Origin: an uncultured Pseudomonadota bacterium | Lineage (GTDB): Bacteria; Oederibacteriota; Muellerivitia; Muellerivitales; Muellerivitaceae | NCBI GenBank assembly: GCA_963843375.1 | Contig: CAWJKT010000009.1 | Span: forward strand, 32,001 to 96,000 | DNA: 64,000 nt | Reading direction: 5' to 3' | Shown: one piece after another, positions 1-64,000 of the stretch | Numbering within the stretch: the stretch's first letter is position 1 | Layout of the letters: each line of letters begins with the position of its first letter | Position numbers and translations under genes: made by a program | The notes under the pieces: generated by a model | The model's database searches: none | The model's input: only the letters and a program-made list of their open reading frames with translations | What the model was told of the DNA's origin: nothing

Positions 1-2
1 AG

Positions 3-290
3 CGAATGGTCAGCGTGAAGACAGCTTTCAAAATAGCGTGCCGAAGGGCTGGGGTTGAGAATTTCAGGTTCCATGACCTCAGGCATTGTTCGGTCACGAA
101 TATGAGGAAAGCGGGGGTTAGTGACAACGTCACCATGTCGATTCACGGTCATAAGTCAGGCGCAGTATTTAGGAGATATGACCGGGTAGACAGGGAAGAC
201 CGCCACAAGGCCCTTGGAAAAGTTGAAAGTTTGATTGACACGCATATGACACTCGTGGAAAATCAGTCTCCCCTTGAAGGGAGTAAGTAA
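3..290 (+). CDS. Tyrosine recombinase/integrase, C-terminal part (5' end outside window)
   Basis: FRFHDLRH box, HGH and RRY catalytic Tyr region; sits just before a tRNA fragment. Confidence 0.9.
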   Translation, partial: RMVSVKTAFKIACRRAGVENFRFHDLRHCSVTNMRKAGVSDNVTMSIHGHKSGAVFRRYDRVDREDRHKALGKVESLIDTHMTLVENQSPLEGSK

Positions 291-291
291 T

Positions 292-320
292 GCAAAACCC
301 TTTTGTGGAAAGGGTTTTGC
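292..320 (+). terminator. Stem-loop after integrase
   Basis: gcaaaaccctt...aagggttttgc inverted repeat. Confidence 0.5.
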
Positions 321-353
321 AAGATGGAACGTAGATTGTAAAAAGTTGAGCTA

Positions 354-403
354 GCCGCCTTGTAAGCGGCAGGTCACCGGTCCGATTCCGGTCGCCAGCT
401 CCA
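354..403 (+). tRNA. tRNA-Thr(TGT) 3' fragment (att core), not a full tRNA
   Basis: Anticodon stem gccgc/gcggc with loop cttgtaa; T-arm accgg-tccgatt-ccggt; cgccagc-t-cca; no 5' acceptor strand or D arm upstream. Confidence 0.85.
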
Positions 404-563
404 TTTTTTAAAAAATATGTTCCCAGCATGTTTTAAAAGCCTTTGCCTGTAAGGATTTTAGTGATCTTACAGGCAAAGGCTTACTTTTTGAAATGATCAT
501 CAAAGATCATCAGTGCGCCTAAAAATTCATAAAAAATCAAATCATAAGACTCCTATAAGACAC
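359..563 (+). repeat. Direct repeat copy 1 (att junction: tRNA-Thr core, hairpin, arm-like repeats)
   Basis: Near-identical to 57490-57695 (about 3 differences by eye). Confidence 0.95.
437..482 (+). terminator. Hairpin downstream of tRNA fragment
   Basis: aagcctttgcctgtaag...cttacaggcaaaggctt followed by T-run; also at 57568-57613. Confidence 0.7.
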
Positions 564-795
564 GAACTAAAAGCCTACTATATATGGTAGTTACACATTT
601 ATTTGTTTTAGCTCCCAATCCCTTGTTTACATAGATAGGCCTGAAAATAATTTAAAACCAACCTAAAGACTCAATAGGTTTAAGGAAACATGTAGATTGT
701 GGAGATTAAGTTTTGCCCAGCTTGTTAAATTTACTTGAACGTCATTAGAATCCGAAGATTGGCGTTTAACATTCTTTTGAGAAAAGGACAAGGAA

Positions 796-1059
796 ATGAG
801 AAGTAAAGGATGCGAAAGACTAGGGGCCAAACTCTTGACCATCGGTTTAAATTCCGGCAAAGCTGAGTTGTTCCAAGAAGCGGTTGTGGAAATAGTGGAA
901 AATCTTGGTGGGGTTGAAGCTTTTGCAAAGAAAGCAAAAATGTCTGTCCTGCAGTTAAAAAAAGCCTTAGCGAGTCGAGAAGCATTTCAAAGATGGGTTG
1001 ATATAGCCAAGATCGTGAAGGTACTAAGCAATAGCCGGATGGCATTTCATGTAAAATGA
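796..1059 (+). CDS. Divergent HTH addiction-module antidote-like protein
   Basis: EIVENLGGVEAFAKKAKMS...W..I.K pattern parallels the 1242 and 60903 proteins. Confidence 0.5.
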   Translation: MRSKGCERLGAKLLTIGLNSGKAELFQEAVVEIVENLGGVEAFAKKAKMSVLQLKKALASREAFQRWVDIAKIVKVLSNSRMAFHVK

Positions 1060-1241
1060 ATCGGATTGTAGGGCATGATAATTATTTATGACACAATAGA
1101 TTCAAAGTCTATCGGCTACACTGCCACATCATTTCGGATTCGACTTTAAGCACGATTTTTCCCAATAAAATGATGGTTTACACTAAGCCACTACATAGCA
1201 AAAGCCATTAAGTATTGGGGACTTTACAACGGAGGGCAAAA

Positions 1242-1553
1242 ATGACACGTCGAACGGTCGATCATCATGAATTTCTTTTGAAGGAACTTAAGGACCCTGA
1301 AATCCGAAAGGGTTATCTGAACGCCGCCCTGGACGGGTGGGATAAAAAACATTTTCTTTCTTCTCTTAAAAACGTGGTGGACGCATTGGGCGGCATTGGT
1401 AAACTTGGCGCCGAAACTATATTAAGCCGCCAGCATCTTTACGATATGCTTTCCGAGAACGGCAACCCCACGTGGGAGAGTATCCTCAAAGTTGCCCACG
1501 CTTTCCGGTTGAAAGTTCATTTTGAATTGGAACCAGCCAGTAAAAGGCACTAA
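1242..1553 (+). CDS. Addiction-module antidote HTH protein (HI1420-like), orphan
   Basis: YLNAAL...VVDALGGIGKL...SRQHLYDMLSENGNPTW; RBS ggaggg. Confidence 0.85.
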   Translation: MTRRTVDHHEFLLKELKDPEIRKGYLNAALDGWDKKHFLSSLKNVVDALGGIGKLGAETILSRQHLYDMLSENGNPTWESILKVAHAFRLKVHFELEPASKRH

Positions 1554-1663
1554 GATTTTGCAGGGGAAGTTTCCCTCTCCTGCACCAATACTCCAGCTTA
1601 TTTTCCACGACCACACATTTTCAAGTAATCGATGATCTGCCACTTATCAGCTAGGCTACTAGG

Positions 1664-1691
1664 TGTCCACTATGAGGACCCAGATTGAACA
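1664..1691. repeat. Degenerate 28-bp 11-6-11 putative recombination site
   Basis: tgtccactatg-aggacc-cagattgaaca; matches sites at 61306, 62594, 63471. Confidence 0.6.
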
Positions 1692-1747
1692 GAAAAAGCA
1701 CTTTTAACCTTGGATAATCCGTTACCCTTCGAAAAGTGTAACGCTTT

Positions 1748-1775
1748 CGGAGTTCGATTCCCCGTGGGGCCACCA
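1748..1775 (+). tRNA. tRNA 3' fragment (probably Glu), possible att remnant
   Basis: cggag-ttcgatt-ccccg T-arm, then tggggcc-a-cca. Confidence 0.55.
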
Positions 1776-2218
1776 GTTTTTTCGTTTGTTTACCTAGGTT
1801 ATGACGCTTAAATTTTTCTGATCTAACCCTGATCTAACAAGTTTTCCTCTTCCTCAAGACTAAAAGTGAAGTGCTTACTCAAGTCAGGTTTTAAATTATT
1901 AAAGACGCAATAGATTTAAAGTCTATTGGATTCACTGAAAAATCAAGGAGGTTTCCCCAAAACTGGACCGCCAAAATATTAGTATTAGATTTGTAATTCC
2001 GTGTGAAATGGGAATTATTAATAACAACAAAGTAAGGGGTTATTGTCAAGTTATCCACAAAGACACTGAACTCCGGACTATCAATTTGATCTTTTTAAAA
2101 TGAAAATTAAGAAACTTGATGGGGCTCATACATTAATCATAAATGCAAGAGTAGAATTAAATTGATCGCTCAGGTAATTGTTTTTAGAAAACTCGACTGT
2201 TTTTCTTGAAGGCATTTC

Positions 2219-3886
2219 ATGCGAATAGAAAATCTCGATATAAATGAATTACTGGAATTAAGCCCCAAGAGGGGAATTGTTCATTTCGCGGGCCAGCGGG
2301 CTTTGATTTTTGACGCTGTGACTCACGGGATGCTTCGCAATGAGCTCGTTGATAGTTTTGGGGAAAGAACTGCTCGGGGCATTCTTACGCGCTACGGTTA
2401 TATTCACGGCAGGCGGCTTGCCGAAACCCTTAAAGATAAATATAAATGGGTCAACCAAGAGGAATGGCAAAAAGCCGGAGCGCGGATTTATGCCTTATTG
2501 GGTCTTTCTCTGCTGGACTCGGATAGCCCCACTACTTTTAGTTCTGAGGGTGGAACTTTTCACGTCTCCTACGAAGCGGAGCAGCATTTAATTCTCAACG
2601 GCCGTTCGAACAATCCGGTCTGTTGGAATCTTTGTGGAATCATCAGTGGTTACCAAAGTGTAGCATTGGGTAAGGAAATGTACGCGTTGGAAGATAAGTG
2701 TATGGGAAAGGGAGACCTGTTTTGTCATGTGGTCATCAAGACCAAGGAAGAATGGGGCGACAAGGTTGCGGATGAACTGGCGGTTTTCAAACGGGTTGGA
2801 ATTGACGAGGCTTTGGAGTGTGCCGCCGCCAAGTTGAAACAGGTCGAAAGCGAATTAATTGAAAAAACCCGCAAGCTAAATCTCAGCGCCAAAATCAATG
2901 ATGATCCGACGGAACGCATGACCAGAAGTCCCGAGATGCGCAAATTGATGGAACTGGCCAAAACCATCGCAGCGACGGACTCCACGGTTATGATTACGGG
3001 CGAGAGCGGCTCGGGCAAGGAAAGGGTAGCTCGTTTCGTGCACGACCAGTCCTTGCGCGCGGAAGGTCCCTTTATCGCCGTGAATTGCGGAGCTATCACC
3101 GAGACCCTGCTGGAAAGTGAACTTTTTGGCCACGCCCGGGGAGCTTTTACGGGAGCGGCGACGGACCGCCCGGGTCTTTTTGAGGCGGCCAACGGTGGTA
3201 CCCTTTTCCTTGATGAAGTTGGTGAAATTAGTCTTCCCATGCAGGTGAAACTACTTCGGGTACTTCAAGAACGGGAAGTTAGGCGTGTGGGTGAGAATAA
3301 AAGCCGTTCCATCAATGTGCGTATTGTCAGCGCCACCAATAAGATCATGAAAACCGAAGTGGCGCAAAAACGGTTCCGCGAGGATATTTATTACCGGCTG
3401 AACGTAGTCGAATTAACGGTTCCTCCCTTGCGCCACCGCAGGGAGGACATTCTTCCCCTGGCCCAGTTCCTTCTGGCGGAATCCGCCCTTCAAATGAAGC
3501 GGTCTGTGGACGGATTGACAACCGAAGCGGCTGATTGTTTGATGGGTTATGACTGGCCCGGCAATGTTCGCGAACTGGCCAATGCCATGGAGCGGGCGGT
3601 GGCTGTGACTAAGACCAATAGGATCGATGTCGGGGATTTTCCGCCGGAAGTACGATTAGGGAAGTCTTTAGTTTCTAATGCGGGTGTTCCACGGTCCTTA
3701 AGGGATATGGAGAAGGATTGCATCATGGCCGCGTTGGAAAAAACCGAAGGCAATCGTTTCAAAACCGCCGAGCTCATGGGGGTGGGTGTGGCGACGCTTT
3801 ATCGAAAGATCAAGACTTACCGATTGGATAAGACGAAAATCCAAAAAAACGTTAGGAAGCGTGGTTATGCCCGTGGACGAATATGA
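2219..3886 (+). CDS. Sigma54-dependent enhancer-binding activator (XylR_N + V4R + AAA+ + Fis HTH)
   Basis: GESGSGKE, ESELFGH, GAFTGA, LFLDEV, WPGNVREL; N-terminal XylR-like region with Cys-bearing V4R. Confidence 0.95.
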   Translation: MRIENLDINELLELSPKRGIVHFAGQRALIFDAVTHGMLRNELVDSFGERTARGILTRYGYIHGRRLAETLKDKYKWVNQEEWQKAGARIYALLGLSLLDSDSPTTFSSEGGTFHVSYEAEQHLILNGRSNNPVCWNLCGIISGYQSVALGKEMYALEDKCMGKGDLFCHVVIKTKEEWGDKVADELAVFKRVGIDEALECAAAKLKQVESELIEKTRKLNLSAKINDDPTERMTRSPEMRKLMELAKTIAATDSTVMITGESGSGKERVARFVHDQSLRAEGPFIAVNCGAITETLLESELFGHARGAFTGAATDRPGLFEAANGGTLFLDEVGEISLPMQVKLLRVLQEREVRRVGENKSRSINVRIVSATNKIMKTEVAQKRFREDIYYRLNVVELTVPPLRHRREDILPLAQFLLAESALQMKRSVDGLTTEAADCLMGYDWPGNVRELANAMERAVAVTKTNRIDVGDFPPEVRLGKSLVSNAGVPRSLRDMEKDCIMAALEKTEGNRFKTAELMGVGVATLYRKIKTYRLDKTKIQKNVRKRGYARGRI

Positions 3887-3929
3887 TTATTATTGGCTTT
3901 CAAAACTAAGGGTTAAGCTTATCGTGACT

Positions 3930-4187
3930 TTATTTGGCGGTATTTTGAGACTGATTTTGTGTTATGGACGAGCTTTCACCATAAGCTCCCCAATTGTGCC
4001 CGAAGATATGGTCGCAAAAGAAAACGTAGAGGCCGAATAGGGCTAATCCCGCCAAAAGTCCTTTTCCCACAAAACCGGCATTGAAAAGGGGACGGGTCTT
4101 GTTGGTTAATTTTAAATTGTGACCAGCCTCAAAATCGTTTTTTTCCTCAATGGTGCTTTCGTTCATTTCTGGTTGTGATGTCTCCAT
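3930..4187 (-). CDS. Small single-TM hypothetical protein
   Basis: RBS aagggg; one hydrophobic segment; downstream of DUF2934 gene. Confidence 0.5.
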   Translation of the reverse strand: METSQPEMNESTIEEKNDFEAGHNLKLTNKTRPLFNAGFVGKGLLAGLALFGLYVFFCDHIFGHNWGAYGESSSITQNQSQNTAK

Positions 4188-4248
4188 GTCTTATCCCCTT
4201 CTTTTAATTCATGTTTAAACTCAACTGATATTCTTATGCCGTTTTTCT

Positions 4249-4431
4249 TCAGATAGCCTTAAGGCTTTCCTGTATTTCCTTTTCCCCTTCTGCCCAATCG
4301 TGTAACTCGTCACCCGCTTGGGAATATCGTCCACGGTTCAACCAACTGTAATAAGCGGCTTCTTCGATCCTTTTGGTCGTCTCGCTAGCGCTGATAGGAG
4401 GAGCTGATTTGACTATTTTCTTAATGGACAT
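4249..4431 (-). CDS. DUF2934-like small protein
   Basis: RIEEAAYYSWLNRGR..GDELHDWAEGEKEI. Confidence 0.85.
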   Translation of the reverse strand: MSIKKIVKSAPPISASETTKRIEEAAYYSWLNRGRYSQAGDELHDWAEGEKEIQESLKAI

Positions 4432-4491
4432 ATGGATTTCCTTTTTGGTGATTTGGATTTAAAAATATTCATCGAAAGACTGATTAGTAAA

Positions 4492-4507
4492 AGCAAGAAA
4501 TAGGCCG
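4492..4507 (-). promoter_or_regulatory. Sigma54 -24/-12 promoter
   Basis: cGGcctatttcTTGCt on minus strand, canonical spacing. Confidence 0.7.
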
Positions 4508-4568
4508 TGTTTCCTTTGTCGTGTAACCTGATTTCATAAGCCCGATGGGAAGACTCTGTCCTTCCTTC

Positions 4569-4606
4569 TCGATCAGAATGATATTTTGATCGATCATTTT
4601 GATCGA
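4569..4606. promoter_or_regulatory. Putative enhancer (UAS), tandem ATCA-N3-TGAT
   Basis: tcgatcagaatgatattttgatcgatcattttgatcga; near-copies at 40008 and 41562. Confidence 0.7.
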
Positions 4607-4710
4607 AATAAACGAAATTCCGTAGAGGTTGAAAATTTACTATCGGCTCTTAAACGAATATTTCCTTCCGATTTTGAAGTGTTCGAAAGGTTCGTTCTGA
4701 AATTTATGGA

Positions 4711-4726
4711 CGGCATGTTCTTTGCT
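4711..4726 (+). promoter_or_regulatory. Sigma54 -24/-12 promoter
   Basis: cGGCAtgttctTTGCt, canonical spacing, upstream of LysM gene. Confidence 0.8.
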
Positions 4727-4784
4727 TTAATTCTTAAATTGAATTTCATTGATTGTGATATTCGGAATTAATAAGGAAAAAAAC

Positions 4785-5228
4785 ATGAGAAATAACGCGA
4801 AAACAGTGGTGTTTTTATCTTTAACCATGATGGGCTTAGGGGTTTATGGCTGTGGGACACCTAAAGTAGTCACCACCGAGGTTCCGAGCACGGCGGCAAA
4901 TAATGAGGTGGCGGTGGCAACACCCCAACCCCAAGCTCAGCCGCAACCGGCTCCGATGGAGAAGTATGTAGTTCAAAAAGGGGACACCCTTTGGGGGATT
5001 TCGGGCAAAACTGAAATTTACGGCGATTCCTTTCAATGGCCCCTGATTTTTAAGACCAACCGGGATCTCATTCAGGATCCGGACCTCATTTATCCCGATC
5101 AAACATTGACAATTGATAAGAGCGTTTCTGAGGCAGAAACGAAAAAAGCTGAAAAACTTGCCGATGAAACACCGAAATATGTTCCTCACGAGAAAGTTCG
5201 CAAAAAGCTCCCCATAGATTATTTTTAA
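4785..5228 (+). CDS. LysM-domain lipoprotein
   Basis: Lipobox VYGC; YVVQKGDTLWGIS...NRDLIQDPDLIYPDQ. Confidence 0.9.
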   Translation: MRNNAKTVVFLSLTMMGLGVYGCGTPKVVTTEVPSTAANNEVAVATPQPQAQPQPAPMEKYVVQKGDTLWGISGKTEIYGDSFQWPLIFKTNRDLIQDPDLIYPDQTLTIDKSVSEAETKKAEKLADETPKYVPHEKVRKKLPIDYF

Positions 5229-5286
5229 CGATGAAAGTTTTTAAATTATTTTGTTTCTTTTCGCTAAATCAAAATTGGGGGCATGA

Positions 5287-5559
5287 GTGGAAATCATAGA
5301 AAAAATGGAAATTAAAAACCGGTTGGGCCTTCACTTAAGGGCGGCTGCTGAACTGGTGAAGACGGCTTCCAAATACAAATGCCGAATATTGGTCAGAAAA
5401 AACCACCAGCAAGCGGATTGCAGGAGCATTCTAAATCTTATGGCGCTGGCGGCGAGCCATGGATCGGAACTCACGCTGATATTTGAAGGGGATGATGCCT
5501 GGCATGCGCATCAGGCAATTCAAAATCTTTTTCTCAACAAATTCGGAGAAAAGGAATAG
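5287..5559 (+). CDS. ptsH: HPr-family phosphocarrier
   Basis: GLHLRAAA (His15) and SILNLMAL (Ser46). Confidence 0.85.
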   Translation: MEIIEKMEIKNRLGLHLRAAAELVKTASKYKCRILVRKNHQQADCRSILNLMALAASHGSELTLIFEGDDAWHAHQAIQNLFLNKFGEKE

Positions 5560-5626
5560 CGGTTTGAAGATATGGCGGTATCGAATGATCCGGTGATTCC
5601 GTTCGTAAAAAAATTAAGGAGACACC

Positions 5627-8170
5627 ATGAGTCAAACATCCCCTATGAACCATTTGATATATGGGTTGCCTACGGATATCGAGGGATTCGATTCTCTCCT
5701 TGAATTGGCTTTGGATTTGCGCTGGTCTTGGAATCATGCCTCCGATGAAATATGGCGGAATCTGGATCCGGCGCTCTGGGATCAGACCCATCATCCCTGT
5801 GATATCTTGCATTCGGTTTCCCGGCAGAAAATAAGCGCTATGCTCGCCGATCCGGTTTTTCGAAAGAAGATCGACGCCCTTTTGTTATCTAAAAAGCAGG
5901 CGGAAGAAGCGCCTTCGTGGTTTCATAAGCATTATCCGGAATCCTCCCTGTCCTGTGTGGCGTATTTCAGCATGGAATTTATGTTAAGCGAAGCCCTTCC
6001 AATTTATTCGGGAGGCCTGGGCAATGTGGCCGGCGACCAGCTCAAAGCCGCCAGCGATCTGGGCGTTCCGGTGGTGGGCGTGGGCCTGCTCTATCAGCAG
6101 GGATATTTTCGCCAGGTGATCGACAAGCAGGGGAACCAACAGGCCATCTATCCTTACAACGACCCGGGTCAACTGCCCATTACGCCCCTGCGCCTTCCGA
6201 ACGGCGAATGGCTGAGGCTGGAAATCACCCTGCCTGGTCATTCGGTCTGGTTGCGGGCCTGGCAGGCGCAGGTCGGGCGGGTCAAGCTTTACCTTCTGGA
6301 CAGCAATGATGTGGCTAACATTCCCGCGCACCGGGAGATCACCAGTGAACTGTATGGAGGCGGTCCGGAACTTCGGTTGAAACAAGAGATGGTGCTTGGG
6401 ATCGGCGGGTGGCGTTTGCTGCGCGCGATGGGGCTCCAACCGAAAGTCTGTCACCTCAACGAAGGCCATGCGGCCTTCGCTGTGCTGGAACGGACGCAGA
6501 ATTTCATGGAGGAAACCGGCCAGCCTTTTGACACGGCCCTAGCCATCACGCGGGCGGGAAACTTGTTTACCACACACACGGCGGTGGTCGCCGGCTTTGA
6601 TCGTTTTGACCCGGTTCTGATAGAACAATATCTCGGTGGATACGCTGAAAAAAAACTCGGAATATCCCTAGGCAGTCTGCTGGCGCTGGGCCGTCAGAAC
6701 CCGGATGACCCGTCGGAAAGTTTCAATATGGCCTATCTGGCTATCCGTGGAAGCGGGTCGGTCAACGCGGTAAGCCGCCTGCATGGCCAGGTTAGCCGGC
6801 ATCTTTTTGAGCCGCTTTTTACGCATTGGCCTGAGGCTGAGGTTCCCATCGGCCACGTCACGAATGGAGTCCACATGCCCACCTGGGATTCGGCCCCGGC
6901 CGATGATCTTTGGACGGAAGCCTGTGGGAAAGACCGATGGCTGGGTCCGTTGGAAAATCTGGAGCAGAACATCCGCCGCATTTCCGACGATAGGTTCTGG
7001 CGGTTTCGGACCGCCGCTACCAAGTCTTTTGTTGAATACGCGCGTGAGAGGTTGTCCGCGCAACTGGCCGTTTCGGGCGCCTCACCGGAGGAGGTGGAAG
7101 CGGCCAAACATATCTTCGATCCCAACACGTTAACGCTGGGTTTCGCGCGCCGTTTCGCCACTTACAAACGGCCCGATATGCTGTTACACGATCCAGAGAG
7201 GTTGCTACGCCTGTTAACCAATCCCCAGCGTCCAGTCCAACTGGTCATCGCCGGAAAGGCCCATCCGGAGGATCAGGCTGGACAGGCCCTGATCCATGAG
7301 TGGATCAAATTTATCCGCAGACCCGAAGCCCGCCCGCATGTGGTCTTCCTCAGCGACTACGACATGCTTTTGAGCGAATACCTGGTGCAGGGAGTCGACG
7401 TTTGGATCAACACCCCCCGGCGGCCATGGGAAGCCTGCGGAACCAGCGGCATGAAGGTGCTTGTCAATGGAGGCCTCAATCTTTCTGAATTGGACGGTTG
7501 GTGGGCAGAGGCCTATACCCCGGAGGTCGGCTGGGCATTGGGAGACGGCAAAGAGCATGGCGATGATCCCGCCTGGGATGCCGATGAGGCCGAAGCGCTT
7601 TACGGCCTGCTCGAACAAAAAGTGATCCCGGAATTTTATGACCGCGATGGGAGCGGCATTCCGACGGCGTGGGTTCAACGGATGCGCGAGAGCATGGCTC
7701 GATTGACTCCGAATTTTTCCTCCAACCGCGCCGTACGGGAATACACCGAGAAACATTATCTCCCGGCCGCTTCGGCTTACCTTGAGCGCTCGGCAAACAA
7801 AGGCGTCGTGGGTAAACAAATGGTTGATTGGCAAAAAAAATTGGAACAGAAATGGTCCGCGATTCATTTCGGGGACTTGAAGATTGATAACCATGATAAC
7901 CAACACTTTTTTGAGGTTAAGGTCTATCTCAATGACATGGATCCACGATCCGTAAGAGTGGAGCTTTACGCTGAGGGCGCCAAGGGCGAGTCTCCTTTTC
8001 GGCAGGAAATGAAGAAAGTGAGCCCTTTGCCTGACACCATTGGCGGCTTTATTTACGGAGTGAAGATTTCTGAGGGTCGGCCACCGACGGATTATACGGC
8101 AAGAGTGATCCCACACCACGATGGAGTCGCCGTGCCTTTGGAAGAGAAACGGATCCTATGGCAACGATAA
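5627..8170 (+). CDS. glgP: Alpha-glucan phosphorylase
   Basis: YFSMEF, YSGGLG, HLNEGH, RRFATYKR, EACGTSGMK. Confidence 0.95.
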   Translation: MSQTSPMNHLIYGLPTDIEGFDSLLELALDLRWSWNHASDEIWRNLDPALWDQTHHPCDILHSVSRQKISAMLADPVFRKKIDALLLSKKQAEEAPSWFHKHYPESSLSCVAYFSMEFMLSEALPIYSGGLGNVAGDQLKAASDLGVPVVGVGLLYQQGYFRQVIDKQGNQQAIYPYNDPGQLPITPLRLPNGEWLRLEITLPGHSVWLRAWQAQVGRVKLYLLDSNDVANIPAHREITSELYGGGPELRLKQEMVLGIGGWRLLRAMGLQPKVCHLNEGHAAFAVLERTQNFMEETGQPFDTALAITRAGNLFTTHTAVVAGFDRFDPVLIEQYLGGYAEKKLGISLGSLLALGRQNPDDPSESFNMAYLAIRGSGSVNAVSRLHGQVSRHLFEPLFTHWPEAEVPIGHVTNGVHMPTWDSAPADDLWTEACGKDRWLGPLENLEQNIRRISDDRFWRFRTAATKSFVEYARERLSAQLAVSGASPEEVEAAKHIFDPNTLTLGFARRFATYKRPDMLLHDPERLLRLLTNPQRPVQLVIAGKAHPEDQAGQALIHEWIKFIRRPEARPHVVFLSDYDMLLSEYLVQGVDVWINTPRRPWEACGTSGMKVLVNGGLNLSELDGWWAEAYTPEVGWALGDGKEHGDDPAWDADEAEALYGLLEQKVIPEFYDRDGSGIPTAWVQRMRESMARLTPNFSSNRAVREYTEKHYLPAASAYLERSANKGVVGKQMVDWQKKLEQKWSAIHFGDLKIDNHDNQHFFEVKVYLNDMDPRSVRVELYAEGAKGESPFRQEMKKVSPLPDTIGGFIYGVKISEGRPPTDYTARVIPHHDGVAVPLEEKRILWQR

Positions 8171-10344
8171 ATAAAAACCCTCAACGAGAACTGGGCGATT
8201 ACATTTCCGATATGTCTGAGCACTCCGATATCCGGGTCGGTTCGCCGCTACCCCTGGGAACCCAGGAAAGGGGAGAAGGAGTTAATTTCGCCCTGTTTAG
8301 CCGCCATGCCACAAGGGTCCGGCTGGAGTTGTTTGACCATCCGGAGGACGCCGCGCCCGCCCGGTTTTTCGATCTGGACGCTTCTTTGAACCGCACTGGC
8401 GACGTATGGCACGTTTGGGTGAAAGGTATCAGTTCCGGCCAGCTCTATGCTTACCGCTTGGACGGTCCCTATTCTCCCGAGGAAGGACACCGTTTCAATT
8501 TTAAACGGCTTCTGCTTGATCCCGCCGCCGTTGCGATTTCAAATCTGCCCCCATGGGATTTTGCGTCTGCCCTTGGATACGATCCGTCGTCGCAGGGGAA
8601 GGACCTAACTCTCTCAAAGGAGGATAACGCCAAGTCGACGCCCAAATGTATCTTTCTAAACGAGTCTTTCGAATGGAAGGGGGACCAGCCTCTCCGCCAT
8701 CCTTGGTCGAAGACCCTCATTTACGAGACCCATGTCCGTGGTTTTACCATGGATCGGAAGTCGGGAGCAAAGCATCCGGGAACCTACCGGGGCATGATGG
8801 AAAAGATTCCCCATCTCAAAACACTGGGTGTTACCGCCGTGGAACTGATGCCGGTCTTGGAATTCAATGAAAATTTCCTCACACGGAAGGATCCGAACAC
8901 GAACCAATCCCTCAGGAATTACTGGGGATACGATCCTGTTACTTTCTTCGCGCCCAAAGCTTCCTATAGCAGTTCGGGCGGGATGGGCCAGCAGAAACTG
9001 GAGTTTAAGGAAATGATCCTGGCTTTCCACCAAGCGGGCATCGAAGTGATTCTGGACGTGGTGTTTAACCATACGGCGGAAGGAAACGAACTGGGTCCGA
9101 CGCTTTTCTTTCGCGGGATCGACAACTCGATTTTTTATACCCTTGCGGCGGACAAGCGCCGTTATAAGGATTACGCGGGAACCGGCAATACGATTAACGC
9201 CAACCATCCGGTGGTACGGGACCATATCCTGGCGGCCCTGCGTTATTGGACGGTCGAGATGCACGTGGATGGGTTTCGCTTTGATTTGGCATCGGTTCTC
9301 GGCAGGGGCGAAAGCGGAAGATTGTTGGCTAACGCGCCGCTTTTGGCCCGGATCGCCGAGGATCCAATCCTGAGGGACGTTAAGCTCATCGCGGAGGCAT
9401 GGGACGCCGGCGGGGCCTACGAGGTGGGAAGTTTTTCGGAACGGCGCTGGGCGGAATGGAACGGCCGTTATCGGGATGACGTGCGGCGTTTCTGGCGCGG
9501 TGATGACGGAATTCTCGGCTCGTTCGCCAGCCGACTCTGCGGAAGCGCGGATATTTATAGCAAGCCGGGCAAAGGACCGGAGGGAAGTATCAATTTTATT
9601 ACCTGCCACGACGGGTTCACTTTGAATGACCTGGTCAGCTATTCCGCCAAACATAACGAGGCGAACGGTGAAAACAACCAGGACGGGACAAATAACAACT
9701 TTAGCGGGAACTATGGCTTCGAGGGCTTAACGAAGGACGCCGGAATTGAGACGATTCGAAAACGCCAGATCAAGAATTTTATGCTGACCCTGATGATTTC
9801 GCGCGGCGTGCCGATGATCCTCGGCGGGGACGAATTCCGCCGCACCCAGGGCGGCAACAACAACGCCTATTGCCAGGACAATGAAACCAGCTGGTTGGAC
9901 TGGAAACATTTCGACCAGCATCAGGAAATATTCCGGTTTACCCAAGGCATGATCGCTTTTCGTAGAGCTCATCCTGTCCTGAGTAAAGAAGAATTCTACA
10001 AAAATGAAGGAATTAATTGGTTTGGTCCGGAGGGCGGACTGCCTCATTGGGCAGATCTCAAGTGCAAACAACTTGCCTGCGTTATTCATGAAAATGAAAA
10101 AGAAAGTATTTACCTTATGTTCAACGCGGGTACAGAAGCGGCTGATTTTGGTTTGCCGTCACCATCGGAAGGGTATGGCTGGAGTTTATCGGTCGATACA
10201 TTCCTACCTTCGCCAAGGGATATGGCCGAGGCGGGCAAAGAAATACTTTTGAAAAATTCAAAGATTTACCATGTTGAAGCCCGCTCCAGCGTCATTCTTC
10301 TGGCGGGCAAGCCTAAACACGGCGCGCGAAAGGATACCCCATGA
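8158..10344 (+). CDS. glgX: Glycogen debranching enzyme
   Basis: NYWGYDP, DVVFNHTAEG, DGFRFDLAS, HDGFTLND; start may be 8212. Confidence 0.95.
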   Translation: MATINKNPQRELGDYISDMSEHSDIRVGSPLPLGTQERGEGVNFALFSRHATRVRLELFDHPEDAAPARFFDLDASLNRTGDVWHVWVKGISSGQLYAYRLDGPYSPEEGHRFNFKRLLLDPAAVAISNLPPWDFASALGYDPSSQGKDLTLSKEDNAKSTPKCIFLNESFEWKGDQPLRHPWSKTLIYETHVRGFTMDRKSGAKHPGTYRGMMEKIPHLKTLGVTAVELMPVLEFNENFLTRKDPNTNQSLRNYWGYDPVTFFAPKASYSSSGGMGQQKLEFKEMILAFHQAGIEVILDVVFNHTAEGNELGPTLFFRGIDNSIFYTLAADKRRYKDYAGTGNTINANHPVVRDHILAALRYWTVEMHVDGFRFDLASVLGRGESGRLLANAPLLARIAEDPILRDVKLIAEAWDAGGAYEVGSFSERRWAEWNGRYRDDVRRFWRGDDGILGSFASRLCGSADIYSKPGKGPEGSINFITCHDGFTLNDLVSYSAKHNEANGENNQDGTNNNFSGNYGFEGLTKDAGIETIRKRQIKNFMLTLMISRGVPMILGGDEFRRTQGGNNNAYCQDNETSWLDWKHFDQHQEIFRFTQGMIAFRRAHPVLSKEEFYKNEGINWFGPEGGLPHWADLKCKQLACVIHENEKESIYLMFNAGTEAADFGLPSPSEGYGWSLSVDTFLPSPRDMAEAGKEILLKNSKIYHVEARSSVILLAGKPKHGARKDTP

Positions 10345-12002
10345 ACTCGCGCTCTTCGGGGATACTTCTTCATCCAACCTCCCTTTCCAACCCATATCCC
10401 ATCGGCGACTTGGGACCTGCCGCAAACGCCTTTGTGGATTTTCTAGTTCTGAGCGGGCAGAGCTGGTGGCAGATGCTGCCAATTGGCCCGACGGGGATAG
10501 GGAATTCGCCATACCAATCATCGTCCGCCTTTGCGGGAAATCCGTTTCTGTTGAGTCCCGACTTGTTGATGAAGCATGGATTTCTAAACCGTGAGGATAT
10601 CGAGCTGCCTGTTCCGGGTGCCCCTGGAAAGGTGGACTATTACACAGCGGAACAACTGAAACTGAAGTGGTTGAAAAAAGCATTTGAACGTTTTGAAAAA
10701 AAGGGAGGAATGGCCAAGCGGCTGGAATTTGAGGCTTTCGTTCGCGCCGAATCCTACTGGCTTGACGATTTTTCCCTGTTCGTAGCCGTCCAGGACAATG
10801 AAGGCACCGGGGACTGGACCCAATGGGACCTTGAACTGAGAACACGACAGCCTAAAGCCCTTGTTCGAGCGCGTAAACACTTCACGGATGACATCCGTTA
10901 CCACCAGTTTATCCAGTGGCAGTTCTCAAAACAGTGGAAAGAGTTGCGGGCCTATTGCGATTCCAAGGCAGTCCAGCTGATCGGCGATATTCCCCTGTTC
11001 GTGTCCCATGAGAGCGCCGATGTGTGGGTTCACCCGGAGATTTTTAAATTGGACGTCGATGGGAACATGACGGTGGTCGCCGGGGTTCCTCCGGATTATT
11101 TCACGAAAACAGGACAGCGATGGGGCGAGCCCGTTTACCGATGGGATGTGCTGCAAGACCAAAATTACAACTGGTGGATAGAACGGCTGAGGACTGCTTT
11201 GGGACGGTTCGGCGTCATCCGTTTGGATCATTTTATCGGCTATGTGAGAACTTATGAGGTACCTTCGGGTGACCTTACGGCAGAAAACGGACAATATCAA
11301 CCGGGCGGCGGCAGGGCTTTTTTTGAAGCAGTGTTAAAAGCTATCGGCTCTTTGCCGTTTATCGCGGAGGACCTGGGGGTTCTTACCCCCGAAGTGATTA
11401 CCTTAAGGGAACAGCTTAACCTTCCCGGTTCGCGGGTGCTCCAGTTTGAGTTCGAATCGGACATTGAAAATAATATTTTTCCGTCGAAAGAACTCCCGGT
11501 GAACTCGGTGGTTTATACCGGAACCCACGATAACGACACTACGGAGGGTTGGTACAGAAAGTTACCGGCCACCCAGCGAGAAAGCCTTCGAAAACATCTG
11601 GGTGCCAACGACAAGACGGTTGTCCGGGCCATGATCGCAGCGGCCTTTGCTTCCCGGGCCGACAAGGTCATCCTGCCGGCGCAAGACCTTTTGGATTTGG
11701 GAACGGAGGCACGAATGAATTTTCCCGGCACCACAGAAGGGAACTGGCAATGGCGTCTGAAGGATGACGCGTTGACGCCGGAACTTGCGCAATGGCTGCG
11801 AAATTTAACTGGAACCTGTGGACGGCTGGGGAGTGAAGGTCACCGCTCGTCTCCCTTGCGTCCCGATGACAACCCGTCGGAACAGAACGCGAAGTTGGCC
11901 TATGAACCATACGAAAGGCAAAACCATTTAATTGACCAAACCGATAAATATTGGCACCCCGCGGAAGGGGAATTGAAGGCGGAGGTGAAAGGGAACCAGT
12001 GA
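10341..12002 (+). CDS. malQ: 4-alpha-glucanotransferase with C-terminal DUF2934-like tail
   Basis: GILLHPTSL, GVPPDYF, RLDHF, IAEDLG, YTGTHDN. Confidence 0.95.
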   Translation: MNSRSSGILLHPTSLSNPYPIGDLGPAANAFVDFLVLSGQSWWQMLPIGPTGIGNSPYQSSSAFAGNPFLLSPDLLMKHGFLNREDIELPVPGAPGKVDYYTAEQLKLKWLKKAFERFEKKGGMAKRLEFEAFVRAESYWLDDFSLFVAVQDNEGTGDWTQWDLELRTRQPKALVRARKHFTDDIRYHQFIQWQFSKQWKELRAYCDSKAVQLIGDIPLFVSHESADVWVHPEIFKLDVDGNMTVVAGVPPDYFTKTGQRWGEPVYRWDVLQDQNYNWWIERLRTALGRFGVIRLDHFIGYVRTYEVPSGDLTAENGQYQPGGGRAFFEAVLKAIGSLPFIAEDLGVLTPEVITLREQLNLPGSRVLQFEFESDIENNIFPSKELPVNSVVYTGTHDNDTTEGWYRKLPATQRESLRKHLGANDKTVVRAMIAAAFASRADKVILPAQDLLDLGTEARMNFPGTTEGNWQWRLKDDALTPELAQWLRNLTGTCGRLGSEGHRSSPLRPDDNPSEQNAKLAYEPYERQNHLIDQTDKYWHPAEGELKAEVKGNQ

Positions 12003-12153
12003 TTGTTCACGAGAAAATGAAGCCGTTTTCATAGTGCAATAAAATTAGTAGCTGATTGTTAGGATCGTGTTGAAACCAATTTTTTATACAAGCTGTTAAC
12101 AAGCGACTCTCAGTAAGCCAAAACGAAGTTTTAGGAAAGAAAGGATTCATTTT

Positions 12154-12951
12154 ATGCTCGACAACGTCAACGAACTAAAGGGTTACAAATTGCACAGCCT
12201 GGATGGAGAAATAGGAAGAGTCAAAGAATTCTATTTTGACGATAAATACTGGACTATCCGATATCTGGTCGCAGACACCGGAAATTGGCTTTCCGGCAGA
12301 CAGGTATTGATATCACCCCACGCCTTGTCCTACGTGAACAAAAAAGAAAAAACTATTTCGGTTGATTTAACCAAAAAGCAGATTGAAGAGAGCCCATCCC
12401 TGGATAGTGAAAGACCGGTGTCACGGCAATTCGAAGAATCCTATTATGGATATTACCAGTTTCCGTCCTATTGGACGGGCCCTTACATGTGGGGGGCTTA
12501 TCCTTTTTTCGTGCGCGACACTAAAAGCACTTCGCAACCGATTCGAAGCGATAAGGTCGAGGATTACCATTTGCGCAGCACAAACGCCGTGACCGGTCAT
12601 CACATCCAGGCTACGAATGGTGAGATTGGCCACGTCGTGGATTTCATTATTGATGACCATAATTGGGCGATTCGTTACTTGGTTGTTGATACCCATAACT
12701 GGCTGCCTGGCAAAAAAATCCTGATTTCACCCCCCTGGATAGAAAGCGTCAACTGGGGTCAATCAAAAGTGTTTGTCAATCTTTCCCGTGAGGCAATTAA
12801 GAATTCGCCGGAATTTAAGGAAGCCTCCCTGCTTACCCGGGAATACGAGACCCAATTGCATGGACATTACAGTCTCCAAGGCTATTGGATTGAGGAATTG
12901 GCGGCCCAAAGGGATTCAATCGTGGCGCCTAATCAAAACAGAGGAAAATGA
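12154..12951 (+). CDS. Tandem PRC-barrel protein (copy 1)
   Basis: Two DGEIG.V..F..DD..W.IRYLV repeats. Confidence 0.9.
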   Translation: MLDNVNELKGYKLHSLDGEIGRVKEFYFDDKYWTIRYLVADTGNWLSGRQVLISPHALSYVNKKEKTISVDLTKKQIEESPSLDSERPVSRQFEESYYGYYQFPSYWTGPYMWGAYPFFVRDTKSTSQPIRSDKVEDYHLRSTNAVTGHHIQATNGEIGHVVDFIIDDHNWAIRYLVVDTHNWLPGKKILISPPWIESVNWGQSKVFVNLSREAIKNSPEFKEASLLTREYETQLHGHYSLQGYWIEELAAQRDSIVAPNQNRGK

Positions 12952-12978
12952 ATTGAATTATTCTTTAAAGAAACTGTC

Positions 12979-13620
12979 ATGAAAAAAAACAACATGTTCA
13001 CTTGTTTGTTTGTGGATGTGGGAGGTGTTTTGCTCACCAATGGATGGGATCATCGCGCGCGCAGGCGAGCGGTTTCCCAATTCAAACTCGAGTGGAATGA
13101 GATCGAAAGCCGTCACGGATTGTTTGTGGAACCCTATGAGTTGGGATTGATCGGTCTGGAAGAATATCTAAACGGCGTGGTCTTTTATCAAAAACGCGAT
13201 TTTACCCGATCCAGCTTTCGAAATTTCATATTCGCTCAGTCAAAATCGCACCGCAAAATGATGGAGTTCATTGTTCAACTCAAAGCCATTCACGGTCTCA
13301 AGATCGTTGTAGTCAGCAACGAAGGTCGGGAAGTAAACGCTTACCGGATTCGTAAATTTAAATTGGCCGGTTTGGTGGATTTTTTTATTTCTTCCTGTTT
13401 TGTCCACCTCCGCAAACCCGATGTGAATTTTTATAAAATGGCCCTGGATACGGCCCAGATATCCCCTGAGAAGATCGTTTATATCGAAAACACCCCACTA
13501 TTCGATAAGGTCGCGGAAGGATTAGGGATCAAAAGTATTTTTCATAAAAATTATCAATCCACCCGCGCCTGCTTGTCCTATTGGGGTTTGTCGGCGAACG
13601 AAGGGATTGAATATGAATAA
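12979..13620 (+). CDS. HAD-family phosphatase
   Basis: FVDVGGVL, SN, RKPD motifs. Confidence 0.85.
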   Translation: MKKNNMFTCLFVDVGGVLLTNGWDHRARRRAVSQFKLEWNEIESRHGLFVEPYELGLIGLEEYLNGVVFYQKRDFTRSSFRNFIFAQSKSHRKMMEFIVQLKAIHGLKIVVVSNEGREVNAYRIRKFKLAGLVDFFISSCFVHLRKPDVNFYKMALDTAQISPEKIVYIENTPLFDKVAEGLGIKSIFHKNYQSTRACLSYWGLSANEGIEYE

Positions 13621-14821
13621 AAAACAAATAATGACCATTAATGCGGGCTCCTCTAGTCTTAAATTCGCCGTATTTGAAGCTGGTCAGCCGCCTCGACGCG
13701 TTCTTTGGGGCGGCATTGATCGGATTGGACAAACCGGAGCGGTTTTTCAGGTGAAGGGTTTGAATCCAACTGACGAATTTTCCAGAGTTTTGACCAAGTC
13801 CGACCATCAGGCCGCTTTAGAGGTTTTTATGATATGGGTCAAGGAGCGGGGCGGGGGAGCAAGTCTGTCGGCGGTTGGGCACCGGATGGTCCAGGGCGGC
13901 CCCCAACACAGCGAACCGGAGAAAGTCACCCATGAGTTGGTTGAAGCTCTCTTCAAATTAAGTCCTTATGATCCGGAACACATGCCGATGGAGATTCTCA
14001 TCGTGGACGCTTTCCACAGGCAATTTCCCAATCTGTCCCAGGTGGTTTGTTTCGATACGGCCTTTCATCACGATATGCCTCTGGTGGCGCGACTCCTGCC
14101 GATCCCCCGAAGTTATGAGGCGAAGGGTATTCATCGTTATGGTTTTCACGGCATTTCCTATGCCTATCTCATGGAGGAACTTTCACGTTTGGGGTGTATG
14201 GAAGAGGCTGAGGGTCGGGTGATTTTGGCCCATCTGGGCAACGGGGCCAGTCTGGCTGCGGTTCTTAAGGGCAAATCCGTTGATACCAGCATGGGTTTTA
14301 CGCCGTCCTCGGGAGTTTTAATGGGAACCCGCTCCGGAGATTTGGATCCGGGACTGGCTTTGTACCTGGAAAAAACCGAAGGCATGGACACCAAGGCTTT
14401 TAACACGATGGTCAATTTTCATTCCGGACTGCTGGGCGTGTCCGGAACCAGCCCGGACATGCGCGACTTGCTGAAACTGGAGGAAAAGGACGGAAGGGCA
14501 GCCGAAGCGGTTTCGTTGTTTTGCTATCAGGTCAAGAAGTGGATCGGGTCTTTCGCGGCGGCCTTGGGCGGACTGGACACTCTGGTTTTTTCGGCGGGCA
14601 TCGGTGAAAACTGTCCGGCGGTTCGCGAAAGAATTTGCGAGGGATTGGGGTTTCTAGGCATCGAACTCGATAAAAATCTAAACAGTGCCAACAAGAGTGT
14701 GATTTCCGTTTCTTCCGGCAAGGTTAAGGTTTTTGTCATACGCACGGATGAAGAACTCATGATCGCCAAGACGGTTTGCCATGTGCTCCGTATTGGTTTT
14801 ACGGGTGAAGCGCCAAACTGA
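13607..14821 (+). CDS. ackA: Acetate kinase
   Basis: INAGSSSLK, FDTAFH, YGFHG, HLGNGAS, GIGEN, TDEE. Confidence 0.95.
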   Translation: MNMNKKQIMTINAGSSSLKFAVFEAGQPPRRVLWGGIDRIGQTGAVFQVKGLNPTDEFSRVLTKSDHQAALEVFMIWVKERGGGASLSAVGHRMVQGGPQHSEPEKVTHELVEALFKLSPYDPEHMPMEILIVDAFHRQFPNLSQVVCFDTAFHHDMPLVARLLPIPRSYEAKGIHRYGFHGISYAYLMEELSRLGCMEEAEGRVILAHLGNGASLAAVLKGKSVDTSMGFTPSSGVLMGTRSGDLDPGLALYLEKTEGMDTKAFNTMVNFHSGLLGVSGTSPDMRDLLKLEEKDGRAAEAVSLFCYQVKKWIGSFAAALGGLDTLVFSAGIGENCPAVRERICEGLGFLGIELDKNLNSANKSVISVSSGKVKVFVIRTDEELMIAKTVCHVLRIGFTGEAPN

Positions 14822-14841
14822 AAAAAAGAGAGGATTATTTT

Positions 14842-15636
14842 GTGTTAGAAAAATTCATGACATTAAAAGGTTATCAATTGCACAGCCTCGACGGGGTCAT
14901 CGGGACGGTCAAAGACTTCTATTTCGATGACCGGCACTGGACCATTCGCTATCTAGTCGCCAACACAGTTAACTGGAACCCCGGAAGGGGCGTGCTGATC
15001 GCTCCACGAGCGATAAACTCTGTGAATCAGCAGCTGCGGACCATTGCCGTCGGTTTGACTAAAAAGCAGATCGAGGATAGCCCATCCTTGGATAGTGACA
15101 AACCCGTCTCAAGACAATATGAGGATACCTATTATTCGTATTATGGATGGCCGCCCTATTGGAGCGTGCCGCCAACGAGAGAATTTGGCTCCTTCATCGC
15201 GAAAGGTAGTGAAACAGCAGAGGATTCCCATTTGCGCAGCGCTTACATCGTTAGCGGCTATTTAATCAACGCCATGGACGGCGAGATCGGCCACATCGAG
15301 GATTTTATCATCGATGACGAGTCATGGGCTATCCGCTATCTGGCCATCGAAACACAGAATTGGTGGCCTGGTAAACATGTTCTGGTTTCCGCGAAGTGGA
15401 TCGAGCGCGTTAGTTGGGGCGAAGGAAAAGTCTTCGTCAATCTTTCCAAAGAAAGCATCAGGCAATCACCGGAATATACAGCGAATTTATTGTTAACCCG
15501 CGATTACGAAAACAAACTCCACCGGCATTATAACCTCCAAGGTTACTGGTCCGACGAATTGGCGGCCAAAAGGGATTCCCTGGCGGTGCCCAGTCAAAAT
15601 CGAGACAGTCGTCTTGAACATGAAATCAAACACTAA
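14842..15636 (+). CDS. Tandem PRC-barrel protein (copy 2)
   Basis: Paralogue of 12154-12951. Confidence 0.9.
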
Positions 15637-15650
15637 TAAGGAGTATTTTC

Positions 15651-18071
15651 ATGAACGAATATAACATGGTCCGTGCGAAGGTTCTTTTAGACAGGACGAA
15701 TCAAAAAATCGAACCTTTGTCCGAAGAGTTACTTCGAAAAATGAACGCCTATTGGCGCGCCGCGAACTATTTATCCGTCGGACAAATTTATCTTTATGAC
15801 AATCCGCTATTGAAAGAGCCGCTGAAATTGTCGCATGTGAAGCCGTTGGTGGTGGGGCATTGGGGCACGACGCCGGGGCAAAACTTCATCTACGTGCACT
15901 TGAACCGTGTCATTAAGAAATACGATTTAAATATGTTTTACATCGCGGGTCCGGGCCACGGTGGCCCAGCAATCGTGGGAAACGTTTATCTTGAGGGCAC
16001 TTGGAGTGATGTTTATCCGAATGTGACACAGGACGAAGCTGGAATGAAAAAACTGTTCAAGCAATTTTCGTTTCCTGGCGGGATTTCGAGTCACGTGGCG
16101 CCAACGACGCCCGGATCCATTCATGAGGGCGGTGAATTGGGATATTCGCTTAGCCACGCTTTTGGAGCGGCTTTCGACAATCCCGACCTGATCGTGGCCT
16201 GTGTCATCGGCGACGGGGAGGCGGAAACGGCCTCTTTGGCGACCTCCTGGCAATCCAATAAATTTCTAGATCCGGTTACGGACGGTGCCGTTTTGCCGAT
16301 CCTGCATCTCAACGGCTATAAGATCAGCAATCCAACCGTTTTGGCGCGTATTGAGCATGAAGAGCTCGACCAATTCCTGCGCGGCTGCGGATGGGCACCT
16401 TACTTCGTGGAAGGCGATGATCCGGAAACGATGCATCAACTCATGGCCGATACTTTGGAAAAGGTCATCGGGGACATCCGGCAAATACATAGCAACGCGC
16501 GGCAAAAGAATGATCTCACCAGGCCCCGCTGGCCCATGATTATCCTCAAGTCACCGAAGGGCTGGACGGGACCGAAGGAAGTTGACGGCCTGCCAGTTGA
16601 GGGCACTTTCCGGGCACACCAGGTGCCGCTTCTGGTTGATCCTGAACATCCCGATCATGTCAAGCAGCTTGAAAGCTGGATGAAAAGTTACAAAGCGGAA
16701 GAATTGTTCGATAAGAACGGCAGGCTCATGCCGGAGCTGGCCGAGCTGGCGCCAAAGGGCGACCGGCGGATGGGCGCCAATCCCCACGCCAACGGCGGAC
16801 TTTTGTTGCACGATCTGCGAATGCCGGACTTTCACGCGCATGCGGTGAATGTGCCTTCGCCGGGCGCTGTTAACGGACAGGACACGCTCGTACTGGGGAA
16901 GTTTCTCCGTGACGTGGCCAAGCTCAATCAGAATCAGCGTAATTTTCGCATCTTCGGTCCCGATGAGACGCTTTCGAATCTCCTTGGCGCCGTTTTTGAA
17001 ACCACTAGCCGGCAGTGGAACGCCCGGACCGAAAAAAACGATGAATTCCTCGCCCCTGACGGACGGGTGCTGGACTCGATGCTCAGCGAGAACCAGTGCG
17101 AGGGCTGGTTGGAAGGATATCTGTTGACCGGGCGGCATGGACTTTTCAACAGCTATGAGGCGTTCATCCGCATCGTTGATTCGATGTTCAGCCAGCACGC
17201 CAAGTGGCTGAAGGTATGTTTGGAGCTGCCCTGGCGCCGAAAAATTTCGTCGCTGAACTATCTGCTTGCCTCCCATGTCTGGCAGCAGGATCACAACGGC
17301 TTCACGCACCAGGACCCCGGTTTCCTCGATCACGTTATCAATAAGAAGGCCGACATCGTGCGCTGTTACCTTCCGCCGGACGCCAACTGCCTGTTGTCGG
17401 TGATGGACCACTGCCTGCGGAGCCGGAATTACGTCAACGTTGTCGTGGCTGGTAAACACGCGTTGCCCCAATGGCTTAATATCGAAGAGGCCATTGTGCA
17501 TTGCACCGAAGGCATCGGCATTTGGTCTTGGGCCAGTAATGACCAGGGCGCGGAGCCGGATGTAGTCATGGCCTGCTGTGGCGATACGCCCACTCTGGAG
17601 ATTTTGGCCGCGGTTTCTATCCTCCGCGAACATCTACCTGATCTTAAAATCCGCGTTATCAACGTGGTTGACCTGATGAAACTGGAATCCAACACAGAGC
17701 ATCCACATGGATTGAACGCGAACGATTACGACGCGCTCTTCACGAAAGACAAGCACATTATTTTTGGTTTTCATGGGTATCCCTGGTTGATCCATCGGTT
17801 GACCTACCGCCGGCACAACCAGAACCTGCATGTTCGTGGCTACAAGGAAGAGGGCACGATTACCACGGCATTTGATATGAGAGTGCAAAACGATCTGGAT
17901 CGGTTTCATCTGGTGCAGGACGTGATTGATCGGGTACCGGGGTTTGGTTCCAAGGGCGATTATCTGAAGCAAAAAATGAAGGACAAACTAATTGAGCATA
18001 AGCAGTACATCGACCAACACGGCCAGGACATGCCGGAAATAAGGAATTGGAAGTGGGGAGCAAAACCATGA
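15651..18071 (+). CDS. xfp: Phosphoketolase
   Basis: [34 protein letters not shown]. Confidence 0.95.
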
Positions 18072-20212
18072 CTCGAAAATCAAGTTCAAAGTCGATTAGT
18101 CGCCTCAAAAAAAAAGTCAATCATCCTGTGGGAAAAGTAAGAAATGGAAAGAATACCTCTCGCTTGGTCGGAAAAGTTCCGGTGGGAAACGGAGGTGAAG
18201 TCCATCAAACTGCTGGCGGTTCGCATCCCGCGCTTACGACCAATCAGGGAATCTTGATTTCAGATAACCAGAACTCGCTTAAAGCCAATTCAGAAGGGCC
18301 GGTACTTTTAGAGGATTTTGTCCTTCGGGAAAAGATTATGCATTTCGATCATGAGCGTATTCCGGAGCGGATCGTTCACGCCCGCGGTACGGCTGCGCAC
18401 GGCTATTTTGAGTTAACCGAATCACTAGAACGCTATACGACTGCGAAAATTCTTACTCAAGTTGGTGAAAAAACAAAAGTGTTTACCCGCTTTTCAACGG
18501 TGGTCGGCGGGGCGGGTTCGGTCGATACACCGCGCGATGTGCGCGGATTTGCGGTAAAGTTCTATACTCAGGAAGGTAATTGGGATTTGGTCGGTATTAA
18601 TATCCCGGTTTTTTTCATCCAGGATGCCATTAAATTTCCCGACCTGATTCATGCGATCAAGATGGAGCCTGATCGGGGCTTTCCGCAAAGCGCCACAGCC
18701 CACGACACATTCTGGGATTTCATTTCGCTGATGCCCGAATCCATGAATATGGTGATGTGGATCATGTCGGACCGTACCCTTCCACGCTCGCTGCGGATGA
18801 TGGAAGGCTTCGGCGTCCACAGCTTCCGATTGGTGGATGCTAAGGGTGATTCGACTTTTGTCAAGTTTCACTGGCGGCCCAAGCTGGGCCTGCAATCAAC
18901 CACCTGGAATGAGGCCGTCAAACTAGCCGGAGTGGATCCGGACTTCCACCGGCGCGACCTATTTGAGTCCATCGAAAAAGGTGATTTCCCCGAGTGGGAA
19001 TTTTCGGCCCAGTTATTCACGCAGGAACAGGCCGACCAATTTCCATTCGACCATCTGGATCCAACCAAGTTGATTCCAGAGGAATTGGTGCCATTAAAAG
19101 TGATCGGACGGATGGTATTGAACCGGTGGCCAGACAATTTTTTCGCTGAAACCGAGCAGGTGGCCTATTGTCCGGCGAATATCGTGCCGGGAATTGATTT
19201 TTCTAATGACCCCCTATTGCAGGGCCGTCTTTTTTCTTATCTGGACACCCAGCTTTCTCGTTTCGGAACGCCGAATTTCAATCAAATCCCGATCAACGCG
19301 CCCAAGTGCCCGTTTGCCAACCTTCAGCGCGATGGAAAAATGCAGGCGACACAGCCGGTCGGACGCGTCGGATATGAACCGAACTCCTTGTCCACGGATA
19401 TGCCGCGTGAAAATCCGGTCGTCGGTTTTCAGAGTGTACACACCAATGAAACTGGTGAAAAAGGCCGTATCCGTCCGGAGAGTTTTGCGGACCATTACAG
19501 CCAGGCGCGCCAGTTCTATCGCAGTCAAACGGGGTACGAGAAGTCACATATGGTTTCGGCGCTCGTGTTTGAGCTGTCAAAGGTGGAACATCCTCATGTG
19601 CGTCAGGCGGTTACCGCCCATCTGCGGCATATCGACGAAGACCTTGCGCGACGCGTTGCTGATGGTCTTGGGCTGGAGAAAATGCCGACCGCTCCCTTCG
19701 CCTCCGCTTCGGTGCGGGATATGAAACCTTCTCTCGCGTTGAGGACTATCGGAAAAGAGAAGGATACTCTCGAGGGACGTTCCATCGGCATCCTCATCGC
19801 GGACGGCTCGGATGGCGCTCTCATCGACAAAGTGCGCAAAGCCGCTGTTGAGGCAGGCGCGAATGTGAAGGTCGTCGCTCCGCAAATAGGCGGCGCCATG
19901 CTGGATAACGGTTTATTCCTGAAGGCCGACGGACAACTGGCCGGTACATCTTCTGTCCTGTTTGACGCGATCGCGGTCATCCTGTCGGACGAAGGCGCAG
20001 AGCGGCTTGCTGGGGAATCCACCGCCATTGATTTTATTCGTGACGCCTTTTCCCATCTCAAGGCGATTGCCGTCGACCAGGGAGGCGAAAAACTGCTCCT
20101 TCAAGCGAATGTCGGAAAAGACCGGGGTGTCGTCAATCTTAGTGATGTGGCAAGTTTTATTTCTGCGGCTAAGACGCGCCAATGGGCAAGAGAAGCCTTA
20201 GTCCGTCGATAG
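18068..20212 (+). CDS. katE: Large-subunit catalase (HPII type)
   Basis: [25 protein letters not shown]-terminal extension; ATG overlaps xfp stop. Confidence 0.95.
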
Positions 20213-20422
20213 ATGTAACTGCGGTGCATCTGAAAAGACAAAAGATGAAGCCGTTGCGCCAAGAGGAGAAAGATATTTCGAAAATTCGGAACAGGAAGTG
20301 ATCCATCCGGGTAAACCGGATGAAGCTCCAGAACTAATTTCCCCCATTTTCCAACCGGCCGATGGGTTTGCTGTCAGCAATTCACCCATTTTTGTAGTCC
20401 CTCCCTTGAAAGGAAAAATATT

Positions 20423-21805
20423 ATGGCTTACCTAAGCATCAATCCCTATGACGGAAAAATCTTGAAGAAATACGAGGAAATCACCGACCAGCAGTTGGAG
20501 AAAGCATTGACCACCGCGCAGGCCTGTTTTGAAGTATGGAAAAACAAGACTTTTGCCGAGCGCGCGGTAATTGTGGCGAAAGCCGCCGCAATTATGCACG
20601 CACGTATCGACGATTTCGCCCTTCTGGTGACACAGGATATGGGAAAACTCATCGACCAGTCCCGGGGCGAAGCGAAATTGAGCGCGGATATTATCGATTA
20701 CTACGCCAAGAACGCCGAGCAGTTCCTCGCGCCGCAGCGCCTCAAGCCAAGCTCGGGCGAGGCGGAGATCCAGAACGCTCCCTTCGGCGTGCTTTTCGGG
20801 GTCGAGCCCTGGAACTTTCCCTACTACCAACTGGCGCGGTTTGCCGCTCCAAACCTGATGGCGGGCAATGTGGTTATGGTCAAGCACGCGGGATGCGTTC
20901 CGCAATGCGCCCTGGCTTTTGAAAAATTGTGGCTGGAGGCTGGCGCACCGGTCGGCGCCTACACCAACCTGTTTATTTCCTATGACCAGGTGAACCGCGT
21001 CATTGACGATCCAAGGGTCATGGGTGTGGCTTTGACAGGCAGTGTTGAGGCCGGAAAAACCGTTGCGGGACGAGCGGGGCAAAATCTCAAAAAATCAACC
21101 ATGGAACTGGGCGGCGCCGATGCTTTCATCGTGTTGGAGGACGCAGACCTCGACAAGACGGTCCAGTGGGCAGTTTGGGGAAAAATGAATAACACGGGGC
21201 AGTGCTGTGTGGCGGCCAAGCGGTTCATTGTGGTGGAGGCGCTGGCCGACCGTTTCCTGGAGAAGTTCAAGGCGGCGCTGGCGGCGTTGAAACCGGGCGA
21301 TCCCATGGACAAGGCGACAACGCTGGGACCTTTATCCACTGAATCGGCCCTGGTCAAACTGGTAGACCAGGTCAAGCAGGCTGTCGCCCATGGCGCCACC
21401 CTGGTGCTTGGCGGCGGACGGATTGACCGTCCCGGAGCTTTCATGCAGCCGACAATCCTGTCCAATATCAAACCGGATAATCCCGCCTATGGGCAGGAAT
21501 TCTTCGGGCCTGTAGCTCTTTTCTTCAAAGTCAAAAACGAAGACGAGGCAGTGGCCCTGGCCAATGATTCGGAATTCGGTTTGGGAGGCTGCGTCTTCAC
21601 GAAGGATGTGGCACGGGGCAAACGGGTGGCTAGTCGAGTTGATACGGGCATGATGTTCGTCAATCACCCCACCTGGACAACGGCGGATCTGCCGTTTGGC
21701 GGGATTAAGAATTCGGGTTATGGACGGGAACTCTCGAGCTTGGGCATCCAGGAGTTCGTAAACAAAAAACTGGTCCGGGTCGCTTCCATCGACGCGCCAG
21801 CCTAG
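20423..21805 (+). CDS. NAD(P)-dependent succinate-semialdehyde/aldehyde dehydrogenase
   Basis: PWNFP, LTGS, ELGG, GQCC, EFFGP. Confidence 0.9.
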   Translation: MAYLSINPYDGKILKKYEEITDQQLEKALTTAQACFEVWKNKTFAERAVIVAKAAAIMHARIDDFALLVTQDMGKLIDQSRGEAKLSADIIDYYAKNAEQFLAPQRLKPSSGEAEIQNAPFGVLFGVEPWNFPYYQLARFAAPNLMAGNVVMVKHAGCVPQCALAFEKLWLEAGAPVGAYTNLFISYDQVNRVIDDPRVMGVALTGSVEAGKTVAGRAGQNLKKSTMELGGADAFIVLEDADLDKTVQWAVWGKMNNTGQCCVAAKRFIVVEALADRFLEKFKAALAALKPGDPMDKATTLGPLSTESALVKLVDQVKQAVAHGATLVLGGGRIDRPGAFMQPTILSNIKPDNPAYGQEFFGPVALFFKVKNEDEAVALANDSEFGLGGCVFTKDVARGKRVASRVDTGMMFVNHPTWTTADLPFGGIKNSGYGRELSSLGIQEFVNKKLVRVASIDAPA

Positions 21806-21866
21806 TGTCGAAACGCCAATCGGCCGCTTTCGTCAGCGGCGTTGCTCAAAAAAACAGGAGTTAATC

Positions 21867-22901
21867 ATGGGACATCAAATGCATGCGGCAATGGTTGAGC
21901 AGTTTGGAAAACCCTTGTTACTAAAAGAATTGGATATTCCCTCCGTTGGTCCCGGCCAGATATTGATTAAAACCGAGGCTTGCGGGGTATGTCATACGGA
22001 TCTCCATGCGGCGCATGGAGATTGGCCGGTAAAGCCCACACTTCCGTTTATCCCCGGTCATGAAGGCATAGGGATCGTCATTGCTGTCAGTTCGGGTGTG
22101 AAGGCTGTGAAAGAAGGTGACCGGGTCGGGGTGCCCTGGCTCTATTCGGCCTGCGGCCATTGCGAGTATTGCCTGTCCGCCTGGGAGACGGTTTGTCCGG
22201 ATGCGCAATTCGGCGGTTACACCAAGAACGGCGGTTTTGCCGAATATATCCTCGCTGACCCCAACTACGTCGCCCATATTCCCGCCGGTCTCGCCGCAAG
22301 TGAAGCGGCCCCGATCATTTGCGCGGGTATCACTACCTATAAAGGGATCAAGGAGACTGGGGCAAAGCCCGGTGAATGGATCGCTATTTCGGGTGCTGGC
22401 GGCCTGGGGCATCTGGCGATCCAGTATGCCAAGGTCATGGGACTTCATGTCTGTGCCATTGATATTAGTGACGGCAAACTTGCCCACGCTAAGCGACTGG
22501 GCGCCGATTTCACGTTCAATGCCAAGACGGGTGATCCGGCTGCGGCCGTGAAAAAGATGACCGGAGGGGGAGCCCATGGGGTTCTTATTACAGCCCCTTC
22601 GCTAAGCGCGTTTAAACAGGGTGTGGGCATGACCCGCAAGCGGGGTACCTGCGTGCTGGTGGGCCTGCCGCCGGGCGAGTTTCCTGTTCCGCTCTTCGAC
22701 GTGGTGGCGAACTGTATCACCATCCGGGGTTCTTTTGTGGGCACCCGCAAGGATATGGCTGAGGCGCTGGCCTTCGCCGCCGAGGGAAAGGTCAAAGCGG
22801 ATATCGAGCTACAGCCCTTGTCCGCGATCAACAACATATTCGAACGGCTTGAAAAGGGAGATGTGCCGTCACGGGTAGTTATCGAGTTCGCGAAAAGTTA
22901 G
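21867..22901 (+). CDS. adhP: Zn-dependent alcohol dehydrogenase
   Basis: CGVCHTDLH, GHEG, C..C..C cluster, GAGGLG. Confidence 0.9.
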   Translation: MGHQMHAAMVEQFGKPLLLKELDIPSVGPGQILIKTEACGVCHTDLHAAHGDWPVKPTLPFIPGHEGIGIVIAVSSGVKAVKEGDRVGVPWLYSACGHCEYCLSAWETVCPDAQFGGYTKNGGFAEYILADPNYVAHIPAGLAASEAAPIICAGITTYKGIKETGAKPGEWIAISGAGGLGHLAIQYAKVMGLHVCAIDISDGKLAHAKRLGADFTFNAKTGDPAAAVKKMTGGGAHGVLITAPSLSAFKQGVGMTRKRGTCVLVGLPPGEFPVPLFDVVANCITIRGSFVGTRKDMAEALAFAAEGKVKADIELQPLSAINNIFERLEKGDVPSRVVIEFAKS

Positions 22902-22934
22902 AGCGAAAAACATAAGGTTCGCCAGATATGGAAA

Positions 22935-24413
22935 ATGAAGGAAGAAATGATGAATCTAGATACAGCGTTACTTGATTGCCGACGGATGAGTGAATCCGAC
23001 CGGTTGACAGTGGCTTCGGGTCATTCCATTCAAGAGCTGATGGAGAAGGCGGGAAGCGCGGTCGCGCGCGAGATCATGAATCGCTGGACGTCTCGTCCGG
23101 TGACGGTACTCTGCGGTCCCGGTAACAATGGAGGAGACGGTTTTGTCGCGGCCCGACGGCTTTCCGAAGCGGGTTGGCCCGTTCGTTTGGCCCTTCTGGG
23201 TTCCCGTGGCGCACTTAAAAATGAGGTAGCGCTTGCGGCGCAACAATGGCTTGGACAGGTTGAGCCACTGGAAACAGGCGTTCTCAAGGATGCCCAGCTG
23301 ATAGTGGACGCGGTCTTTGGAGCGGGATTGACCCGTGCTTTGGATGGAGAAGTTTTAGAAACTTTATCCACCGCGTCAAAAATGGGAATACCCCTGGTGG
23401 CGGTCGATGTACCCAGCGGTTTGATGGGGGACACGGGGGAAGTTTTGGGTGCTGTAGAGGCGGTTTTGACCGTCACTTATACCCGCAAGAAGCCGGGTCA
23501 CCTGCTGTTGCCGGGACGGGATTTATGCGGTGAAGTTGTGGTGGCGGATATCGGAACACCCTTATCGGTCATCGAAAGTGTCGCGCCGAACACATTTGAA
23601 AATAACCCAAAACTCTGGATTTCAGCCCTGCCTAAAGCAAAGTCCGGCGGCAACAAATACACTCGCGGTCACGCGCTTATTTATGGAGGTTATCCCATCA
23701 CCGGAGCCTCCCGGATGGCGGCACTGGGAGCGGCCCGGGCAGGAGCCGGATTGACGACCATCGCCGTGCCTCAAACCGCTTTGGCGATTTACGCGGGCGC
23801 TTTGACCAGCATCATGGTTCACCCCTTGATGGATGCCGGAGATTTTGACCGTATGATGGAAGATACCCGGTTTACCGCTTTTCTCATCGGCCCTGGCACC
23901 GGAGTCGGCGAAGAAACCCGCCGCCGCGCGGTTGCCATCCTGAAAACTAAACGTCCCGTTTTGCTGGATGCGGACGCCCTAACCTCATTTCAAACCGACC
24001 CTTTGGCGTTGGACGCGGCTATCGCCGGGCCTTGTGTTTTGACTCCCCATGAGGGTGAGTTCCGCCGATTATTCGATTTTAAAGGCGACAAGCTCACAAG
24101 GGCCCGCATGGCGGCCAAACGAAGCAGAGCTATTTTGGTTCTCAAAGGCAATGACACGGTCATCGCAGCCCCAGATGGCCGGGCCATTATTAATTCCAAC
24201 GCGCCGTCGACTTTGGCTACCGCCGGTTCGGGGGATGTATTGAGCGGGATTATTTTGGGGCTTCTCGCCCAGGGAGTCGATCCGTTTTTCGCCTCGGCGG
24301 CGGGGGTATGGATGCATGGGGCGGCGGCGGACGAATTTGGACCGGGGCTTATCGCCGAGGACTTGCCCGATTTACTGCCGGGAGTATTACAAAAGCTTTT
24401 CCGTTTGAGATAA
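22935..24413 (+). CDS. nnr: Bifunctional NAD(P)H-hydrate epimerase/dehydratase
   Basis: GPGNNGGDG, DVPSG, TPHEGE, AGSGDVL. Confidence 0.9.
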   Translation: MKEEMMNLDTALLDCRRMSESDRLTVASGHSIQELMEKAGSAVAREIMNRWTSRPVTVLCGPGNNGGDGFVAARRLSEAGWPVRLALLGSRGALKNEVALAAQQWLGQVEPLETGVLKDAQLIVDAVFGAGLTRALDGEVLETLSTASKMGIPLVAVDVPSGLMGDTGEVLGAVEAVLTVTYTRKKPGHLLLPGRDLCGEVVVADIGTPLSVIESVAPNTFENNPKLWISALPKAKSGGNKYTRGHALIYGGYPITGASRMAALGAARAGAGLTTIAVPQTALAIYAGALTSIMVHPLMDAGDFDRMMEDTRFTAFLIGPGTGVGEETRRRAVAILKTKRPVLLDADALTSFQTDPLALDAAIAGPCVLTPHEGEFRRLFDFKGDKLTRARMAAKRSRAILVLKGNDTVIAAPDGRAIINSNAPSTLATAGSGDVLSGIILGLLAQGVDPFFASAAGVWMHGAAADEFGPGLIAEDLPDLLPGVLQKLFRLR

Positions 24414-24435
24414 ATAAGACTTACTGGAGAAAACA

Positions 24436-25419
24436 ATGAACGCGATGGTACTGAATCAAATTAAAACCACTCTTCAGTGGATTACTATGGCAGATCCCGA
24501 ACCGGGACCGGGACAGATCCGGGTCAAGGTAGGTGCCTGCGGTGTCTGCCGCACGGACTTGCATGTAGTTGACGGGGAATTGCCCAATCCCCAAGTGCCG
24601 ATCATTCCCGGCCATGAGATTGTGGGAAGGATCGATCTGGTGGGACCGGGAGTCGAAGGTTTAAAAGTCGGGGAAAGGGTCGGCGTTCCCTGGCTGGGCC
24701 ATACCTGCGGAGTTTGTCCCTACTGCCGGAGTGGCCACGAAAATCTTTGCGATCATCCCATTTTTACTGGTTACACCCGCGACGGGGGCTTTGCCACCTC
24801 GGTTGTGGCCGACGCGCGTTTCGCCTTTCCACTGGGCGAGTCGGGGAGTGATGTTTCTTTAGCTCCGTTACTTTGCGCCGGCCTTATCGGCTGGCGGGCT
24901 CTCGTAGCAGCAGGAGACAGCAAAAAACTAGGGCTTTATGGTTTCGGCGCGGCGGCTCATATCATCGCTCAAGTGGCCAAATGGCAGGGACGATCGGTTT
25001 TTGCTTATACTAAACCAGGCGACCTGACGACCCAGAATTTCGCCAGGGGATTAGGGGCGACCTGGGCGGGAGGATCGGACGAAACACCTCCCGAACTGCT
25101 GGACTCGGCGATCATCTTCGCCACATTGGGCGATCTAGTGCCTTCGGCGCTCAAGACCGTTCGCAAAGGGGGCCGGGTGGTTTGCGCCGGCATTCACATG
25201 AGCGACATTCCGAAATTTTCTTATGACCTGCTTTGGGGTGAAAGGCAAATCGTTTCAGTCGCCAATTTGACCCGCCAGGATGGAATTGATTTTCTAAGTC
25301 AAGCACCTCAAATGAATATTGTGACAGAGACAACCACTTATCCGCTCCGGCAGGCCAACGAAGCCCTGGCCGATCTGCGCGCAGGCCGGTTCAATGGCGC
25401 GGCGGTGCTAGTGCCATGA
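24436..25419 (+). CDS. Zn-binding alcohol dehydrogenase family protein
   Basis: CGVCRTDLH, PGHE, YGFGAAAH. Confidence 0.9.
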   Translation: MNAMVLNQIKTTLQWITMADPEPGPGQIRVKVGACGVCRTDLHVVDGELPNPQVPIIPGHEIVGRIDLVGPGVEGLKVGERVGVPWLGHTCGVCPYCRSGHENLCDHPIFTGYTRDGGFATSVVADARFAFPLGESGSDVSLAPLLCAGLIGWRALVAAGDSKKLGLYGFGAAAHIIAQVAKWQGRSVFAYTKPGDLTTQNFARGLGATWAGGSDETPPELLDSAIIFATLGDLVPSALKTVRKGGRVVCAGIHMSDIPKFSYDLLWGERQIVSVANLTRQDGIDFLSQAPQMNIVTETTTYPLRQANEALADLRAGRFNGAAVLVP

Positions 25420-26456
25420 ACACATTAGTGCTTGTCGAAACCGCGAAGTGGTTGATGGCAGGCCATAAGGGCCTGCTGGCGATGGACGAAAGCAACCCTA
25501 CCTGCAACAAACGATTTGCCGCGCTGGGAATTCCGCAGACCGAGGAAATGCGCCGCGCCTACCGGGAGCTGATCGTCACCACGCCCGGTTTGGGCGAGAG
25601 TATTAGCGGTGCGATCCTCTGCGACGAGACCATCCGCCAGAAGAAAAAAGACGGCACACCATTTGTGAAAGCACTTACCGACGGCGGAATTATCGCCGGT
25701 ATTAAAGTGGACAGGGGCGCCAAGGCTATGGCAGGTCATGCGGGGGAGAAAATAACCGAGGGCCTAGACGGTTTGCGCGAAAGACTGGAGGAATATTCCC
25801 GGATGGGAGCCCGTTTCGCCAAATGGCGCGCGGTGATCACAATGGGCAAGGGCGTTCCCAGCCGGGGTTGTATTCAGGCAAATGCTCAGGCCCTGGCCCG
25901 CTATGCCGCTTTATGCCAGGAAACCGGGTTGGTTCCTATTGTGGAGCCGGAAGTGCTTATGGACGGCGACCATACGCTGAAGAGATGTTTTGACACAACG
26001 GAAGAAGTCCTGCGGACTGTTTTTGAGGAGCTTTACAACCAGAACATCCTGCTGGAGGGAATGATACTCAAGCCCAACATGGTGCTACCCGGTTTGGCCT
26101 GCCCCCATCTGGAAGGGGTGGACGAGGTAGCCGACGCCACGGTGCGGTGCCTATTGCGGACAGTGCCAGCAGCCGTTTCGGGTATCGCGTTCCTGTCCGG
26201 CGGACAACCTCCCGAAACGGCATCGGCCCGTTTGAACGCAATGAATATCCGGTTCAAACATAAACTGCCTTGGGCCCTTACCTTTTCCTTTTCCAGAGCC
26301 ATCCAACAGCCAGCCCTGGATATTTGGAGGGGAGAGGAAGCTCATCTGCAAGCGGCCCAATTTGTCCTGCATCATCGCGCTACCTGCAACCGATCTGCAC
26401 GACGTGGTGAATATAGCGAAGCGGAGGATACGCATACGGCCAATACACAACGATAA
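25416..26456 (+). CDS. Class I fructose-bisphosphate aldolase
   Basis: LAMDES, FAKWR, PIVEPEV, LKPNM, FLSGGQ. Confidence 0.92.
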   Translation: MNTLVLVETAKWLMAGHKGLLAMDESNPTCNKRFAALGIPQTEEMRRAYRELIVTTPGLGESISGAILCDETIRQKKKDGTPFVKALTDGGIIAGIKVDRGAKAMAGHAGEKITEGLDGLRERLEEYSRMGARFAKWRAVITMGKGVPSRGCIQANAQALARYAALCQETGLVPIVEPEVLMDGDHTLKRCFDTTEEVLRTVFEELYNQNILLEGMILKPNMVLPGLACPHLEGVDEVADATVRCLLRTVPAAVSGIAFLSGGQPPETASARLNAMNIRFKHKLPWALTFSFSRAIQQPALDIWRGEEAHLQAAQFVLHHRATCNRSARRGEYSEAEDTHTANTQR

Positions 26457-26508
26457 AACAAAAGTCGCGTTTTCAAAATCGGCAAACGCCATGACTTTTG
26501 AATCGAAG

Positions 26509-26635
26509 CTGGAAGCGAAGTCTACCACAGGAGATGACCTGAAAACCTTCCCGATGGCGGAAGTGGAAAAAAACTGGGTTCGACGCAGGAGAGCGTAAGC
26601 AAGGCTGGGACGCAGAAATGGTTGATCCAAGGAAA
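26509..26635 (+). pseudogene. Frameshifted duplicate of the H+-ATPase N-terminus
   Basis: DDLKTFPMAEVEK / LGSTQESVSKAGTQKWL versus [31 protein letters not shown]. Confidence 0.65.
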
Positions 26636-26942
26636 GGAATTTAATGATGAATCATATGCCTGGATTAATGTGCGCATGGATGCGTGGAGGAAATGATCCT
26701 GGATAGCCAGTTTGAAGAGGGGGGCGGACGGATGGATGGACAGATGGAATTGCCTTGGGATGGACGGATGGGGAAGAATTTTGACAAATCAGGGATTTTT
26801 GATTCGGTCAGGGATATTCATATTGGTGATAGCACTATTGATCGTATTGATCCGTGTGTGGTCAAAAAAATAAGCATGTGTTCGTTTCGGATTTTTGAAG
26901 TGAATGTAAAAGAACGGTAGAAATCAGGAAAGGATATTACTA

Positions 26943-29900
26943 ATGAAGGAACAAGAGTCAAAAAAGAAACCTCAGTCGAAACCGGGAGAAAAGCCTGCTC
27001 CGGAGGATGAATTGAAAACCCTTCCCCTAGAGGAAGTTGAGAAGAAACTGGGGTCATCGCCGGAGGGCATCAGCCAGGCTGAGGCCCAGAAGCGGCTGGC
27101 CCAATATGGGCCCAACGAGATCGAGGAAAAGAAAACTAATCCCTTCCTGAAGTTTCTCTCCTATTTTTGGGGGCCTATTCCCTGGATGATCGAAGCGGCA
27201 GTGATTCTTTCGGCGGTCGCCCGGCATTGGCCGGACTTTTTTATCATTCTCCTACTGCTTTTTTCCAACGCAATCGTCGGGTTCTGGGAAGAAAGACAGG
27301 CGGGCAATGCCATTGAGGCCCTGAAGGCCCAGCTGGCGGTCAAGGCCCGGGTGTTGAGAGACGGGAAATGGCTCAATCCCCCCGCGAAGGAACTGGTCCC
27401 GGGCGATGTCATTCGCATTCGCTTGGGCGACATCGTGCCGGCGGATGCGCGCCTGCTTTCGGGTGACGAAGTGTCGGTAGACCAGTCCGCCTTGACGGGA
27501 GAATCCTTACCCGCCACAAAAAAACCGGGCGACGCGGTATTTTCCGGATCCATTCTCCGGCGGGGCGAGATCGGCGCGCTGGTCTACGCTACAGGCGCAA
27601 ATACCTATTTCGGCAAAACGGCTCAGTTGGTGCAGGAAGCGCACACGGTTAGCCATTTCCAAAAAGCGGTGCTGAAAATCGGTGATTATTTAATCATTTT
27701 GGCGGCGGTCCTGGTGGCTGTCATCATCATCGTCGCCATTCTCCGTGGCGACCCGATCCTTAACACTCTGCAGTTCGCTTTGGTTTTAACCGTGGCCGCC
27801 ATTCCGGTGGCAATGCCCACGGTGCTTTCGGTGACCATGGCGGTTGGCGCGCGTTTATTGGCTAAAAAACAGGCGATCGTCAGCAAACTGGTGGCTATTG
27901 AGGAATTGGCGGGAGTGGATGTGCTGTGCGCTGACAAGACCGGCACCCTGACCCAGAACAAGTTGACTTTGGGTGACCCTTTCAGCCTGGACAATATTCC
28001 CCCCGAGCAGTTGATTCTCAACGGAGCTCTGGCGTCCCGCGCGGAAAATAACGACACCATTGACCTGGCCGTCCTAGGGGGACTGAAAGATAAAGAGGTT
28101 TTGAAAGACTATCAGGTGGTTCATTTCGTCCCCTTCGACGCGGTGCATAAACGCACCGAGGCGACCGTCAAAGGCAAGGATGGAAAAGAATTCAAGGTCA
28201 CCAAGGGCGCGCCACAAGTGATCTTGGAATTATCGGCCAACGCGGCCCAGGGGAAACCAGCTGTCGAAAAGGCGGTCAACGAGTTCGCGTCGCGTGGGTT
28301 CCGTTCCTTGGGAGTGGCCCGGTCCGAAGGGGGAGGCCCCTGGAAACTCCTGGGAGTCCTGCCCCTGTTTGATCCGCCCCGGGAAGACGCCAAGGAAACC
28401 ATCGCGACCGCGCTGGCGATGGGTGTCAAGGTCAAGATGGTAACAGGCGACGCGTTGGCCATCGCCAAGGAAACCGCCAAAAAACTGGATATGGGAACGA
28501 ATATCCTGGATGCGGCCGGCCTCGGCGACTCGAAGCACGATGAGAACGACGCCACAGCCGAATCTATCGAGAAGGCCGACGGATTCGCCCAGGTATTCCC
28601 GGAGCATAAATTTCACATTGTTGATGTCCTACAGAAGCGCGGACACTTGGTTGGTATGACAGGCGACGGGGTGAATGACGCCCCCGCGCTGAAGAAAGCG
28701 GATTGCGGTATCGCGGTCTCCGGCGCGACGGACGCGGCGCGGGCGGCGGCCTCCATCGTATTAATGACGCCGGGCCTGTCGGTGATTATCGACGCCATCA
28801 AGGAAAGCCGGAAAATTTTCCAGAGGATGAACAGTTACGCTATTTACCGCATCGCCGAAACCCTGAGGGTGTTGTTTTTCATGACGGCGTCAATCCTAGT
28901 CTTCAATTTTTATCCGGTAACCGCGGTCATGATCGTCATGCTGGCCCTGCTCAATGACGGGGCCATCCTGTCCATCGCCTATGACAACGTCCATTACAAG
29001 AACCAGCCCGAGGAATGGAACATGCGTTTGGTGCTGGCCATCTCAACCGTGCTGGGCGTTCTGGGGGTTATTGCGGCATTCGGATTGTTTGTCCTTGGGG
29101 ACCGGGTATTTCACATGGATCGGCCCCACCTCCAAACGCTGATGTATTTGAAGCTGTCCGTAGCAGGACATATGACCATCTTCCTCACCCGCACCCGCGG
29201 CCGCCTTTGGTCGATCCGCCCCGCCAAAATTTTATGGATGGCCGTACTGGGAACCCAGACCGTGGCGACCTTGATCGCGGTTTACGGTTTTTTGATGACG
29301 CCGCTGGGATGGGGTTGGGCCGGATTTGTCTGGGGATACGCCATCGTTTGGGCGCTCCTGAATGACCAGGTGAAAGTGCTGGCTTACCGGATTTTTGATC
29401 CTGCAAAAAAAGATGGCGCTAAGCCTGAGGAAAAACCTGAATCCAAAGGGGAACCGAAGTCTGAGACTAAAGCGGAAGCCAAATCCGAAGTTAAGCCGGA
29501 TACAAAACCCGAGGATAAGTCCGAAGTCAAAGCGGGGGCGAAACCTGATGCCAAAGCCGGGGATAAGCCAGAACCCGCAGCGGAAACCAAGCCGGAAGCT
29601 AAGGCCGAGCCTAAGCCGGATAAAGCCAAATCAGAGCCAAAGCCCGAAGCCAAGGCAGAGGCAAAACCCGAAGTGAAAGACGAACCCAAACCTGAAGTTA
29701 AATCAGAACAAAAACCTGATGCCAATGCTGGAAATAAGCCTGACCCTAAAGGGGAGCCAAAGCCTGAATCGAAAGCGGATGCTAAACCCGAAACTCCACC
29801 CGAGCCTAAGTCTGACGCTCAACCGGAGCCCAAACCGAAATCAGATTTAAAACCGCAAATTGCCCAGCGGGCCTATGAACTTTATGAAAAGCGGGGCCGC

Positions 29901-30188
29901 CAGAGCGGTCAATCGGACCAGGACTGGGACAAAGCCGAACGCGAGCTTCGAAAAAATAGCGCTGAATCCAAGACCAAAGCCGAACCCGCGCCTGAAGTAA
30001 AAGCCGAGTCCAAACCCGAAGTGAAACAGGAGCCTGCACCTGAAGCCAAAGGAAAGACGAAGGATTTGACCCCGCAAATCGTCAAGCGGGTCCATAAACT
30101 TTATGAGGAACTGGGACGGGAAGAGGTTCGCGAAGTTGAGGAAATGGAAAAGGCCGATCGGGAAACCAAGAAAAAGGATAAATTGTGA
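26943..30188 (+). CDS. P3A-type proton-efflux P-type ATPase with Pro/Lys/Glu-rich tail and DUF2934-like modules
   Basis: [25 protein letters not shown]; long low-complexity C-terminus. Confidence 0.95.
29410..29843 (+). repeat. Low-complexity KPE/AEPK peptide repeats in ATPase tail
   Basis: Repeated KPE(A/V)K / EPKPE units. Confidence 0.8.
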
Positions 30189-31069
30189 AAATCGATCCTA
30201 AAGATTATCAGGTGAAAGAAGGAAAAGAAGTCGAACTCAAAAAATGGCCGACCCAGATAAAACCCTTGTACGACTCGAAGGAAGATTATCAAAAGGTTCT
30301 GGCGGACCATGTGGAAAAGCTTAGCGCGGTACAAAACCTTCATTACGCGGACAACCGCTATTCAGTTCTTTTGATCTTTCAGGCGATGGACGCGGCAGGC
30401 AAAGACGGCGCGATCAAGCATGTGATGTCGGGAGTCAACCCCCAGGGCTGCCAGGTTTTCAGTTTCAAGCATCCCAGCGCCATGGAGCTGCAGCACGACT
30501 TTCTTTGGCGCACTACCCGGGACCTGCCCGAGAGGGGAAGAATCGGAATTTTTAACCGTTCCTATTACGAGGAAGTACTTATCGCCAAGGTGCATCCTGA
30601 GATTTTAAAAGCCGAGCAGGTTGATGATGGAAAAGATATTTGGGAAAAAAGGTATCAGTCCATCGTGGATTTGGAGAAGCACCTTTACCGCAACGGCACC
30701 CGAATCATCAAATTTTTTCTTCACCTTTCCAAGGAAGAACAGCGAAAGCGGTTCCTGGCCCGGTTGGAGGAACCGGAAAAGAATTGGAAATTCAGCCTCA
30801 ATGACATCCATGAACGGAAATACTGGAAAGATTACCGGAAGGCATTCGAAGACTGTCTGGGCGCTACCAGCACTGAAAATAATCCATGGTACGTCGTTCC
30901 GGCGGACGACAAGAAAGACGCCCGATTAATCGTTTCCGCAATTATTTTGGACAGAATGGAAAAGCTGAAAATGAGTTACCCGAAGCAGGATAAGGCCCGC
31001 CACAAAGAACTCGAAGAGGCGTTGAGGGTGTTGAAAAAGCAAGGTGAAAAAAAGGATAGTGACGAATAG
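30185..31069 (+). CDS. ppk2: Polyphosphate kinase 2 family protein
   Basis: [19 protein letters not shown]. Confidence 0.92.
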
Positions 31070-31108
31070 CCGGGTTTAAGTAAATGGGTTCGAAAAAGGG
31101 GCGAATGT

Positions 31109-31585
31109 ATGGAAATTAAGAAATCACGGAGCGTTGTCGGTATCGCCGCCGACCATGGCGGATTTGAATTAAAGGAACAGCTTTTGGGTAAATTGCGGGA
31201 CGCCGGTTATGAAACGATGGATTTCGGGGATGCGGGACTGAAGCCTGATGATGATTATCCGGATTTTGTCGTTCCGCTGGCCCGTGCGGTCGTCGGCGGA
31301 GAGGTGTGGCGCGGAGTGGCCTTATGCGGAAGCGGTGTCGGGGCTTCGGTTGCCGCAAACAAAGTGAAGGGGATTCGGGCCTGTCTCATTCATGAAACTT
31401 TTTCAGCGCACCAGGGCGTCGAGGATGACAACATGAACATTCTCTGCCTGGGCGGTCTTGTTATCGGACACGCTCTTGCTTGGGAATTGGTTCGAACATT
31501 TCTCGCAGCACGATTCAAGGAAACCGAGCGTTATCGGCGCCGCCTGTCCAAGGTTTCCGAACTTGAAAATAAGGAGACAATATGA
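31109..31585 (+). CDS. rpiB: Ribose-5-phosphate isomerase B
   Basis: [23 protein letters not shown]. Confidence 0.92.
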
Positions 31586-33213
31586 ATCAATCGCCACTCA
31601 ACACACGTCTGGCATGGAAAGCTCTTGAAACCCATTCCACGAAAATCCATCCCCTGCATCTTCGGCAGTTCTTCGCGGAAGACCTGGAACGGGGGAAACG
31701 GATGACGGCTGAGGCCGTCGGAATTTATTTTGATTATTCCAAGCACCGCGTTACCGACGAGACACTTAAACTCCTTTTTCAATTGGCTGAGGAATCGGGT
31801 CTTCGGACCCATATTGAGGCCATGTTCCGGGGCGATAAAATCAATATCACGGAGAAGCGGGCGGTTCTGCATACGGCTTTGCGCGCGCCTAAAGGACAAT
31901 CCATTTTCGTTGACGGTGTGGATGTGGTGCCTCAAGTTCACGCGGTGCTCGACAAGATGGCTGAGTTTTCCCAAAAAGTGCGCAGTGGAGAGTGGAAAGG
32001 CCATACGGGCAAACCGATCCGTCATGTCATCAATGTCGGCATCGGTGGTTCCGATCTGGGGCCCATGATGGCTTATGAGGCATTGCGGCATTACAGCGAG
32101 CGCAACCTAACATTCGGTTTTGTTTCCAATGTCGACGGCACTGATTTCGCGGAGGCTGTTCGTGATATTGACGCCGAGGAAACGCTGTTCATCATTTCTT
32201 CGAAGACCTTTACGACCCTTGAGACGATGACCAACGCCCATACGGCCCGTGACTGGGCTCTTAAGACCCTGAAAGATCCGGCGTCCATCGCCAGGCATTT
32301 TGTCGCGGTCTCGACCAACACCCAAGAAGTGTCTAAGTTCGGGATCGACACGGCGAATATGTTTGAATTTTGGGATTGGGTGGGTGGGCGCTACTCCATG
32401 GACTCGGCCATCGGCCTCTCAACGATGATTGCCATAGGACCTGAAAATTTTCACGCCATGCTCGACGGTTTCCATCAAATGGATGAGCATTTTCGTACGG
32501 CTCCCTTCGAACGCAATTTGCCGGTGCTCAATGGACTGCTGGGAATCTGGTATAACAACTTTTTTGGCGCCCAGACCGTGGGAGTTTTTCCCTATGAACA
32601 GTACCTGAAGCGTTTTCCCGCTTATCTGCAGCAGTTGACGATGGAAAGCAACGGCAAGCACGTGACGCTGGAGGGTACCGAAGCGGCTTACCAAACCGGA
32701 CCCATTTATTGGGGAGAACCTGGCACTAATGGACAGCATTCTTTTTACCAATTGATCCATCAGGGAACCAAAATGATTCCCTGCGACTTTATCGGTTTTT
32801 TCAAGCCGCTCAACCAACTGGGCCGCCATCACGACATACTCATGGCCAATCTGTTTGCCCAGGCGGAGGCTTTGGCCTTCGGCAAAACGCGCCAAGAGGT
32901 TGAGGCAGAGGGAACCCCGTCGTGGCTGGTGCCACACCGGACTTTCGAGGGAAACCGTCCATCTAGTACGATTTTGATGGAAGAGCTGACTCCGGCGGCA
33001 CTGGGGAAGCTTGTCGCGCTTTACGAACACAGCGTCTTTACTCAGGGCGCAATCTGGGACATCGACTCATTTGACCAGTGGGGGGTTGAACTGGGGAAGG
33101 CATTGGCGGTAAAGATTATTCCTGAACTTGAAAACGCAAAGGTTCAACTTAAACACGATAGCTCCACCAACACCCTGATTCAGCGCTATAGAAAATCAAA
33201 GAATTTGTCATAG
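31582..33213 (+). CDS. pgi: Glucose-6-phosphate isomerase
   Basis: [26 protein letters not shown]. Confidence 0.97.
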
Positions 33214-33291
33214 GGATAGCGGGATATTGAATAGGCTGACAATTTATACCTCTATCCGTAATAAAGAGGGGTAACACATGAGGAGACAATC

Positions 33292-34944
33292 GTGAAAGTT
33301 AATACATTGGCAGGAAAGCCAGCCGAGGTATCGATGCTGGTCGATGTGCCCAAACTGGTTACAGCCTACTATACGGATATACCGGACCCTTCGGTTCCTC
33401 CCCAACGGGTGGCATTCGGAACCTCTGGACACCGCGGTTCGGCATTCGACAAGGCTTTCAATGAATGGCATATCCTCGCCATCACCCAAGCCATCTGTCT
33501 CTATCGAAAACAACAGGGAACGGATGGACCGTTGTTTTTGGGTATTGACACTCACGCTTTATCAATTCCGGCTCAGGCCAGTGCTCTCGAGGTGCTGGCG
33601 GCCAATGGGGTCGAGGTGATGATCGCTGAAGGAAACGAATATACGCCGACCCCCGTTATCTCCCACGCCATCTTGACCTATAACCACGGGCGAAAAAATG
33701 GACTGGCTGACGGCATTGTGATTACGCCTTCGCACAATCCTCCGAAGGACGGAGGGTTTAAATATAATCCGACCAACGGCGGACCGGCAGACAAGGCCGC
33801 CACCGATTGGATAGAGAAGAAAGCAAATGAGTTTCTGGAATCGAAACTGAACGGTGTGAAGCGTATTTCACTCGCCACAGCCATTAGTGCTTCCACAACT
33901 CACCGGCATGATTATCTCGGCGTTTATATCGCTGATCTGGGCCACGTGGTGGATATGGAAGCTATTCGCGGATCCAAGCTCCGGTTGGGCGTAGATCCCT
34001 TGGGCGGAGCGGGAGTTCATTATTGGGGACGAATTGCCGAGCGCTATGGCTTAAATCTCACCGTGGTGAATGAAGTGGTCGATCCGACCTTTCGTTTCAT
34101 GACGGTGGATTGGGACGGCCAAATCCGCATGGATCCTTCCTCGGTCTATGCGATGCAGCGGTTGATCGGGATGAAGGATCAGTTCGACCTTTCTTTCGCC
34201 TGCGACACCGATCATGACCGGCATGGAATCGTGACCCGGAGCACCGGTTTGCTGCCGCCCAACCACTATTTGTCGGTTGCAATCTCCTATCTTTTTCAAA
34301 ATAGACCCCATTGGCGCAATGAAGCGGCTGTCGGCAAAACGGTGGTAAGCAGCCAGATGATTGACCGGGTGACCGCCAAACTGGGCCGGAAACTTTATGA
34401 AGTGCCGGTGGGGTTTAAGTGGTTTGTGGACGGTTTGTTCGACGGTTCGCTAGGTTTTGGCGGCGAAGAAAGCGCGGGGGCTTCCTTTGTCCGTCTGGAT
34501 GGAAGCGTTTGGACGACCGACAAGGATGGGATTGTTCCGGCTTTGCTTTCAGCGGAGATTACAGCCCGAATGGGCCGCGATCCAGGTGAGATCTACCAGG
34601 GACTGACCAGGGAATTCGGCGATCCGGTCTATGACCGCGTTGAGGCACTGGCGACACCAGATCAGAAAAAACGGTTATCCAAGCTCTCACCCCAACAAAT
34701 AAAAATGACTGATTTGGCCGGTGAAAAAATAAAAACCATTCTTACGGTCGCACCGGGCAACCATGCGCCCATCGGCGGTTTAAAAGCAATTACGAAAAGC
34801 GCGTGGTTCGCGGCCCGTCCCTCCGGCACGGAGAATATTTACAAGATCTACGCGGAAAGTTTCCAGGGAGAGGATCATCTTCGCCGTGTTCTGGCGGAAG
34901 CCCAGGCGATAGTTGACGGTGTTTTGGCGGTTTCTAAACCATAA
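33292..34944 (+). CDS. pgm: Phosphoglucomutase
   Basis: FGTSGHRG, TPSHNPP, DTDHDR, GEESAG. Confidence 0.97.
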   Translation: MKVNTLAGKPAEVSMLVDVPKLVTAYYTDIPDPSVPPQRVAFGTSGHRGSAFDKAFNEWHILAITQAICLYRKQQGTDGPLFLGIDTHALSIPAQASALEVLAANGVEVMIAEGNEYTPTPVISHAILTYNHGRKNGLADGIVITPSHNPPKDGGFKYNPTNGGPADKAATDWIEKKANEFLESKLNGVKRISLATAISASTTHRHDYLGVYIADLGHVVDMEAIRGSKLRLGVDPLGGAGVHYWGRIAERYGLNLTVVNEVVDPTFRFMTVDWDGQIRMDPSSVYAMQRLIGMKDQFDLSFACDTDHDRHGIVTRSTGLLPPNHYLSVAISYLFQNRPHWRNEAAVGKTVVSSQMIDRVTAKLGRKLYEVPVGFKWFVDGLFDGSLGFGGEESAGASFVRLDGSVWTTDKDGIVPALLSAEITARMGRDPGEIYQGLTREFGDPVYDRVEALATPDQKKRLSKLSPQQIKMTDLAGEKIKTILTVAPGNHAPIGGLKAITKSAWFAARPSGTENIYKIYAESFQGEDHLRRVLAEAQAIVDGVLAVSKP

Positions 34945-36276
34945 TCAGGGATGCCAAGAGCCGTAATGTTCCCGAATTATCCCCCGGGGCAGGCTTAAAA
35001 CTATAATTAGCAGACCGGTAATCACTCCGTTCCAACAGGACATCGGATTGGCCGCATTTAATAAACAAGATCCAAAGATAACCCACGCGCCCAGCAACAG
35101 GTTGAAATGCCTACCTGTCCGAACGACTTCGGACATGACCATAACGGATGTGGCGATGATCAAAGCACCGGCGACATGATCGCTGTTGGCGGCCGCAGCG
35201 GTTGTGGGCCAAACGGCGGGTAAAACCATCAGCCAGACGCCTAAAAGCGTGCTCACAGCGAGAGTCCAGGTAACACTGACGCCCCTGATCATCCAGGTTA
35301 TAGGGTGGACAGGCGCGCCATGGGCCAGCGCCCGTGATTCCTGGTTCTTTCCGCTTTCCCCTGATTCTCCGGCGAGGAACGTCCCCCAGAATGGTTTTCC
35401 CTGGCGGAGGCTGAGGCGCATGAATTGAACCATCGCGAAAACTTCATCGACCGCGAAGGTGATCATCAGAAGCATTGCTGTCGCGATCACGAGACAAAGG
35501 GTGCACCAATGACCCACCACGATCGGCTGAAGGATTACTAACGTCATACTGACCAGACCCAAAGGCACCACGAGAATGAAAAAGAAAAGGACTACAAAGG
35601 GCATCGTGCGCCAGCGGGCCGCACCACCCGTACATCCGATAAGCATCTCCAGGGTATAGGCAAAGGCGCCCAGCCCAGCGTCCGAGACAGGAATCATTTG
35701 GGAAACTTTGGAGGTGAGGACCAGACGGGTGCCGTCCCCGAAGAAAGGATCCCAGACACTGGAGATATAACCGAGCTGATAGGAGGCAAGATACCGCGAA
35801 ATAAACCAGCCGATGAACGCGAGGTAAATAACGGGGACTCTTTGACGCCAGCCGGAGGGATTAAAGCTCCAGCCGGGGGGAATCCCAGGATCCGGTCGCA
35901 TCGTTTCCGGGGTAATACCGGGAATCGTGGGTATTAATAAAAAGAGGACAATGGCGGTTAGTCCGACAAAGGTGTCATTGATCATCATGACGGGCTGGGG
36001 GGCCCAAAAGAGCAGAGGGGCCAGTTGCAGCCAGATACCTACGAAGCCCACGCCCCAAAGTCCGATAGACTCCATTTTGGGAATAAGGGCGACTGCGGCA
36101 AAGAAAATGAGCCACGCTCCGCTAAGGATATCGCTGTTAAGCATTTTCCCGGGCGGATAGCGGAGAGCAAAAGGACCGCTGACCAGCCATAGTCCCAGGG
36201 CCATTACGGTTAAATTAATCCATAGACGGGCTGCGCGGGTGGGAACGATCTTCCGTATGCGCCCCCGGCGGCTCAC
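34945..36276 (-). CDS. VKOR-family membrane protein with SPW repeats
   Basis: SDAGLG and WCTLC redox motif; SPW-like TM hairpins at both ends. Confidence 0.8.
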   Translation of the reverse strand: MSRRGRIRKIVPTRAARLWINLTVMALGLWLVSGPFALRYPPGKMLNSDILSGAWLIFFAAVALIPKMESIGLWGVGFVGIWLQLAPLLFWAPQPVMMINDTFVGLTAIVLFLLIPTIPGITPETMRPDPGIPPGWSFNPSGWRQRVPVIYLAFIGWFISRYLASYQLGYISSVWDPFFGDGTRLVLTSKVSQMIPVSDAGLGAFAYTLEMLIGCTGGAARWRTMPFVVLFFFILVVPLGLVSMTLVILQPIVVGHWCTLCLVIATAMLLMITFAVDEVFAMVQFMRLSLRQGKPFWGTFLAGESGESGKNQESRALAHGAPVHPITWMIRGVSVTWTLAVSTLLGVWLMVLPAVWPTTAAAANSDHVAGALIIATSVMVMSEVVRTGRHFNLLLGAWVIFGSCLLNAANPMSCWNGVITGLLIIVLSLPRGIIREHYGSWHP

Positions 36277-36434
36277 AGGGGTTCACTGTCCCATGCTTCG
36301 CTTGATGAGTCTTTGGATAGGGGCAAGCCGCATTGAGCGCAGGAACCAGGTTTTTCTTTTAGTGTTTCGGGATGGATTGGACAGTAATAATTGGATTCTG
36401 AGTCGTCCGAGGAATCCTGTATCTTAGCGGGCAT
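36273..36434 (-). CDS. Heavy-metal-binding (HMBD-like) microprotein, 53 aa, not in ORF track
   Basis: MPAKIQDSSDDSESNYYCPIHPETLKEKPGSCAQCGLPLSKDSSSEAWDSEPL; overlaps both neighbours. Confidence 0.8.
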   Translation of the reverse strand: MPAKIQDSSDDSESNYYCPIHPETLKEKPGSCAQCGLPLSKDSSSEAWDSEPL

Positions 36435-37536
36435 GGAGTTCTTTTGGGGCAGGTTGAGCAGTTTTTTTGAGCCTGGAAGGGAGGTTCAGTTTATTGGCGT
36501 AGTACCAGGCGGCGGGATCGTTTTTGAGCGAAGCCGTCATTTTGGGAAGTGTGCGGCGCAGGGAATGCTTAGGCTTCCAGCCGATCAGTTTTTGGGCGCG
36601 GCGGATATTCAGGGTGTAATTATCGTCCGCCAAATCGATCATCCAGGGCTTGATAAAGTGATCAACTCCCGGCACGAGATTTTCCAGCCATGCGCCGGTT
36701 TTCGCGACGAATTTTGGAATTTTCCTGGTCTCCCAGTCTTTGCCGTAAAGAAGCAGTCCGAAAGCGTCCTGGAGTGTCTGGTAGCTTAACGTTTCGGATT
36801 CGCCTAGAAGGATGGTGGTTTCTTTTGGCAAAAGATTCCGCTTTTCGACCACTTTCATAATGGTATCCACCAAATCCTCGAGATGGATAAAGGACTGGCC
36901 GTGGGTTACATCCCCGGGGAAAAGATGACCGAGGAACTTTTGTTCATAGATGCGTTGAACTTGGTGCGCGATGGGAATGGAGTGGCACTCGTCGTTATAA
37001 ACTCCCGCGATACGCAGGATGACGGCGGGAATTTTGCCGTGTTTTTGATGGATAAGTTTTTCGGTTTCAACTTTTGATTTCGGATAGTCCCATTTGGGCT
37101 CCAAAGGCCAGTCTTCCTTCATGCGTTCATTCGGCTGGTTGGGAGCATAAACGAGCATCGAGCTGGAGAATACGAACTGCCCGACCTGAAACCGTTGAAG
37201 CTCATGGAGCACACGTTCCGTACCGCGCACCGTGAGATCCTCGTACAAGGGGCTTGGTTTGCCAGAAAAATCGTAAAAAGCGGCCAAATGAATAACCGAA
37301 GCGATCTTTTTACCATAGCCCACCTGCACGCGGTCAAACGCCTGGCGGACCCTCTTGTCATTGGTCAAATCCACCTGGACGCATTCCGCCATCGGCAGCG
37401 GATGGGAAGGAGATGTTTCACGGTCAAAACCTATAACCCGGAAATGATCAGCCAATCGTTCTACCAATGATGTGCCTATAAGTCCGTTGGCGCCTGTGAC
37501 GATAACCACCCTTTTGCGCGATTCTGTGTTTGTCAT
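36424..37536 (-). CDS. NAD-dependent epimerase/dehydratase (extended SDR)
   Basis: TGANGLIG, HLAA, YPKSK. Confidence 0.88.
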   Translation of the reverse strand: MTNTESRKRVVIVTGANGLIGTSLVERLADHFRVIGFDRETSPSHPLPMAECVQVDLTNDKRVRQAFDRVQVGYGKKIASVIHLAAFYDFSGKPSPLYEDLTVRGTERVLHELQRFQVGQFVFSSSMLVYAPNQPNERMKEDWPLEPKWDYPKSKVETEKLIHQKHGKIPAVILRIAGVYNDECHSIPIAHQVQRIYEQKFLGHLFPGDVTHGQSFIHLEDLVDTIMKVVEKRNLLPKETTILLGESETLSYQTLQDAFGLLLYGKDWETRKIPKFVAKTGAWLENLVPGVDHFIKPWMIDLADDNYTLNIRRAQKLIGWKPKHSLRRTLPKMTASLKNDPAAWYYANKLNLPSRLKKTAQPAPKELHAR

Positions 37537-37573
37537 GTGATGCCTTTCGAATGGCTTTTGTGGTTGGGTTCTT

Positions 37574-37891
37574 TTAATGGTTCTTCAGTTCGACCGAGTT
37601 GGGAGGAGCTGGGGTTTGACCGTAGGTTCCTAATCGGCCATTTCTGTCGTTATGGTAGATATAAAAAGCGATCATTCCCAAAAGAAGGAGGCCACCCAGA
37701 AAGGTTCGCACGTAAACGTTTTGGTGGAAAGGGGAGGGTGTGTCGGGATCGGCCAATGCTTTTTCAAATTGGTCTTCCCGCTTTTGTTCCGGCGTCAACG
37801 ATGGGTTTACCGGTGGTGGTTGTTCTGCCGGCGCCCCAATGGGTTCTCCTGGTCTTACCTCCGGTTTAAATTCATTGTGCACAGTCAGCAT
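37574..37891 (-). CDS. Small single-TM hypothetical protein
   Basis: RBS aggag; Pro-rich N-terminus and one TM helix. Confidence 0.6.
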   Translation of the reverse strand: MLTVHNEFKPEVRPGEPIGAPAEQPPPVNPSLTPEQKREDQFEKALADPDTPSPFHQNVYVRTFLGGLLLLGMIAFYIYHNDRNGRLGTYGQTPAPPNSVELKNH

Positions 37892-37951
37892 TGATCGTCT
37901 CCTTTTAATTCCTGGAAATTGTCCTCGGGCAAATTTGCCTCTGGGCTTGTT

Positions 37952-38104
37952 TTACCATTCTTCTTTTGAACTATCCTTCACCAAGGTAAATCCGCATCGG
38001 GTGCAAGCTCCGGGCTTGTCCTTAATGATTTCTGGATGGATGGGGCAGTAATAACCGGAGTTATCATCGTTTTTTGAAATTTGAACTTTGATAGTCATAA
38101 CCAT
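37952..38104 (-). CDS. Heavy-metal-binding (HMBD-like) microprotein, 50 aa, not in ORF track
   Basis: MVMTIKVQISKNDDNSGYYCPIHPEIIKDKPGACTRCGFTLVKDSSKEEW. Confidence 0.8.
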   Translation of the reverse strand: MVMTIKVQISKNDDNSGYYCPIHPEIIKDKPGACTRCGFTLVKDSSKEEW

Positions 38105-38126
38105 ATCCAACCTATAAATTCGATTT

Positions 38127-38537
38127 TCATTGTCGACCGAACTGGGGAAACCAAAAAAAATGGCTCGCTATCAGCATGGTTAGGCAAAAGATCAATATCC
38201 AAAAGTAGACATCCAGGTCCGCTTTTTGATTTTCAGTCGCCTTCGACTTCTTTTTAAATTTGTAAAAGATAGGCGCACGGCGTGGGCTGACCGAAGTGAG
38301 TAGTACCGCTGCAAAAAATCCTCCAAAAACAATGGGTATCCAGCTAATGCCCATCCAGAGCGGGCCGTAAGGCTTAAGCCAGACCGCAGCGGTCCAGGCG
38401 AAAAGGACCACGACCAATAAAAAGGACAGGAAACTTCCCCACGGGCCCTTGGTACCAAACGTTCGGGAAAAGGTATAAACGATGATTACTCCAACGAGAA
38501 TTGTCACGAAAAAATCAGTAAAAATCATGTAAGACAC
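38127..38537 (-). CDS. 4-TM membrane protein (paralogue B)
   Basis: GTKGPWGS, W..PYGP.W.G..W, SVSPR shared with neighbour. Confidence 0.8.
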   Translation of the reverse strand: MSYMIFTDFFVTILVGVIIVYTFSRTFGTKGPWGSFLSFLLVVVLFAWTAAVWLKPYGPLWMGISWIPIVFGGFFAAVLLTSVSPRRAPIFYKFKKKSKATENQKADLDVYFWILIFCLTMLIASHFFWFPQFGRQ

Positions 38538-38558
38538 CCTAGAGCCAGAGATTTGAAC

Positions 38559-38966
38559 TCAATACCAACCGAGTTGGGGATACCAGTAATAATGGCTGAA
38601 TGCTAAAAATACTAAAACCATGATGAGTATCCAAAAGAAGGCGTCCGCGGCAGTTTTTCGTTCTTCCGCAGACACGGTTTCTTCTTTCAAATTCACCGGT
38701 ACGGGAGGACGTGTTTTACGGGGGCTGACCGAGGTAAGCAAAAAGGCGACCAAAAAGCCCACAAAGATAATGGGGATCCAGCCAACGCCGAACCACACCG
38801 GACCGTAAGGTCTTAGCCAGACACCGGCGACCCAGGCGAAAAGGGAAACCACAATAAAAAACCAAATCAGACTTCCCCAAGGACCTTTGGTTCCAAATGC
38901 GAGGGAAAGTAAAAAGACAATCAGTGAACCGATAATGAAAGCGGCGAATAGGTCTGCGAGGAACAT
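38559..38966 (-). CDS. 4-TM membrane protein (paralogue A)
   Basis: Tandem paralogue of 38127-38537; RBS aggag. Confidence 0.8.
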   Translation of the reverse strand: MFLADLFAAFIIGSLIVFLLSLAFGTKGPWGSLIWFFIVVSLFAWVAGVWLRPYGPVWFGVGWIPIIFVGFLVAFLLTSVSPRKTRPPVPVNLKEETVSAEERKTAADAFFWILIMVLVFLAFSHYYWYPQLGWY

Positions 38967-39070
38967 GAGAGACTCCTTTTGAGTTTTGACGGAACGGGTG
39001 GGACCATACTTTTTTAAGAAAAATTCAAAAGGGAACTGCGGTGAGGCAGAACCCTTTTGGCTCTATGCGG

Positions 39071-39844
39071 TTAATTCCAGTAATATTGAACGTAGCTGGG
39101 ATCGTCGTAATAGTAAAAGTATTGTTTGTTCTCTTGGATGAAGGTTGAATTCGAATCCAACGAAGTGTTAAAGGCGGTAAATTGGTCTTTCGTCAGTTTA
39201 TCCGAACCGTTGGTTTTGAAATCTGCCGTCATTTGGTCCTCGACCGACTTCAAAGCCGTGCCGCAATTTTTGGCTTGGTCGCTGTTCAGGGTATTGTTGG
39301 TTAAACCCTGTTGAATCCGTTCGCGCTGGTTTTTAATCCGTTCCTTCAACTCATATATCCTCGGATGGGTTTCTTCCATCGCGGATACGGATGGGGTAGG
39401 CGCTCCGACAACCGGATAGGAGTCATAGTAATAATCGTAGTTCGGACCGTAATCGACATAGGGACCGTAGTAGTAGAAATACTGTTTATCCTCGTGGATG
39501 GCCGCAGAATTCGCGTCGAGGGACGTGTTGTAAGCGTCATAGGTGTCTTTCGACATTATTTTCTTCGAGCCATTGGCTTTACATTCATCCTTCATCTTGC
39601 CCTGTACGGTGTTCAAAACCGCGCGGCAAGCATCGGCGTCGGACACGGACAGTGTACCGTCGTTTAAACCCTGCTTGATACGAGCAATCTGGTTTCTGAT
39701 GCGGTCCTTCAACTGGACAATTCTCGGATGTGCCAGTTTCTTTTCGGACACATGTTTAACGACCGGTGTAGCGTCTTGGGCGGATGCAAAGCCCAGGCTT
39801 CCAACGGCAAAAACCGCACCTATCAGCAATGCTTTCTTTAACAT
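39071..39844 (-). CDS. Secreted two-repeat helical protein with Tyr-rich motifs (copy 1)
   Basis: Signal peptide; 2x HPRI..LK.RI.NQ..RI.QGL...KQYFYYY. Confidence 0.8.
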   Translation of the reverse strand: MLKKALLIGAVFAVGSLGFASAQDATPVVKHVSEKKLAHPRIVQLKDRIRNQIARIKQGLNDGTLSVSDADACRAVLNTVQGKMKDECKANGSKKIMSKDTYDAYNTSLDANSAAIHEDKQYFYYYGPYVDYGPNYDYYYDSYPVVGAPTPSVSAMEETHPRIYELKERIKNQRERIQQGLTNNTLNSDQAKNCGTALKSVEDQMTADFKTNGSDKLTKDQFTAFNTSLDSNSTFIQENKQYFYYYDDPSYVQYYWN

Positions 39845-39900
39845 AAAAATCCTTTAACCATTTTTAGAATCCCGCCCTTACGAGGCAGGAGAGTTATTAA

Positions 39901-39916
39901 AGCAAGGAGCATGCCC
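39901..39916 (-). promoter_or_regulatory. Sigma54 -24/-12 promoter
   Basis: gGGCAtgctccTTGCt on minus strand. Confidence 0.8.
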
Positions 39917-40007
39917 CTGGTGTTTTACCGGCAAATAGAAAGATTTATGGGAAAACACCTGTTTTTAAACTGCCTTGGAAAAGATTCCGGAATGTACGAA
40001 AGGTTTT

Positions 40008-40044
40008 TCGATCAAAGTGATAATTTGATCGTTCATTTTGATAA
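40008..40044. promoter_or_regulatory. Putative enhancer (UAS)
   Basis: tcgatcaaagtgataatttgatcgttcattttgataa. Confidence 0.7.
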
Positions 40045-40130
40045 GTATTTCTAATTGGTCCTCCAATTAGAAATCGCTTACTTGTTGATGTAGGCGAAAC
40101 TGCATTGCGAATTTCAATCAATTTGCTCAA

Positions 40131-40146
40131 GGGTATGGAACTTGCT
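40131..40146 (+). promoter_or_regulatory. Sigma54 -24/-12 promoter
   Basis: gGGtatggaacTTGCt. Confidence 0.7.
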
Positions 40147-40195
40147 CTTTTACTTTCGGCAAAGAAAAATGGATACTTGAAAGCTAGGCAAAAGT

Positions 40196-40447
40196 ATGGC
40201 CGATATTCTGAATCAACAAGAAAATGTACGAATTCAGGAAGAGAAAACGAGAAAATCTGATTGGGCTCAATGGCTTCACGTCTATCGTTGGGGTGTTTTG
40301 ATCGTGGCAGTTCTATTCCTGGTCGCCCTCGTTACCTATTTGCTGACCGGTAATTTGACCTGGCGCCCGCATGGTCAATGGCATTGGGCGAAAGAAACGA
40401 AGGATAAAAATGGAACTGAATTGCCCCCAGTCACCAGTGCCCCTTAA
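40196..40447 (+). CDS. Small single-TM hypothetical protein
   Basis: One TM helix; directly behind sigma54 site. Confidence 0.6.
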   Translation: MADILNQQENVRIQEEKTRKSDWAQWLHVYRWGVLIVAVLFLVALVTYLLTGNLTWRPHGQWHWAKETKDKNGTELPPVTSAP

Positions 40448-40640
40448 AGAAATTTAATAAAATGTTTAACTTCGAATTTTGTGGCTAAACCATTTAGAAA
40501 CAACAATTTTAAATTTTCGCAACAGATAGTTTTGTGTCCAACCATCTTAAATTGGTATATAGAATTATCATTCGTTCGATTCGGATGACTGCGGCTATGG
40601 CAACATTTGCCTTATGGTATTGAAATCAATGCCAGCCGAG

Positions 40641-41399
40641 TTATTGAATGTAGTTGTGATCGTTGTAGTAATAGAAATAAATTCTGCTCTCCTGGATAAC
40701 GGTTGAGTTTGCATCCAGCATGGCGTTAATCCCGGCAGTTTGGTCCTTCGTCAGATGATGGGAGCCATTGGTCCTAAAATCCACGTTCATCTGATCCCTG
40801 GCCGCGTCCAAAACTGCGTCGCAATGTTTGGCCTGATCACTGGACAAGGAATTGGTGGTTAAATACTGCTGAATCCGGGCGCGCTGAGCCTTCAGACGGT
40901 CTTTCAGTTCAAAGATTCTAGGACCTGTCTTTGCCGACGGGCTGAAAATATTTGGAGTCGGGGCTTGAGCCTTCGGATACTGGTCATCGTAATAATCACC
41001 GGAGTCGTCTAAGGGGCCGTAACTGTAGAAGTACTGTTTTTGCTCCTTAATAAAGCCGGAATTCCTGTCCAGCGATGCGTTGTAAGATTCGTAGGATTCC
41101 TTCGAAATTGTTTTCTTCCCGCCGTTGGCCGCACGCTCAGCTTTTATCTGGTTTTCCACGTTGTCCAGAAGCGTACGGCAAGTTTCAGCTTGGGGAGCAG
41201 TCAGGATACCGGCGGCTAAATCCTGATCAATCCGGGCACGTTGATTTTGAATGCGGTCCTTCAGATAGATAATTCGCATGCGAACCAATTTTTTGGTGGA
41301 AATTGGCTTAGTGACGGCCGGGGTGACATCCTGGGCGCGGACAAGGCCCGTGCTTCCCGCAGCAAAAATAGTGGCTATCAACAACGCTTTCTTGAACAT
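40641..41399 (-). CDS. Secreted two-repeat helical protein (copy 2)
   Basis: Paralogue of 39071-39844; start MFKKALL at 41399 with RBS aagga. Confidence 0.8.
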   Translation of the reverse strand: MFKKALLIATIFAAGSTGLVRAQDVTPAVTKPISTKKLVRMRIIYLKDRIQNQRARIDQDLAAGILTAPQAETCRTLLDNVENQIKAERAANGGKKTISKESYESYNASLDRNSGFIKEQKQYFYSYGPLDDSGDYYDDQYPKAQAPTPNIFSPSAKTGPRIFELKDRLKAQRARIQQYLTTNSLSSDQAKHCDAVLDAARDQMNVDFRTNGSHHLTKDQTAGINAMLDANSTVIQESRIYFYYYNDHNYIQ

Positions 41400-41456
41400 G
41401 AAAAATCCTTTAACGGTTTTTTGAATCCCGCTCTTATGGGAAAGATGAGTTATTAA

Positions 41457-41472
41457 AGCAAGGAGCATGCCT
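41457..41472 (-). promoter_or_regulatory. Sigma54 -24/-12 promoter
   Basis: aGGCAtgctccTTGCt on minus strand. Confidence 0.8.
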
Positions 41473-41561
41473 TTGGTGATTTACTGGAGAACAGAAACAT
41501 TTATGGGAAAACACCTGTTTTTAAACTGTCTTGGAAAAGGTTCCAATTGCGCGAAGGGGTT

Positions 41562-41598
41562 TCGATCAAAGTGATAATTTGATCGTTCATTTTGATAA
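41562..41598. promoter_or_regulatory. Putative enhancer (UAS)
   Basis: Identical to 40008-40044. Confidence 0.7.
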
Positions 41599-41683
41599 TT
41601 ATTTCCAATTGGTTGTTCAGTTAAAAATCATATTGTTATCGAGTTAGCAAACGTATTGCGCAAATTACAATCGATTCGCAGCA

Positions 41684-41699
41684 GGGTATAGAACTTGCT
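41684..41699 (+). promoter_or_regulatory. Sigma54 -24/-12 promoter
   Basis: gGGtatagaacTTGCt. Confidence 0.7.
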
Positions 41700-41790
41700 T
41701 TGAATAGTTGAGTCGGAACAATTTTTATTTAAGCCGATGGGATTACAAACTTGCCAATTGACGTTCAATCCCTGGATCAAGAAGGTCTTT

Positions 41791-42084
41791 ATGTATGACC
41801 CGGCGAATTTTTTTAAGTTGATTTGGATTTTAATCTTCGGCGGAGTCGCCGGATGGATCGTCAACAGCTGGGGCAAAGGGTCGGGTCTGGGTCTTTTCTG
41901 GGACATCGCCGGCGGCATTCTGGGCGGGCTTCTGGGAGGCTCATTCGCCTATTACTACAACGTCGACGCCGATGGTTTCGGGGCCGTCATCGGGGTCGGG
42001 TTTTTGGGATCGGTTATTTTCCTTACCCTCCTATGGCTTTTATCGCTTTACCGCAGGACCGCTAAACGTAAAAGAAAAATTTAA
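41791..42084 (+). CDS. GlsB/YeaQ/YmgE-like (transglycosylase-associated) membrane protein
   Basis: WILIFGGVAGWI...GLFWDIAGGILGGLLGG...GFLGSVIFL. Confidence 0.8.
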   Translation: MYDPANFFKLIWILIFGGVAGWIVNSWGKGSGLGLFWDIAGGILGGLLGGSFAYYYNVDADGFGAVIGVGFLGSVIFLTLLWLLSLYRRTAKRKRKI

Positions 42085-42111
42085 TCCGCTAAATAACGAG
42101 AGGAAACAAAA

Positions 42112-43035
42112 ATGAGAAACAGCAGCTCTTTTTCAGCGTTGATCTTCTGTGTCATCCTGGGGATTGGCGCGCTATTGGCTTTCGCGGCCTATGGAAACTC
42201 CGATCACCTGGCCAGCATCCTCATCGGATCAGCCGCCTTTTTGGCCGCCTGTTTCGTTTCCATTGCGATTAAAGTCGCGAACCAGTGGGAAAAAGTTGTT
42301 GTGTTGCGGTTGGGAAAGTTTCACGTACTCGCGGGACCAGGATTGTTTTTTCTTATTCCGGTGATCGACGAGATCGCTTACTGGATCGACACACGGGTGA
42401 TCACCGCCACGTTCAAGGCGGAAAAGACCCTGACCAAAGATACGGTGCCGGTCGATGTGGACGCGGTGCTGTTCTGGAAAGTTTTAGATCCCAAGAAGGC
42501 GGCGCTGGATGTGGCCGACTATAAAACCGCCATCAGCTGGGCTTCCCAAACGGCCTTGAGGGATGTGATCGGCAAGACCATGCTCTCCGACATGCTCGAA
42601 GGCAGGGAAAAGATCAGCAAGGAATTGCAGAGAATTATTGATGAACGCACCGAACCCTGGGGCGTGAACGTGATCTCGGTGGAAGTCAAAGATGTGCTCA
42701 TTCCCTCCGCGCTGGAAGACGCGATGTCCATGCAGGCCCAGGCGGAGCGTGAACGCCAGGCCCGGGTGATTTTGGGCGATTCGGAACGCCAGGTGGCCGA
42801 GAAATTCGGGGAAGCGGCCAAGACCTATATCAACAATCCGGTCGCGCTTCATTTGCGGGCCATGAACATGCTTTATGAGGGTTTGAAGGAAAACTCCACC
42901 ATCGTCATTGTGCCCAGCACGGCGGTGGAATCCATGCAGCTCGGAAGCATGGCCGGTTTGACGGCGCTGACCATGGGCATCGGCCAGGAAAAGGCGAACC
43001 AAGCGAAGGTTATCGAACCTCCGAAACAGGAATGA
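42112..43035 (+). CDS. SPFH/stomatin-like protein
   Basis: WEKVVVLRLG, LTKDTVPVDVDA, QAQAERERQA. Confidence 0.92.
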   Translation: MRNSSSFSALIFCVILGIGALLAFAAYGNSDHLASILIGSAAFLAACFVSIAIKVANQWEKVVVLRLGKFHVLAGPGLFFLIPVIDEIAYWIDTRVITATFKAEKTLTKDTVPVDVDAVLFWKVLDPKKAALDVADYKTAISWASQTALRDVIGKTMLSDMLEGREKISKELQRIIDERTEPWGVNVISVEVKDVLIPSALEDAMSMQAQAERERQARVILGDSERQVAEKFGEAAKTYINNPVALHLRAMNMLYEGLKENSTIVIVPSTAVESMQLGSMAGLTALTMGIGQEKANQAKVIEPPKQE

Positions 43036-43142
43036 CTTTAATCCAAAAGATATGAGCAGTTACCTGACTGCTTGCGGATATCGACTTATTTAACTGAAAA
43101 CGGGCTAGGCTTTTTTTTATCGGTGATGAGTTGAGATGGAGT

Positions 43143-45341
43143 ATGGCAAAAGGAAAAACATCGATGACTCAACTCAAGGCAAGGAAAACTAGGATTTCTG
43201 AAAAAAAGCCGAGCGCGAAGTCAGGCAAGAAGAGCGGTTTGAAATTGACGTTCCCGGCTTTGCAGGCTAAGAATCTTGATTTGGAACAGCTGGAACAATT
43301 AGCCATCAACACGGTTCGTTTCCTGTCCGTGGACGCGGTTCAAAAGGCCAATAGCGGCCATCCGGGTCTGCCAATGGGCGCCGCGCCGATGGCCTATGTA
43401 TTGTGGACCAGGTTTCTCCGTCATCATCCAGCCAACCCTCATTGGCTAAACCGGGACAGGTTTGTTCTGTCAGCCGGACATGGTTCGATATTGTTGTATA
43501 GCCTGCTGCATTTGACGGGCTACGACCTTCCGCTGGAACAACTTAAACAATTCCGTCAATGGGGCAGCAAAACTCCAGGACATCCGGAGCGGGGATTGAC
43601 GCCAGGAGTAGAGACGACTACGGGTCCGCTGGGACAGGGATTCGCCAATAGCGTGGGTTTCGCTATCGCGGAAAAATATCATGCGTCTCTTTACAACCGG
43701 CCGGGACACGAAATTATCAATCATTACACTTACGCGCTTGTCAGCGACGGGGATTTGATGGAAGGGGTATCATCCGAGGCCGCGTCCCTCGCCGGCCATT
43801 TAAAACTCGGAAAACTAATCTGCCTCTACGACGACAATCACATAACCCTTTCCGCCGCAACCAACATTACTTTCACAGAGAACTGCGCGAAACGTTTTGA
43901 AGCTTATGGATGGCATACGCGGACGGTCGAGAATGGAAATGATCTTGAAGAGATCGACCGGGCTATACGCGAGGCGCAAGCGACAGGGGACCGCCCTTGG
44001 CTGATTCTGGTGCGCACTCATATCGGATATGGCTCTCCGCATAAACAGGATACATTTGAGGCGCATGGTTCGCCGCTCGGCGTGGAAGAAGTGAAATTCA
44101 CGAAACAGGCGATGGGTTGGCCGATTGAGCCTCCTTTCCTCATTCCCGACGAAGCGCTCGCGTTATTCCGTATCGCGCTGAAAAAAGGAAAAGAATACGA
44201 AACCGAATGGAATATGAGCTTTTCGGCATACGTAAAATCTTTCCCGGACCTCTCCAAAAAATTTCAACAGCAGATGGCCGGTGAACTGCGGAACGGCTGG
44301 GACAAAGAAGTTCCCATCTTTCCCGCCGATCCGAAGGGCATGGCCACCCGCGCCGCGTCGGGCAAGGTGTTGAACGTGCTCTGCCTGAAACTTTCCGCGC
44401 TCTTCGGCGGCTCCGCGGATCTGGATCCCTCAACTGATACGGCACTTAAAGCGATGGGGGATTTCGAAAATCCAAACGATGAGACTGGAAATTTACAAGG
44501 TTCGATCGGGGGAGGCTGGAGTTATGGCGGACATAACCTCCATTTTGGAATCCGGGAGCACGCCATGGGATCAATCGCGAACGGGTTAGGGGTATATGGC
44601 GGCATCATTCCTTTCACGGCGACTTTTTTAACTTTTTCGGATTATATGCGGCCGTCGATTCGGTTGGCCGCGCTCATGAAACAGAGAGTCATATTCGTCT
44701 TTACCCACGACAGTATTGCTCTGGGTGAAGATGGACCGACGCACCAACCCATTGAACAATTAGCCTCGTTGCGCGCCGTTCCAAATTTACTGGTCATTCG
44801 ACCCGCAGACGCCAACGAAACCGCCGAGGCATGGCGTATGGCCATTGAGACAAAAAATCAGCCCATTGCGCTTATTTTGACCCGGCAGAACGTGCCAACG
44901 CTTGACCGTACCCGTTTTGCGGCGGCGGATGGTTTGCGGCGCGGTGCTTATGTACTGGCAGACGCGCCCAACGGCAAACCCGACATTATTCTTATTGCGA
45001 CCGGATCGGAAGTGGGCTTAATCGTCGAGGCATCGCAAAAACTAATCGAGAAAAAGATCACTGTTCGTCTTGTATCAATGCCGTGTTGGGAATTATTCGA
45101 TGTCCAGTCCCAGAATTACCGGAACAGTGTTCTGCCGCCGTTGGTTCACGCAAGGCTGGCGGTTGAAGCGGGCGCCACACAAGGCTGGCGTAAATATGTG
45201 GGGGATAAGGGTGATGTGATTGGGATAGATCGATTCGGCGCGTCCGCTCCGGGAAAAACAGTGATGAAGGAATACGGTTTTACTGTAGATAACGTTTGTG
45301 ATCGCGCCAGGAAGTTAATCGGTGGGAAAAATCCGAATTGA
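43143..45341 (+). CDS. tkt: Transketolase (start uncertain)
   Basis: [27 protein letters not shown]. Confidence 0.97.
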
Positions 45342-45363
45342 TCCAAAACACCAAAAGGAGATT

Positions 45364-46782
45364 ATGGCCATGAAACACGAATTGCAGGTAGGGGATTATG
45401 TGGAGTGGAAATCCGAAGGCGCTCGGGCCAAAGGGGCGATTCTGAAGAAAATCAGCGCTCCACTGAAGTTTAAAACCTACACCGTTCACGCCTCGAAGGC
45501 TGAACCCCAGTATTTCATCAAGAGGGACAAAACCGGCCTGGTGGTTCTGCATAAAGGCACGGCTCTTAAATGGATTGGCGAAAAGGAAGGTGAGATCCGA
45601 AACCGGCCGGCCCTAACGCGGGCGGCAAAACCGAAAAAAAATAAGATTGAAAAACAAAAAGTGAAGAGGAATCGCCTGCGCGAACTGGAGGTTTTTGGTC
45701 AAAGCGTCTGGATGGATTTTATCCAGCGAAAGATGATTATTTCGGGAGAATTAAAAAGCCTCATTGAGACGGATGGATTGAGCGGAGTGACTTCCAATCC
45801 CTCTATTTTTGAAAAAGCGATCGCTGAAAGTACGGATTATGACAGCGCCATACGAGCCCTGGCGCTAAAGGGTAAAACCGTCGAGCAAATCTATATGGCG
45901 CTCACGGTAGAAGACATCCAACATGCGGCCGATCTTTTTCGTCCTCTTTACGACCGTCTCAATGGAGAGGATGGATTTGTGAGCCTGGAAGTTTCACCGC
46001 TCCTGGCGCATGACACCACTGGAACGATTGCCGAGGCGCGGCGGTTATGGACAGCTGTCGGCCGACCCAATGTATTAATCAAAGTGCCCGGAACCAAGGA
46101 AGGTTTACCGGCGATCAAGCAGCTTATTGGCGAGGGAATCAATGTGAACGTTACTTTGCTTTTTGGTCTGTCCCGGTACCGAGAAGTGGCGGAGGCTTAT
46201 GTCGCGGGGCTTGAAACCCGCGTCGCGCAGGGCAAATCCCTGAAAGGGGTGGCTTCGGTAGCCAGTTTTTTCCTGAGCCGCATCGATTCACTGATCGATC
46301 CGATGCTTAAGAAGGTGAAGGAACAGGACAAATCAAAGACGGATCTGGTTGATCAACTGCTGGGACAGGTGGCGATTCTCAGCGCCAAAACCGCCTATCT
46401 GATTTATAAAGAAATTTTTGATCGGGAACAATTCGTTAAACTTCAAACTCAAGGCGCGCAAAATCAACGACTGTTATGGGCCAGCACGAGCACCAAGAAT
46501 CCCGATTACAGCGACCTGAAGTATGTAGATGGCCTTATAGGAACGGAAACGATCAACACCATTCCACTGGAGACGCTTGCCGCCTATAGGGATCATGGCG
46601 ATCCCGCTTATCGGTTGGGTCAGGATGAATTGAGGGCGCACGAAACACTCAAGCTTTTACCTGAAGTTGGAATTGACCTGGATAAGGCGACTCAGCAACT
46701 CGAAGATGAAGGCGTCGAGAAGTTTACCAAGTCATTTGATGATTTGATGAAAGCGCTGAAGAAGAAACGGGCTAAACACTAA
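45364..46782 (+). CDS. tal: Transaldolase with N-terminal DUF2945-like domain
   Basis: VTSNPSIF, LIKVPGT, NVTLLF, ASFFLSRID; N-terminus VGDYVEWKSEG...HASKAEPQY...DKTG..HK..AL. Confidence 0.9.
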   Translation: MAMKHELQVGDYVEWKSEGARAKGAILKKISAPLKFKTYTVHASKAEPQYFIKRDKTGLVVLHKGTALKWIGEKEGEIRNRPALTRAAKPKKNKIEKQKVKRNRLRELEVFGQSVWMDFIQRKMIISGELKSLIETDGLSGVTSNPSIFEKAIAESTDYDSAIRALALKGKTVEQIYMALTVEDIQHAADLFRPLYDRLNGEDGFVSLEVSPLLAHDTTGTIAEARRLWTAVGRPNVLIKVPGTKEGLPAIKQLIGEGINVNVTLLFGLSRYREVAEAYVAGLETRVAQGKSLKGVASVASFFLSRIDSLIDPMLKKVKEQDKSKTDLVDQLLGQVAILSAKTAYLIYKEIFDREQFVKLQTQGAQNQRLLWASTSTKNPDYSDLKYVDGLIGTETINTIPLETLAAYRDHGDPAYRLGQDELRAHETLKLLPEVGIDLDKATQQLEDEGVEKFTKSFDDLMKALKKKRAKH

Positions 46783-46815
46783 ACCAAACTCAAGCTGAAA
46801 ACGGCGGAGGATGAA

Positions 46816-48231
46816 ATGAAGACGCAACAATACGAAATCGGTATGGTCGGACTGGGGGTGATGGGCCGCAACCTGCTGCTGAACATGGCCGACAAAGGTT
46901 TTTCGGCGGCGGGTTACGACAAAGACAATGCCAAAGTCGAGACGTTGTGGAAAGAATCGGATAAACGCGACATTTATGGCGGCGAGGACATCCATAGTTT
47001 TATCGCGCTGCTTAAAAAGCCACGCGCCATCATGATGCTGGTGCCGGCTGGAGCCCCTGTGGACTCGGTCATAAAGGATTTGCTGCCACATCTGGGCAAG
47101 GGTGATCTGATCATCGACGCGGGCAATTCCCATTTCAAAGATACAGACCTGCGTACTAGTGCCCTGGCGGCAAAGGGGATTCAATTCCTCGGTATGGGTG
47201 TGTCGGGCGGGGAAGAAGGCGCTCGTCACGGGCCGAGCATCATGCCAGGCGGGACTAAAGAAGCTTATGAGCGGGTTCGTCTTGTTCTGGAGGCCGCCAG
47301 CGCGAAAGTTAACGACGAACCCTGTGTCACCTGGCTGGGCCCCGGCTCGGCGGGACATTACGTGAAGATGGTCCACAACGGCATTGAATACGGCATGATG
47401 CAGTTAATCTCCGAAACCTACGACCTGATGAAACGAGGCTTGGGCCTCAACGATGATGAAATACATGAGGCCTTTACGTTATGGAACCAGGGTGAACTGA
47501 ACGGCTACCTGGTGGAAATCACCGGACAAATCTTTTCCAAGCAGGACGAGAAAACCGGAAAAAGACTGATAGATGAAATTCTTGATGTGGCCAAGCAGAA
47601 CGGCACGGGTTTATGGACTTCGCAAAGCGCCTTGGAGCTGAAAGTGCCCACTCCCACCATCGATCTGGCGGTTGCTATGCGGGACCTGTCGGTGCTGGTG
47701 AAGGAAAGGGAGCAGGCTGAAAAATTCTATCCCCGGCCCCCACGAAATCTGAATTGCGACCGGAAAATTTTTCTCTTGTTATTGGGGCGCGCACTGTTTA
47801 CGGGAATGATAGTGACTTACGCCCAGGGTTTCGCCCTTTTGGCGGTGGCTTCCGAAAAATACCAATATCACCTCAATCTGGAAGCGATAGCCCGTATCTG
47901 GCGGGGCGGCTGTATTATTCGCGCCGCTTTACTGGAAGATATCCTCGCGGCGTTTCATACAAAGCATGATCTGACAAATTTGCTTCTGGATCCCAACCTG
48001 TCTCGAAAAGTAATGGATCATCAGGTTGATTTGCGCAAGGCCTGTGGTTTGTCCATTGAGTCAGGTGTGCCGGCTCCGGGGTTGATGGCTTCCCTGGGTT
48101 ACCTGGACGCCTTTCGCAGTACCTGGCTGCCGGACAATCTGATCCAGGCCCAGCGAGACTATTTTGGCTCCCACACCTATGAGCGCATTGACGCCAAGGG
48201 AACTTTTCACACTGAATGGGAGCAAAAATGA
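46816..48231 (+). CDS. gnd: 6-phosphogluconate dehydrogenase
   Basis: GLGVMG, KMVHNGIEYG, QAQRDYFG. Confidence 0.97.
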   Translation: MKTQQYEIGMVGLGVMGRNLLLNMADKGFSAAGYDKDNAKVETLWKESDKRDIYGGEDIHSFIALLKKPRAIMMLVPAGAPVDSVIKDLLPHLGKGDLIIDAGNSHFKDTDLRTSALAAKGIQFLGMGVSGGEEGARHGPSIMPGGTKEAYERVRLVLEAASAKVNDEPCVTWLGPGSAGHYVKMVHNGIEYGMMQLISETYDLMKRGLGLNDDEIHEAFTLWNQGELNGYLVEITGQIFSKQDEKTGKRLIDEILDVAKQNGTGLWTSQSALELKVPTPTIDLAVAMRDLSVLVKEREQAEKFYPRPPRNLNCDRKIFLLLLGRALFTGMIVTYAQGFALLAVASEKYQYHLNLEAIARIWRGGCIIRAALLEDILAAFHTKHDLTNLLLDPNLSRKVMDHQVDLRKACGLSIESGVPAPGLMASLGYLDAFRSTWLPDNLIQAQRDYFGSHTYERIDAKGTFHTEWEQK

Positions 48232-49798
48232 AAACATTAAAAAAAAATAACCAGCCGGAGCCTATGGTTTTCGTTATTTTTGGGGGATCGGGTGATTTGA
48301 CATGGCGTAAATTAATGCCGTCTCTTTTCGATCTGCACCGGGACGGACGGATGCCGAATAAGTTTGCGATTATCGCGGTGGGGCGATCCACTTTTTCCGA
48401 CACGCAGTTACGCAAACATTTTTTAGACGGAGTCAATCGTTTCTCGCCCAAAGGAAAAGCGAAAAGCGGCGACTGGGCACGCTTCGCCCGAAACGTCACC
48501 TACCAACAGGGGAATTATGACGATCCGGCGACCTATATAGGTTTGGGTAAAATCTGCGACAAGCTGGACAAGGATTGGAAAAGGAAAGCTGGACGTATTT
48601 TTCACATGGCTACTCCCCCCAAGTTGTTTGGAGTCATTCCTAAAATGCTCGCGGACGCGGGTCTGAATCGGGACCGAGCGCATGATCATATCGTAGTGGA
48701 AAAACCTTTCGGTGATGACCTGGAATCCGCGCGGAAGTTGAATCGGATTTTGTTGGATAATTTCAAAGAGTCACAAATTTTCCGCATCGACCATTATTTG
48801 GGCAAGGAAACTGTGAGAAATATACTGGCGTTCCGTTTCGCAAACCCGCTTTTTGAACCGATTTGGAACAGGCGTTATGTGGACTACATTACTATTACGG
48901 TAGCCGAGCAGGTAGGCGTGGGAGACAGGGGGGGTATTACGATAAGTCGGGAGCCTTGCGGGACATGATGCAGAATCACCTTATGCAATTGCTCTGTCTA
49001 GTCGCTATGGAACCGATGGTTTCTTTCGACCCGGATGAGATTCGGAACAAGAAAGTAGATGTGCTTCATTCCGTCATGCCGATTTTGCGCGATTCGGTTC
49101 ACCAATGCGCCGTTCGAGGCCAGTATGGAAACGGCAAAGTGAAAGGGAATAAAATCCGCGGATACCGGCATGAAGAGGGCGTTTCGCCACACTCGAAAAC
49201 GGAAACCTTTGCGGCTTTAAAACTATTTGTCGATAACTGGCGCTGGAAGGGGGTTCCGTTTTATCTACGCACCGGCAAACAACTGAACCGACAGGTCTCG
49301 GAAATTATGATTCAATTTCGCGAAGTGCCGTATGAGTCGTTTCCGGACGAAGCTAAACGTAATTGGCATTCATCCCGCCTTATTTTGTCGATACAGCCGG
49401 AACAAGCCATTGTGATGGGTTTTCAGGCGAAGTACCCCGGACCCAAAATGCTTTTGCGTCCTGTGGAAATGAGATTTAATTATAAGGATAGTTTCGGGAT
49501 ACCATCACCCGATGCCTACGAAACATTGATTTGGGATGTGATGAAACATGATCAAACTTTGTTCATGCGTGATGATCAAGTCGAGGCGGCGTGGACAATT
49601 CTGAAACCAATACTAGAAGTATGGGGAAAATTTAATCCGAAAAATTTTCCGAATTATCCTGCGGGAAGCTGGGGACCGAAAGCCGCAGATGAACTTCTTG
49701 CTCGGGAAGGTCACTCTTGGGGGGTTCAAGAAGTGAAAAAATCAAACTCATTTGTTTCAAAGGGTCGGTCAATGGATTGGAGTCCGGATTGTCCTTGA
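48228..49798 (+). pseudogene. zwf: Glucose-6-phosphate dehydrogenase, split by a 1-nt frameshift in a G7 run (48928-48934)
   Basis: GGSGDL and RIDHYLGKE in first frame; GYYDKSGALRDMMQNH in second frame. Confidence 0.9.
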
Positions 49799-50397
49799 AA
49801 ATAGTTCTTCAAGCCGCAGGTTGCTGGCTGTTTTTCTTATCTGCTTCGCTGTGCTCGGCAAGCGGTGACGCGCCAGTATCGGTTGTTTTGACCGAGCGGG
49901 ATTCATACACGCTCAACGCTCAATTCATCGTGCCGGTGCCCCCTCAGAACGCGTGGAACGTTCTGACGGATTACGATCATCTGTCCCAGTTCGTTCACAG
50001 CATGAAGGGCCATATTCGAAGTGAAAAAGGCGACGATTTACTGGTGAACCAGGTTGCCACGGGCGGCTTTCTGTTTTTTACGGTGTCGGTGTCCGCCCTC
50101 TTACTCATTCATGAAGAACCTATTCACGATATTCTTTTTACTGATACCACTGGCAAGGATTTTAAGAGCTACAGCGGGTCATGGAATCTTCTTCCGATAC
50201 CGCAAGGCACGCAAATTACTTATCAATTAAAGGCTGAAAAAAACAAAAACACCCCGGGTTTTGTGACTGGAAAAATTCTTCAAAGTACCACCCGAGATCT
50301 TTTGAATGAATTGCGCATGGAAATGGAACGCCGGAAAGTCATCATTCAGAAAGACGCGAGTTTTCCGACGAAAATCGTTAATCGAGTCACAGATTGA
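49795..50397 (+). CDS. SRPBCC/polyketide cyclase-like protein, probably exported
   Basis: AWNVLTDYDHLSQFV...GDFKSYSGSW; TTG overlaps zwf stop. Confidence 0.75.
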   Translation: MKIVLQAAGCWLFFLSASLCSASGDAPVSVVLTERDSYTLNAQFIVPVPPQNAWNVLTDYDHLSQFVHSMKGHIRSEKGDDLLVNQVATGGFLFFTVSVSALLLIHEEPIHDILFTDTTGKDFKSYSGSWNLLPIPQGTQITYQLKAEKNKNTPGFVTGKILQSTTRDLLNELRMEMERRKVIIQKDASFPTKIVNRVTD

Positions 50398-50679
50398 AAA
50401 AAATATGACTCGGTTTTAAAAACAATTATTGATTTTGTTTTGGCTTGTCATGTGATTTATGAGCATTTTCAAAAGAAGTTTTAATGTGTTGTGTGCCGAA
50501 GCCGTTACACTTCATCTGAGTGTAACGGGGATTGATGGTTGCAGTTAGGTTTTACACTTTGCTCGGTGTGTAACAAGCTATCGACGATAGGGTGTAATGG
50601 ATAAAGAAAAAAATTGAACCCAATTACGGGATTAAAAAGGATCGATACTTGTTCCAACCGCCTCAAAACTTCAGGCTTA

Positions 50680-50694
50680 CTATCAAAATGATAG
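50680..50694. promoter_or_regulatory. Palindromic UAS-like site upstream of oxidase operon
   Basis: CTATCA-aaa-TGATAG. Confidence 0.5.
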
Positions 50695-50889
50695 TCGCGG
50701 CTTCTATTTGATATTGTGAATCGTTATGCCAGTATTTTAACAACGGAAAAAATCATCGCGGAATTGGATTTCAAAAGCGGATGAGGCGTAAGATGCGGAA
50801 TTATAAAATTTATCGGATTAAGGAATCGTCCTGCGGATTAAGAAAACGGCACATAACCTTCCCGACGTGATCCGGCGGCGTATGACTCT

Positions 50890-51825
50890 ATGAATCATTT
50901 CTTAAACTCTGTTTTTTACTCAGAGTCTCCCCAGGCAAGCGCTATTTCGGACTTGTTTATCATCGTCTTAATTGTCTGCGCGATTATCTTTTTGATCGTG
51001 ACCGCGATGGTCAGTGTCAGCCTGATTCGTTTCCGCCATCAGCTTGGAAGCACGGACCCTCGGCCCCGTTATGGCAATTGGAAACTAGAGACCACCTGGA
51101 CGGTCATCCCCTTTCTTGTACTGATTTGGCTTCTGACTCTCACCGCGAGAGGAATGAAACAGTCCGATCCGGCTCCGGACAGAAAGCCCGACCTTCTGGT
51201 CATCAGCCATCAATGGTGGTGGGAAGCGCGTTATCCCCAAACCGGGGTGGTTACGGCCAACGAAATCCACATTCCGGTGGGGGTCACCTGGCTGCTGACG
51301 CTGGAATCGGCGGACGTTATTCATGATTTCTGGGTGCCCCGATTAGGGCCCAAAATGGATGTGGTGCCGGGTCATCCGAACCATCTTTGGCTGGAAGCGG
51401 ACAAACCGGGGATTTATCTGGGAACCTGCTCCGAATTTTGCGGCGCCCAGCATGCTCAAATGCATTTTTTGGTGTTTGCCCAGACCGCCGCCGAATTTGA
51501 GGTCTGGCAGAAACAACAGGAAAAGCCCGTGGCTCATTTGTTGTCCGAATCCTCTAAAAAAGGCTCCAAGTTGTTTCAGCAACTCACCTGTATCAATTGC
51601 CATACGATTAACGGCACCAACGCGAAGGGACAAGCGGCCCCGGACCTGACCCACTTCGCCAGCCGGCAGACTTTAGGCGCGGTGATCCTTCCCAATACGC
51701 CGGAAAATTTAGCGCTGTGGCTGAAAAATCCGCAGGCTGTTAAACCCGCTATTCTGATGCCGAATTTAAAACTGACCGACGCCCAGGTCGGCAACTTGAC
51801 GGATTACCTGGAGTCGCTCCAATGA
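50890..51825 (+). CDS. coxB: Cytochrome c oxidase subunit II with fused cytochrome c (caa3 type)
   Basis: HDFW, CSEFCGAQHAQM (CuA), CINCH. Confidence 0.95.
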   Translation: MNHFLNSVFYSESPQASAISDLFIIVLIVCAIIFLIVTAMVSVSLIRFRHQLGSTDPRPRYGNWKLETTWTVIPFLVLIWLLTLTARGMKQSDPAPDRKPDLLVISHQWWWEARYPQTGVVTANEIHIPVGVTWLLTLESADVIHDFWVPRLGPKMDVVPGHPNHLWLEADKPGIYLGTCSEFCGAQHAQMHFLVFAQTAAEFEVWQKQQEKPVAHLLSESSKKGSKLFQQLTCINCHTINGTNAKGQAAPDLTHFASRQTLGAVILPNTPENLALWLKNPQAVKPAILMPNLKLTDAQVGNLTDYLESLQ

Positions 51826-54053
51826 ATGAAACCGCCGCCAATCCGCTCTCGGTCGAAATCTTTCACGCGAAAAAAGCGGGACAGGGTCTTTTCAGTTGGA
51901 TCGCCACGGTGGATCACAAACGGATCGGCATTCTTTATTTGCTGACCGCTTTTTTCTTTTTCGGTGTGGGAGGCCTGGAAGCTTTGGTTATGCGCCTGCA
52001 ATTGGCCAAACCCAACAACCATCTTTTGTCCCCGGACGCCTATGACCAGCTTTTCACCATGCATGGAACCACCATGATCTTTTTGGTGGTGATGCCCACC
52101 CTGATCGGTTTCGCCAATTATTTTGTGCCTCTCATGATCGGCGCCAGGGACATGGCCTTTCCCCGGCTGAACGCGATGGGCTACTGGTTTTTTCCCTTCG
52201 GGGGTCTGCTTTTGCATTTCAGCCTTCTGGCGGGGGGCGCGCCTTCGGTGGGATGGTTCAGCTACGCGCCTTTAAGCGAGACGCCTTTCGCTTCCAGTCC
52301 CGGCGTGGATTACTGGATATTGGCCCTGTTCGCTTTGGGCATCGGTTCCATCGCCACCTCCATCAACCTGATCGCTACGGTGTTGGCTTTGCGCGCGCCC
52401 GGCCTGTCCATTCGCCGTCTGCCCCTGTTTGTTTGGATGGTGTTCGTCAATTCCTTCCTGTTGATCATGGCTATGCCCGCGCTAAATGCCGCCATCATCA
52501 TGCTGTTCATCGACCGCCAATTGAACGCCCACTTTTTTCTGCCCTCCCAAGGGGGGTCGGCCATTCTCTGGCAGCATTTCTTTTGGACTTTTGGCCATCC
52601 GGAGGTTTACATCATGGTCCTGCCGGCTTTCGGAATTATCTCAGAAGTCATTCCGGTTTTTTCCCGCAAGCCCATCTTCGGCTACGAATTCGTGGCCGGC
52701 TCCACGGTGGCCATCGCCCTGCTGAGCTTCGGAGTCTGGGCCCACCATATGTTCGCGGTGGGGTTGGGACAGCCCATGGATATTTTCTTCGCGGCCACCA
52801 GCATGATGATCGCGGTTCCCACGGGAGTGAAGGTTTTCAACTGGAGCGCCACCCTTTGGGGCGGCTCCATTCGCCTGACCACCTCGATGCTTTTCGCGGT
52901 GGCTTTTCTATTGCAGTTCACCATGGGGGGGTTGAGCGGAGTTACTTTCGCGGTGGTGCCAGTGGACTGGCAGGTGACGGATACCTATTATCTGGTCGCC
53001 CATTTCCATTACGTTCTTTTTGGCGGGTCACTTTTCGGCGTATTCGCGGGCATTTATTACTGGTTTCCGAAGATGACGGGGCGGCTTTTATCCGAATCCA
53101 TCGGAAAAGTTCACTTTTGGTTGACCGTCATCGGTTTCAATATGGCCTTTTTCGTTCAGCATTTCCTGGGACTGATGGGCATGACCCGGCGGGTTTATAC
53201 CTACCCGGATTTTCCCGGATGGGGACTGCTCAACATGATTTCCACGATTGGGGCTTTCATCCTGGGTTTTTCGGTTCTGGTATTGGTATGGAACATGTTT
53301 GTCAGTCTGAGGCGGGGCATGGCCGCGGGGGATAATCCTTGGAACGCCTGGACCCTTGAATGGGCCGCGTCATCCCCCCCGGCGGAAAATAATTTTGACC
53401 AGCTGCCGCCCATCCATGGGCGGCGGCCCCTTTGGGACCTGGCCCATCCCGAAAGCCCGGATGAGTCCGAGGCTTTCAAGGAGGGATCGATAGAGAAGCC
53501 GAAAGACAAAAATAAAATCGGAATGATGTGCTTTATCGCCTCTGAGGCGTTTTTCTTCGTCATGCTTTTGATCGCTTATATTTTTTATAACTTCTCGCAG
53601 CATCCGAATCCCGGATCCGAACTATTGAATCCCGTGAAAACCGGAATTTTCACCTTTTGTCTTTTGGCCAGCAGTTTGACTTATTGGCTGGCAGAGAAAA
53701 AACTGGAATCGAAAAACCACAACGGTTTCCTCGCCTGGTTGGCCGCCACGCTGGTCCTGGGCGGGGTCTTTCTAACGGGCCAGGCTATGGAATATTGGGA
53801 ACTTTTCCAGAAGGGTTTGACCGTCGGCGGGAATCTTTTCAGCGCTTCCTTTTTTATGGTGACCGGCCTGCACGGACTTCATGTGCTCATCGGGCTCATC
53901 GGCCTTCTGGTTGTCCTGGCCATGGCCTTGGCGGGTTATTTTAAAACGGGGAAAACCGGAGCGGTCAAGACCATCGGTCTCTACTGGCATTTCGTGGATG
54001 CGGTCTGGATCGCGGTCTTCACGAGTATTTATCTGGTGGGGGTGCGGACATGA
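51822..54053 (+). CDS. coxA: Cytochrome c oxidase subunit I fused to subunit III
   Basis: GHPEVY, WAHHM, HFHY; C-terminal ASE..FF, TGLHGLHV, YWHFVD. Confidence 0.95.
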   Translation: MNETAANPLSVEIFHAKKAGQGLFSWIATVDHKRIGILYLLTAFFFFGVGGLEALVMRLQLAKPNNHLLSPDAYDQLFTMHGTTMIFLVVMPTLIGFANYFVPLMIGARDMAFPRLNAMGYWFFPFGGLLLHFSLLAGGAPSVGWFSYAPLSETPFASSPGVDYWILALFALGIGSIATSINLIATVLALRAPGLSIRRLPLFVWMVFVNSFLLIMAMPALNAAIIMLFIDRQLNAHFFLPSQGGSAILWQHFFWTFGHPEVYIMVLPAFGIISEVIPVFSRKPIFGYEFVAGSTVAIALLSFGVWAHHMFAVGLGQPMDIFFAATSMMIAVPTGVKVFNWSATLWGGSIRLTTSMLFAVAFLLQFTMGGLSGVTFAVVPVDWQVTDTYYLVAHFHYVLFGGSLFGVFAGIYYWFPKMTGRLLSESIGKVHFWLTVIGFNMAFFVQHFLGLMGMTRRVYTYPDFPGWGLLNMISTIGAFILGFSVLVLVWNMFVSLRRGMAAGDNPWNAWTLEWAASSPPAENNFDQLPPIHGRRPLWDLAHPESPDESEAFKEGSIEKPKDKNKIGMMCFIASEAFFFVMLLIAYIFYNFSQHPNPGSELLNPVKTGIFTFCLLASSLTYWLAEKKLESKNHNGFLAWLAATLVLGGVFLTGQAMEYWELFQKGLTVGGNLFSASFFMVTGLHGLHVLIGLIGLLVVLAMALAGYFKTGKTGAVKTIGLYWHFVDAVWIAVFTSIYLVGVRT

Positions 54054-54859
54054 CCACTCGACAATTGCTTTTATCCACATGGGACTGGGATCCTTTACTG
54101 ATTGCCGGCTGTATCGCGGCCCTGTTTTTCTACGCCATTATTTGCCGGTTAAAATTCTCAAGAAAATCCGTTTTTTTTATCATAGGTGTTGTTCTTTTCT
54201 TTTTGGCCTTGGGTTCCCCGATCAATTTCCTGTCCAAGGGCATTCTGTTTAGCGCCCACATGCTTCAACACCTGATGTTGGTGTTGATGGTGCCTCCACT
54301 GATCCTATTAGGATTGCCGAACACCCGAAATCATCGCGATATCCTGTCGTATGTTCCTTGGGTGAAACATCCCCTCGTCGCCTGGCTTTCGGGTGTGGGA
54401 GCCATGTGGTTTTGGCATGTTCCGGCTTTCTGTGACGCCGCCGCGTCCAACGAATTGATCCATGCCGTCCAAACTTTTACACTTTTATTCCTGGGTATGC
54501 TTTTCTGGCGGCCCATCGTTGGTCCCAGAGTTGAGGAACGGCTTTCTCCACTGATTGGTATTCTTTATCTTTTCAGCGCTTGTATCGGCTGTTCGCTCCT
54601 GGGAATCTGGATTACCTTTGCGCCCGTCAGTGTTTGTCCGGTTTTCATGAGTCCCACAGCTTCCCCGGGAATTCTTGCGATGATCCGTGACGATTGGGGA
54701 CTGACGCCCGCCATGGACCAGCAAATCGGCGGTCTTTTGATGTGGGTTCCCCCTTGTTTTGTTTACCTCGGTGCAATTCTGGTTCTTTTGAGCCGTTTCT
54801 ACCGCCTACCGAGGAAAGCCGTTCCTTTCCCACCGAAAAAAGGAGCAAGAAATGAGTAA
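54050..54859 (+). CDS. ctaG: caa3-type CtaG assembly factor
   Basis: FSAHMLQH, WFWHVP, DQQIGGLLMW. Confidence 0.9.
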   Translation: MTTRQLLLSTWDWDPLLIAGCIAALFFYAIICRLKFSRKSVFFIIGVVLFFLALGSPINFLSKGILFSAHMLQHLMLVLMVPPLILLGLPNTRNHRDILSYVPWVKHPLVAWLSGVGAMWFWHVPAFCDAAASNELIHAVQTFTLLFLGMLFWRPIVGPRVEERLSPLIGILYLFSACIGCSLLGIWITFAPVSVCPVFMSPTASPGILAMIRDDWGLTPAMDQQIGGLLMWVPPCFVYLGAILVLLSRFYRLPRKAVPFPPKKGARNE

Positions 54860-55073
54860 AAAAAGGACTGCCGGATCAACCTCTTTGCGTCCCGGCTGGA
54901 CCCACGTTCCGGACGAAAAAATTCCGCGGCCGACCTTTTGGCCCGCCGCGCTGGCCCTGGGCACGGTTCTTCTGCTTTGGGGTTTGGTGACTTCTTTCAT
55001 TATCACGACGGTGGGCTTCGTCCTTTTATTCTTGTCCATCGCCGGTTGGCTGGAGGAAATGCGCCATGAATGA
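54852..55073 (+). CDS. Small 2-TM protein, possible oxidase subunit IV
   Basis: P.PTFWP...GW..E pattern within the operon. Confidence 0.6.
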   Translation: MSKKRTAGSTSLRPGWTHVPDEKIPRPTFWPAALALGTVLLLWGLVTSFIITTVGFVLLFLSIAGWLEEMRHE

Positions 55074-55572
55074 AAAAAATCATCCCAAGATGATCGGAGA
55101 AGCGAAAAAAATTTCCCGGCGGAATTTTTTTGAAAAGCTGATCTTCGTTCTCGGGGGTTTGATGACGGCGGCGGTCGGTCTGCCCATGGTCGGTTTTATT
55201 TTCAAGCCTCTCTTTAAATCCCTGCCACCGGTCTGGCGGTCCGTGGGTCCGGCGAATTCCTTTAAGATCGGCGAGACTGTCGCGGTGACTTTCCTTCAGG
55301 CTTCGCCTCTGCCCTGGGCGGGAGTTACGGCTAAAACTGCCGCTTGGCTGAGGAGGGAAAGCGCGGACAGTTTCACGGCCTTTTCCATCAGTTGTACCCA
55401 TCTGGGTTGTCCGGTGCGCTGGCGGCCCGAAGCACAGTTGTTCATGTGTCCCTGTCATGGCGGCATCTACTATAAAGACGGCGAGGTGGCTGCTGGGCCG
55501 CCGCCTCTTCCTTTGCCGCGTTATCCAGTAAGGGTCGTTAAAGACCAGGTTGAAATTTTAGTGACGCTCTAG
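55066..55572 (+). CDS. Rieske [2Fe-2S] protein
   Basis: Tat motif SRRNFF; CTHLGC, CPCHG. Confidence 0.95.
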   Translation: MNEKNHPKMIGEAKKISRRNFFEKLIFVLGGLMTAAVGLPMVGFIFKPLFKSLPPVWRSVGPANSFKIGETVAVTFLQASPLPWAGVTAKTAAWLRRESADSFTAFSISCTHLGCPVRWRPEAQLFMCPCHGGIYYKDGEVAAGPPPLPLPRYPVRVVKDQVEILVTL

Positions 55573-55580
55573 GGGAAAAA

Positions 55581-56987
55581 TTGTTCAAAATCATTTTTAA
55601 AAAAATATATCAATGGCTAGAAGATCGCACAGGCCTTTTTAGCGTGGTTGGAAAAATGGCCAGCCATCCGGTGCCTTCCGGCGCCCGGTGGTGGTACGTG
55701 TTTGGCAGCGCGACCCTGTGCGCTTTTCTCATCCAGGTGGCCAGCGGAATCGCCCTGGCTCTTTACTATATCCCTTCGGCGGACGAGGCTTACCTCACCC
55801 TTCAATCCATCACCCACGATACGGCTTTTGGCAGTTTTGCCCGAGCTCTTCATTACTACGGCGCCTCCGCGATGGTGTTGATGGTGGGCATCCATATGGC
55901 CCAAGTGTTCCTGCAGGGGTCCTACAAGTTTCCACGGGAAATGAACTGGCTGACCGGAATCCTGCTGCTGGGGTTCACCCTGCTGATGGGATTCACGGGG
56001 CAAATCCTGCGCTGGGACCAGAATGCCGTCTGGACGGCGGTGGTAGCCGCAAAGCAGGCGGGCCGCGCTCCCTTCATCGGAGGCTTTCTATCGACGCTGA
56101 TACTGGGCGGTCCCGAGGTAGGCGGTTCTACCCTCAGCCGGCTTTTCGTAGTTCATGTTTTTCTTATTCCGGCTTTGGTATTCGCTTTCGTGGGACTTCA
56201 TTTACTGTTGGTCCTGCGCCACGGTATTTCAGAGCCCCCGAAGCCTGGAAAAAGGGTGAACCCGAAAACTTACCGGAAGGAATATGAGGCTTCACTGAAA
56301 AAGGACAGTGTTCCTTTTTGGCCCGACGCGATCTGGCGGGACATGGTTTTCGCAGCGGTGATGGTTTTTGGAATCATTCTCCTGGCTCTTATTTTTGGGC
56401 CGCCCGAACTGGGGCATCCTCCCGATCCCAGCCTGATCGACGCAAATCCCCGGCCCGACTGGTACTTAATGTGGTATTTCGCGGTGCTGGCCCTTTTGCC
56501 GCACGGCATTGAAAGTTTTTTCATGGTTTTCGCGCCGCTTCTGGCGGTGGTTCTTTTGATTTTGCTTCCTTTTATTTCCAACCACGGGGAGCGCAGTCCC
56601 AGCCGCCGCCCCTGGGCGGTAGCGGTAGTCGTTATGGTCGTCGTGATGATCGGGGCCTTTTGGTGGGCCGGTGTTAAATCCGACTGGTCGCCTAATTTCA
56701 ATCCAAAACCTTTATCCGCCGAAGTTATTGACGCCACCAGCGGCCCTATTTTGGCGGGAGCACGTCTTTTTGAGGTCAAGGGCTGTCTCAACTGCCATCT
56801 GATTCAAGGGGATGGAGGCCGTCGGGGTCCGGATTTATCCACGATTGGAGACAAACTCTCAGCAGACCAGATGATTCTACGTATTTCCAATGGCGCGCCC
56901 AATATGCCCTCTTACGCTTCCAACCTCACACCTATAGAAATGAATGAGCTGGTGACTTTTTTACAGTCACGCGTTAAAAAACCATAG
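55581..56987 (+). CDS. Cytochrome b with fused C-terminal cytochrome c
   Basis: Heme b His pairs, PDWY, CLNCH. Confidence 0.93.
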   Translation: MFKIIFKKIYQWLEDRTGLFSVVGKMASHPVPSGARWWYVFGSATLCAFLIQVASGIALALYYIPSADEAYLTLQSITHDTAFGSFARALHYYGASAMVLMVGIHMAQVFLQGSYKFPREMNWLTGILLLGFTLLMGFTGQILRWDQNAVWTAVVAAKQAGRAPFIGGFLSTLILGGPEVGGSTLSRLFVVHVFLIPALVFAFVGLHLLLVLRHGISEPPKPGKRVNPKTYRKEYEASLKKDSVPFWPDAIWRDMVFAAVMVFGIILLALIFGPPELGHPPDPSLIDANPRPDWYLMWYFAVLALLPHGIESFFMVFAPLLAVVLLILLPFISNHGERSPSRRPWAVAVVVMVVVMIGAFWWAGVKSDWSPNFNPKPLSAEVIDATSGPILAGARLFEVKGCLNCHLIQGDGGRRGPDLSTIGDKLSADQMILRISNGAPNMPSYASNLTPIEMNELVTFLQSRVKKP

Positions 56988-57300
56988 GTCAATACACATC
57001 GGACTAAGTGTTACAGGATTTTTCTCCCAGTGGGGCTTCTTATTTCTTAGCGTTGCTCTCGGTTCTGAAACCTATTCGGATTAACTCTACTTTTGATCTA
57101 ACTTTCTAGTCCGTTACGTTTTTCCTTTCTTTTGCGTTTGTGTTGATAATAGGAGTTGAACAATATCGCCGAGTGGCCCTATGTAAATCTTATCCCGGGA
57201 GGTTTAGTTGGATTTCTAAAATTTGACAAAATTCATGGATTTCCAGGTTATGATCTTGAATTAGAGAAAAAAACTTTGAAAAAGTTCAAAGCGTAAAATT

Positions 57301-57345
57301 TTGATAGACACGGATAAGACACTCGTGCAAAATCAGTCTCCCTTT
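57301..57345 (+). pseudogene. Remnant of integrase 3' end / arm region
   Basis: 40/45 identical by eye to 231-275. Confidence 0.7.
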
Positions 57346-57489
57346 GGGAAGAGTGGGTTATAAAAGCCAGTTGGTTAGAGGTTTTTTTCCGTTAATTTGC
57401 GAGTTCTTCAAAATTGACTTACCGCCATAGGCGGCAGGTCAATTGGCTTGAAATGGCTTAAAATAAAACGGAAAAAATCGAGAAGCTAG

Positions 57490-57695
57490 CTTGTAAGCGG
57501 CAGGTCACCGGTCCGATTCCGGTCGCCAGCTCCATTTTTTAAAAAATATGTTCCCAGCATGTTTTAAAAGCCTTTGCCTGTAAGGATTTTAGTGATCTTA
57601 CAGGCAAAGGCTTACTTTTTTGAAATGATCATCAAAGATCATCAGTGCTCCTAAAAATTCATAAAAAATCAAAACATAAGACTCCTATAAGACAC
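57490..57695 (+). repeat. Direct repeat copy 2 with tRNA-Thr fragment (57490-57534)
   Basis: Near-identical to 359-563. Confidence 0.95.
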
Positions 57696-57801
57696 CGAAG
57701 ATTTATTCATATTCCGATGGATATGACCTTGTCAACTTTAGTGACAGGAGTTAAAAGTAACAGGGTTTTAGTATTCCAAATGCAACCCTGGAAACCACGC
57801 C

Positions 57802-59533
57802 ATGAATTTCGGAAACTTTTTTAAAGCGATTGAGAAACACACTCCCCCAATATTGGTCGGTTTAGGGGTCTATTCAGGCTTTAAATTCACGCTTGAGGCC
57901 TTTGGGGTTATTGGTCTTTCTTTGACACCTTTTGACACTTTTGCGGCCCTTTCCGTGGGTTTTCTCTACATGTTTGAGAAGCATGTCCGTATTGACCATC
58001 TTTTAGCTTTTGCCCCCGCCGTTATAGCTCTTTCCTTTTGCCATGACTTTTTTGGGGTATTCCTGGGAAATGATGGATTTACCGGGGATGTGGTAATGGG
58101 GCTTTCCGTACTGATCGGCTTTTGTATTTACTTCATTCACTTCTTCATGCGCAAAACCTATGGAACACCAAGGGGAATCACCTGTAACCGAAGGAGGGAA
58201 ATTTTCCCTCTATTTGGACGCGGAGAACAAATATTTCATTCCAGACGAATTACTCAAATACCACACGGAGGTTATTGGATCTTCAGGGATGGGGAAAACC
58301 AATATCTTCAACTACATGATCGAGCAGGGAATTAAGAACGGAATTGGAATGTTCGTGTTCGATGCAAAATCCAATTACAACAAAACTATTCCCTATTACG
58401 CTTCCAAACACGGGCGACTTACTGATTTAAAATATTTCGATCTTGCTGATGTAAAACGGAGCCAGACCTATAACCCTGATTTCAAGGACAAACCGGATGA
58501 AGTTTTTAACGGTCTCATGAAGTCGATTTTTTATGGCCCGGTAACCCAGGAATTTTATCGTGACCAGGCCAGTGACGTTTTGAGCAACTTGACCAACCTT
58601 CTTTTCTTGGAGTTCAAGCACGTTACCCGGATGGATTATCAGAACCTTATATCCAACGAAATCAGGTCTTTTGCGACGATCAAAGCTTTGGCACGGAAGA
58701 CACGAAGAACACGGTTTCGGGAAAATACTTCCTGGAAAAATGGGTCAAAATGTCCGAGAAGGATAGGGAGCTGAACCTTTCAGGACTCACCAGCAAACTT
58801 GCAAGGTTCACCAGTCGGGAATGGTCCCCCCTTATCAATACCTTAAACCCAGATATCAAGATGAAGGATGTGGTTGAGAAACAACAGATATTCCTATTTG
58901 GAACATCTTCCCTGGTGAACCAGGAAGATTCCAAACCGGTCATTATTTCGGCCCTTATTGATCTTGGCGGGGGTTATAGGGCGGAGGCTTATTGAGAAGC
59001 CCGAAAGGCCCTTTTTTGTCTTTTTGGACGAGTTCTATACCGCCGCTTATCCGGGCCTCAATGACCTTATTTCCTTAGGGCGGGAAGCCAATGTTTGCTT
59101 CTTCCTTGCCCACCACAGCCTGGGCCAGTTGGGGGCGGTCAGCCAGGAATTCAAGGACGATATTCTTACTAACACCAACCACAAAATCGTCATGAATATC
59201 ACGGAGAAAGATACGGTCGATTTCTTTGCCTCGATATTCGGGACCAAAGTCACCAAGAAGGATGTTTATTCCTATGACACCCGTATTTCTCAACCTAAGG
59301 GAAGGACCGAGAAACAGGATGAGGAGTTCATCATTCATCCCAATTATTTAAGGGGAATGAAACGCGGGGAAGCGGTCTGCCGGATCGTTTATGTTTCTGG
59401 CCCCAAGGTATTCAAGATGAAATTGAAAGAAGTCAAACCGCCGCCTAGGGGATTTGATTATGTGGGTTGTGTTCCGATTCGAAATAACCATTTGAAAACA
59501 AATGATTCGAACAAAATTGAAGTTCCGGATTAG
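57802..59533 (+). pseudogene. Type IV coupling protein (VirD4/TraD-like), split over four frames
   Basis: N-terminal TMs; Walker A GSSGMGKT; Walker B FVFLDEF; GRE..V....HHSLGQL. Confidence 0.8.
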
Positions 59534-59674
59534 CGAGACGCCATCCAAAACAACCCCTCCAAAAAAAGAAGCAAAAGCCCCGGCCAAAAGTAAGCCTGTG
59601 GAGGTTGATCAACCCGACACGGAATTTATATCCAATGGAGAAAATTATAAAAAGACAAAGAAAGGAGAAGCGCA

Positions 59675-60488
59675 TTGAAGGCAATGATGGAAATAACGGA
59701 TTTGGAAACCGAACATCTGGTCTGGATTCATTCCAATAAATTCACGACTCCCGAATTATTCCACAAAAAATTCATGCCTAATCAGAGTTCCAGAAACGCC
59801 TACAAAATCCTAAAAAAATACGTAAACCCTGAAAGAGAACTTTTACATGTTCTGAAAACACCGGTGGGGAACAGTAATCTTTTCTTCTTAACCGCAGGGG
59901 CGTTGAGAAGTTTGGATGAAAACAACAAGATTTTGGTTAGGAGCAATAAATACCCGGTCAAAATCAACAACCACGAGAAAGAGCACGACCTAATGGTACA
60001 GACGGCTCGAATAAGATTCGAGTCATTGGAGGAACTGAAGGATATTTTTTGGGTTTCAGACTTTGAGATGAGATCAGGAATTACACCTTCCATTAAAGCT
60101 GAATACCTGGAAGGGAAGTTGAATAAGGAAAGGTGGCGTTCCAATGGGGCTAACCCCAATCCAAAAGGAAGAAGAACCCCGGATGGTTATTTTGAGGCTG
60201 ATATTGAAGGACCGAAGAATTTCGTTTTGCCTTTGAGCTTGAGAACCACCATTACAACGACGTAATCCTTCAAAGAATGACGGAGAATTTAAGAGGATGG
60301 TTTTCCTCGTGCCCTCAAGCTAATTGTATCCGCAACTCCAGGAAATGCGGTTCGAATGATCCGATCTCTTCAATCAAGGATTAAACCTGAGGAACAAAAC
60401 CAATGGTTTGTTTCCGATTTTGAAAGGGTGACTACCAAGCCATTCAAAAAATGCTGGCACCAATTGAATCATCCATTGGTGGATTAGT
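59675..60488 (+). pseudogene. Replication-relaxation-like protein, frameshifted near 60210
   Basis: wHTH-like N-terminus, EHDL, PDGYF, ELE motif in the next frame; follows coupling protein. Confidence 0.6.
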
Positions 60489-60520
60489 GAAATTTAAGGA
60501 AAAATGACCACTTGAAAAAG

Positions 60521-60538
60521 TGTCAACCATAGATGACA
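60521..60538. promoter_or_regulatory. Putative TA operator palindrome
   Basis: TGTCA-N8-TGACA upstream of toxin gene. Confidence 0.5.
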
Positions 60539-60555
60539 ATAGATAGGAGAGGTAA

Positions 60556-60906
60556 TTGGAAACAACGCCTTTTGAATTAAAGGATTATGAAACTCCTGAT
60601 GGCCGATGCCCTTACCAGGAATGGTATTCAGAGTTGGTCAAAAAGGACTTAAGGTCGGCAGTTGCTTTGGAAAAAAGGATTAGGCGGTTGGAGCAAGGTC
60701 TGCTGGGAGACTACAAAGAAATCGAAGAGGGGATTCTTGAACTGAGAATCCATTTAGGTCAGGGGTTTCGACTCTATGTCAGAAAAATTGGCAAGACCAT
60801 GATGCTTTTACTTGTTGGTGGGGAAAAGGGCAACCAAGAGCAGGACATCCGTAATGCCTTTAAATATTGGTATGAATTTAAAAGCCGAAATAAAGGAGTA
60901 AAGTGA
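60556..60906 (+). CDS. RelE/ParE-family addiction-module killer (HI1419-like)
   Basis: GRCPYQEW...RI.RL..G.LGDYK...ELRIH.G.G.RLY...LL.GG.K..Q..DI. Confidence 0.9.
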   Translation: METTPFELKDYETPDGRCPYQEWYSELVKKDLRSAVALEKRIRRLEQGLLGDYKEIEEGILELRIHLGQGFRLYVRKIGKTMMLLLVGGEKGNQEQDIRNAFKYWYEFKSRNKGVK

Positions 60907-61205
60907 TGAAAGGATTAAGGGATCATAAATCCGCAATCGTTGAGCGGTTAAAAAACGATGAACGTTTTAGAAAAGCGTATTTGAGCGAAGCGCTAAATGA
61001 AGATGAACCAGCTGTTGTTCTATCCATGCTCCGCGACATTGTGGATGCGACCAGGGGATTTACAAAACTAGCAAAAGAAACAGGTTTGGCCAGGCAAAGT
61101 CTTTACAAGGTCTTGTCAGATAAAGGGAATCCGGAATTTGGTAGTGTTTGGAAGATTGTCCGCATATTGCGAAAAAAGAATCAAACTTTGGTTTACGCTC
61201 GATAA
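60903..61205 (+). CDS. Addiction-module antidote HTH protein
   Basis: YLSEAL...LAKETGLARQSLYKVLSDKGNPEF; overlaps toxin stop. Confidence 0.9.
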   Translation: MMKGLRDHKSAIVERLKNDERFRKAYLSEALNEDEPAVVLSMLRDIVDATRGFTKLAKETGLARQSLYKVLSDKGNPEFGSVWKIVRILRKKNQTLVYAR

Positions 61206-61305
61206 ACGTCCATTTCTCCACGTTAAATCCAATAAGTTCAAATTTAAGTAATTTCCCAGGATATTGTTAACCGGGTTAAAATTGTTTAGTTATACGGTAT
61301 TTAGG

Positions 61306-61333
61306 TGTCCACGACGGGGACCCATCCTGGACA
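61306..61333. repeat. 28-bp 11-6-11 putative recombination site
   Basis: tgtccacgacg-gggacc-catcctggaca. Confidence 0.8.
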
Positions 61334-61434
61334 ACTAAATGTTATGTTCGAAATGTTGAAGGTTGGAAACCAAACCAAGAGATCGTCGCGCCAGCCCGCA
61401 ATCCGACCCTTTTTTTCTGAACCTGGGAGAAAAC

Positions 61435-62583
61435 ATGAATAAAACAAAAGTTCTAGTGGTGGGTGGGGGCCTCGTCGGCCTCTCCATCGCTTGGCACCTC
61501 AAAAAACGCGGTGCATGGCCAGTAGTTCTGGATCGTCACGAGCTCGCGCAAGAAGCATCCGCCGCTGGTGCGGGGATGTTGCCCCTCCACAGTGTGGCAT
61601 TCGATACCCCGGAACTCTATGAACTAAGCCGTTTGTCCTACCGCCTGTATCCGTCCTGGGTGAAGGAACTTAAGCGCGCTTCGGGGTTGGACCCCGAATG
61701 GGAGAAGTCGGGATCGATGGGGCTTTTGTTTTCCGCGACGGAAGAAAAGAACGCACGGATGCTTTCCAAACGTTTGGTGGAGTTGGATATGGAGGTTTTG
61801 TGGTTGAGCGGCAAGGAAGCCCGCCGCAAGGAACCCGCATTGCCGAAAGATGTCCGCAAGGCCATGTATCTACCCGAAACCACCCAGATCCGCCCATCCG
61901 CCATGTGTGCGGTGGTGGTGGAAGCGGTGCGGCGCACCGGGGTTTCCATCCATTCCAACGAGCCGGTGAAATCGCTAGTGGTGCGTGGTGGCCGGGTCCA
62001 AGGCGTTAAAACCGCTAACCGAACAATAAAGGCCGACGCCGTAGTATTGGCTACCGGGGCTTGGGCGCCGGAACTGTTAAGCCCGCTTGGAATCGATTTG
62101 CCGGTGTATCCCCTTCGGGGACAGGTACTGCTTCTTCAAGGTCCTCCCTCCGGGATCAAACACATCCTTTTCGCGACCGGCTACTACATGGTGCCGCGCC
62201 GGGGCGGTGAATTGTACGTCGGCAGTACCTTGGAAAAAGCCGGGTTTGAAAGGGCCGTGACGCCTGAGGGTATTGCGACCCTGGCGACTGCGGCCAGGCG
62301 GATGGCGCCGGCTTTGTCGCCGCTGCGGGTTTCGGGTTATTTCTCCGGTTTTCGCCCCGGTTCGGTGGATGGGCATCCTTTCCTGGGTGCGGTTCCGGGC
62401 ACGGATGGACTTTATATTGCGGCGGGCCACCACACGCATGGGCATCTGCTGGCGGCCGCTACTGGTTACTTGATGACGCAATTAATACTGGATGGGAAGC
62501 CGGAAATGGATCTCTTGCCATTTGTCGTGGGCCGCAAGCCCCATGTACTTCAACCGCCCTGGTGGATGAAACTTTCACAATGA
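61435..62583 (+). CDS. thiO: Glycine oxidase ThiO-like FAD oxidoreductase
   Basis: GGGLVG, ASAAGAGML, P.RGQ, GFRP; GC-rich relative to flanks. Confidence 0.75.
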   Translation: MNKTKVLVVGGGLVGLSIAWHLKKRGAWPVVLDRHELAQEASAAGAGMLPLHSVAFDTPELYELSRLSYRLYPSWVKELKRASGLDPEWEKSGSMGLLFSATEEKNARMLSKRLVELDMEVLWLSGKEARRKEPALPKDVRKAMYLPETTQIRPSAMCAVVVEAVRRTGVSIHSNEPVKSLVVRGGRVQGVKTANRTIKADAVVLATGAWAPELLSPLGIDLPVYPLRGQVLLLQGPPSGIKHILFATGYYMVPRRGGELYVGSTLEKAGFERAVTPEGIATLATAARRMAPALSPLRVSGYFSGFRPGSVDGHPFLGAVPGTDGLYIAAGHHTHGHLLAAATGYLMTQLILDGKPEMDLLPFVVGRKPHVLQPPWWMKLSQ

Positions 62584-62593
62584 AGAAGAGTTT

Positions 62594-62621
62594 TGTCCAA
62601 TACACGGACCCGTCGTGGACA
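62594..62621. repeat. 28-bp 11-6-11 putative recombination site (conserved arm on right)
   Basis: tgtccaataca-cggacc-cgtcgtggaca. Confidence 0.8.
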
Positions 62622-62668
62622 AGGTTAAAAGGCTTACAAGGGGCATCTTTGAAATGGCAGGTTAAGAG

Positions 62669-63466
62669 GTGTTTATGAAGAATCTTGGTAAAGAATTATT
62701 GGTAATAGTGGGCCTGATAGCCGCCTTTATGATTTCAGAAAATTTGTTGGGCCGGATTCTCTTTCATTTTTCGCTTATTTCTATCGCTACCGACCAATTT
62801 GATATTCATTGGAATAATCTTTGGCTTCATAGTTGCTGGTCGACGATCGGCTTGATCTCAACGGTTTGCTATGCCTCATGGCTATTGAAGCTGAACCTCT
62901 GGAAAACAGTTCAGTTTCTGGGCGTTAAAGCTTTTAACTCCCAACAAGTGCTCGTAGGGGTTTTAGCCGCTTTGCCAATATTGGCTGTTCACTGGATATC
63001 CCTTCAATTTTATTCTCAGCCGGGAGTTGGGTTACGTTCAAACTGGGCACCTTATCTAGCTTATACAATTATCGGTGCCGGCTTTTTTGAGGAATTAACC
63101 TTTAGGGGTATGTTTTTTCAGTATTTTCGAAAAAACCATTCTTTCATGGTGGCTGCAACCCTTTCCGGAATTTTTTGGAGTTTGATGCATCTGTACATGT
63201 CCTCTCAGCTGGGAGACATTTGGGTCTCAATGGTTTTGGCTTTCGTGCTAGCTTTTCCGGCGGCTTATTTATTTGAAAAAGGCGGTATGGTGGTTTGGGG
63301 TTGGATGATCGTGCATTTAAGTGTCGACTCGACGCAACTTTTTATAAATCCGAATGGTTCTAGTTACTCGGATCAATGGATTCTGGGTCTCGTCGCGCTG
63401 ATAGTATCCGTGATTATCACCTTTCCTTTAGCGAATTGGATTTTGAAACCGGCTAAATTCAAATAA
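62669..63466 (+). CDS. CPBP/Abi family intramembrane metalloprotease
   Basis: EELTFRG, F.L.H, H...D motifs. Confidence 0.88.
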   Translation: MFMKNLGKELLVIVGLIAAFMISENLLGRILFHFSLISIATDQFDIHWNNLWLHSCWSTIGLISTVCYASWLLKLNLWKTVQFLGVKAFNSQQVLVGVLAALPILAVHWISLQFYSQPGVGLRSNWAPYLAYTIIGAGFFEELTFRGMFFQYFRKNHSFMVAATLSGIFWSLMHLYMSSQLGDIWVSMVLAFVLAFPAAYLFEKGGMVVWGWMIVHLSVDSTQLFINPNGSSYSDQWILGLVALIVSVIITFPLANWILKPAKFK

Positions 63467-63470
63467 AGAT

Positions 63471-63498
63471 TGTCCACGACGGGGACCCGCGTTGGACA
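63471..63498. repeat. 28-bp 11-6-11 putative recombination site
   Basis: tgtccacgacg-gggacc-cgcgttggaca. Confidence 0.8.
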
Positions 63499-63595
63499 AT
63501 AAAAATCCCTTTTAAACCTAATCCTTCTATTGCGCTTCGGACGAAGCGCAGCGGGTATTAACCCTTTTCTTTTTTTGACACGTTGGCAATTTTAC

Positions 63596-63621
63596 TTGAC
63601 CTATTACGCACCTCGTAATAG
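63596..63621 (+). promoter_or_regulatory. higBA promoter/operator
   Basis: TTGAC followed by palindrome CTATTACG-cacct-CGTAATAG. Confidence 0.7.
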
Positions 63622-63629
63622 CATGGCTT

Positions 63630-63908
63630 ATGATTCGAACTTTTCGAGATAAAGAGGTTGAAGCCCTTTTTCTGGACAATGTTGTTCCGCGTTTTAGGAA
63701 TATTGAACGTGTTGCCCGGAGGAAACTTCTCTACTTGAACGCCGCGAAAAGACTCGAGGATTTACGGATGCCGCCGGGCAATCAGTTGGAGGCGCTGAAA
63801 GGTGATCGGAAAGGCCAGCACAGCATCCGCGTCAACGACCAATGGAGAATTTGTTTTACCTGGCACGAAGGTGAAGCGGTAAATGTTGAAATAGTCGACT
63901 ATCACTGA
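63630..63908 (+). CDS. higB: HigB toxin
   Basis: MIRTF...PPGNQLEALKGDRKGQHSIRVNDQWRICF...VDYH. Confidence 0.95.
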   Translation: MIRTFRDKEVEALFLDNVVPRFRNIERVARRKLLYLNAAKRLEDLRMPPGNQLEALKGDRKGQHSIRVNDQWRICFTWHEGEAVNVEIVDYH

Positions 63909-63914
63909 GGTGAC

Positions 63915-64000
63915 ATGATGAACACAAAAGCAAAAAAAATGGACCCGATCCATCCTGGGGAAGTGCTTTTAGAGGAATTTATGAAACCGATGGGTATCAG
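63915..64000 (+). CDS. higA: HigA antitoxin, 5' part
   Basis: MMNTKAKKMDPIHPGEVLLEEFMKPMGI. Confidence 0.9.
   Translation, partial: MMNTKAKKMDPIHPGEVLLEEFMKPMGI

Follow-up and report, generated by a model that had tools for sequence, protein, structure and literature searches.

The window, that is, the whole stretch of 64,000 nucleotides that was analyzed, contains a 57-kb mobile island of an uncultured peat-soil bacterium, located between 206-bp direct repeats. The left repeat (359-563) is att-like and holds a tRNA 3'-end-like fragment; the right repeat is located at 57490-57695. Comparison of positions 1-2200 with the window by blastn showed that the two copies are 98.5% identical over 206 bp. 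Thus, the island is a real and discrete unit, as the initial annotation had assumed. The C-terminal end of an integrase is present at 3-290, outside the left repeat, and beyond the right repeat are fragments of a TraG/TraD-like coupling protein. A stretch 98% identical to the locus G023:C47 of another genome begins at position 345.

The activator gene (2219-3886, + strand) encodes an XylR_N and V4R sensor, a sigma-54 AAA+ domain with GAFTGA, an AAA lid and HTH_8. Pfam detected Sigma54_activat (1.4e-70), XylR_N (4.9e-25) and HTH_8 (2.1e-13), and the V4R match scored 30.2 bits, just below the cut-off of 31. GAFTGA and Walker A were found in the translation. The alignment of DmpR chain 6iy8 to the activator spans residues 10-468 (E 1.8e-80), and identity with XylR of pWW0 is 36% with 96% of the query covered. 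The domains and both alignments agree with the previous view of an XylR/DmpR-type enhancer-binding protein, which is complete, and rpoN is encoded in the genome.

Nine pocket residues of DmpR were mapped on the activator. Three are kept or conservatively kept, and the others are either substituted or opposite a gap. Y90, F93, V113 and Y155 of DmpR correspond to Glu, Gln, Thr and Ile. The phenol-anchoring His100 is replaced by Tyr, as in XylR according to PMC7264223, and the "strictly conserved" Trp128 lies in a 6-residue gap. The effector is probably not a phenol. The four zinc ligands (Cys/Glu/Cys/Cys) are invariant in all 43 aligned sequences. One position holds Phe in the island activator but Trp in 41 of 43 homologues. 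VATLYRK-I/L-K, the recognition helix, is common to three paralogues in the genome, namely the island activator and two more on C4 and C19, and to the closer homologues among the 43. Since the genome is a draft, partly contaminated bin (80% complete, 4% contaminated, contig GC 43 to 58%), the number of three paralogues for a single cell could be too high; relatives with nearly complete genomes also have 2-4 full-length activator copies. Candidate loci encoding a sigma-54 AAA+ domain number about 12 in the genome.

Six GG-N10-GC sigma-54 sites had been claimed, in three divergent pairs (A, B and C). All six are present and well formed, and the first G of GG on its own strand is at 4712(+), 4506(-), 40132(+), 39915(-), 41685(+) and 41471(-). 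The minus-strand coordinates given previously mark the opposite end of those sites. The pattern GGYMTR-N3-YTTGCT fits all six promoters and has 15 matches in the genome (4.05 Mb), of which the window holds 6; this count is partly circular because the pattern was built from the six promoters themselves. A loose scan for TGGCAC-N5-TTGC with up to 2 mismatches gave no enrichment (56 found vs 61.5 expected).

Promoter A(+) (4712-4727, GGCATGTTCTTTGCTT; predicted start ~4737) faces the LysM gene (ATG at 4785), HPr, glucan phosphorylase and the genes after these, which are its predicted targets. Promoter A(-) (4491-4506, GGCCTATTTCTTGCTT; predicted start ~4481) is predicted to drive a DUF2934 gene (4249-4431) and a gene for an 85-aa protein without known family (3930-4187). 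This arrangement recurs at G001:C1 in a relative genome. Promoter B(-) (39900-39915; predicted start ~39890) and promoter C(-) (41456-41471; predicted start ~41446) both read GGCATGCTCCTTGCTT. The predicted target of C(-) is a 252-aa paralogue (40641-41399) of the 257-aa protein behind B(-). Promoter B(+) (40132-40147, GGTATGGAACTTGCTC; predicted start ~40157) would serve an 83-aa ORF (40196-40447), and promoter C(+) (41685-41700, GGTATAGAACTTGCTT) has a predicted start at ~41710.

The genes of the island were assigned by Pfam. Tightly packed plus-strand genes at 4785-20212 encode LysM, HPr, alpha-glucan phosphorylase, debranching enzyme, MalQ, PRC-barrel, HAD, acetate kinase, a further PRC-barrel, phosphoketolase and large catalase, and from their spacing they may form one operon. 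Further plus-strand genes at 20423-34944 encode ALDH, Zn-ADH, NAD(P)HX repair (YjeF), ADH, class I aldolase, P-type ATPase, PPK2, RpiB, PGI and PGM; no sigma-54 site was found in the gaps 20212-20423 and 26456-26943. Behind promoter B(-), the minus strand (34945-39844) carries the secreted Tyr-rich 257-aa protein, three small genes of unknown function, an epimerase and a VKOR-SPW protein. Behind promoter C(+), at 41737-50397 (+), are a 115-aa gene of unknown function, Band 7, transketolase, transaldolase with Hva1 domain, 6PGDH, G6PDH (split in two frames) and a polyketide-cyclase-like gene. A scan of 45 ORFs revealed no aromatic catabolism genes, as reported before. The activator had also been proposed to switch on most of the island. 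The sequence ties this control to no more than the genes directly following each promoter, and its extension to the rest is presumed.

The central motif noted between each promoter pair is present at 4569, 40008 and 41562 and, allowing up to 9/33 mismatches, nowhere else in the genome. Its structure is an 11-bp half-site as an inverted repeat with a 12-bp spacer, 34 bp in total (GATCArArTGA-N12-TCATTTTGATm). Enhancer A (4571-4604) reads GATCAGAATGA-N12-TCATTTTGATC and has 1/22 mismatches to the family palindrome; its spacer holds a third half-site, TTTTGATCG. Enhancer B (40010-40043) belongs to the same three-half-site class, and enhancer C (41564-41597), which also holds the third half-site, is identical to B across 34 bp. 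Each divergent pair shares one palindrome at a typical distance, as had been suggested; in the window the enhancer centre is 82-125 bp from GG. Regions B and C are paralogous, with 43/44 motif positions identical and similar flanks. Because they are duplicates, the window provides two independent instances, not three.

Two "half-versions" of the motif had been described as well. The one at 2078, before the activator, is a lone half-site (2081, 1 mismatch). In total, nine half-sites at up to 1 mismatch occur in the window, seven within four palindromes and two solitary, and shuffled sequences gave a mean of 1.0 and a maximum of 3. This site is thus indistinguishable from chance and provides no evidence for autoregulation of the activator. 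The one at 50680 proved to be a weak full palindrome (50681-50713, 4/22 mismatches, N11 spacer) upstream of cytochrome oxidase genes; between it and those genes, no sigma-54-like site was found as its promoter partner.

Across the genome, the palindrome has 25 matches at up to 4/22 mismatches, vs 0, 0 and 1 in three shuffles. The matches cluster in four islands, with at least 22 clustered sites, and for 15 of the 25 a sigma-54 site is located at a distance of 59-222 bp. Of 33 distinct enhancers in relatives, 28 are accompanied by an outward-facing sigma-54 site at 58-222 bp, which is within 126 bp for all but two. The outward-facing pattern has 147 matches in 4.05 Mb, and ~0.01 would be expected per enhancer. 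At up to 2 mismatches the palindrome occurs in 21/31 family genomes; the reversed-pattern control gave 0, except in two genomes with 1 per strand. At up to 1 mismatch it occurs in 18/31 family genomes, compared with 1/68 genomes of 22 other families of the phylum, and the control was 0 in every genome. The palindrome is present in every one of the 18 family genomes in which a match spans the activator sensor domain and absent from 10 of the 12 in which none does. In many genera the activator gene adjoins an enhancer. Between genera, conservation is confined to the half-sites and the -24/-12 elements, whereas spacers and flanks vary.

The co-occurrence of activator and enhancer among related genomes could also mean that islands move as packages. 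The regulators that travel with islands include a Crp-like protein and a hybrid kinase.

We consider, with a probability of about 65%, that the window is one module of a family-wide sigma-54 network, in which XylR/DmpR-type activators act on the palindromic enhancer and the output serves survival. The regulon had been described as self-contained. The discrete island and the distinct enhancer subclass agree with that description, but the enhancer is not private: the same palindrome precedes sigma-54 promoters in three other islands and across the family, and the recognition helix is not confined to the island either. In a strict form, the island activator alone would act on the three island enhancers and the paralogues would take no part. 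One activator and three enhancers within a repeat-bounded island, together with the Phe residue of this activator, fit such exclusivity. The three-half-site subclass also fits, since it occurs in this genome only in the window (3/25 sites) and elsewhere, among the matches listed, only at three loci of G023, the one other genome whose activator is 98% identical. However, G000 (this genome) and G023 have the same island, so the link between subclass and activator is a single observation. Moreover, the outer half-sites match the family palindrome at 1-2/22 mismatches, and the recognition helix is identical in the three paralogues. We therefore regard strict exclusivity as unlikely, though worth keeping in mind.

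It is much less probable that the TGATC-rich motif is bound by an FNR/CRP-type regulator while a different enhancer-binding protein serves the promoters. The half-site does include TTGAT/ATCAA, the FNR box core, a Crp-like regulator gene lies within the C4 island, and the dozen AAA+ loci would offer other activators. However, the FNR box is TTGAT-N4-ATCAA, and the arms here run ATCAA...TTGAT with centres 22-24 bp apart; thus both orientation and spacing are wrong for FNR. The coupling of 28/33 motifs to sigma-54 promoters, a phyletic pattern that tracks the XylR-type activator, and the usual position of the motif beside that gene also argue against it. That the motif and promoter-like sites represent non-functional repeats, remnants of duplication or hairpin/terminator-like elements is hardly credible: B and C are indeed duplicates and a terminator scan marks a hairpin with a subsequent T run at 4569-4593, but the genes diverge from the motif, which therefore cannot be their terminator, cross-genus conservation is limited to the half-sites and the -24/-12 elements, and the reversed-pattern control is ~0.

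The activator resembles XylR (TOL plasmid pWW0, Pu/Ps) and the phenol regulators DmpR/CapR, MopR and PoxR in domain order (XylR_N/V4R, B-linker, AAA+ with GAFTGA, HTH_8) and in the zinc site. Unlike those systems, the island targets include no aromatic catabolism genes, the genome has many enhancers, and several paralogues have one recognition helix. The pWW0 Ps/Pr region and the island enhancer have only an ATCAA core in common. Divergent sigma-54 pairs sharing an enhancer region are known in E. coli, zraP-zraSR with ZraR and hyc-hyp with FhlA. As with OrpR, ZraR and FhlA, the palindromic site lies between two outward-facing sigma-54 promoters; those regulons comprise one or two operons, whereas the sites described here are clustered in four islands of one genome and are conserved family-wide. 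BmoR has a sensor of the XylR type. According to PMC6366067, BmoR of Thauera butanivorans is an alcohol-responsive sigma-54 activator, a precedent for sensing small non-aromatic molecules. Zn-alcohol and aldehyde dehydrogenases are among the targets here, but BmoR controls one alkane monooxygenase operon. Palindromic enhancers of DmpR lie ~100-200 bp upstream of sigma-54 promoters according to PMC7264223, and the island enhancers are likewise palindromic and at a roughly similar distance. PMC8359166 describes Desulfovibrio orp operons with divergent sigma-54 promoters sharing an enhancer region and with the gene of OrpR adjoining its targets, as the activator gene does here.

In the proposed mechanism, an XylR/DmpR-type activator would bind the 11-bp half-site GATCAAAATGA, inverted over an 11-13 bp spacer, with the enhancer centre ~60-125 bp from GG and often serving two divergent promoters together. 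Triggering of the N-terminal sensor would allow the AAA+ domain with its GAFTGA loop to open the sigma-54 closed complex. The local activator most likely drives the three island enhancers of the three-half-site subclass, and the paralogues with the same recognition helix probably cross-talk with them.

The island output may be a survival and maintenance programme. Glycogen would be mobilised by phosphorylase, debranching enzyme, MalQ, PGM and PGI and would enter the pentose-phosphate pathway and the route of phosphoketolase and acetate kinase; catalase, metabolite repair, membrane proteins and small stress proteins would accompany these. Judging from gene names, the targets resemble a general-stress and energy-reserve programme. 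General stress regulons are controlled by alternative sigma-70-family factors such as RpoS (E. coli), SigB (Bacillus) and EcfG/PhyR (Alphaproteobacteria). When the targets of this island, the other islands and relatives are taken together, the families that recall members of those regulons are large catalase, transketolase, transaldolase, class I aldolase, aldehyde dehydrogenase, Cu/Zn SOD, Dps/ferritin, BON (OsmY-like), YmgE/GlsB-like, PRC-barrel and DUF2934. In contrast to those regulons, sigma-54 and ligand-type enhancer-binding proteins would act here instead of a dedicated sigma factor with partner switching.

Three studies contributed the four RNA libraries, from peat or permafrost, in which pieces of the island were found; these are assembled contigs, from which transcript starts cannot be read. 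Metatranscriptome contigs lie on 36078-39872, over genes behind B(-), and on 41771-48682, behind C(+). One contig (two runs of a single sample) covers the whole C intergenic region (41435-41773), which may reflect either DNA carry-over or transcription starting away from the predicted sites. Another stops at 39872 and continues into adapter, a weak hint for the predicted B(-) start.

All six sigma-54 promoter-like sites that the initial annotation had proposed are present in the window, with canonical spacing. At each site GG and GC lie exactly 10 bp apart and the -12 element is TTGCT, in agreement with a TTGCW-like consensus. The host genome (G000) possesses rpoN, the DNA-binding domain of which was detected on contig C8 (214 bits). 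The pattern GGYMTR-N3-YTTGCT matched 15 times in 4.05 Mb, and six of these matches are in the window; since the pattern was built from the six window sites, the count is only partly independent. A scan with a loose sigma-54 consensus gave no enrichment and was thus of no use as evidence.

A 34-bp palindrome is located between the two promoters of each divergent pair, at 4571-4604 (enhancer A), 40010-40043 (enhancer B) and 41564-41597 (enhancer C). Divergent promoters with a common enhancer are a known arrangement. The central motif reported for the three pairs was confirmed in three copies, the only ones in the genome. However, regions B and C and the genes to their left are near-identical duplicates, and thus the pairs represent two independent instances. 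In each enhancer, 11-bp half-sites are inverted across a 12-bp spacer that holds a third half-site, and the distance from the enhancer centre to the GG of each promoter is 82-125 bp. Half-sites with at most one mismatch occur nine times in the window, seven of them inside the four palindromes. The supposed half-version of the motif at 2078, before the activator gene, is a single half-site with one mismatch, and chance alone would produce about one such isolated half-site. The other, at 50680, is related to the motif but is a full palindrome (50681-50713), weaker than the three enhancers and without a promoter partner. The internal gaps, the region preceding the activator gene and the stretch from the 50681 site to the oxidase genes were searched for further sigma-54 promoters, and none was detected. 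The IHF consensus WATCAR-N4-TTR has no match in the three control regions; these results speak neither for nor against IHF-assisted looping. An additional inverted repeat, ATTTCTAATTGG-N4-CCAATTAGAAAT, to which another protein may bind, follows immediately after enhancer B (40047-40074); region C retains it only in part.

Elsewhere in G000, the inverted repeat GATCAAAATGA-N11-13-TCATTTTGATC precedes most of the similar sigma-54 sites whose upstream regions were inspected. With up to four mismatches in 22 positions, 25 palindromes were detected in G000, and three shuffles gave 0, 0 and 1. Palindromes are located in the window (three strong and one weak), at 437-457 kb of contig C4 (five), at 347-381 kb of C11 (11) and on C19 (three), and there are three isolated weak matches. 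A sigma-54 site lies 59-222 bp away from 15 of the 25. The islands at C11 (340-382 kb), C4 (433-458 kb) and C19 (16-34 kb) are packed with the same enhancer-promoter pairs. The 11 enhancers on the C11 island are accompanied by no matching activator gene on that island, which implies action in trans.

In the family, 21 of 31 genomes contain the palindrome with at most two mismatches (a reversed-pattern control was near zero), and 18 of 31 with at most one. Among 68 genomes from 22 other families of the phylum, a single one-strand match with at most one mismatch was found, in one genome; the control was zero everywhere. Of 33 distinct palindromes with sufficient flanking sequence in about 20 other family genomes, 28 have an outward-facing sigma-54 site 58-222 bp from the centre, where about 0.01 per site is expected by chance. 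All but two of these distances are 126 bp or less, and many palindromes have a sigma-54 site on both sides. Conservation among the relatives is limited to the half-sites and the -24/-12 elements, with variable spacers between them, as would be the footprint of a functional enhancer. The palindrome appears to be a general enhancer, the regulon of which may be legible from the genome sequence alone.

Binding of the motif by FNR or CRP, which the initial annotation had raised as an alternative, does not agree with the half-site orientation and spacing: the centres of the half-sites are about 10 bp apart in the FNR site TTGAT-N4-ATCAA and the CRP site TGTGA-N6-TCACA, whereas the arms of the palindrome, ATCAAAATGA ... 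TCATTTTGAT, have centres 22-24 bp apart and the inverted order of TTGAT and ATCAA. The candidate binder is the XylR/DmpR-type enhancer-binding protein encoded at 2219-3886 (+), as indirectly supported by adjacency, co-occurrence and a conserved recognition helix. In many genera, activator genes and palindromes are no more than a few kb apart. Among the 30 family genomes tested (genome G046 was left out), 18 gave activator matches that cover the sensor, and all 18 contain the palindrome. Of the other 12, ten lack the palindrome; of the remaining two, one is at control level and one has a single perfect site, and in the latter a broken activator gene could fall below the search threshold. No sensor-covering match was found in 16 sampled genomes of other families. 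Given the relatedness of the genomes and the possible transfer of islands as packages, this co-occurrence is supportive and does not amount to proof.

Two further full-length paralogues, 75% and 72% identical to the activator, are encoded on C4 and C19, respectively. Both are inside the palindrome-rich islands and each is preceded by an enhancer-promoter pair, a sign of possible autoregulation, whereas the activator gene in the window has no such pair. The recognition helix is identical in the three paralogues of G000 and also in the closer homologues among 43 aligned. This common helix explains the use of a single enhancer sequence, and it also means that the local activator is not uniquely assignable to the local sites. 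Thus, the description of the regulon as self-contained holds in that the island is a discrete att-flanked unit with enhancers of a distinct subclass, but the palindrome and the recognition helix are common to other islands and paralogues. The XylR site on pWW0 has only an ATCAA core in common with the island enhancer.

The three island enhancers make up the subclass with three half-sites. Among the matches listed, this subclass occurs outside the window only in G023, a genome of another genus, where one locus is the copy of site A and two others are non-orthologous; all three lie between divergent sigma-54 promoters. The island activator has Phe where 41 of 43 homologues have Trp. An enhancer subclass private to the island is therefore no more than possible, the instances coming essentially from one shared island.

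The domains of the activator were analyzed with Pfam. XylR_N was detected at 4.9e-25 (87.6 bits, cut-off 23), Sigma54_activat at 1.4e-70 and a C-terminal Fis-type HTH (HTH_8) at 2.1e-13. V4R scored 30.2 bits (4.8e-07), just below the cut-off of 31 that the C19 paralogue passes with 32.2 bits. The translation contains the Walker A motif GESGSGKE and a GAFTGA loop. Over 96% of its length, the protein shows 36% identity to XylR of pWW0; it is also alignable with the DmpR structure over residues 10-468 and matches the sensor structures of DmpR, MopR and PoxR at E values of 1e-16 to 1e-17. According to PMC7264223, the hydroxyl group of phenol is held by His100 and the "strictly conserved" Trp128 of DmpR, the pocket is lined by hydrophobic residues and adjoined by a Cys/Glu/Cys/Cys zinc site, and position 100 of XylR is Tyr. 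The zinc ligands correspond to C135, E158, C161 and C169 of the activator and are invariant in all 43 homologues (our numbers for the three DmpR cysteines are off by 2 from those of PMC7264223). In contrast, His100 corresponds to Y91, a position occupied by Tyr in 21 of the 43 homologues and by Leu in 20, and Trp128 falls within a 6-residue gap of the pairwise alignment. Tyr90, Phe93, Val113 and Tyr155 of DmpR are replaced by Glu, Gln, Thr and Ile, respectively, whereas the F122, Y159 and F/Y170 positions are kept or conservatively kept. In this one pairwise alignment, a DmpR-type aromatic effector pocket was not recognized. The sensor fold is kept, with a probably remodelled, more polar pocket, for which a phenolic effector would be unlikely.

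The genes of the island were assigned with Pfam. Rightward from enhancer A (about 4785-20212, +) are genes for a LysM protein, HPr, alpha-glucan phosphorylase, a debranching enzyme, MalQ, two PRC-barrel proteins, a HAD hydrolase, acetate kinase, phosphoketolase and a large catalase. They are followed at 20423-34944 (+) by those for an aldehyde dehydrogenase, two Zn-dehydrogenases, an NAD(P)HX repair enzyme, a class I aldolase, a P-type ATPase, PPK2, RpiB, PGI and PGM. A VKOR-SPW protein, an epimerase and four proteins of no assigned function are encoded on the minus strand (34945-39844). The block at 41737-50397 (+) encodes one protein without assigned function, a Band 7 protein, transketolase, transaldolase, 6PGDH, G6PDH and a cyclase-like protein, and cytochrome oxidase and bc-type genes start at 50890 (+). 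The predicted targets in the window cover glycogen mobilisation, the pentose-phosphate enzymes, phosphoketolase with acetate kinase, catalase, NAD(P)HX repair and PPK2, together with PRC-barrel, DUF2934 and Band 7 proteins. Phosphoketolase with acetate kinase yields ATP without respiration. The activator, the enhancer, glucan phosphorylase, acetate kinase and phosphoketolase follow each other in this order in one island of a congeneric genome that is nearly complete, showing that this core association is conserved.

The other islands of G000 encode many Ice_binding-like (PF11999) secreted proteins, BON, DUF2934 and DoxX proteins, two ferritin/Dps proteins, Cu/Zn SOD, rhodanese, YceI, DedA/VTT, pirin, a second gnd-zwf pair, phospholipase D and a GH94 glucan enzyme, as well as a hybrid kinase and response regulators. 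Behind the promoters of the relatives, the first genes (n=32) belong to the Ice_binding-like (5), pirin (4), DUF2934 (2) and rhodanese (2) families, and further to Band 7, LysM, YHS, YmgE/GlsB-like and DUF5670; 13 of the 32 have no family. The absence of aromatic catabolism genes, already pointed out in the initial annotation, was borne out for the 45 ORFs of the window, and no aromatic or hydrocarbon catabolic families were found in 102 ORFs of the other islands or in the 32 first genes of the relatives. From the gene names, we infer that the regulon is a survival and energy-reserve programme. Its gene content resembles that of general stress regulons of the RpoS/SigB/EcfG type.

The broadest reading of these results, to which we assign a probability of about one in four, is that the general stress and dormancy response of this family, which belongs to an uncultured soil phylum, is run by sigma-54 instead of a dedicated alternative sigma factor. 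It would act via paralogous ligand-sensing XylR-type activators, possibly as mixed oligomers, with a remodelled, more polar pocket of a Tyr or Leu class at the position of DmpR His100. With a single enhancer code for all the activators, several signals from inside the cell or from the environment (e.g. a metabolite associated with freezing, anoxia or starvation) would be channelled to a common set of promoters. Parts of the system would move from genus to genus on att-flanked islands and connect to the network already present in the recipient.

The mechanism, in which an enhancer-binding protein acts with a palindromic enhancer and a sigma-54 promoter, is already known. XylR/DmpR-type sensors are switches for aromatic or hydrocarbon breakdown, usually with one regulator per one or two operons. 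The new features would be targets that form a stress and reserve-carbon programme and not an aromatic catabolism pathway, the scale (a single enhancer code throughout the family, with dozens of sites and several paralogues), the remodelled pocket and the carriage on an att-flanked island. No description of the regulon was found in the open-access literature, and a 2025 survey of sigma-54 regulons (PMC12316311) does not contain the terms "general stress", "pentose phosphate", "catalase", "phosphoketolase" or "XylR". XylR/DmpR-type machinery appears to run a large protection and energy-reserve programme in never-cultured bacteria of peat and permafrost. The 34-bp site, the portable activator and a sensor with a probably non-aromatic ligand provide a testable handle on stress survival in an unstudied phylum, and for biosensor work the system may provide a new sensor of ligands as well as a set of orthogonal sigma-54 parts.

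Sequences matching 38000-47000 of the window are present in peat and permafrost metagenomes of many studies and in six RNA libraries. In four RNA libraries from three studies, short assembled contigs matched the minus-strand genes at 36078-39872 and the pentose-phosphate genes at 41771-48682 (33000-52000 was searched); such contigs carry no information on transcript starts, strands or levels. One contig ends at 39872, followed by adapter, 18 nt inside the predicted start of the leftward promoter of B (around 39890), which is a weak hint. The contigs of four runs leave 39974-40607 without cover, from which silence of this stretch does not follow. The entire control region of C (41435-41773) is covered by one contig, obtained from two runs of the same sample. 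This contig represents either DNA carry-over or read-through transcription and counts against the simple model.

The 57-kb island is bounded by direct repeats of 206 bp (359-563 and 57490-57695; 98.5% identical when the window was compared with itself), and both contain a sequence resembling a tRNA 3' end. With the C-terminal end of an integrase at 3-290 (+), to the left of the island, it has the terminal repeats, tRNA-derived att-like sequence and nearby integrase of an integrative island. ARAGORN called no tRNA gene in the window, where the fragments are visible by eye only, and no RNA family reached the gathering score in an Rfam scan of the window. Another tRNA-like fragment lies around 1735-1778. 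To the right of the island (57802-59533) are fragments of a TraG/TraD-type conjugative coupling protein and HigA/HigB-type toxin-antitoxin genes. The segment 345-6153 is 98% identical to G023:C47:60394-66206; the match starts at the direct repeat and stops at the end of the G023 contig, and beyond these first 5.8 kb near-identity in G023 is limited to the 206-bp repeat. The copy is consistent with recent island transfer or with a binning mix-up. The regulatory module, carried on an att-flanked island, would show how a regulatory network can spread between genera by gene transfer. Parts of 36-566 are repeated many times in G023 and three further genomes (G001, G013 and G041), with 72-97% identity among the matches listed; this fits a repeated att or integrase-end module.

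The G000 assembly, in which the window corresponds to C9:32001-96000, is a draft of 32 contigs (4.05 Mb, 80% complete, 4% contaminated, contig GC 43-58%). A cytochrome oxidase/Rieske/cytochrome b cluster is found both at 50890-56987 and, in the same gene order, at C11:340962-345473, bordering the C11 island. The duplication reflects either paralogy or two related populations mixed in the bin. G6PDH is split into an N domain (48216-48968) and a C domain (48863-49798) in two overlapping frames, owing to a frameshift or a sequencing error; an unbroken gnd-zwf pair is present in the C4 island (L066:263-3183).

The HPr-like gene (5287-5559) is directly upstream of the alpha-glucan phosphorylase gene (5627-8170), and its translation shows, by eye, His in a GLHLRA context and Ser in a RSIL context. 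HPr of E. coli binds and regulates glycogen phosphorylase, and by analogy the gene pairing may be functional. Two fusions are unusual: transaldolase is joined to an N-terminal Hva1_TUDOR domain (45322-46782), and the P-type ATPase has a DUF2934 motif near the C terminus (26943-30188). The paralogous proteins encoded at 39071-39844 and 40641-41399 (-) belong to no known family; by eye, both have signal-peptide-like N-termini, an internal duplication and Tyr-rich QYFYYY motifs at the end. Each is encoded by the first gene behind a sigma-54 promoter.

Follow-up and report, generated by a model that had tools for sequence, protein, structure and literature searches.

A fused subtype of the DUF2934 module on a P3A proton pump, N-ATPase subunit b and MalQ: a likely optional docking tag

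Results and discussion

The cytoplasmic tail of a bacterial P3A H+-ATPase, subunit b (AtpF) of an N-ATPase and the 4-alpha-glucanotransferase MalQ share one fused subtype of DUF2934 (PFAM: PF11154), a module of 36 residues, and its occurrence on the N-ATPase subunit as well as on the P3A pump is new here. The module likely serves as an optional docking tag instead of permanently coupling glycogen breakdown to the proton pump. That it binds a shared, putative cytoplasmic partner from the tails of both the P3A pump and the N-ATPase is the explanation that we tentatively favour. That a subtype under selection occurs, within one cassette, on a glucan enzyme and on two ATP-driven ion pumps unrelated to each other offers a small handle on the function of DUF2934. 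The domain is abundant (26,661 cluster representatives), and we found no function for it in the literature, where four papers mention it once each, three in gene tables and one as gene context (supplements may list more). The features discussed below lie in the window, i.e. the whole stretch of 64,000 nucleotides that was analysed:

4249-4431, minus strand: free DUF2934 protein, 60 aa, 'free' subtype, module at about 4261-4386 (PF11154, 27.0 bits)
5627-8170, plus strand: glgP, glucan breakdown (Pfam)
8158-10344, plus strand: glgX, glucan breakdown (Pfam)
10341-12002, plus strand: malQ, 4-alpha-glucanotransferase (GH77), 553 aa (TIGR00217, 355.8 bits, cut-off 205.65)
11868-11987, plus strand: C-terminal DUF2934 of MalQ, fused subtype, decayed (custom profiles E=1.1e-4 and 0.0076; no Pfam match)
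13607-14821, plus strand: ackA (Pfam)
15651-18071, plus strand: xfp (Pfam)
26943-30188, plus strand: P3A plasma-membrane-type H+-ATPase, 1081 aa, with a cytoplasmic tail of 263 aa (TIGR01647, 1072.3 bits, cut-off 615.5)
29397-29840, plus strand: K/P/E/A-rich linker, 148 aa, length-variable, predicted flexible (110 of 148 residues K, P, E or A)
29841-29960, plus strand: pump copy 1, intact DUF2934 of the fused subtype, predicted helix-loop-helix (53.8 bits)
30060-30170, plus strand: pump copy 2, divergent, without the conserved Asp-Trp (E=5.6e-7 to the copy-1 profile)
30185-31069, plus strand: ppk2, ADP-polyphosphate phosphotransferase, overlapping the stop of the pump gene (NF042973, 493.9 bits)

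Identity and subtypes of the module

A first-pass annotation had described a recurrent module that occurs free, on MalQ and on the H+-ATPase. All four stretches translate as and where it had placed them, and the recurrence was confirmed by Pfam for two copies and by profiles of homologue tails for the other two. In a whole-protein scan, PF11154 (cut-off 22 bits) matched the free protein (27.0 bits) and pump copy 1 (residues 971-1003; 47.5 bits). It did not match the MalQ tail or pump copy 2, even at E<=10, and the HMM test that had been proposed therefore fails for these two. A custom profile, made from the tails of proton-pump homologues only and searched against the 76,957 six-frame frames of the genome, placed MalQ at rank 3 (domain E=0.0076) and also recovered pump copy 2. 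As both are homologous by custom profiles despite the missing Pfam match, they were classed as decayed or divergent copies. While the free protein and pump copy 1 thus exceed the cut-off of the known family, the present case differs from it by the fused subtype on P3A, AtpF and MalQ. PF11154 was present in 118 of the 120 best pump-tail matches. The pump and AtpF modules are on average 65% identical, versus 25-26% to the free copies of this genome (as classes, the free and fused subtypes are about 26% identical), and the consensus of the MalQ-homologue tails is almost the same as that of the pump tails.

AlphaFold2 predicts a helix-loop-helix fold for pump copy 1 (pLDDT 91.5; helices 3-17 and 25-39), the second helix being acidic. 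In the model of a protein with a three-copy array (pTM 0.59), helix 2 of one copy continues into helix 1 of the next. Homodimer prediction for pump copy 1, on a 105-row alignment, scored 0.02 against a mark of 0.42, in a setting where the controls did not fold. No structural relative of known function was found with Foldseek (best E=5.4) or VIA-align (best Z 5.7, rmsd 1.7, 40 aligned; generic helical pairs), and a PDB sequence search with the module gave no real match. The ESM Atlas yielded nothing usable for the pump module, and clusters of DUF2934 and hypothetical proteins for the free protein. A plasmid search recovered no match to the whole pump tail and 18 records for the module alone, all matches being below 60% identity.

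The proton pump and its tail

The window pump is a P3A H+-ATPase, with predicted proton transport: it scores above the equivalog cut-off of TIGR01647 and contains the DKTGT motif. The available part of a 2023 review (PMC10654040) describes transport by prokaryotic P3A pumps as still to be determined and treats extended termini as a feature of plant and fungal P3A pumps, in contrast to prokaryotic ones; the bacterial pumps described here do have such extended tails. As in plant AHA2 and fungal Pma1, whose R domains belong to the regulatory tails reported for such pumps (PMC10654040, PMC9708826; both in part), the subfamily is that of TIGR01647 and the C-terminal cytoplasmic extension is long. 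The tail differs from these R domains in that its DUF2934 module is also found on unrelated proteins, and it lacks the penultimate phospho-Thr 14-3-3 site given for the plant domain in the accessible text of PMC9708826, the pump ending in a Lys/Asp-rich stretch with a penultimate Lys. The linker varies in length: one homologue (P0001) is 36 aa longer, and contigs of two runs skip 171 bases in this region.

Both pump copies are under purifying selection. Pooled over 313 non-independent homologue pairs, pN of copy 1 is 0.134 versus a pS of 0.384; copy 2, which is kept as a subtype of its own in 115 of 119 tail homologues, has a pN below pS in every pair shown. The pump core has a pN of 0.048, which indicates weaker selection on the module. 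On P3A pumps the module is dispensable. It is lacking from 12 of the 18 P3A genes in the phylum, and in a rough P3A tree (quick, 49 rows, unrooted, with one misplaced long branch) two pumps without the module group as sisters of pumps that have it and the presence of the module is no more clustered than in shuffles. The absence from these 12 genes and the lower selection relative to the core are points against a docking tag.

The N-ATPase and other hosts

The N-ATPase is encoded 26 kb beyond the window. Its AtpF (TIGR03321, 329.6 bits, cut-off 224.7) carries the fused subtype together with the flanks of the pump module, including the K/P/E/A linker, and the operon further holds the alternate alpha and beta subunits (TIGR03324 and TIGR03305, above cut-off) and an AtpR-family member (PF12966). 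In AtpF pairs, pN of the module is 0.02-0.18 at a pS of 0.20-0.81, which is similar to the core. Within this genome, the pump and AtpF copies have kept 60% of their residues. A recent gene conversion between them was rejected, because 16 of the 23 synonymous codons are different.

In other genomes, related copies reside on a Cu-ATPase, Hsp20, a class II aldolase, TM-OmpA, TIR, kinase and receiver proteins, and tandem arrays occur in large proteins. Across hosts the module occupies cytoplasmic ends, either terminally or on a linker, as may be expected of a portable binding unit on very different proteins. The best 80 of 475 GTDB matches, from many phyla, comprised 78 P3A frames, 2 AtpF and 1 P1B, in a scan whose seed pattern was biased towards pump-type copies. 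Among 120 longer matches there were 70 TM-OmpA proteins and one MalQ. In the survey of fusion partners that had been suggested, the majority are proteins other than glucan enzymes.

MalQ, the free protein and the island

The module is conserved, as judged by sequence, on most MalQ homologues: PF11154 occurs in 101 of the 120 best (C-terminal in the tails displayed), and modal identity among 85 homologues reaches 0.82 in the module and 0.85 in the core, against 0.53 in the linker. A strict module pattern is failed by 27 of 119, some by one residue. From its sequence, the MalQ copy has decayed in the window lineage, being 43% identical to homologues versus 67% for the enzyme core, and it is also decayed in the nearest homologue (P0121) and in genome G127. 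An assembly error is unlikely, since contigs of two other runs cover the tail with one difference each and P0121 is decayed too. In a comparison of the window with P0121, a faster decay of the MalQ module (7 of 36 versus 47 of 495 differences) was not significant alone (p=0.08). Neither GlgP nor GlgX carries the module, as searched with the subtype profiles over all genome frames.

The genome encodes nine free paralogues. The one at 4249-4431, which belongs to another subtype than the fusions, is probably a paralogue for general stress rather than the dedicated modulator that was first proposed. The pump-tail copy is the sole PF11154 match in 15 of 50 pump-module genomes, and a genuine free copy was absent from all 80 pump loci (49 of them at least 15 kb). 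An RNA-library contig, with possible DNA carry-over, spans 4169-4465 with 3 differences.

The cassette context includes ackA and xfp, for substrate-level ATP; among the 80 pump loci, Xfp was found in 33 and AckA in 18. The gene set is likely a mobile sugar-to-ATP survival island. It resembles the lxa low-oxygen locus of Burkholderia cenocepacia, a large stress/energy cluster that combines acetate kinase and storage-polymer genes with a cation ATPase and a small heat-shock protein, although that locus, in the part of the report available (PMC3721108), is PHA-centred, unlike the present island.

The three fusions (P3A, AtpF and MalQ) are inherited independently. MalQ is missing from genomes G015 and G008 (99% complete), both of which carry the pump module, and G021, G127 and G038 have no P3A over cut-off. 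A MalQ-sized fusion frame occurred in 1 of the 50 pump-module genomes, among the matches listed. MalQ was absent from the 80 pump loci, whose reach (49 of at least 15 kb) is exceeded by the distance of around 18 kb between MalQ and the pump module in the window.

Relation to glucan and polyphosphate

The module matched PF23229 (DUF7067), a domain of plant alpha-glucan water dikinase, weakly in 3 of 24 cases (best E=3.7e-4). One multi-copy relative reached 27.9 bits, above the cut-off of 27, but the window copy stayed below it at 16.0 bits; over the genome of the window, the profile matched only pump copy 1 (E=0.49). A glycogen synthase domain was present in 22 of 22 module-pump genomes tested and in 10 of 14 controls, as detected by a family search (motif regexes missed it), and GlgC above cut-off was found in none of 5 genomes. 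No CBM family or CHAD, a polyP binder, matched the module tails at E<=10. The sole tie to polyphosphate is the adjacency of ppk2, which itself lacks the module by Pfam and subtype profiles, and the suggested binding of polyP granules found nothing beyond it. For glycogen granules, also suggested, the weak PF23229 matches and the glycogen synthase counts are in favour, and the score of the window copy is not.

Alternative explanations

It is rather unlikely, and a minority reading, that the module binds alpha-glucan and so would bring MalQ to glycogen and anchor glycogen particles and their enzymes at the pumps. Besides the PF23229 and glycogen synthase data, the many MalQ homologues with the fusion point this way, but the partners are mostly other than glucan enzymes, the window copy is below cut-off, the tails have no CBM family and the GlgP and GlgX of the island are without module. 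Quite unlikely is the fuller version, in which DUF2934 would be an alpha-glucan-granule targeting module related to the plant glucan water dikinase domain, with flexible tethers mooring glycogen particles and catabolic enzymes to P-type and N-type pumps, forming a fuel depot on the membrane side from which ATP would reach the pumps in anoxia or acid stress. An autoinhibitory, cis-acting domain of the proton pump, similar to the plant R domain and with the other fusions as side products, would agree with the short pump forms, in which the module is C-terminal directly after the last membrane helix, with the predominance of pump fusions within the subtype and with the regulatory tails of plant and fungal pumps. 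We nevertheless regard it as unlikely: copies on AtpF and MalQ are conserved or under purifying selection also where no P3A exceeds the cut-off (G021, G127, G038), and the spacer between module and pump spans some 10 to more than 150 residues. Membrane proteins and small heat-shock proteins are frequent among the hosts and the tandem arrays suggest avidity for a repetitive surface, as would fit localisation of the hosts through binding of membranes or lipid domains by an aromatic and basic loop; however, a tether of 150 residues is difficult to account for on a protein already embedded in the membrane, and the second helix is acidic, making this very unlikely.

The full model of the first-pass annotation, in which MalQ and the pump are linked through the module, with the free protein as a competitor for it, is highly improbable here. 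The three genes do fall in a stretch of 26 kb, the free gene is upstream of glgP both in the window and in G021, and G073 combines an intact MalQ with two P3A fusions on one contig. Against it stand the near-complete relatives that have the pump module without MalQ, the rarity of MalQ-sized fusions in pump-module genomes and the pump loci devoid of MalQ and free copies; because the MalQ copy is decayed (in the window and in G127) and the fusions are independently inherited, a working connection of MalQ to the pump is unsupported. What was retained of the interpretation is a selected module on the MalQ family and on the pump, probably for docking or localisation. It is scarcely credible that the fusions are neutral debris left by recombination within a mobile island. 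Repeated loss on MalQ and on P3A would be in line with it, but on AtpF and P3A alike the copies have a pN well below pS, and in this genome they have kept 60% of their residues across diverged synonymous codons.

In the preferred explanation of a docking tag, the pump tail is the likely donor: the subtype would have arisen on the P3A tail and been copied from there onto nearby genes of the cassette. Reach for the module would come from the K/P/E/A linker, and binding may gather or tune the ATP-consuming pumps in energy stress. Should there be a shared partner, it would mean that bacteria arrange their ATP consumers physically under such conditions. In plant alpha-glucan water dikinase, the stretch between the two CBM45s is described only as a partly folded linker, at least in the available portion of PMC13553574. 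A possible analogy, and an analogy only, is the alpha-alpha hairpin of Arabidopsis AMY3, which according to the accessible part of PMC12046210 likely binds BAM9: it too is a short two-helix unit, borne on a spacer in a glucan enzyme, and has been put forward as a site for protein docking.

Copies of the module in the genome

The first-pass annotation described a DUF2934 module (PF11154) as a recurrent tag on a free protein, on MalQ and on the P3A H+-ATPase, and proposed that it links glucan breakdown to the proton pump. The window spans G000:C9:32001-96000. The copies, and a further fusion past the window end, are located as follows (window positions unless a contig is named):

4249..4431 (-), free (stand-alone) module protein
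11868..11987, module copy in the MalQ tail
26943..30188, P3A H+-ATPase (the pump)
29841..29960, pump copy 1
30060..30170, pump copy 2
G000:C9:122439-123611 (source genome, same contig; = extracted locus L003:6439-7611), N-ATPase subunit b (AtpF) with an intact module of the fused subtype and a K/P/E/A tail

With the PF11154 HMM, pump copy 1 scored 47.5 bits and the free protein 27.0 bits, both above the cut-off, but the MalQ tail and copy 2 gave no score at E<=10. The latter two were accepted as module copies because their homologues settle both: PF11154 is present in 101/120 of the best MalQ matches and 118/120 of the best pump-tail matches, figures that describe best matches rather than whole families, as both queries included the tail. 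A profile built from pump tails only recovered copy 2 at E=5.6e-7 and ranked MalQ third of the 76,957 frames of the genome (E=0.0076). Genome-wide, nine PF11154 matches were found above the cut-off and two below it; one lies on the pump, one on AtpF and nine are free proteins.

The AtpF module shares 60% of its residues with pump copy 1 and is followed by a linker of the same K/P/E/A kind as in the pump; AtpA and AtpD, encoded in the same operon, have K/P/E/A-rich C-terminal tails that lack the module. The mean identity among pump and AtpF modules is 65%, versus 25-26% to the free copies, and judged by sequence the fused copies are one subtype. AlphaFold2 models the module as a confident helix-loop-helix (pLDDT 91.5), in which helix 1 has a near-invariant Ala-Tyr, helix 2 a near-invariant Asp-Trp and Ala-Glu, and the turn a near-invariant Gly. 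Searches of solved structures, by sequence and by structure, yielded none that stands out.

The surrounding gene island

The pump and MalQ belong to a long co-oriented run with the order glgP, glgX, malQ, ackA, xfp, katE, dehydrogenases, fba, P3A H+-ATPase, ppk2, rpiB, pgi and pgm, followed in the window by tkt, tal, gnd, zwf and respiratory genes and, past its end, by a second ackA/xfp and the N-ATPase operon. In the neighborhoods of 80 pump loci (the best of 475 GTDB matches), Xfp occurred in 33/80, PPK2 in 25/80 and Fba in 24/80. The ackA/xfp/N-ATPase block shares 12.2 kb at 98.9% identity with a genome of the same genus (L011:2842-15057 of G021 versus G000:C9:114033-126248), including an identical atpF; since the other two long matches of the G021 loci reach 77-80%, this block was likely transferred recently. 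Sequencing runs from peat and permafrost contain near-identical DNA.

The island is flanked or interrupted by an integrase remnant at the window start (6-290), fragments of a type IV coupling protein (58160-59533) and a serine recombinase (L004:1160-2005). At its start the transaldolase frame (45322-46782) has an Hva1 Tudor domain (PF11160), apparently another small stress module joined to an enzyme of the cassette. Glucose-6-phosphate dehydrogenase (48216-49798) is divided between two frames close to a G run and is a broken gene or an assembly error. The genome has two copies of a cytochrome oxidase/cytochrome b block (window 50890-56987 and L005:5367-11474), and the latter has three ice-binding-like genes and a gene for a free module as neighbors.

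Selection on the fused copies

Selection was assessed from pN/pS and conservation values, which are uncorrected proportions over 36-38 codons. For the AtpF modules pN was 0.02-0.18 at a pS of 0.20-0.81 in every non-identical pair of 7 genes. In 313 non-independent pairs of 43 genes taken together, pump copy 1 gave a pN of 0.134 versus a pS of 0.384; with a pN of 0.048 for the P3A core, the constraint on copy 1 is weaker than that on the core. For copy 2, pN was below pS in every pair shown. Among 85 full-length MalQ homologues the conservation was 0.82 for the module, 0.85 for the enzyme and 0.53 for the linker. The MalQ module of the window is the exception, with 43% identity to 81 homologues versus 67% for the core. 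The fused element is under selection, portable and terminal; it sits on two ATP-driven pumps that are unrelated to each other, and on MalQ, where it has decayed in this genome.

Distribution of the fusions

Among 31 family genomes, AtpF fusions were found in G000, G021, G038, G127 and G130, P3A fusions in G000, G008, G015, G033 and G115, and an intact MalQ fusion in G038. No P3A above the cut-off was found in G021, G127 and G038, and no MalQ in G015, G008 and G021 (99% complete); the MalQ tail of G127 has decayed, and the 502-aa MalQ frame of G033 leaves no room for one. The phylum, represented by 99 genomes, has 18 P3A genes: 5 with copy 1, 1 with a copy-2 match only and 12 with neither, one of which ends within the module. 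The fusions to P3A, AtpF and MalQ are optional and independent.

Searched with the fused subtype, GTDB returned 475 matches, of which the best 80 loci cover many phyla. Module-bearing frames in these 80 were 78 P3A pumps, 1 Cu-type P1B pump, 2 AtpF and 1 Hsp20, besides 1 C-terminal pump fragment and 5 short frames (pump-tail fragments or a remnant). The pump tail was the sole PF11154 match in 15/50 genomes examined, out of 78 distinct genomes behind these loci; these are MAGs, and in 3 of the 15 some candidates were unscored. Among the larger frames fetched from the genome search, the module was N-terminal in 4 Cu-ATPases; the others were Hsp20 fusions, a class II aldolase, more P3A pumps and one MalQ. 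With a generic profile, the 120 best longer proteins included 70 of module-TM-OmpA type, 10 P3A, 1 AtpF and 1 MalQ. A library of 1.84 billion gave 26,661 matches, with 106 of the best 150 being <=150 aa; the longer proteins included TIR, kinase, receiver, NACHT-associated and ricin-B fusions and tandem arrays. The family is promiscuous and not limited to glucan or polyP enzymes.

Some architectures deserve mention. The module, a membrane helix and an OmpA domain form a widespread 224-aa build (L013:3299-4147, L015 and the 70 generic-profile matches), a design that might tie a cytoplasmic module to the cell wall. Cu-type P1B ATPases (L105-L108, L035) carry the module N-terminally, ahead of a His-rich stretch, and 3/4 of those fetched share a contig with module-bearing P3A pumps. 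In Hsp20-like proteins (L115, L116, L119, L121, L122, L099) it lies inside the N-terminal region, three of them within 13 kb of one Acidobacteriota genome. Giant proteins of 1,100-1,650 aa (P0359, P0360, P0368, P0406, P0439) hold 3-6 inserted copies and no other Pfam match. Module-bearing P3A genes are paired, in tandem or with a few genes between them, in L031, L033, L099 and L109; the P3A cores do not differ between L031 (Ignavibacteriota bin) and L033 (Sulfuricaulis bin), and therefore reflect transfer or misbinning.

Possible roles of the module

Our tentative reading, held at somewhat less than even chance, is that the module docks on a common cytoplasmic partner, that the flexible tether would give it the necessary reach, and that docking may so gather or tune the ATP consumers of the cassette. 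The AMY3 hairpin described in PMC12046210 offers an analogy. Binding of alpha-glucan by the module appears unlikely. Among known families, only PF23229 of glucan water dikinase is echoed repeatedly (3/24 modules, best E=3.7e-4; up to 27.9 bits in one multi-copy protein). Glycogen synthase was present in 22/22 module-pump genomes tested, but barely discriminates because it also occurs in 10/14 controls, and many fusion partners are not glucan enzymes. The accessible text of PMC13553574 credits the GWD linker with flexibility and no further function. That the module acts on the pump in cis, as a regulatory domain, is likewise an unlikely alternative: plant and fungal P3A pumps have extended regulatory termini, with prokaryotic ones set apart (PMC10654040, in part), but the 14-3-3 site of the plant R domain, as defined in the portion available of PMC9708826, is missing from the window pump, and the same module occurs on AtpF and MalQ.

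Membrane binding by the module is improbable. A three-part circuit of MalQ, pump and free protein is very improbable: the feature is real and the tag idea stands, but the wiring proposed earlier is unsupported in this genome, where the MalQ copy has decayed. That the fusions are neutral debris is extremely improbable given the pN and pS values.

The island described in PMC3721108 is the nearest tested one to ours. Our literature searches found no paper on DUF2934 fusions to P3A, AtpF or MalQ, and in the passages seen of papers naming it DUF2934 figures as an entry in a table or as a flanking gene. One of these, PMC9100948, reports in its available part that DUF2934 is induced together with CsbD, ferritin-like and sigma-32 genes; in the present genome several of the free paralogues have superoxide dismutase, Hsp20, pirin and ice-binding genes in their vicinity.

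Follow-up and report, generated by a model that had tools for sequence, protein, structure and literature searches.

What are the three 28-bp near-palindromes that lie at the boundaries of unrelated genes near the right end of the window (the whole analyzed stretch of 64,000 nucleotides, positions 32,001 to 96,000 of contig CAWJKT010000009.1), and do they mark the joints of a gene-capturing system? The original prediction interpreted them as dif-like sites of alternating orientation that delimit captured modules. The pattern TGTCCA-N16-TGGACA occurs in the window exactly three times, at the predicted positions and always between genes, and was not found in 100 dinucleotide shuffles. The features of this region are the following:

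57467..60265, + strand: mobile-element remnant, low in GC, with a frameshifted TraD/TrwB-type coupling protein and a 196-aa ORF without a Pfam hit
60556..61205, + strand: toxin-antitoxin pair directly upstream of site 1, a 116-aa ORF without a Pfam hit and a 100-aa HI1420-type antidote protein
61306..61333, + strand: site 1, TGTCCACGACGG-GGAC-CCATCCTGGACA, consensus left arm, variant ATCC in the right inner arm, 2 mismatches to the consensus
61334..62593, + strand: cassette 1, FAD-dependent oxidoreductase (Pfam DAO, 5.5e-75), ORF 61363-62583, probable ATG at 61436
62594..62621, + strand: site 2, TGTCCAATACAC-GGAC-CCGTCGTGGACA, variant left arm, consensus right arm, center still in the + orientation, 4 mismatches
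62622..63470, + strand: cassette 2, Rce1-like/CPBP membrane protease, ORF 62669-63466, GC 0.42
63471..63498, + strand: site 3, TGTCCACGACGG-GGAC-CCGCGTTGGACA, 3 mismatches to the consensus
63499..64000, + strand, cut by the window end: cassette 3, higB at 63630-63908 (HigB-like toxin, 2.1e-19) and the start of a partner gene

The modules separated by these sites are indeed unrelated: Pfam assigns them, from left to right, to an HI1420-type toxin-antitoxin pair, a DAO-family FAD oxidoreductase, an Rce1/CPBP protease and HigB with its partner, and the differences in GC content, originally judged by eye, were confirmed by computation (0.41-0.42, 0.58, 0.42 and 0.48). Sites 2 and 3 start 10 bp and 4 bp past the stop codons of the DAO (62583) and CPBP (63466) genes, in agreement with the claim that two sites lie within about 10 bp of a stop codon. 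Site 1, the first of the array, lies 100 bp past the stop at 61205. The array extends past 64 kb, a point that the original prediction had proposed to check: the next sites are located at window-equivalent positions 64275 (C9:96275), where cassette 3 ends, 64894, 67967 and 68297. The 3′ part of cassette 3 has a match of 93% identity in genome L181, where, judging from the layout of the locus, the match ends at a site. Cassettes with CPBP paralogues terminate at sites of two other arrays, one in the same genome (G000 C10:141673-142455) and one in the congener, G001; the DAO and CPBP cassettes of the window have no DNA-level copy among the genome and metagenome loci compared.

In the genome of the window (denoted G000; like all the data used here, a metagenome-assembled genome), the site is represented by 35 exact and 64 near copies (at most 6 mismatches). 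The consensus, TGTCCACGACGG-GGAC-CCGTCGTGGACA, covers 28 bp, or 30 bp with the flanking T/A, and conservation is limited to these ~30 bp, the information content beyond them being that of the background. It is a perfect 13-bp inverted repeat about a central GA, with GGAC at the center in 273 of the 302 sites compared across genomes; the left inner arm CGACGG is found in 210 of the 302 contexts and the right inner arm in 96. Fifty-seven of the 64 copies in G000 have another copy within 5 kb (14.6% would be expected for a random distribution). The median spacing of 877 bp is gene-sized, the sites lie just 3′ of stop codons, and the nearest upstream ORF is co-oriented with the site in 54 of 59 cases, at a median gap of 29 bp. 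The arrays are located among chromosomal genes on contigs of 79-373 kb in G000 and 0.33-2.05 Mb in G001. The cargo includes many toxin-antitoxin pairs, GNATs, small oxidoreductases and proteins of unknown function, with jumps in GC content from one cassette to the next, and there are also short cassettes of 232-330 bp devoid of ORFs.

The alternating orientation of the original prediction is not supported. All three window sites have their asymmetric center (GGAC within GGACCC) on the + strand, and throughout the genome 45 of the 47 neighboring pairs at most 5 kb apart are co-oriented. The part of the claim that stands concerns the arms: site 2 has the consensus arm on the right and the variant AATACAC on the left, and nevertheless fits the consensus better in the + orientation (4 mismatches) than in the - orientation (6, by hand count). 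The alternation is limited to which arm carries the variant inner bases.

The 18-mer core of the site was detected in 18 of the 24 other genomes of the family and, as a single copy, in the only sister-family genome; it was found in none of the 15 genomes from the rest of the phylum, and a reversed-pattern control produced no hits. The site is confined to one family, plus that single copy, of candidate division FCPU426. The largest number of sites belongs to G018 (52 core matches; 99% complete); G005, G010 and G021 (90-99% complete) hold 15-20 core matches each. Among the 32 genera searched, 14 retain the site to the base within unrelated flanks.

The content of the arrays changes exactly at the sites when relatives are compared, as anticipated. 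At least 7 segments of G000 reappear in other arrays of G001, with homology extending from site to site, and, in one MAG, two arrays share a 920-bp cassette at 100% identity over a stretch that begins with the first base of one site and ends 1 nt beyond the next, the flanks on either side being unrelated. Each of these units consists of a gene and a 3′ site, has the same orientation as its neighbors in the array and moves as a whole; they are cassettes in the usual sense. Among the 302 unique site contexts, homology abutting the site is found on the left only in 26 pairs, on the right only in 64 and on both sides in 1; once pairs involving group II introns are removed, there remain 22 families that share the left flank only, 14 that share the right flank only and 1 pair that shares both, pairs inside one copy family being non-independent. 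The arm variants travel with the adjacent flank: agreement at right-arm positions 20-22 reaches 0.86-0.91 in the right-only set (intron pairs included), compared with 0.54-0.65 in the left-only set and 0.52-0.63 in random pairs. Where the shared flanks are at least 99.7% identical, the 7 left-sharing pairs differ only at site position 16 or beyond and the 4 right-sharing pairs only at position 1. Strictly, the exchange point is bracketed between positions 1 and 16, and with the older pairs between about 10-15 and 16. Site-bounded homology alone cannot tell site-specific recombination from recombination between short homologous sequences. The public runs, covered as assembled contigs that are short and shallow, contained no excised circle or circle junction, no empty site and no skip of a single cassette; loose contig ends at site edges are what other copies of the repeat would be expected to produce. 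On one contig of a ~92% relative, two cassettes are joined in a different order.

Judging from the sequences, the 28-mers are genuine joints of swappable single-gene cassettes, in an uncultured soil bacterium, that resemble those of integrons and dispense with integron sites and the integron enzyme. The sites, the organization and orientation of the arrays, the homology bounded by sites both between and within genomes, and the joint travel of arm variants and adjacent flanks are direct observations; the cassette boundaries, the continuation of the array and the change of content at the sites support the prediction of a system that captures and shuffles modules at a non-canonical site. Taken as a whole, the 28-mers are best explained, probably, as double-strand core sites for recombination in an integron-like system of gene cassettes on the chromosome. 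A cassette would consist of a right half-site, a short 5′ leader, one gene or toxin-antitoxin pair, and a left half-site; such cassettes would follow one another head to tail, all sites being direct, in the several arrays of a genome, and would be excised, copied and re-inserted as units via conservative site-specific recombination. Strand exchange would take place at the center of the site, where the asymmetric GA within GGGGACCC would set polarity, and the recombinase would act in trans from elsewhere in the genome. That this enzyme is dedicated, rather than part of general recombination, that cassettes pass through a circular intermediate, and to which class the enzyme belongs are points that we infer.

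The geometry of the site fits that of a serine crossover site (13-2-13 or 12-4-12) at least as well as the core of a simple tyrosine system (11-6-11 or 10-8-10). The consensus has the typical serine layout, ~26-30 bp with inverted 12-13-bp half-sites about a central dinucleotide, and presumably resembles the half-site consensus of the resolvases. Cre and Flp recombine 13-8-13 sites located on the element that also encodes the enzyme; like lox and FRT, the cassette site has inverted arms and an asymmetric center, and recombination between its direct repeats would release circles that could re-integrate at any copy, whereas its symmetry reaches within 2 bp of the center and a cognate enzyme is not adjacent. 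Among serine systems, site I of Tn3 res is a crossover site of 28 bp (PMC2602789), and in Bxb1 polarity depends solely on the asymmetric central dinucleotide, and attP and attB have their inner 28 bp in common (PMC3642061). The cassette sites share with Tn3/γδ res site I and the Bxb1 inner sequence the length of 28 bp, the inverted half-sites of 12-13 bp and an asymmetric central dinucleotide that could set polarity, but have neither accessory sites nor attP/attB asymmetry.

Neither unbiased clustering of ORFs near sites (~80 genome loci) nor a survey of 617 kb of metagenome loci revealed a recurrent recombinase beside the arrays, the latter yielding one serine-recombinase fragment only; furthermore, serine recombinases (PF00239) are not present in every genome that uses the site, none being detected in the nearly complete, site-rich G005, G010 and G021. 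Both results count against the dedicated-recombinase model. In the three genomes G000, G001 and G022, a ~280-aa protein with Resolvase and Recombinase domains abuts, in convergent orientation, the last site of one array, a further likeness to serine systems, and additional copies are found in L079 and L328. It is, however, a C-terminally short form of enzymes of ~510-530 aa, which are not located beside sites, and was not found in G005, G010, G016, G021 and G023; despite the good fit of the 28-bp geometry, we take it for a truncated bystander, inherited at a single locus. When tyrosine recombinases were surveyed in five site-rich genomes, none was found near the arrays of G010, by array coordinates. 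A phage-type integrase of ~367 aa co-occurs with the sites in 19 of 25 genomes (sites only in 1, integrase only in 1, neither in 4) and is a lead only, since the genomes lacking both are at the same time the smallest, related genomes are non-independent and the integrase genes do not lie beside arrays.

Shuffling might also proceed by homology, without a dedicated enzyme, if the 28-mer were kept for another function, e.g. binding of a regulator, and its copies recombined as proposed for the PeSL of T4-type phages, promoter-plus-terminator units that mediate modular shuffling and give rise to mini-circles (PMC2839356). This alternative, which we consider unlikely, would account for the failure to find a recombinase linked to the arrays and is consistent with exchange points that are only bracketed within the conserved block; in addition, the arrays resemble PeSL regions in the short conserved repeat at gene boundaries, the hyperplastic regions and the modular exchange at repeats, a dedicated recombinase not being known for PeSL. 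Whereas PeSL belong to phages (PMC2839356), the 28-mers are bacterial, chromosomal, of strict polarity and without terminator features. None of the three window sites combines a strong promoter with a terminator stem-loop: there is no terminator-like call (0/3), no T-run follows the sites, and the 5 promoter-like hits compare with 4.1 +/- 2.1 in shuffles. Moreover, 28 bp is marginal for RecA-type exchange, and a near-palindrome should recombine in the inverted orientation as well, yet polarity is kept in nearly all neighboring pairs. The 7 most recent left-sharing pairs never differ before position 16, and the conservation of the site to the base across genera, in unrelated flanks, likewise argues against homology alone. 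Another reading, in which the cassette-like boundaries would be a by-product, is that the sites are REP-like elements or transcribed 3′ hairpins, i.e. RNA-stabilizing or terminator stem-loops, spread by RAYTs. Their position just 3′ of stop codons and their co-orientation with genes would suit such elements, and a stem of 12 bp is possible for the consensus; compared with shuffles, folding is better for sites 1 and 3 (z from -2.9 to -4.4) and no better for site 2. Group II introns home to the cassette sites and are inserted right after them, co-oriented with the cassettes, and such introns insert after stem-loops (PMC7923331); their use of the site as a stem-loop target implies that, for introns at least, the palindrome can function as a hairpin. 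Nevertheless, the arms do not covary (774 Watson-Crick pairs vs 781.6 +/- 7.5 in shuffled sets, with 1719 of 2000 shuffles reaching the observed value), and stem positions 8-21, 9-20 and 10-19 are paired in only 55-64% of the 302 sites. Genes for Y1 transposases (PF01797) are present in G001, G005, G010 and G021 but were not detected in G000 (80% complete) or in G018, the genome richest in sites. Given, in addition, that the sites cluster in accessory arrays instead of being dispersed and that identical cassettes in different arrays are left unexplained, this reading is quite improbable.

Like the pdif modules of Acinetobacter plasmids, the cassettes are discrete modules bounded by 28-bp sites that can be parsed as 11-6-11, often carry toxin-antitoxin genes and would depend on a recombinase encoded elsewhere. 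The family encodes a single divergent Xer-like gene, found in 23 of the 24 genomes, in the one sister-family genome and in none of the 15 others, a range equal to that of the site; canonical XerC and XerD are missing, with no protein of the family over the cut-off. In all 10 genomes examined, the start of the Xer-like gene is accompanied by an AT-rich 11-6-11 palindrome, nnnnnnTATAA-CTRTAA-TTATAnnnnnn, a candidate dif that has no arm or spacer in common with the cassette site. Four relatives, G017, G024, G029 and G036, lack any copy of the motif, which therefore is not a universal dif, and family members without sites retain the Xer-like gene. Furthermore, pdif sites are in inverse orientation, reside on plasmids and resemble the host dif, whereas the cassette sites are direct repeats on chromosomal contigs of up to 2 Mb. 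Movement of pdif-like modules by Xer at dif-geometry sites of alternating orientation is accordingly highly improbable. The closest resemblance in architecture is to sedentary chromosomal integrons and to clusters of attC sites lacking integrase (CALINs): co-oriented, mostly single-gene cassettes with a 3′ site each, cargo rich in toxin-antitoxin pairs and genes of unknown function, ORF-less cassettes, site-bounded homology of cassettes common to different arrays and to different genomes, several arrays without a nearby recombinase, and group II introns at the sites. That the arrays are a classical integron or CALIN whose attC sites happen to be unusually short is all the same scarcely credible. 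No integron integrase (TIGR02249) exceeds the cut-off in the six genomes searched, the best score in G000 being 47.5 bits against a cut-off of 265 bits, with none over it in G001, G005, G010, G018 and G021; CALINs lack IntI by definition, so this absence alone does not exclude them. The attC sites, as characterized in PMC7923331, are folded single strands of 57-141 nt with R″-L″...L′-R′ boxes and a GTTRRRY core, conserved in structure rather than in sequence, whereas the cassette site is a sequence-conserved, near-perfect double-strand palindrome of only ~30 bp that shows neither this layout nor this core, and no structure-preserving covariation. No attI or Pc platform was identified at the arrays, and the introns lie in the same orientation as the cassettes, opposite to that of IIC-attC introns (PMC7923331).

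There is perhaps an even chance that the system represents a third kind of platform for gene cassettes in bacteria, next to integrons and pdif modules, one that would combine a ~30-bp double-stranded palindrome, polarity set by a central dinucleotide, a trans-acting recombinase of a type new to cassette capture and its own site-homing group II introns, and that would be confined to an uncultured phylum of soil and peat. A search of the literature on the motif, on integron-like and non-integron cassette systems and on FCPU426 found no paper describing this system. Of the machines that stockpile single genes as cassettes and shuffle them, only integrons are well understood; here the same architecture, with arrays, 3′ sites, toxin-antitoxin-rich cargo and homing introns, appears to be built on a different kind of site. 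Should a dedicated enzyme be found, this would be a case of convergent evolution of gene-cassette platforms, and the compact site of 28-30 bp together with its recombinase could serve as a tool. Scans for attC and IntI miss such cassette arrays of uncultured phyla.

Upstream of the array, the toxin-antitoxin pair at 60556..61205 is the border with a decayed mobile-element block. We regard the TraD/TrwB-type remnant as context of the array and claim no role for it in the cassette machinery; a block homologous to 57467..60265 (79% identity) is also located directly upstream of an array in the congener G001.

The motif TGTCCA-N16-TGGACA has three exact matches in the window and none in 100 dinucleotide-preserving shuffles of it. 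As originally predicted, the three 28-mers are real and all are intergenic:

61306, plus orientation: site 1, 100 bp downstream of an HI1420-type toxin-antitoxin pair
62594, plus orientation: site 2, beginning 10 bp past the stop codon of a DAO-family FAD oxidoreductase
63471, plus orientation: site 3, beginning 4 bp past the stop codon of an Rce1/CPBP protease, with HigB and a partner downstream

The expected difference in GC content between modules is borne out (steps of 0.41-0.42, 0.58, 0.42 and 0.48), and the array goes on beyond the window end. The proposed alternation of orientation has to be abandoned: the asymmetric centre GGAC(CC) lies on the plus strand every time, and what sets site 2 apart is only a variant left arm, its centre being oriented as in sites 1 and 3.

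The window spans 32001-96000 of contig C9 in the source genome, which contains 35 exact-pattern copies (reversed-pattern control, 0). Allowing up to 6 mismatches to the consensus TGTCCACGACGG-GGAC-CCGTCGTGGACA gives 64 copies, arranged in arrays on contigs C6, C9, C10 and C18. The conserved stretch is about 30 bp long, with strong conservation at positions 1-18 and 23-28 and weak conservation at 19-22.

Geometry of the sites in the source genome
Second site within 5 kb: 57/64 (14.6% expected at random)
Neighbouring pairs in the same orientation: 45/47
Nearest upstream ORF co-oriented with the site: 54/59, median gap 29 bp
Spacing of sites no more than 5 kb apart: median 877 bp, range 232-4689

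The two discordant pairs are due to a perfect but reversed copy at C9:261806-261833, within an otherwise plus-oriented array, which may be left over from an inversion or from insertion with reversed polarity.

GC content changes abruptly between successive cassettes of these arrays, and their cargo, of the same kind as in chromosomal integrons, comprises toxin-antitoxin systems (VapBC, MazEF, HigBA, RelBE/YafQ, PIN_3/HicB, BrnA), GNATs, aldo-keto reductases, a penicillin amidase and many unknowns. Short site pairs of 232-330 bp without a convincing ORF (C6:254861-255120, C9:99967-100324, C18:59416-59761) are the counterpart of the ORF-less cassettes of integrons; the C6 pair recurs, site-bounded and with 77% identity, in the congener G001. 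An IS30-like transposase (HTH_38 and rve domains; C6:48843-49742) lies between two sites inside an array, on the strand opposite to the cassettes.

The genes of the window array have no counterpart in G001, where the sites alone match. At least seven segments of the source genome recur in other arrays of G001, with homology running from site to site (for example, C9:258710-259400 versus G001 C2:1196595-1197285), and a stretch otherwise collinear between the two genomes is interrupted in G001 by about 21 kb of DNA with sites, absent from the source genome. Among 302 unique site contexts from these two genomes and public loci, scored pairwise for a shared flank abutting the site, 26 pairs share only the left flank, 64 only the right (42 of these being group II introns) and one both; with intron pairs removed, the left-only pairs form 22 families and the right-only pairs 14, alongside one both-flank pair. 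In the youngest events, that is, pairs with flanks at least 99.7% identical, the sites of left-sharing pairs (n = 7) differ solely at positions 16 and beyond, and those of right-sharing pairs (n = 4) solely at position 1. At the variable right-arm positions 20-22, agreement is 0.86-0.91 in right-only pairs, intron pairs included, versus 0.54-0.65 in left-only pairs. These site differences and the right-arm agreement indicate that a half-site moves together with its own flank and that the exchange point is central. Furthermore, two arrays of one MAG hold copies of a 920-bp cassette with 100% identity from the first base of the upstream site to one base beyond the downstream site, with unrelated DNA outside. 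Flank sharing and this cassette therefore favour cassettes in the comparison that had been named as a possible refutation: module boundaries in relatives coincide with the sites.

We conclude that these are gene-cassette arrays, probably built by site-specific recombination, outside the integron, pdif and REP families; a literature search covering sources other than subscription journals found neither the motif nor a description of such a system. An integron is rejected, there being no IntI, no attC layout and no structure-preserving covariation: inner-stem pairing is kept in only 55-75% of sites, and Watson-Crick arm pairing scores 774, versus 781.6 ± 7.5 when right arms are shuffled among sites. 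These pairing figures also argue against a terminator or RNA hairpin, as do the absence of a T-run after the sites and the folding of site 2, which is no better than that of shuffles. A REP element is disfavoured by clustering of the sites rather than dispersal, and no Y1 transposase was found in the source genome or in G018, which has the most sites of the genomes compared. The pdif-like system of the original prediction is likewise set aside, since the sites are direct and chromosomal. Canonical XerC and XerD occur in the other families of the phylum, whereas the site-bearing family and its sister family have a single divergent Xer-like gene (C10:182387-183469 in the source genome; also loci L371-L377). 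All 10 genomes examined have an AT-rich 11-6-11 palindrome, nnnnnnTATAA-CTRTAA-TTATAnnnnnn, at the start of this gene; in it the inner TATAA/TTATA and the spacer are conserved and the outer arms vary but remain complementary. It bears no resemblance to the cassette site. Gene and palindrome, in an arrangement known from xerS/difSL, likely form a single-recombinase Xer/dif module of that kind. At C8:94929-98359, three genes for tyrosine recombinases (431, 340 and 423 aa) lie side by side, preceded by a palindrome, TTCACATAA-N6-TTATGTGAA, two mismatches from that of the Xer-like gene.

In the site consensus, two 13-bp arms form a perfect inverted repeat about an asymmetric GA; the sequence can also be parsed as 12-4-12, 11-6-11 or 10-8-10. 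This geometry matches both serine-recombinase crossover sites and simple tyrosine cores. Res site I of Tn3 measures 28 bp (excerpt of PMC2602789); Bxb1 attP and attB have their inner 28 bp in common, polarity being set by the central dinucleotide alone (excerpt of PMC3642061). Between direct repeats, a circle carrying one site would be excised and would re-insert at any of the remaining copies, a process that would account for the observed arrays. The main rival is that the repeat is maintained for some other purpose and exchange comes from short-homology recombination, as in PeSL elements (abstract of PMC2839356). As to an enzyme, no recurrent recombinase was found beside the arrays except a Resolvase+Recombinase protein of about 280 aa, its 3′ end pointing at the degenerate site that terminates one array in the source genome, G001 and G022:

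Source genome C9:137160-138005: serine recombinase, about 280 aa
G001 C2:163827-164660: the same
G022 C61:35506-36306: the same
Public loci L079 and L328: the same

It consists of the catalytic and 'Recombinase' domains, with no zinc-ribbon or coiled-coil part, and is either a large serine integrase that has been truncated or a short form; the latter would be expected to bind only an inner site of about 28 bp. As the enzyme of the system it is rejected and read as a truncated neighbour: its longer relatives (about 510-530 aa) do not adjoin sites, and no serine recombinase was found in three genomes rich in sites. A phage-type integrase family of about 367 aa co-occurs with sites in 19 genomes (sites only, 1; integrase only, 1; neither, 4), with genome size and kinship as confounders.

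Besides the source genome, 18 of 24 family members carry the 18-mer core, as does the one sister-family genome; it occurs in none of 15 genomes from elsewhere in the phylum. In G003 there is a diverged array of three sites. A stringent scan, with one genome per species, yielded at least 155 stretches; the titles of the 80 listed loci are candidate division FCPU426 (52), uncultured proteobacterium (20), uncultured bacterium (5), Proteobacteria bacterium (2) and Candidatus Firestonebacteria (1). Metagenomes added at least 153 stretches.

Of the 302 contexts, 13 contain a group II intron that starts 0-2 nt past site base 28 and runs in the same direction as the cassettes:

Source genome C9:134162-137000: group II intron at a site
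Public loci L082, L117, L122, L125 and others: the same

These elements match Rfam RF02003 (group-II-D1D4-4) and RF00029 (Intron_gpII) above gathering scores, encode a reverse transcriptase and constitute a site-specific homing guild. The IIC-attC introns of integrons are likewise specific to cassette sites but oriented opposite to the cassettes (excerpt of PMC7923331).

At the other end of the window, a phage-type integrase of about 369 aa (C9:31181-32290) ends at position 290. In G001 its homologue is directly followed by a TraD-like block, which in the source genome lies 57 kb beyond the integrase (57.4-60.3 kb of the window, within 57296-60265). A 48-bp stretch (57296-57347) has three counterparts on G001 contig C4, with 88-92% identity; one of these falls between integrase and TraD-like block. 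This layout and the repeats suggest islands stacked at one attachment site.
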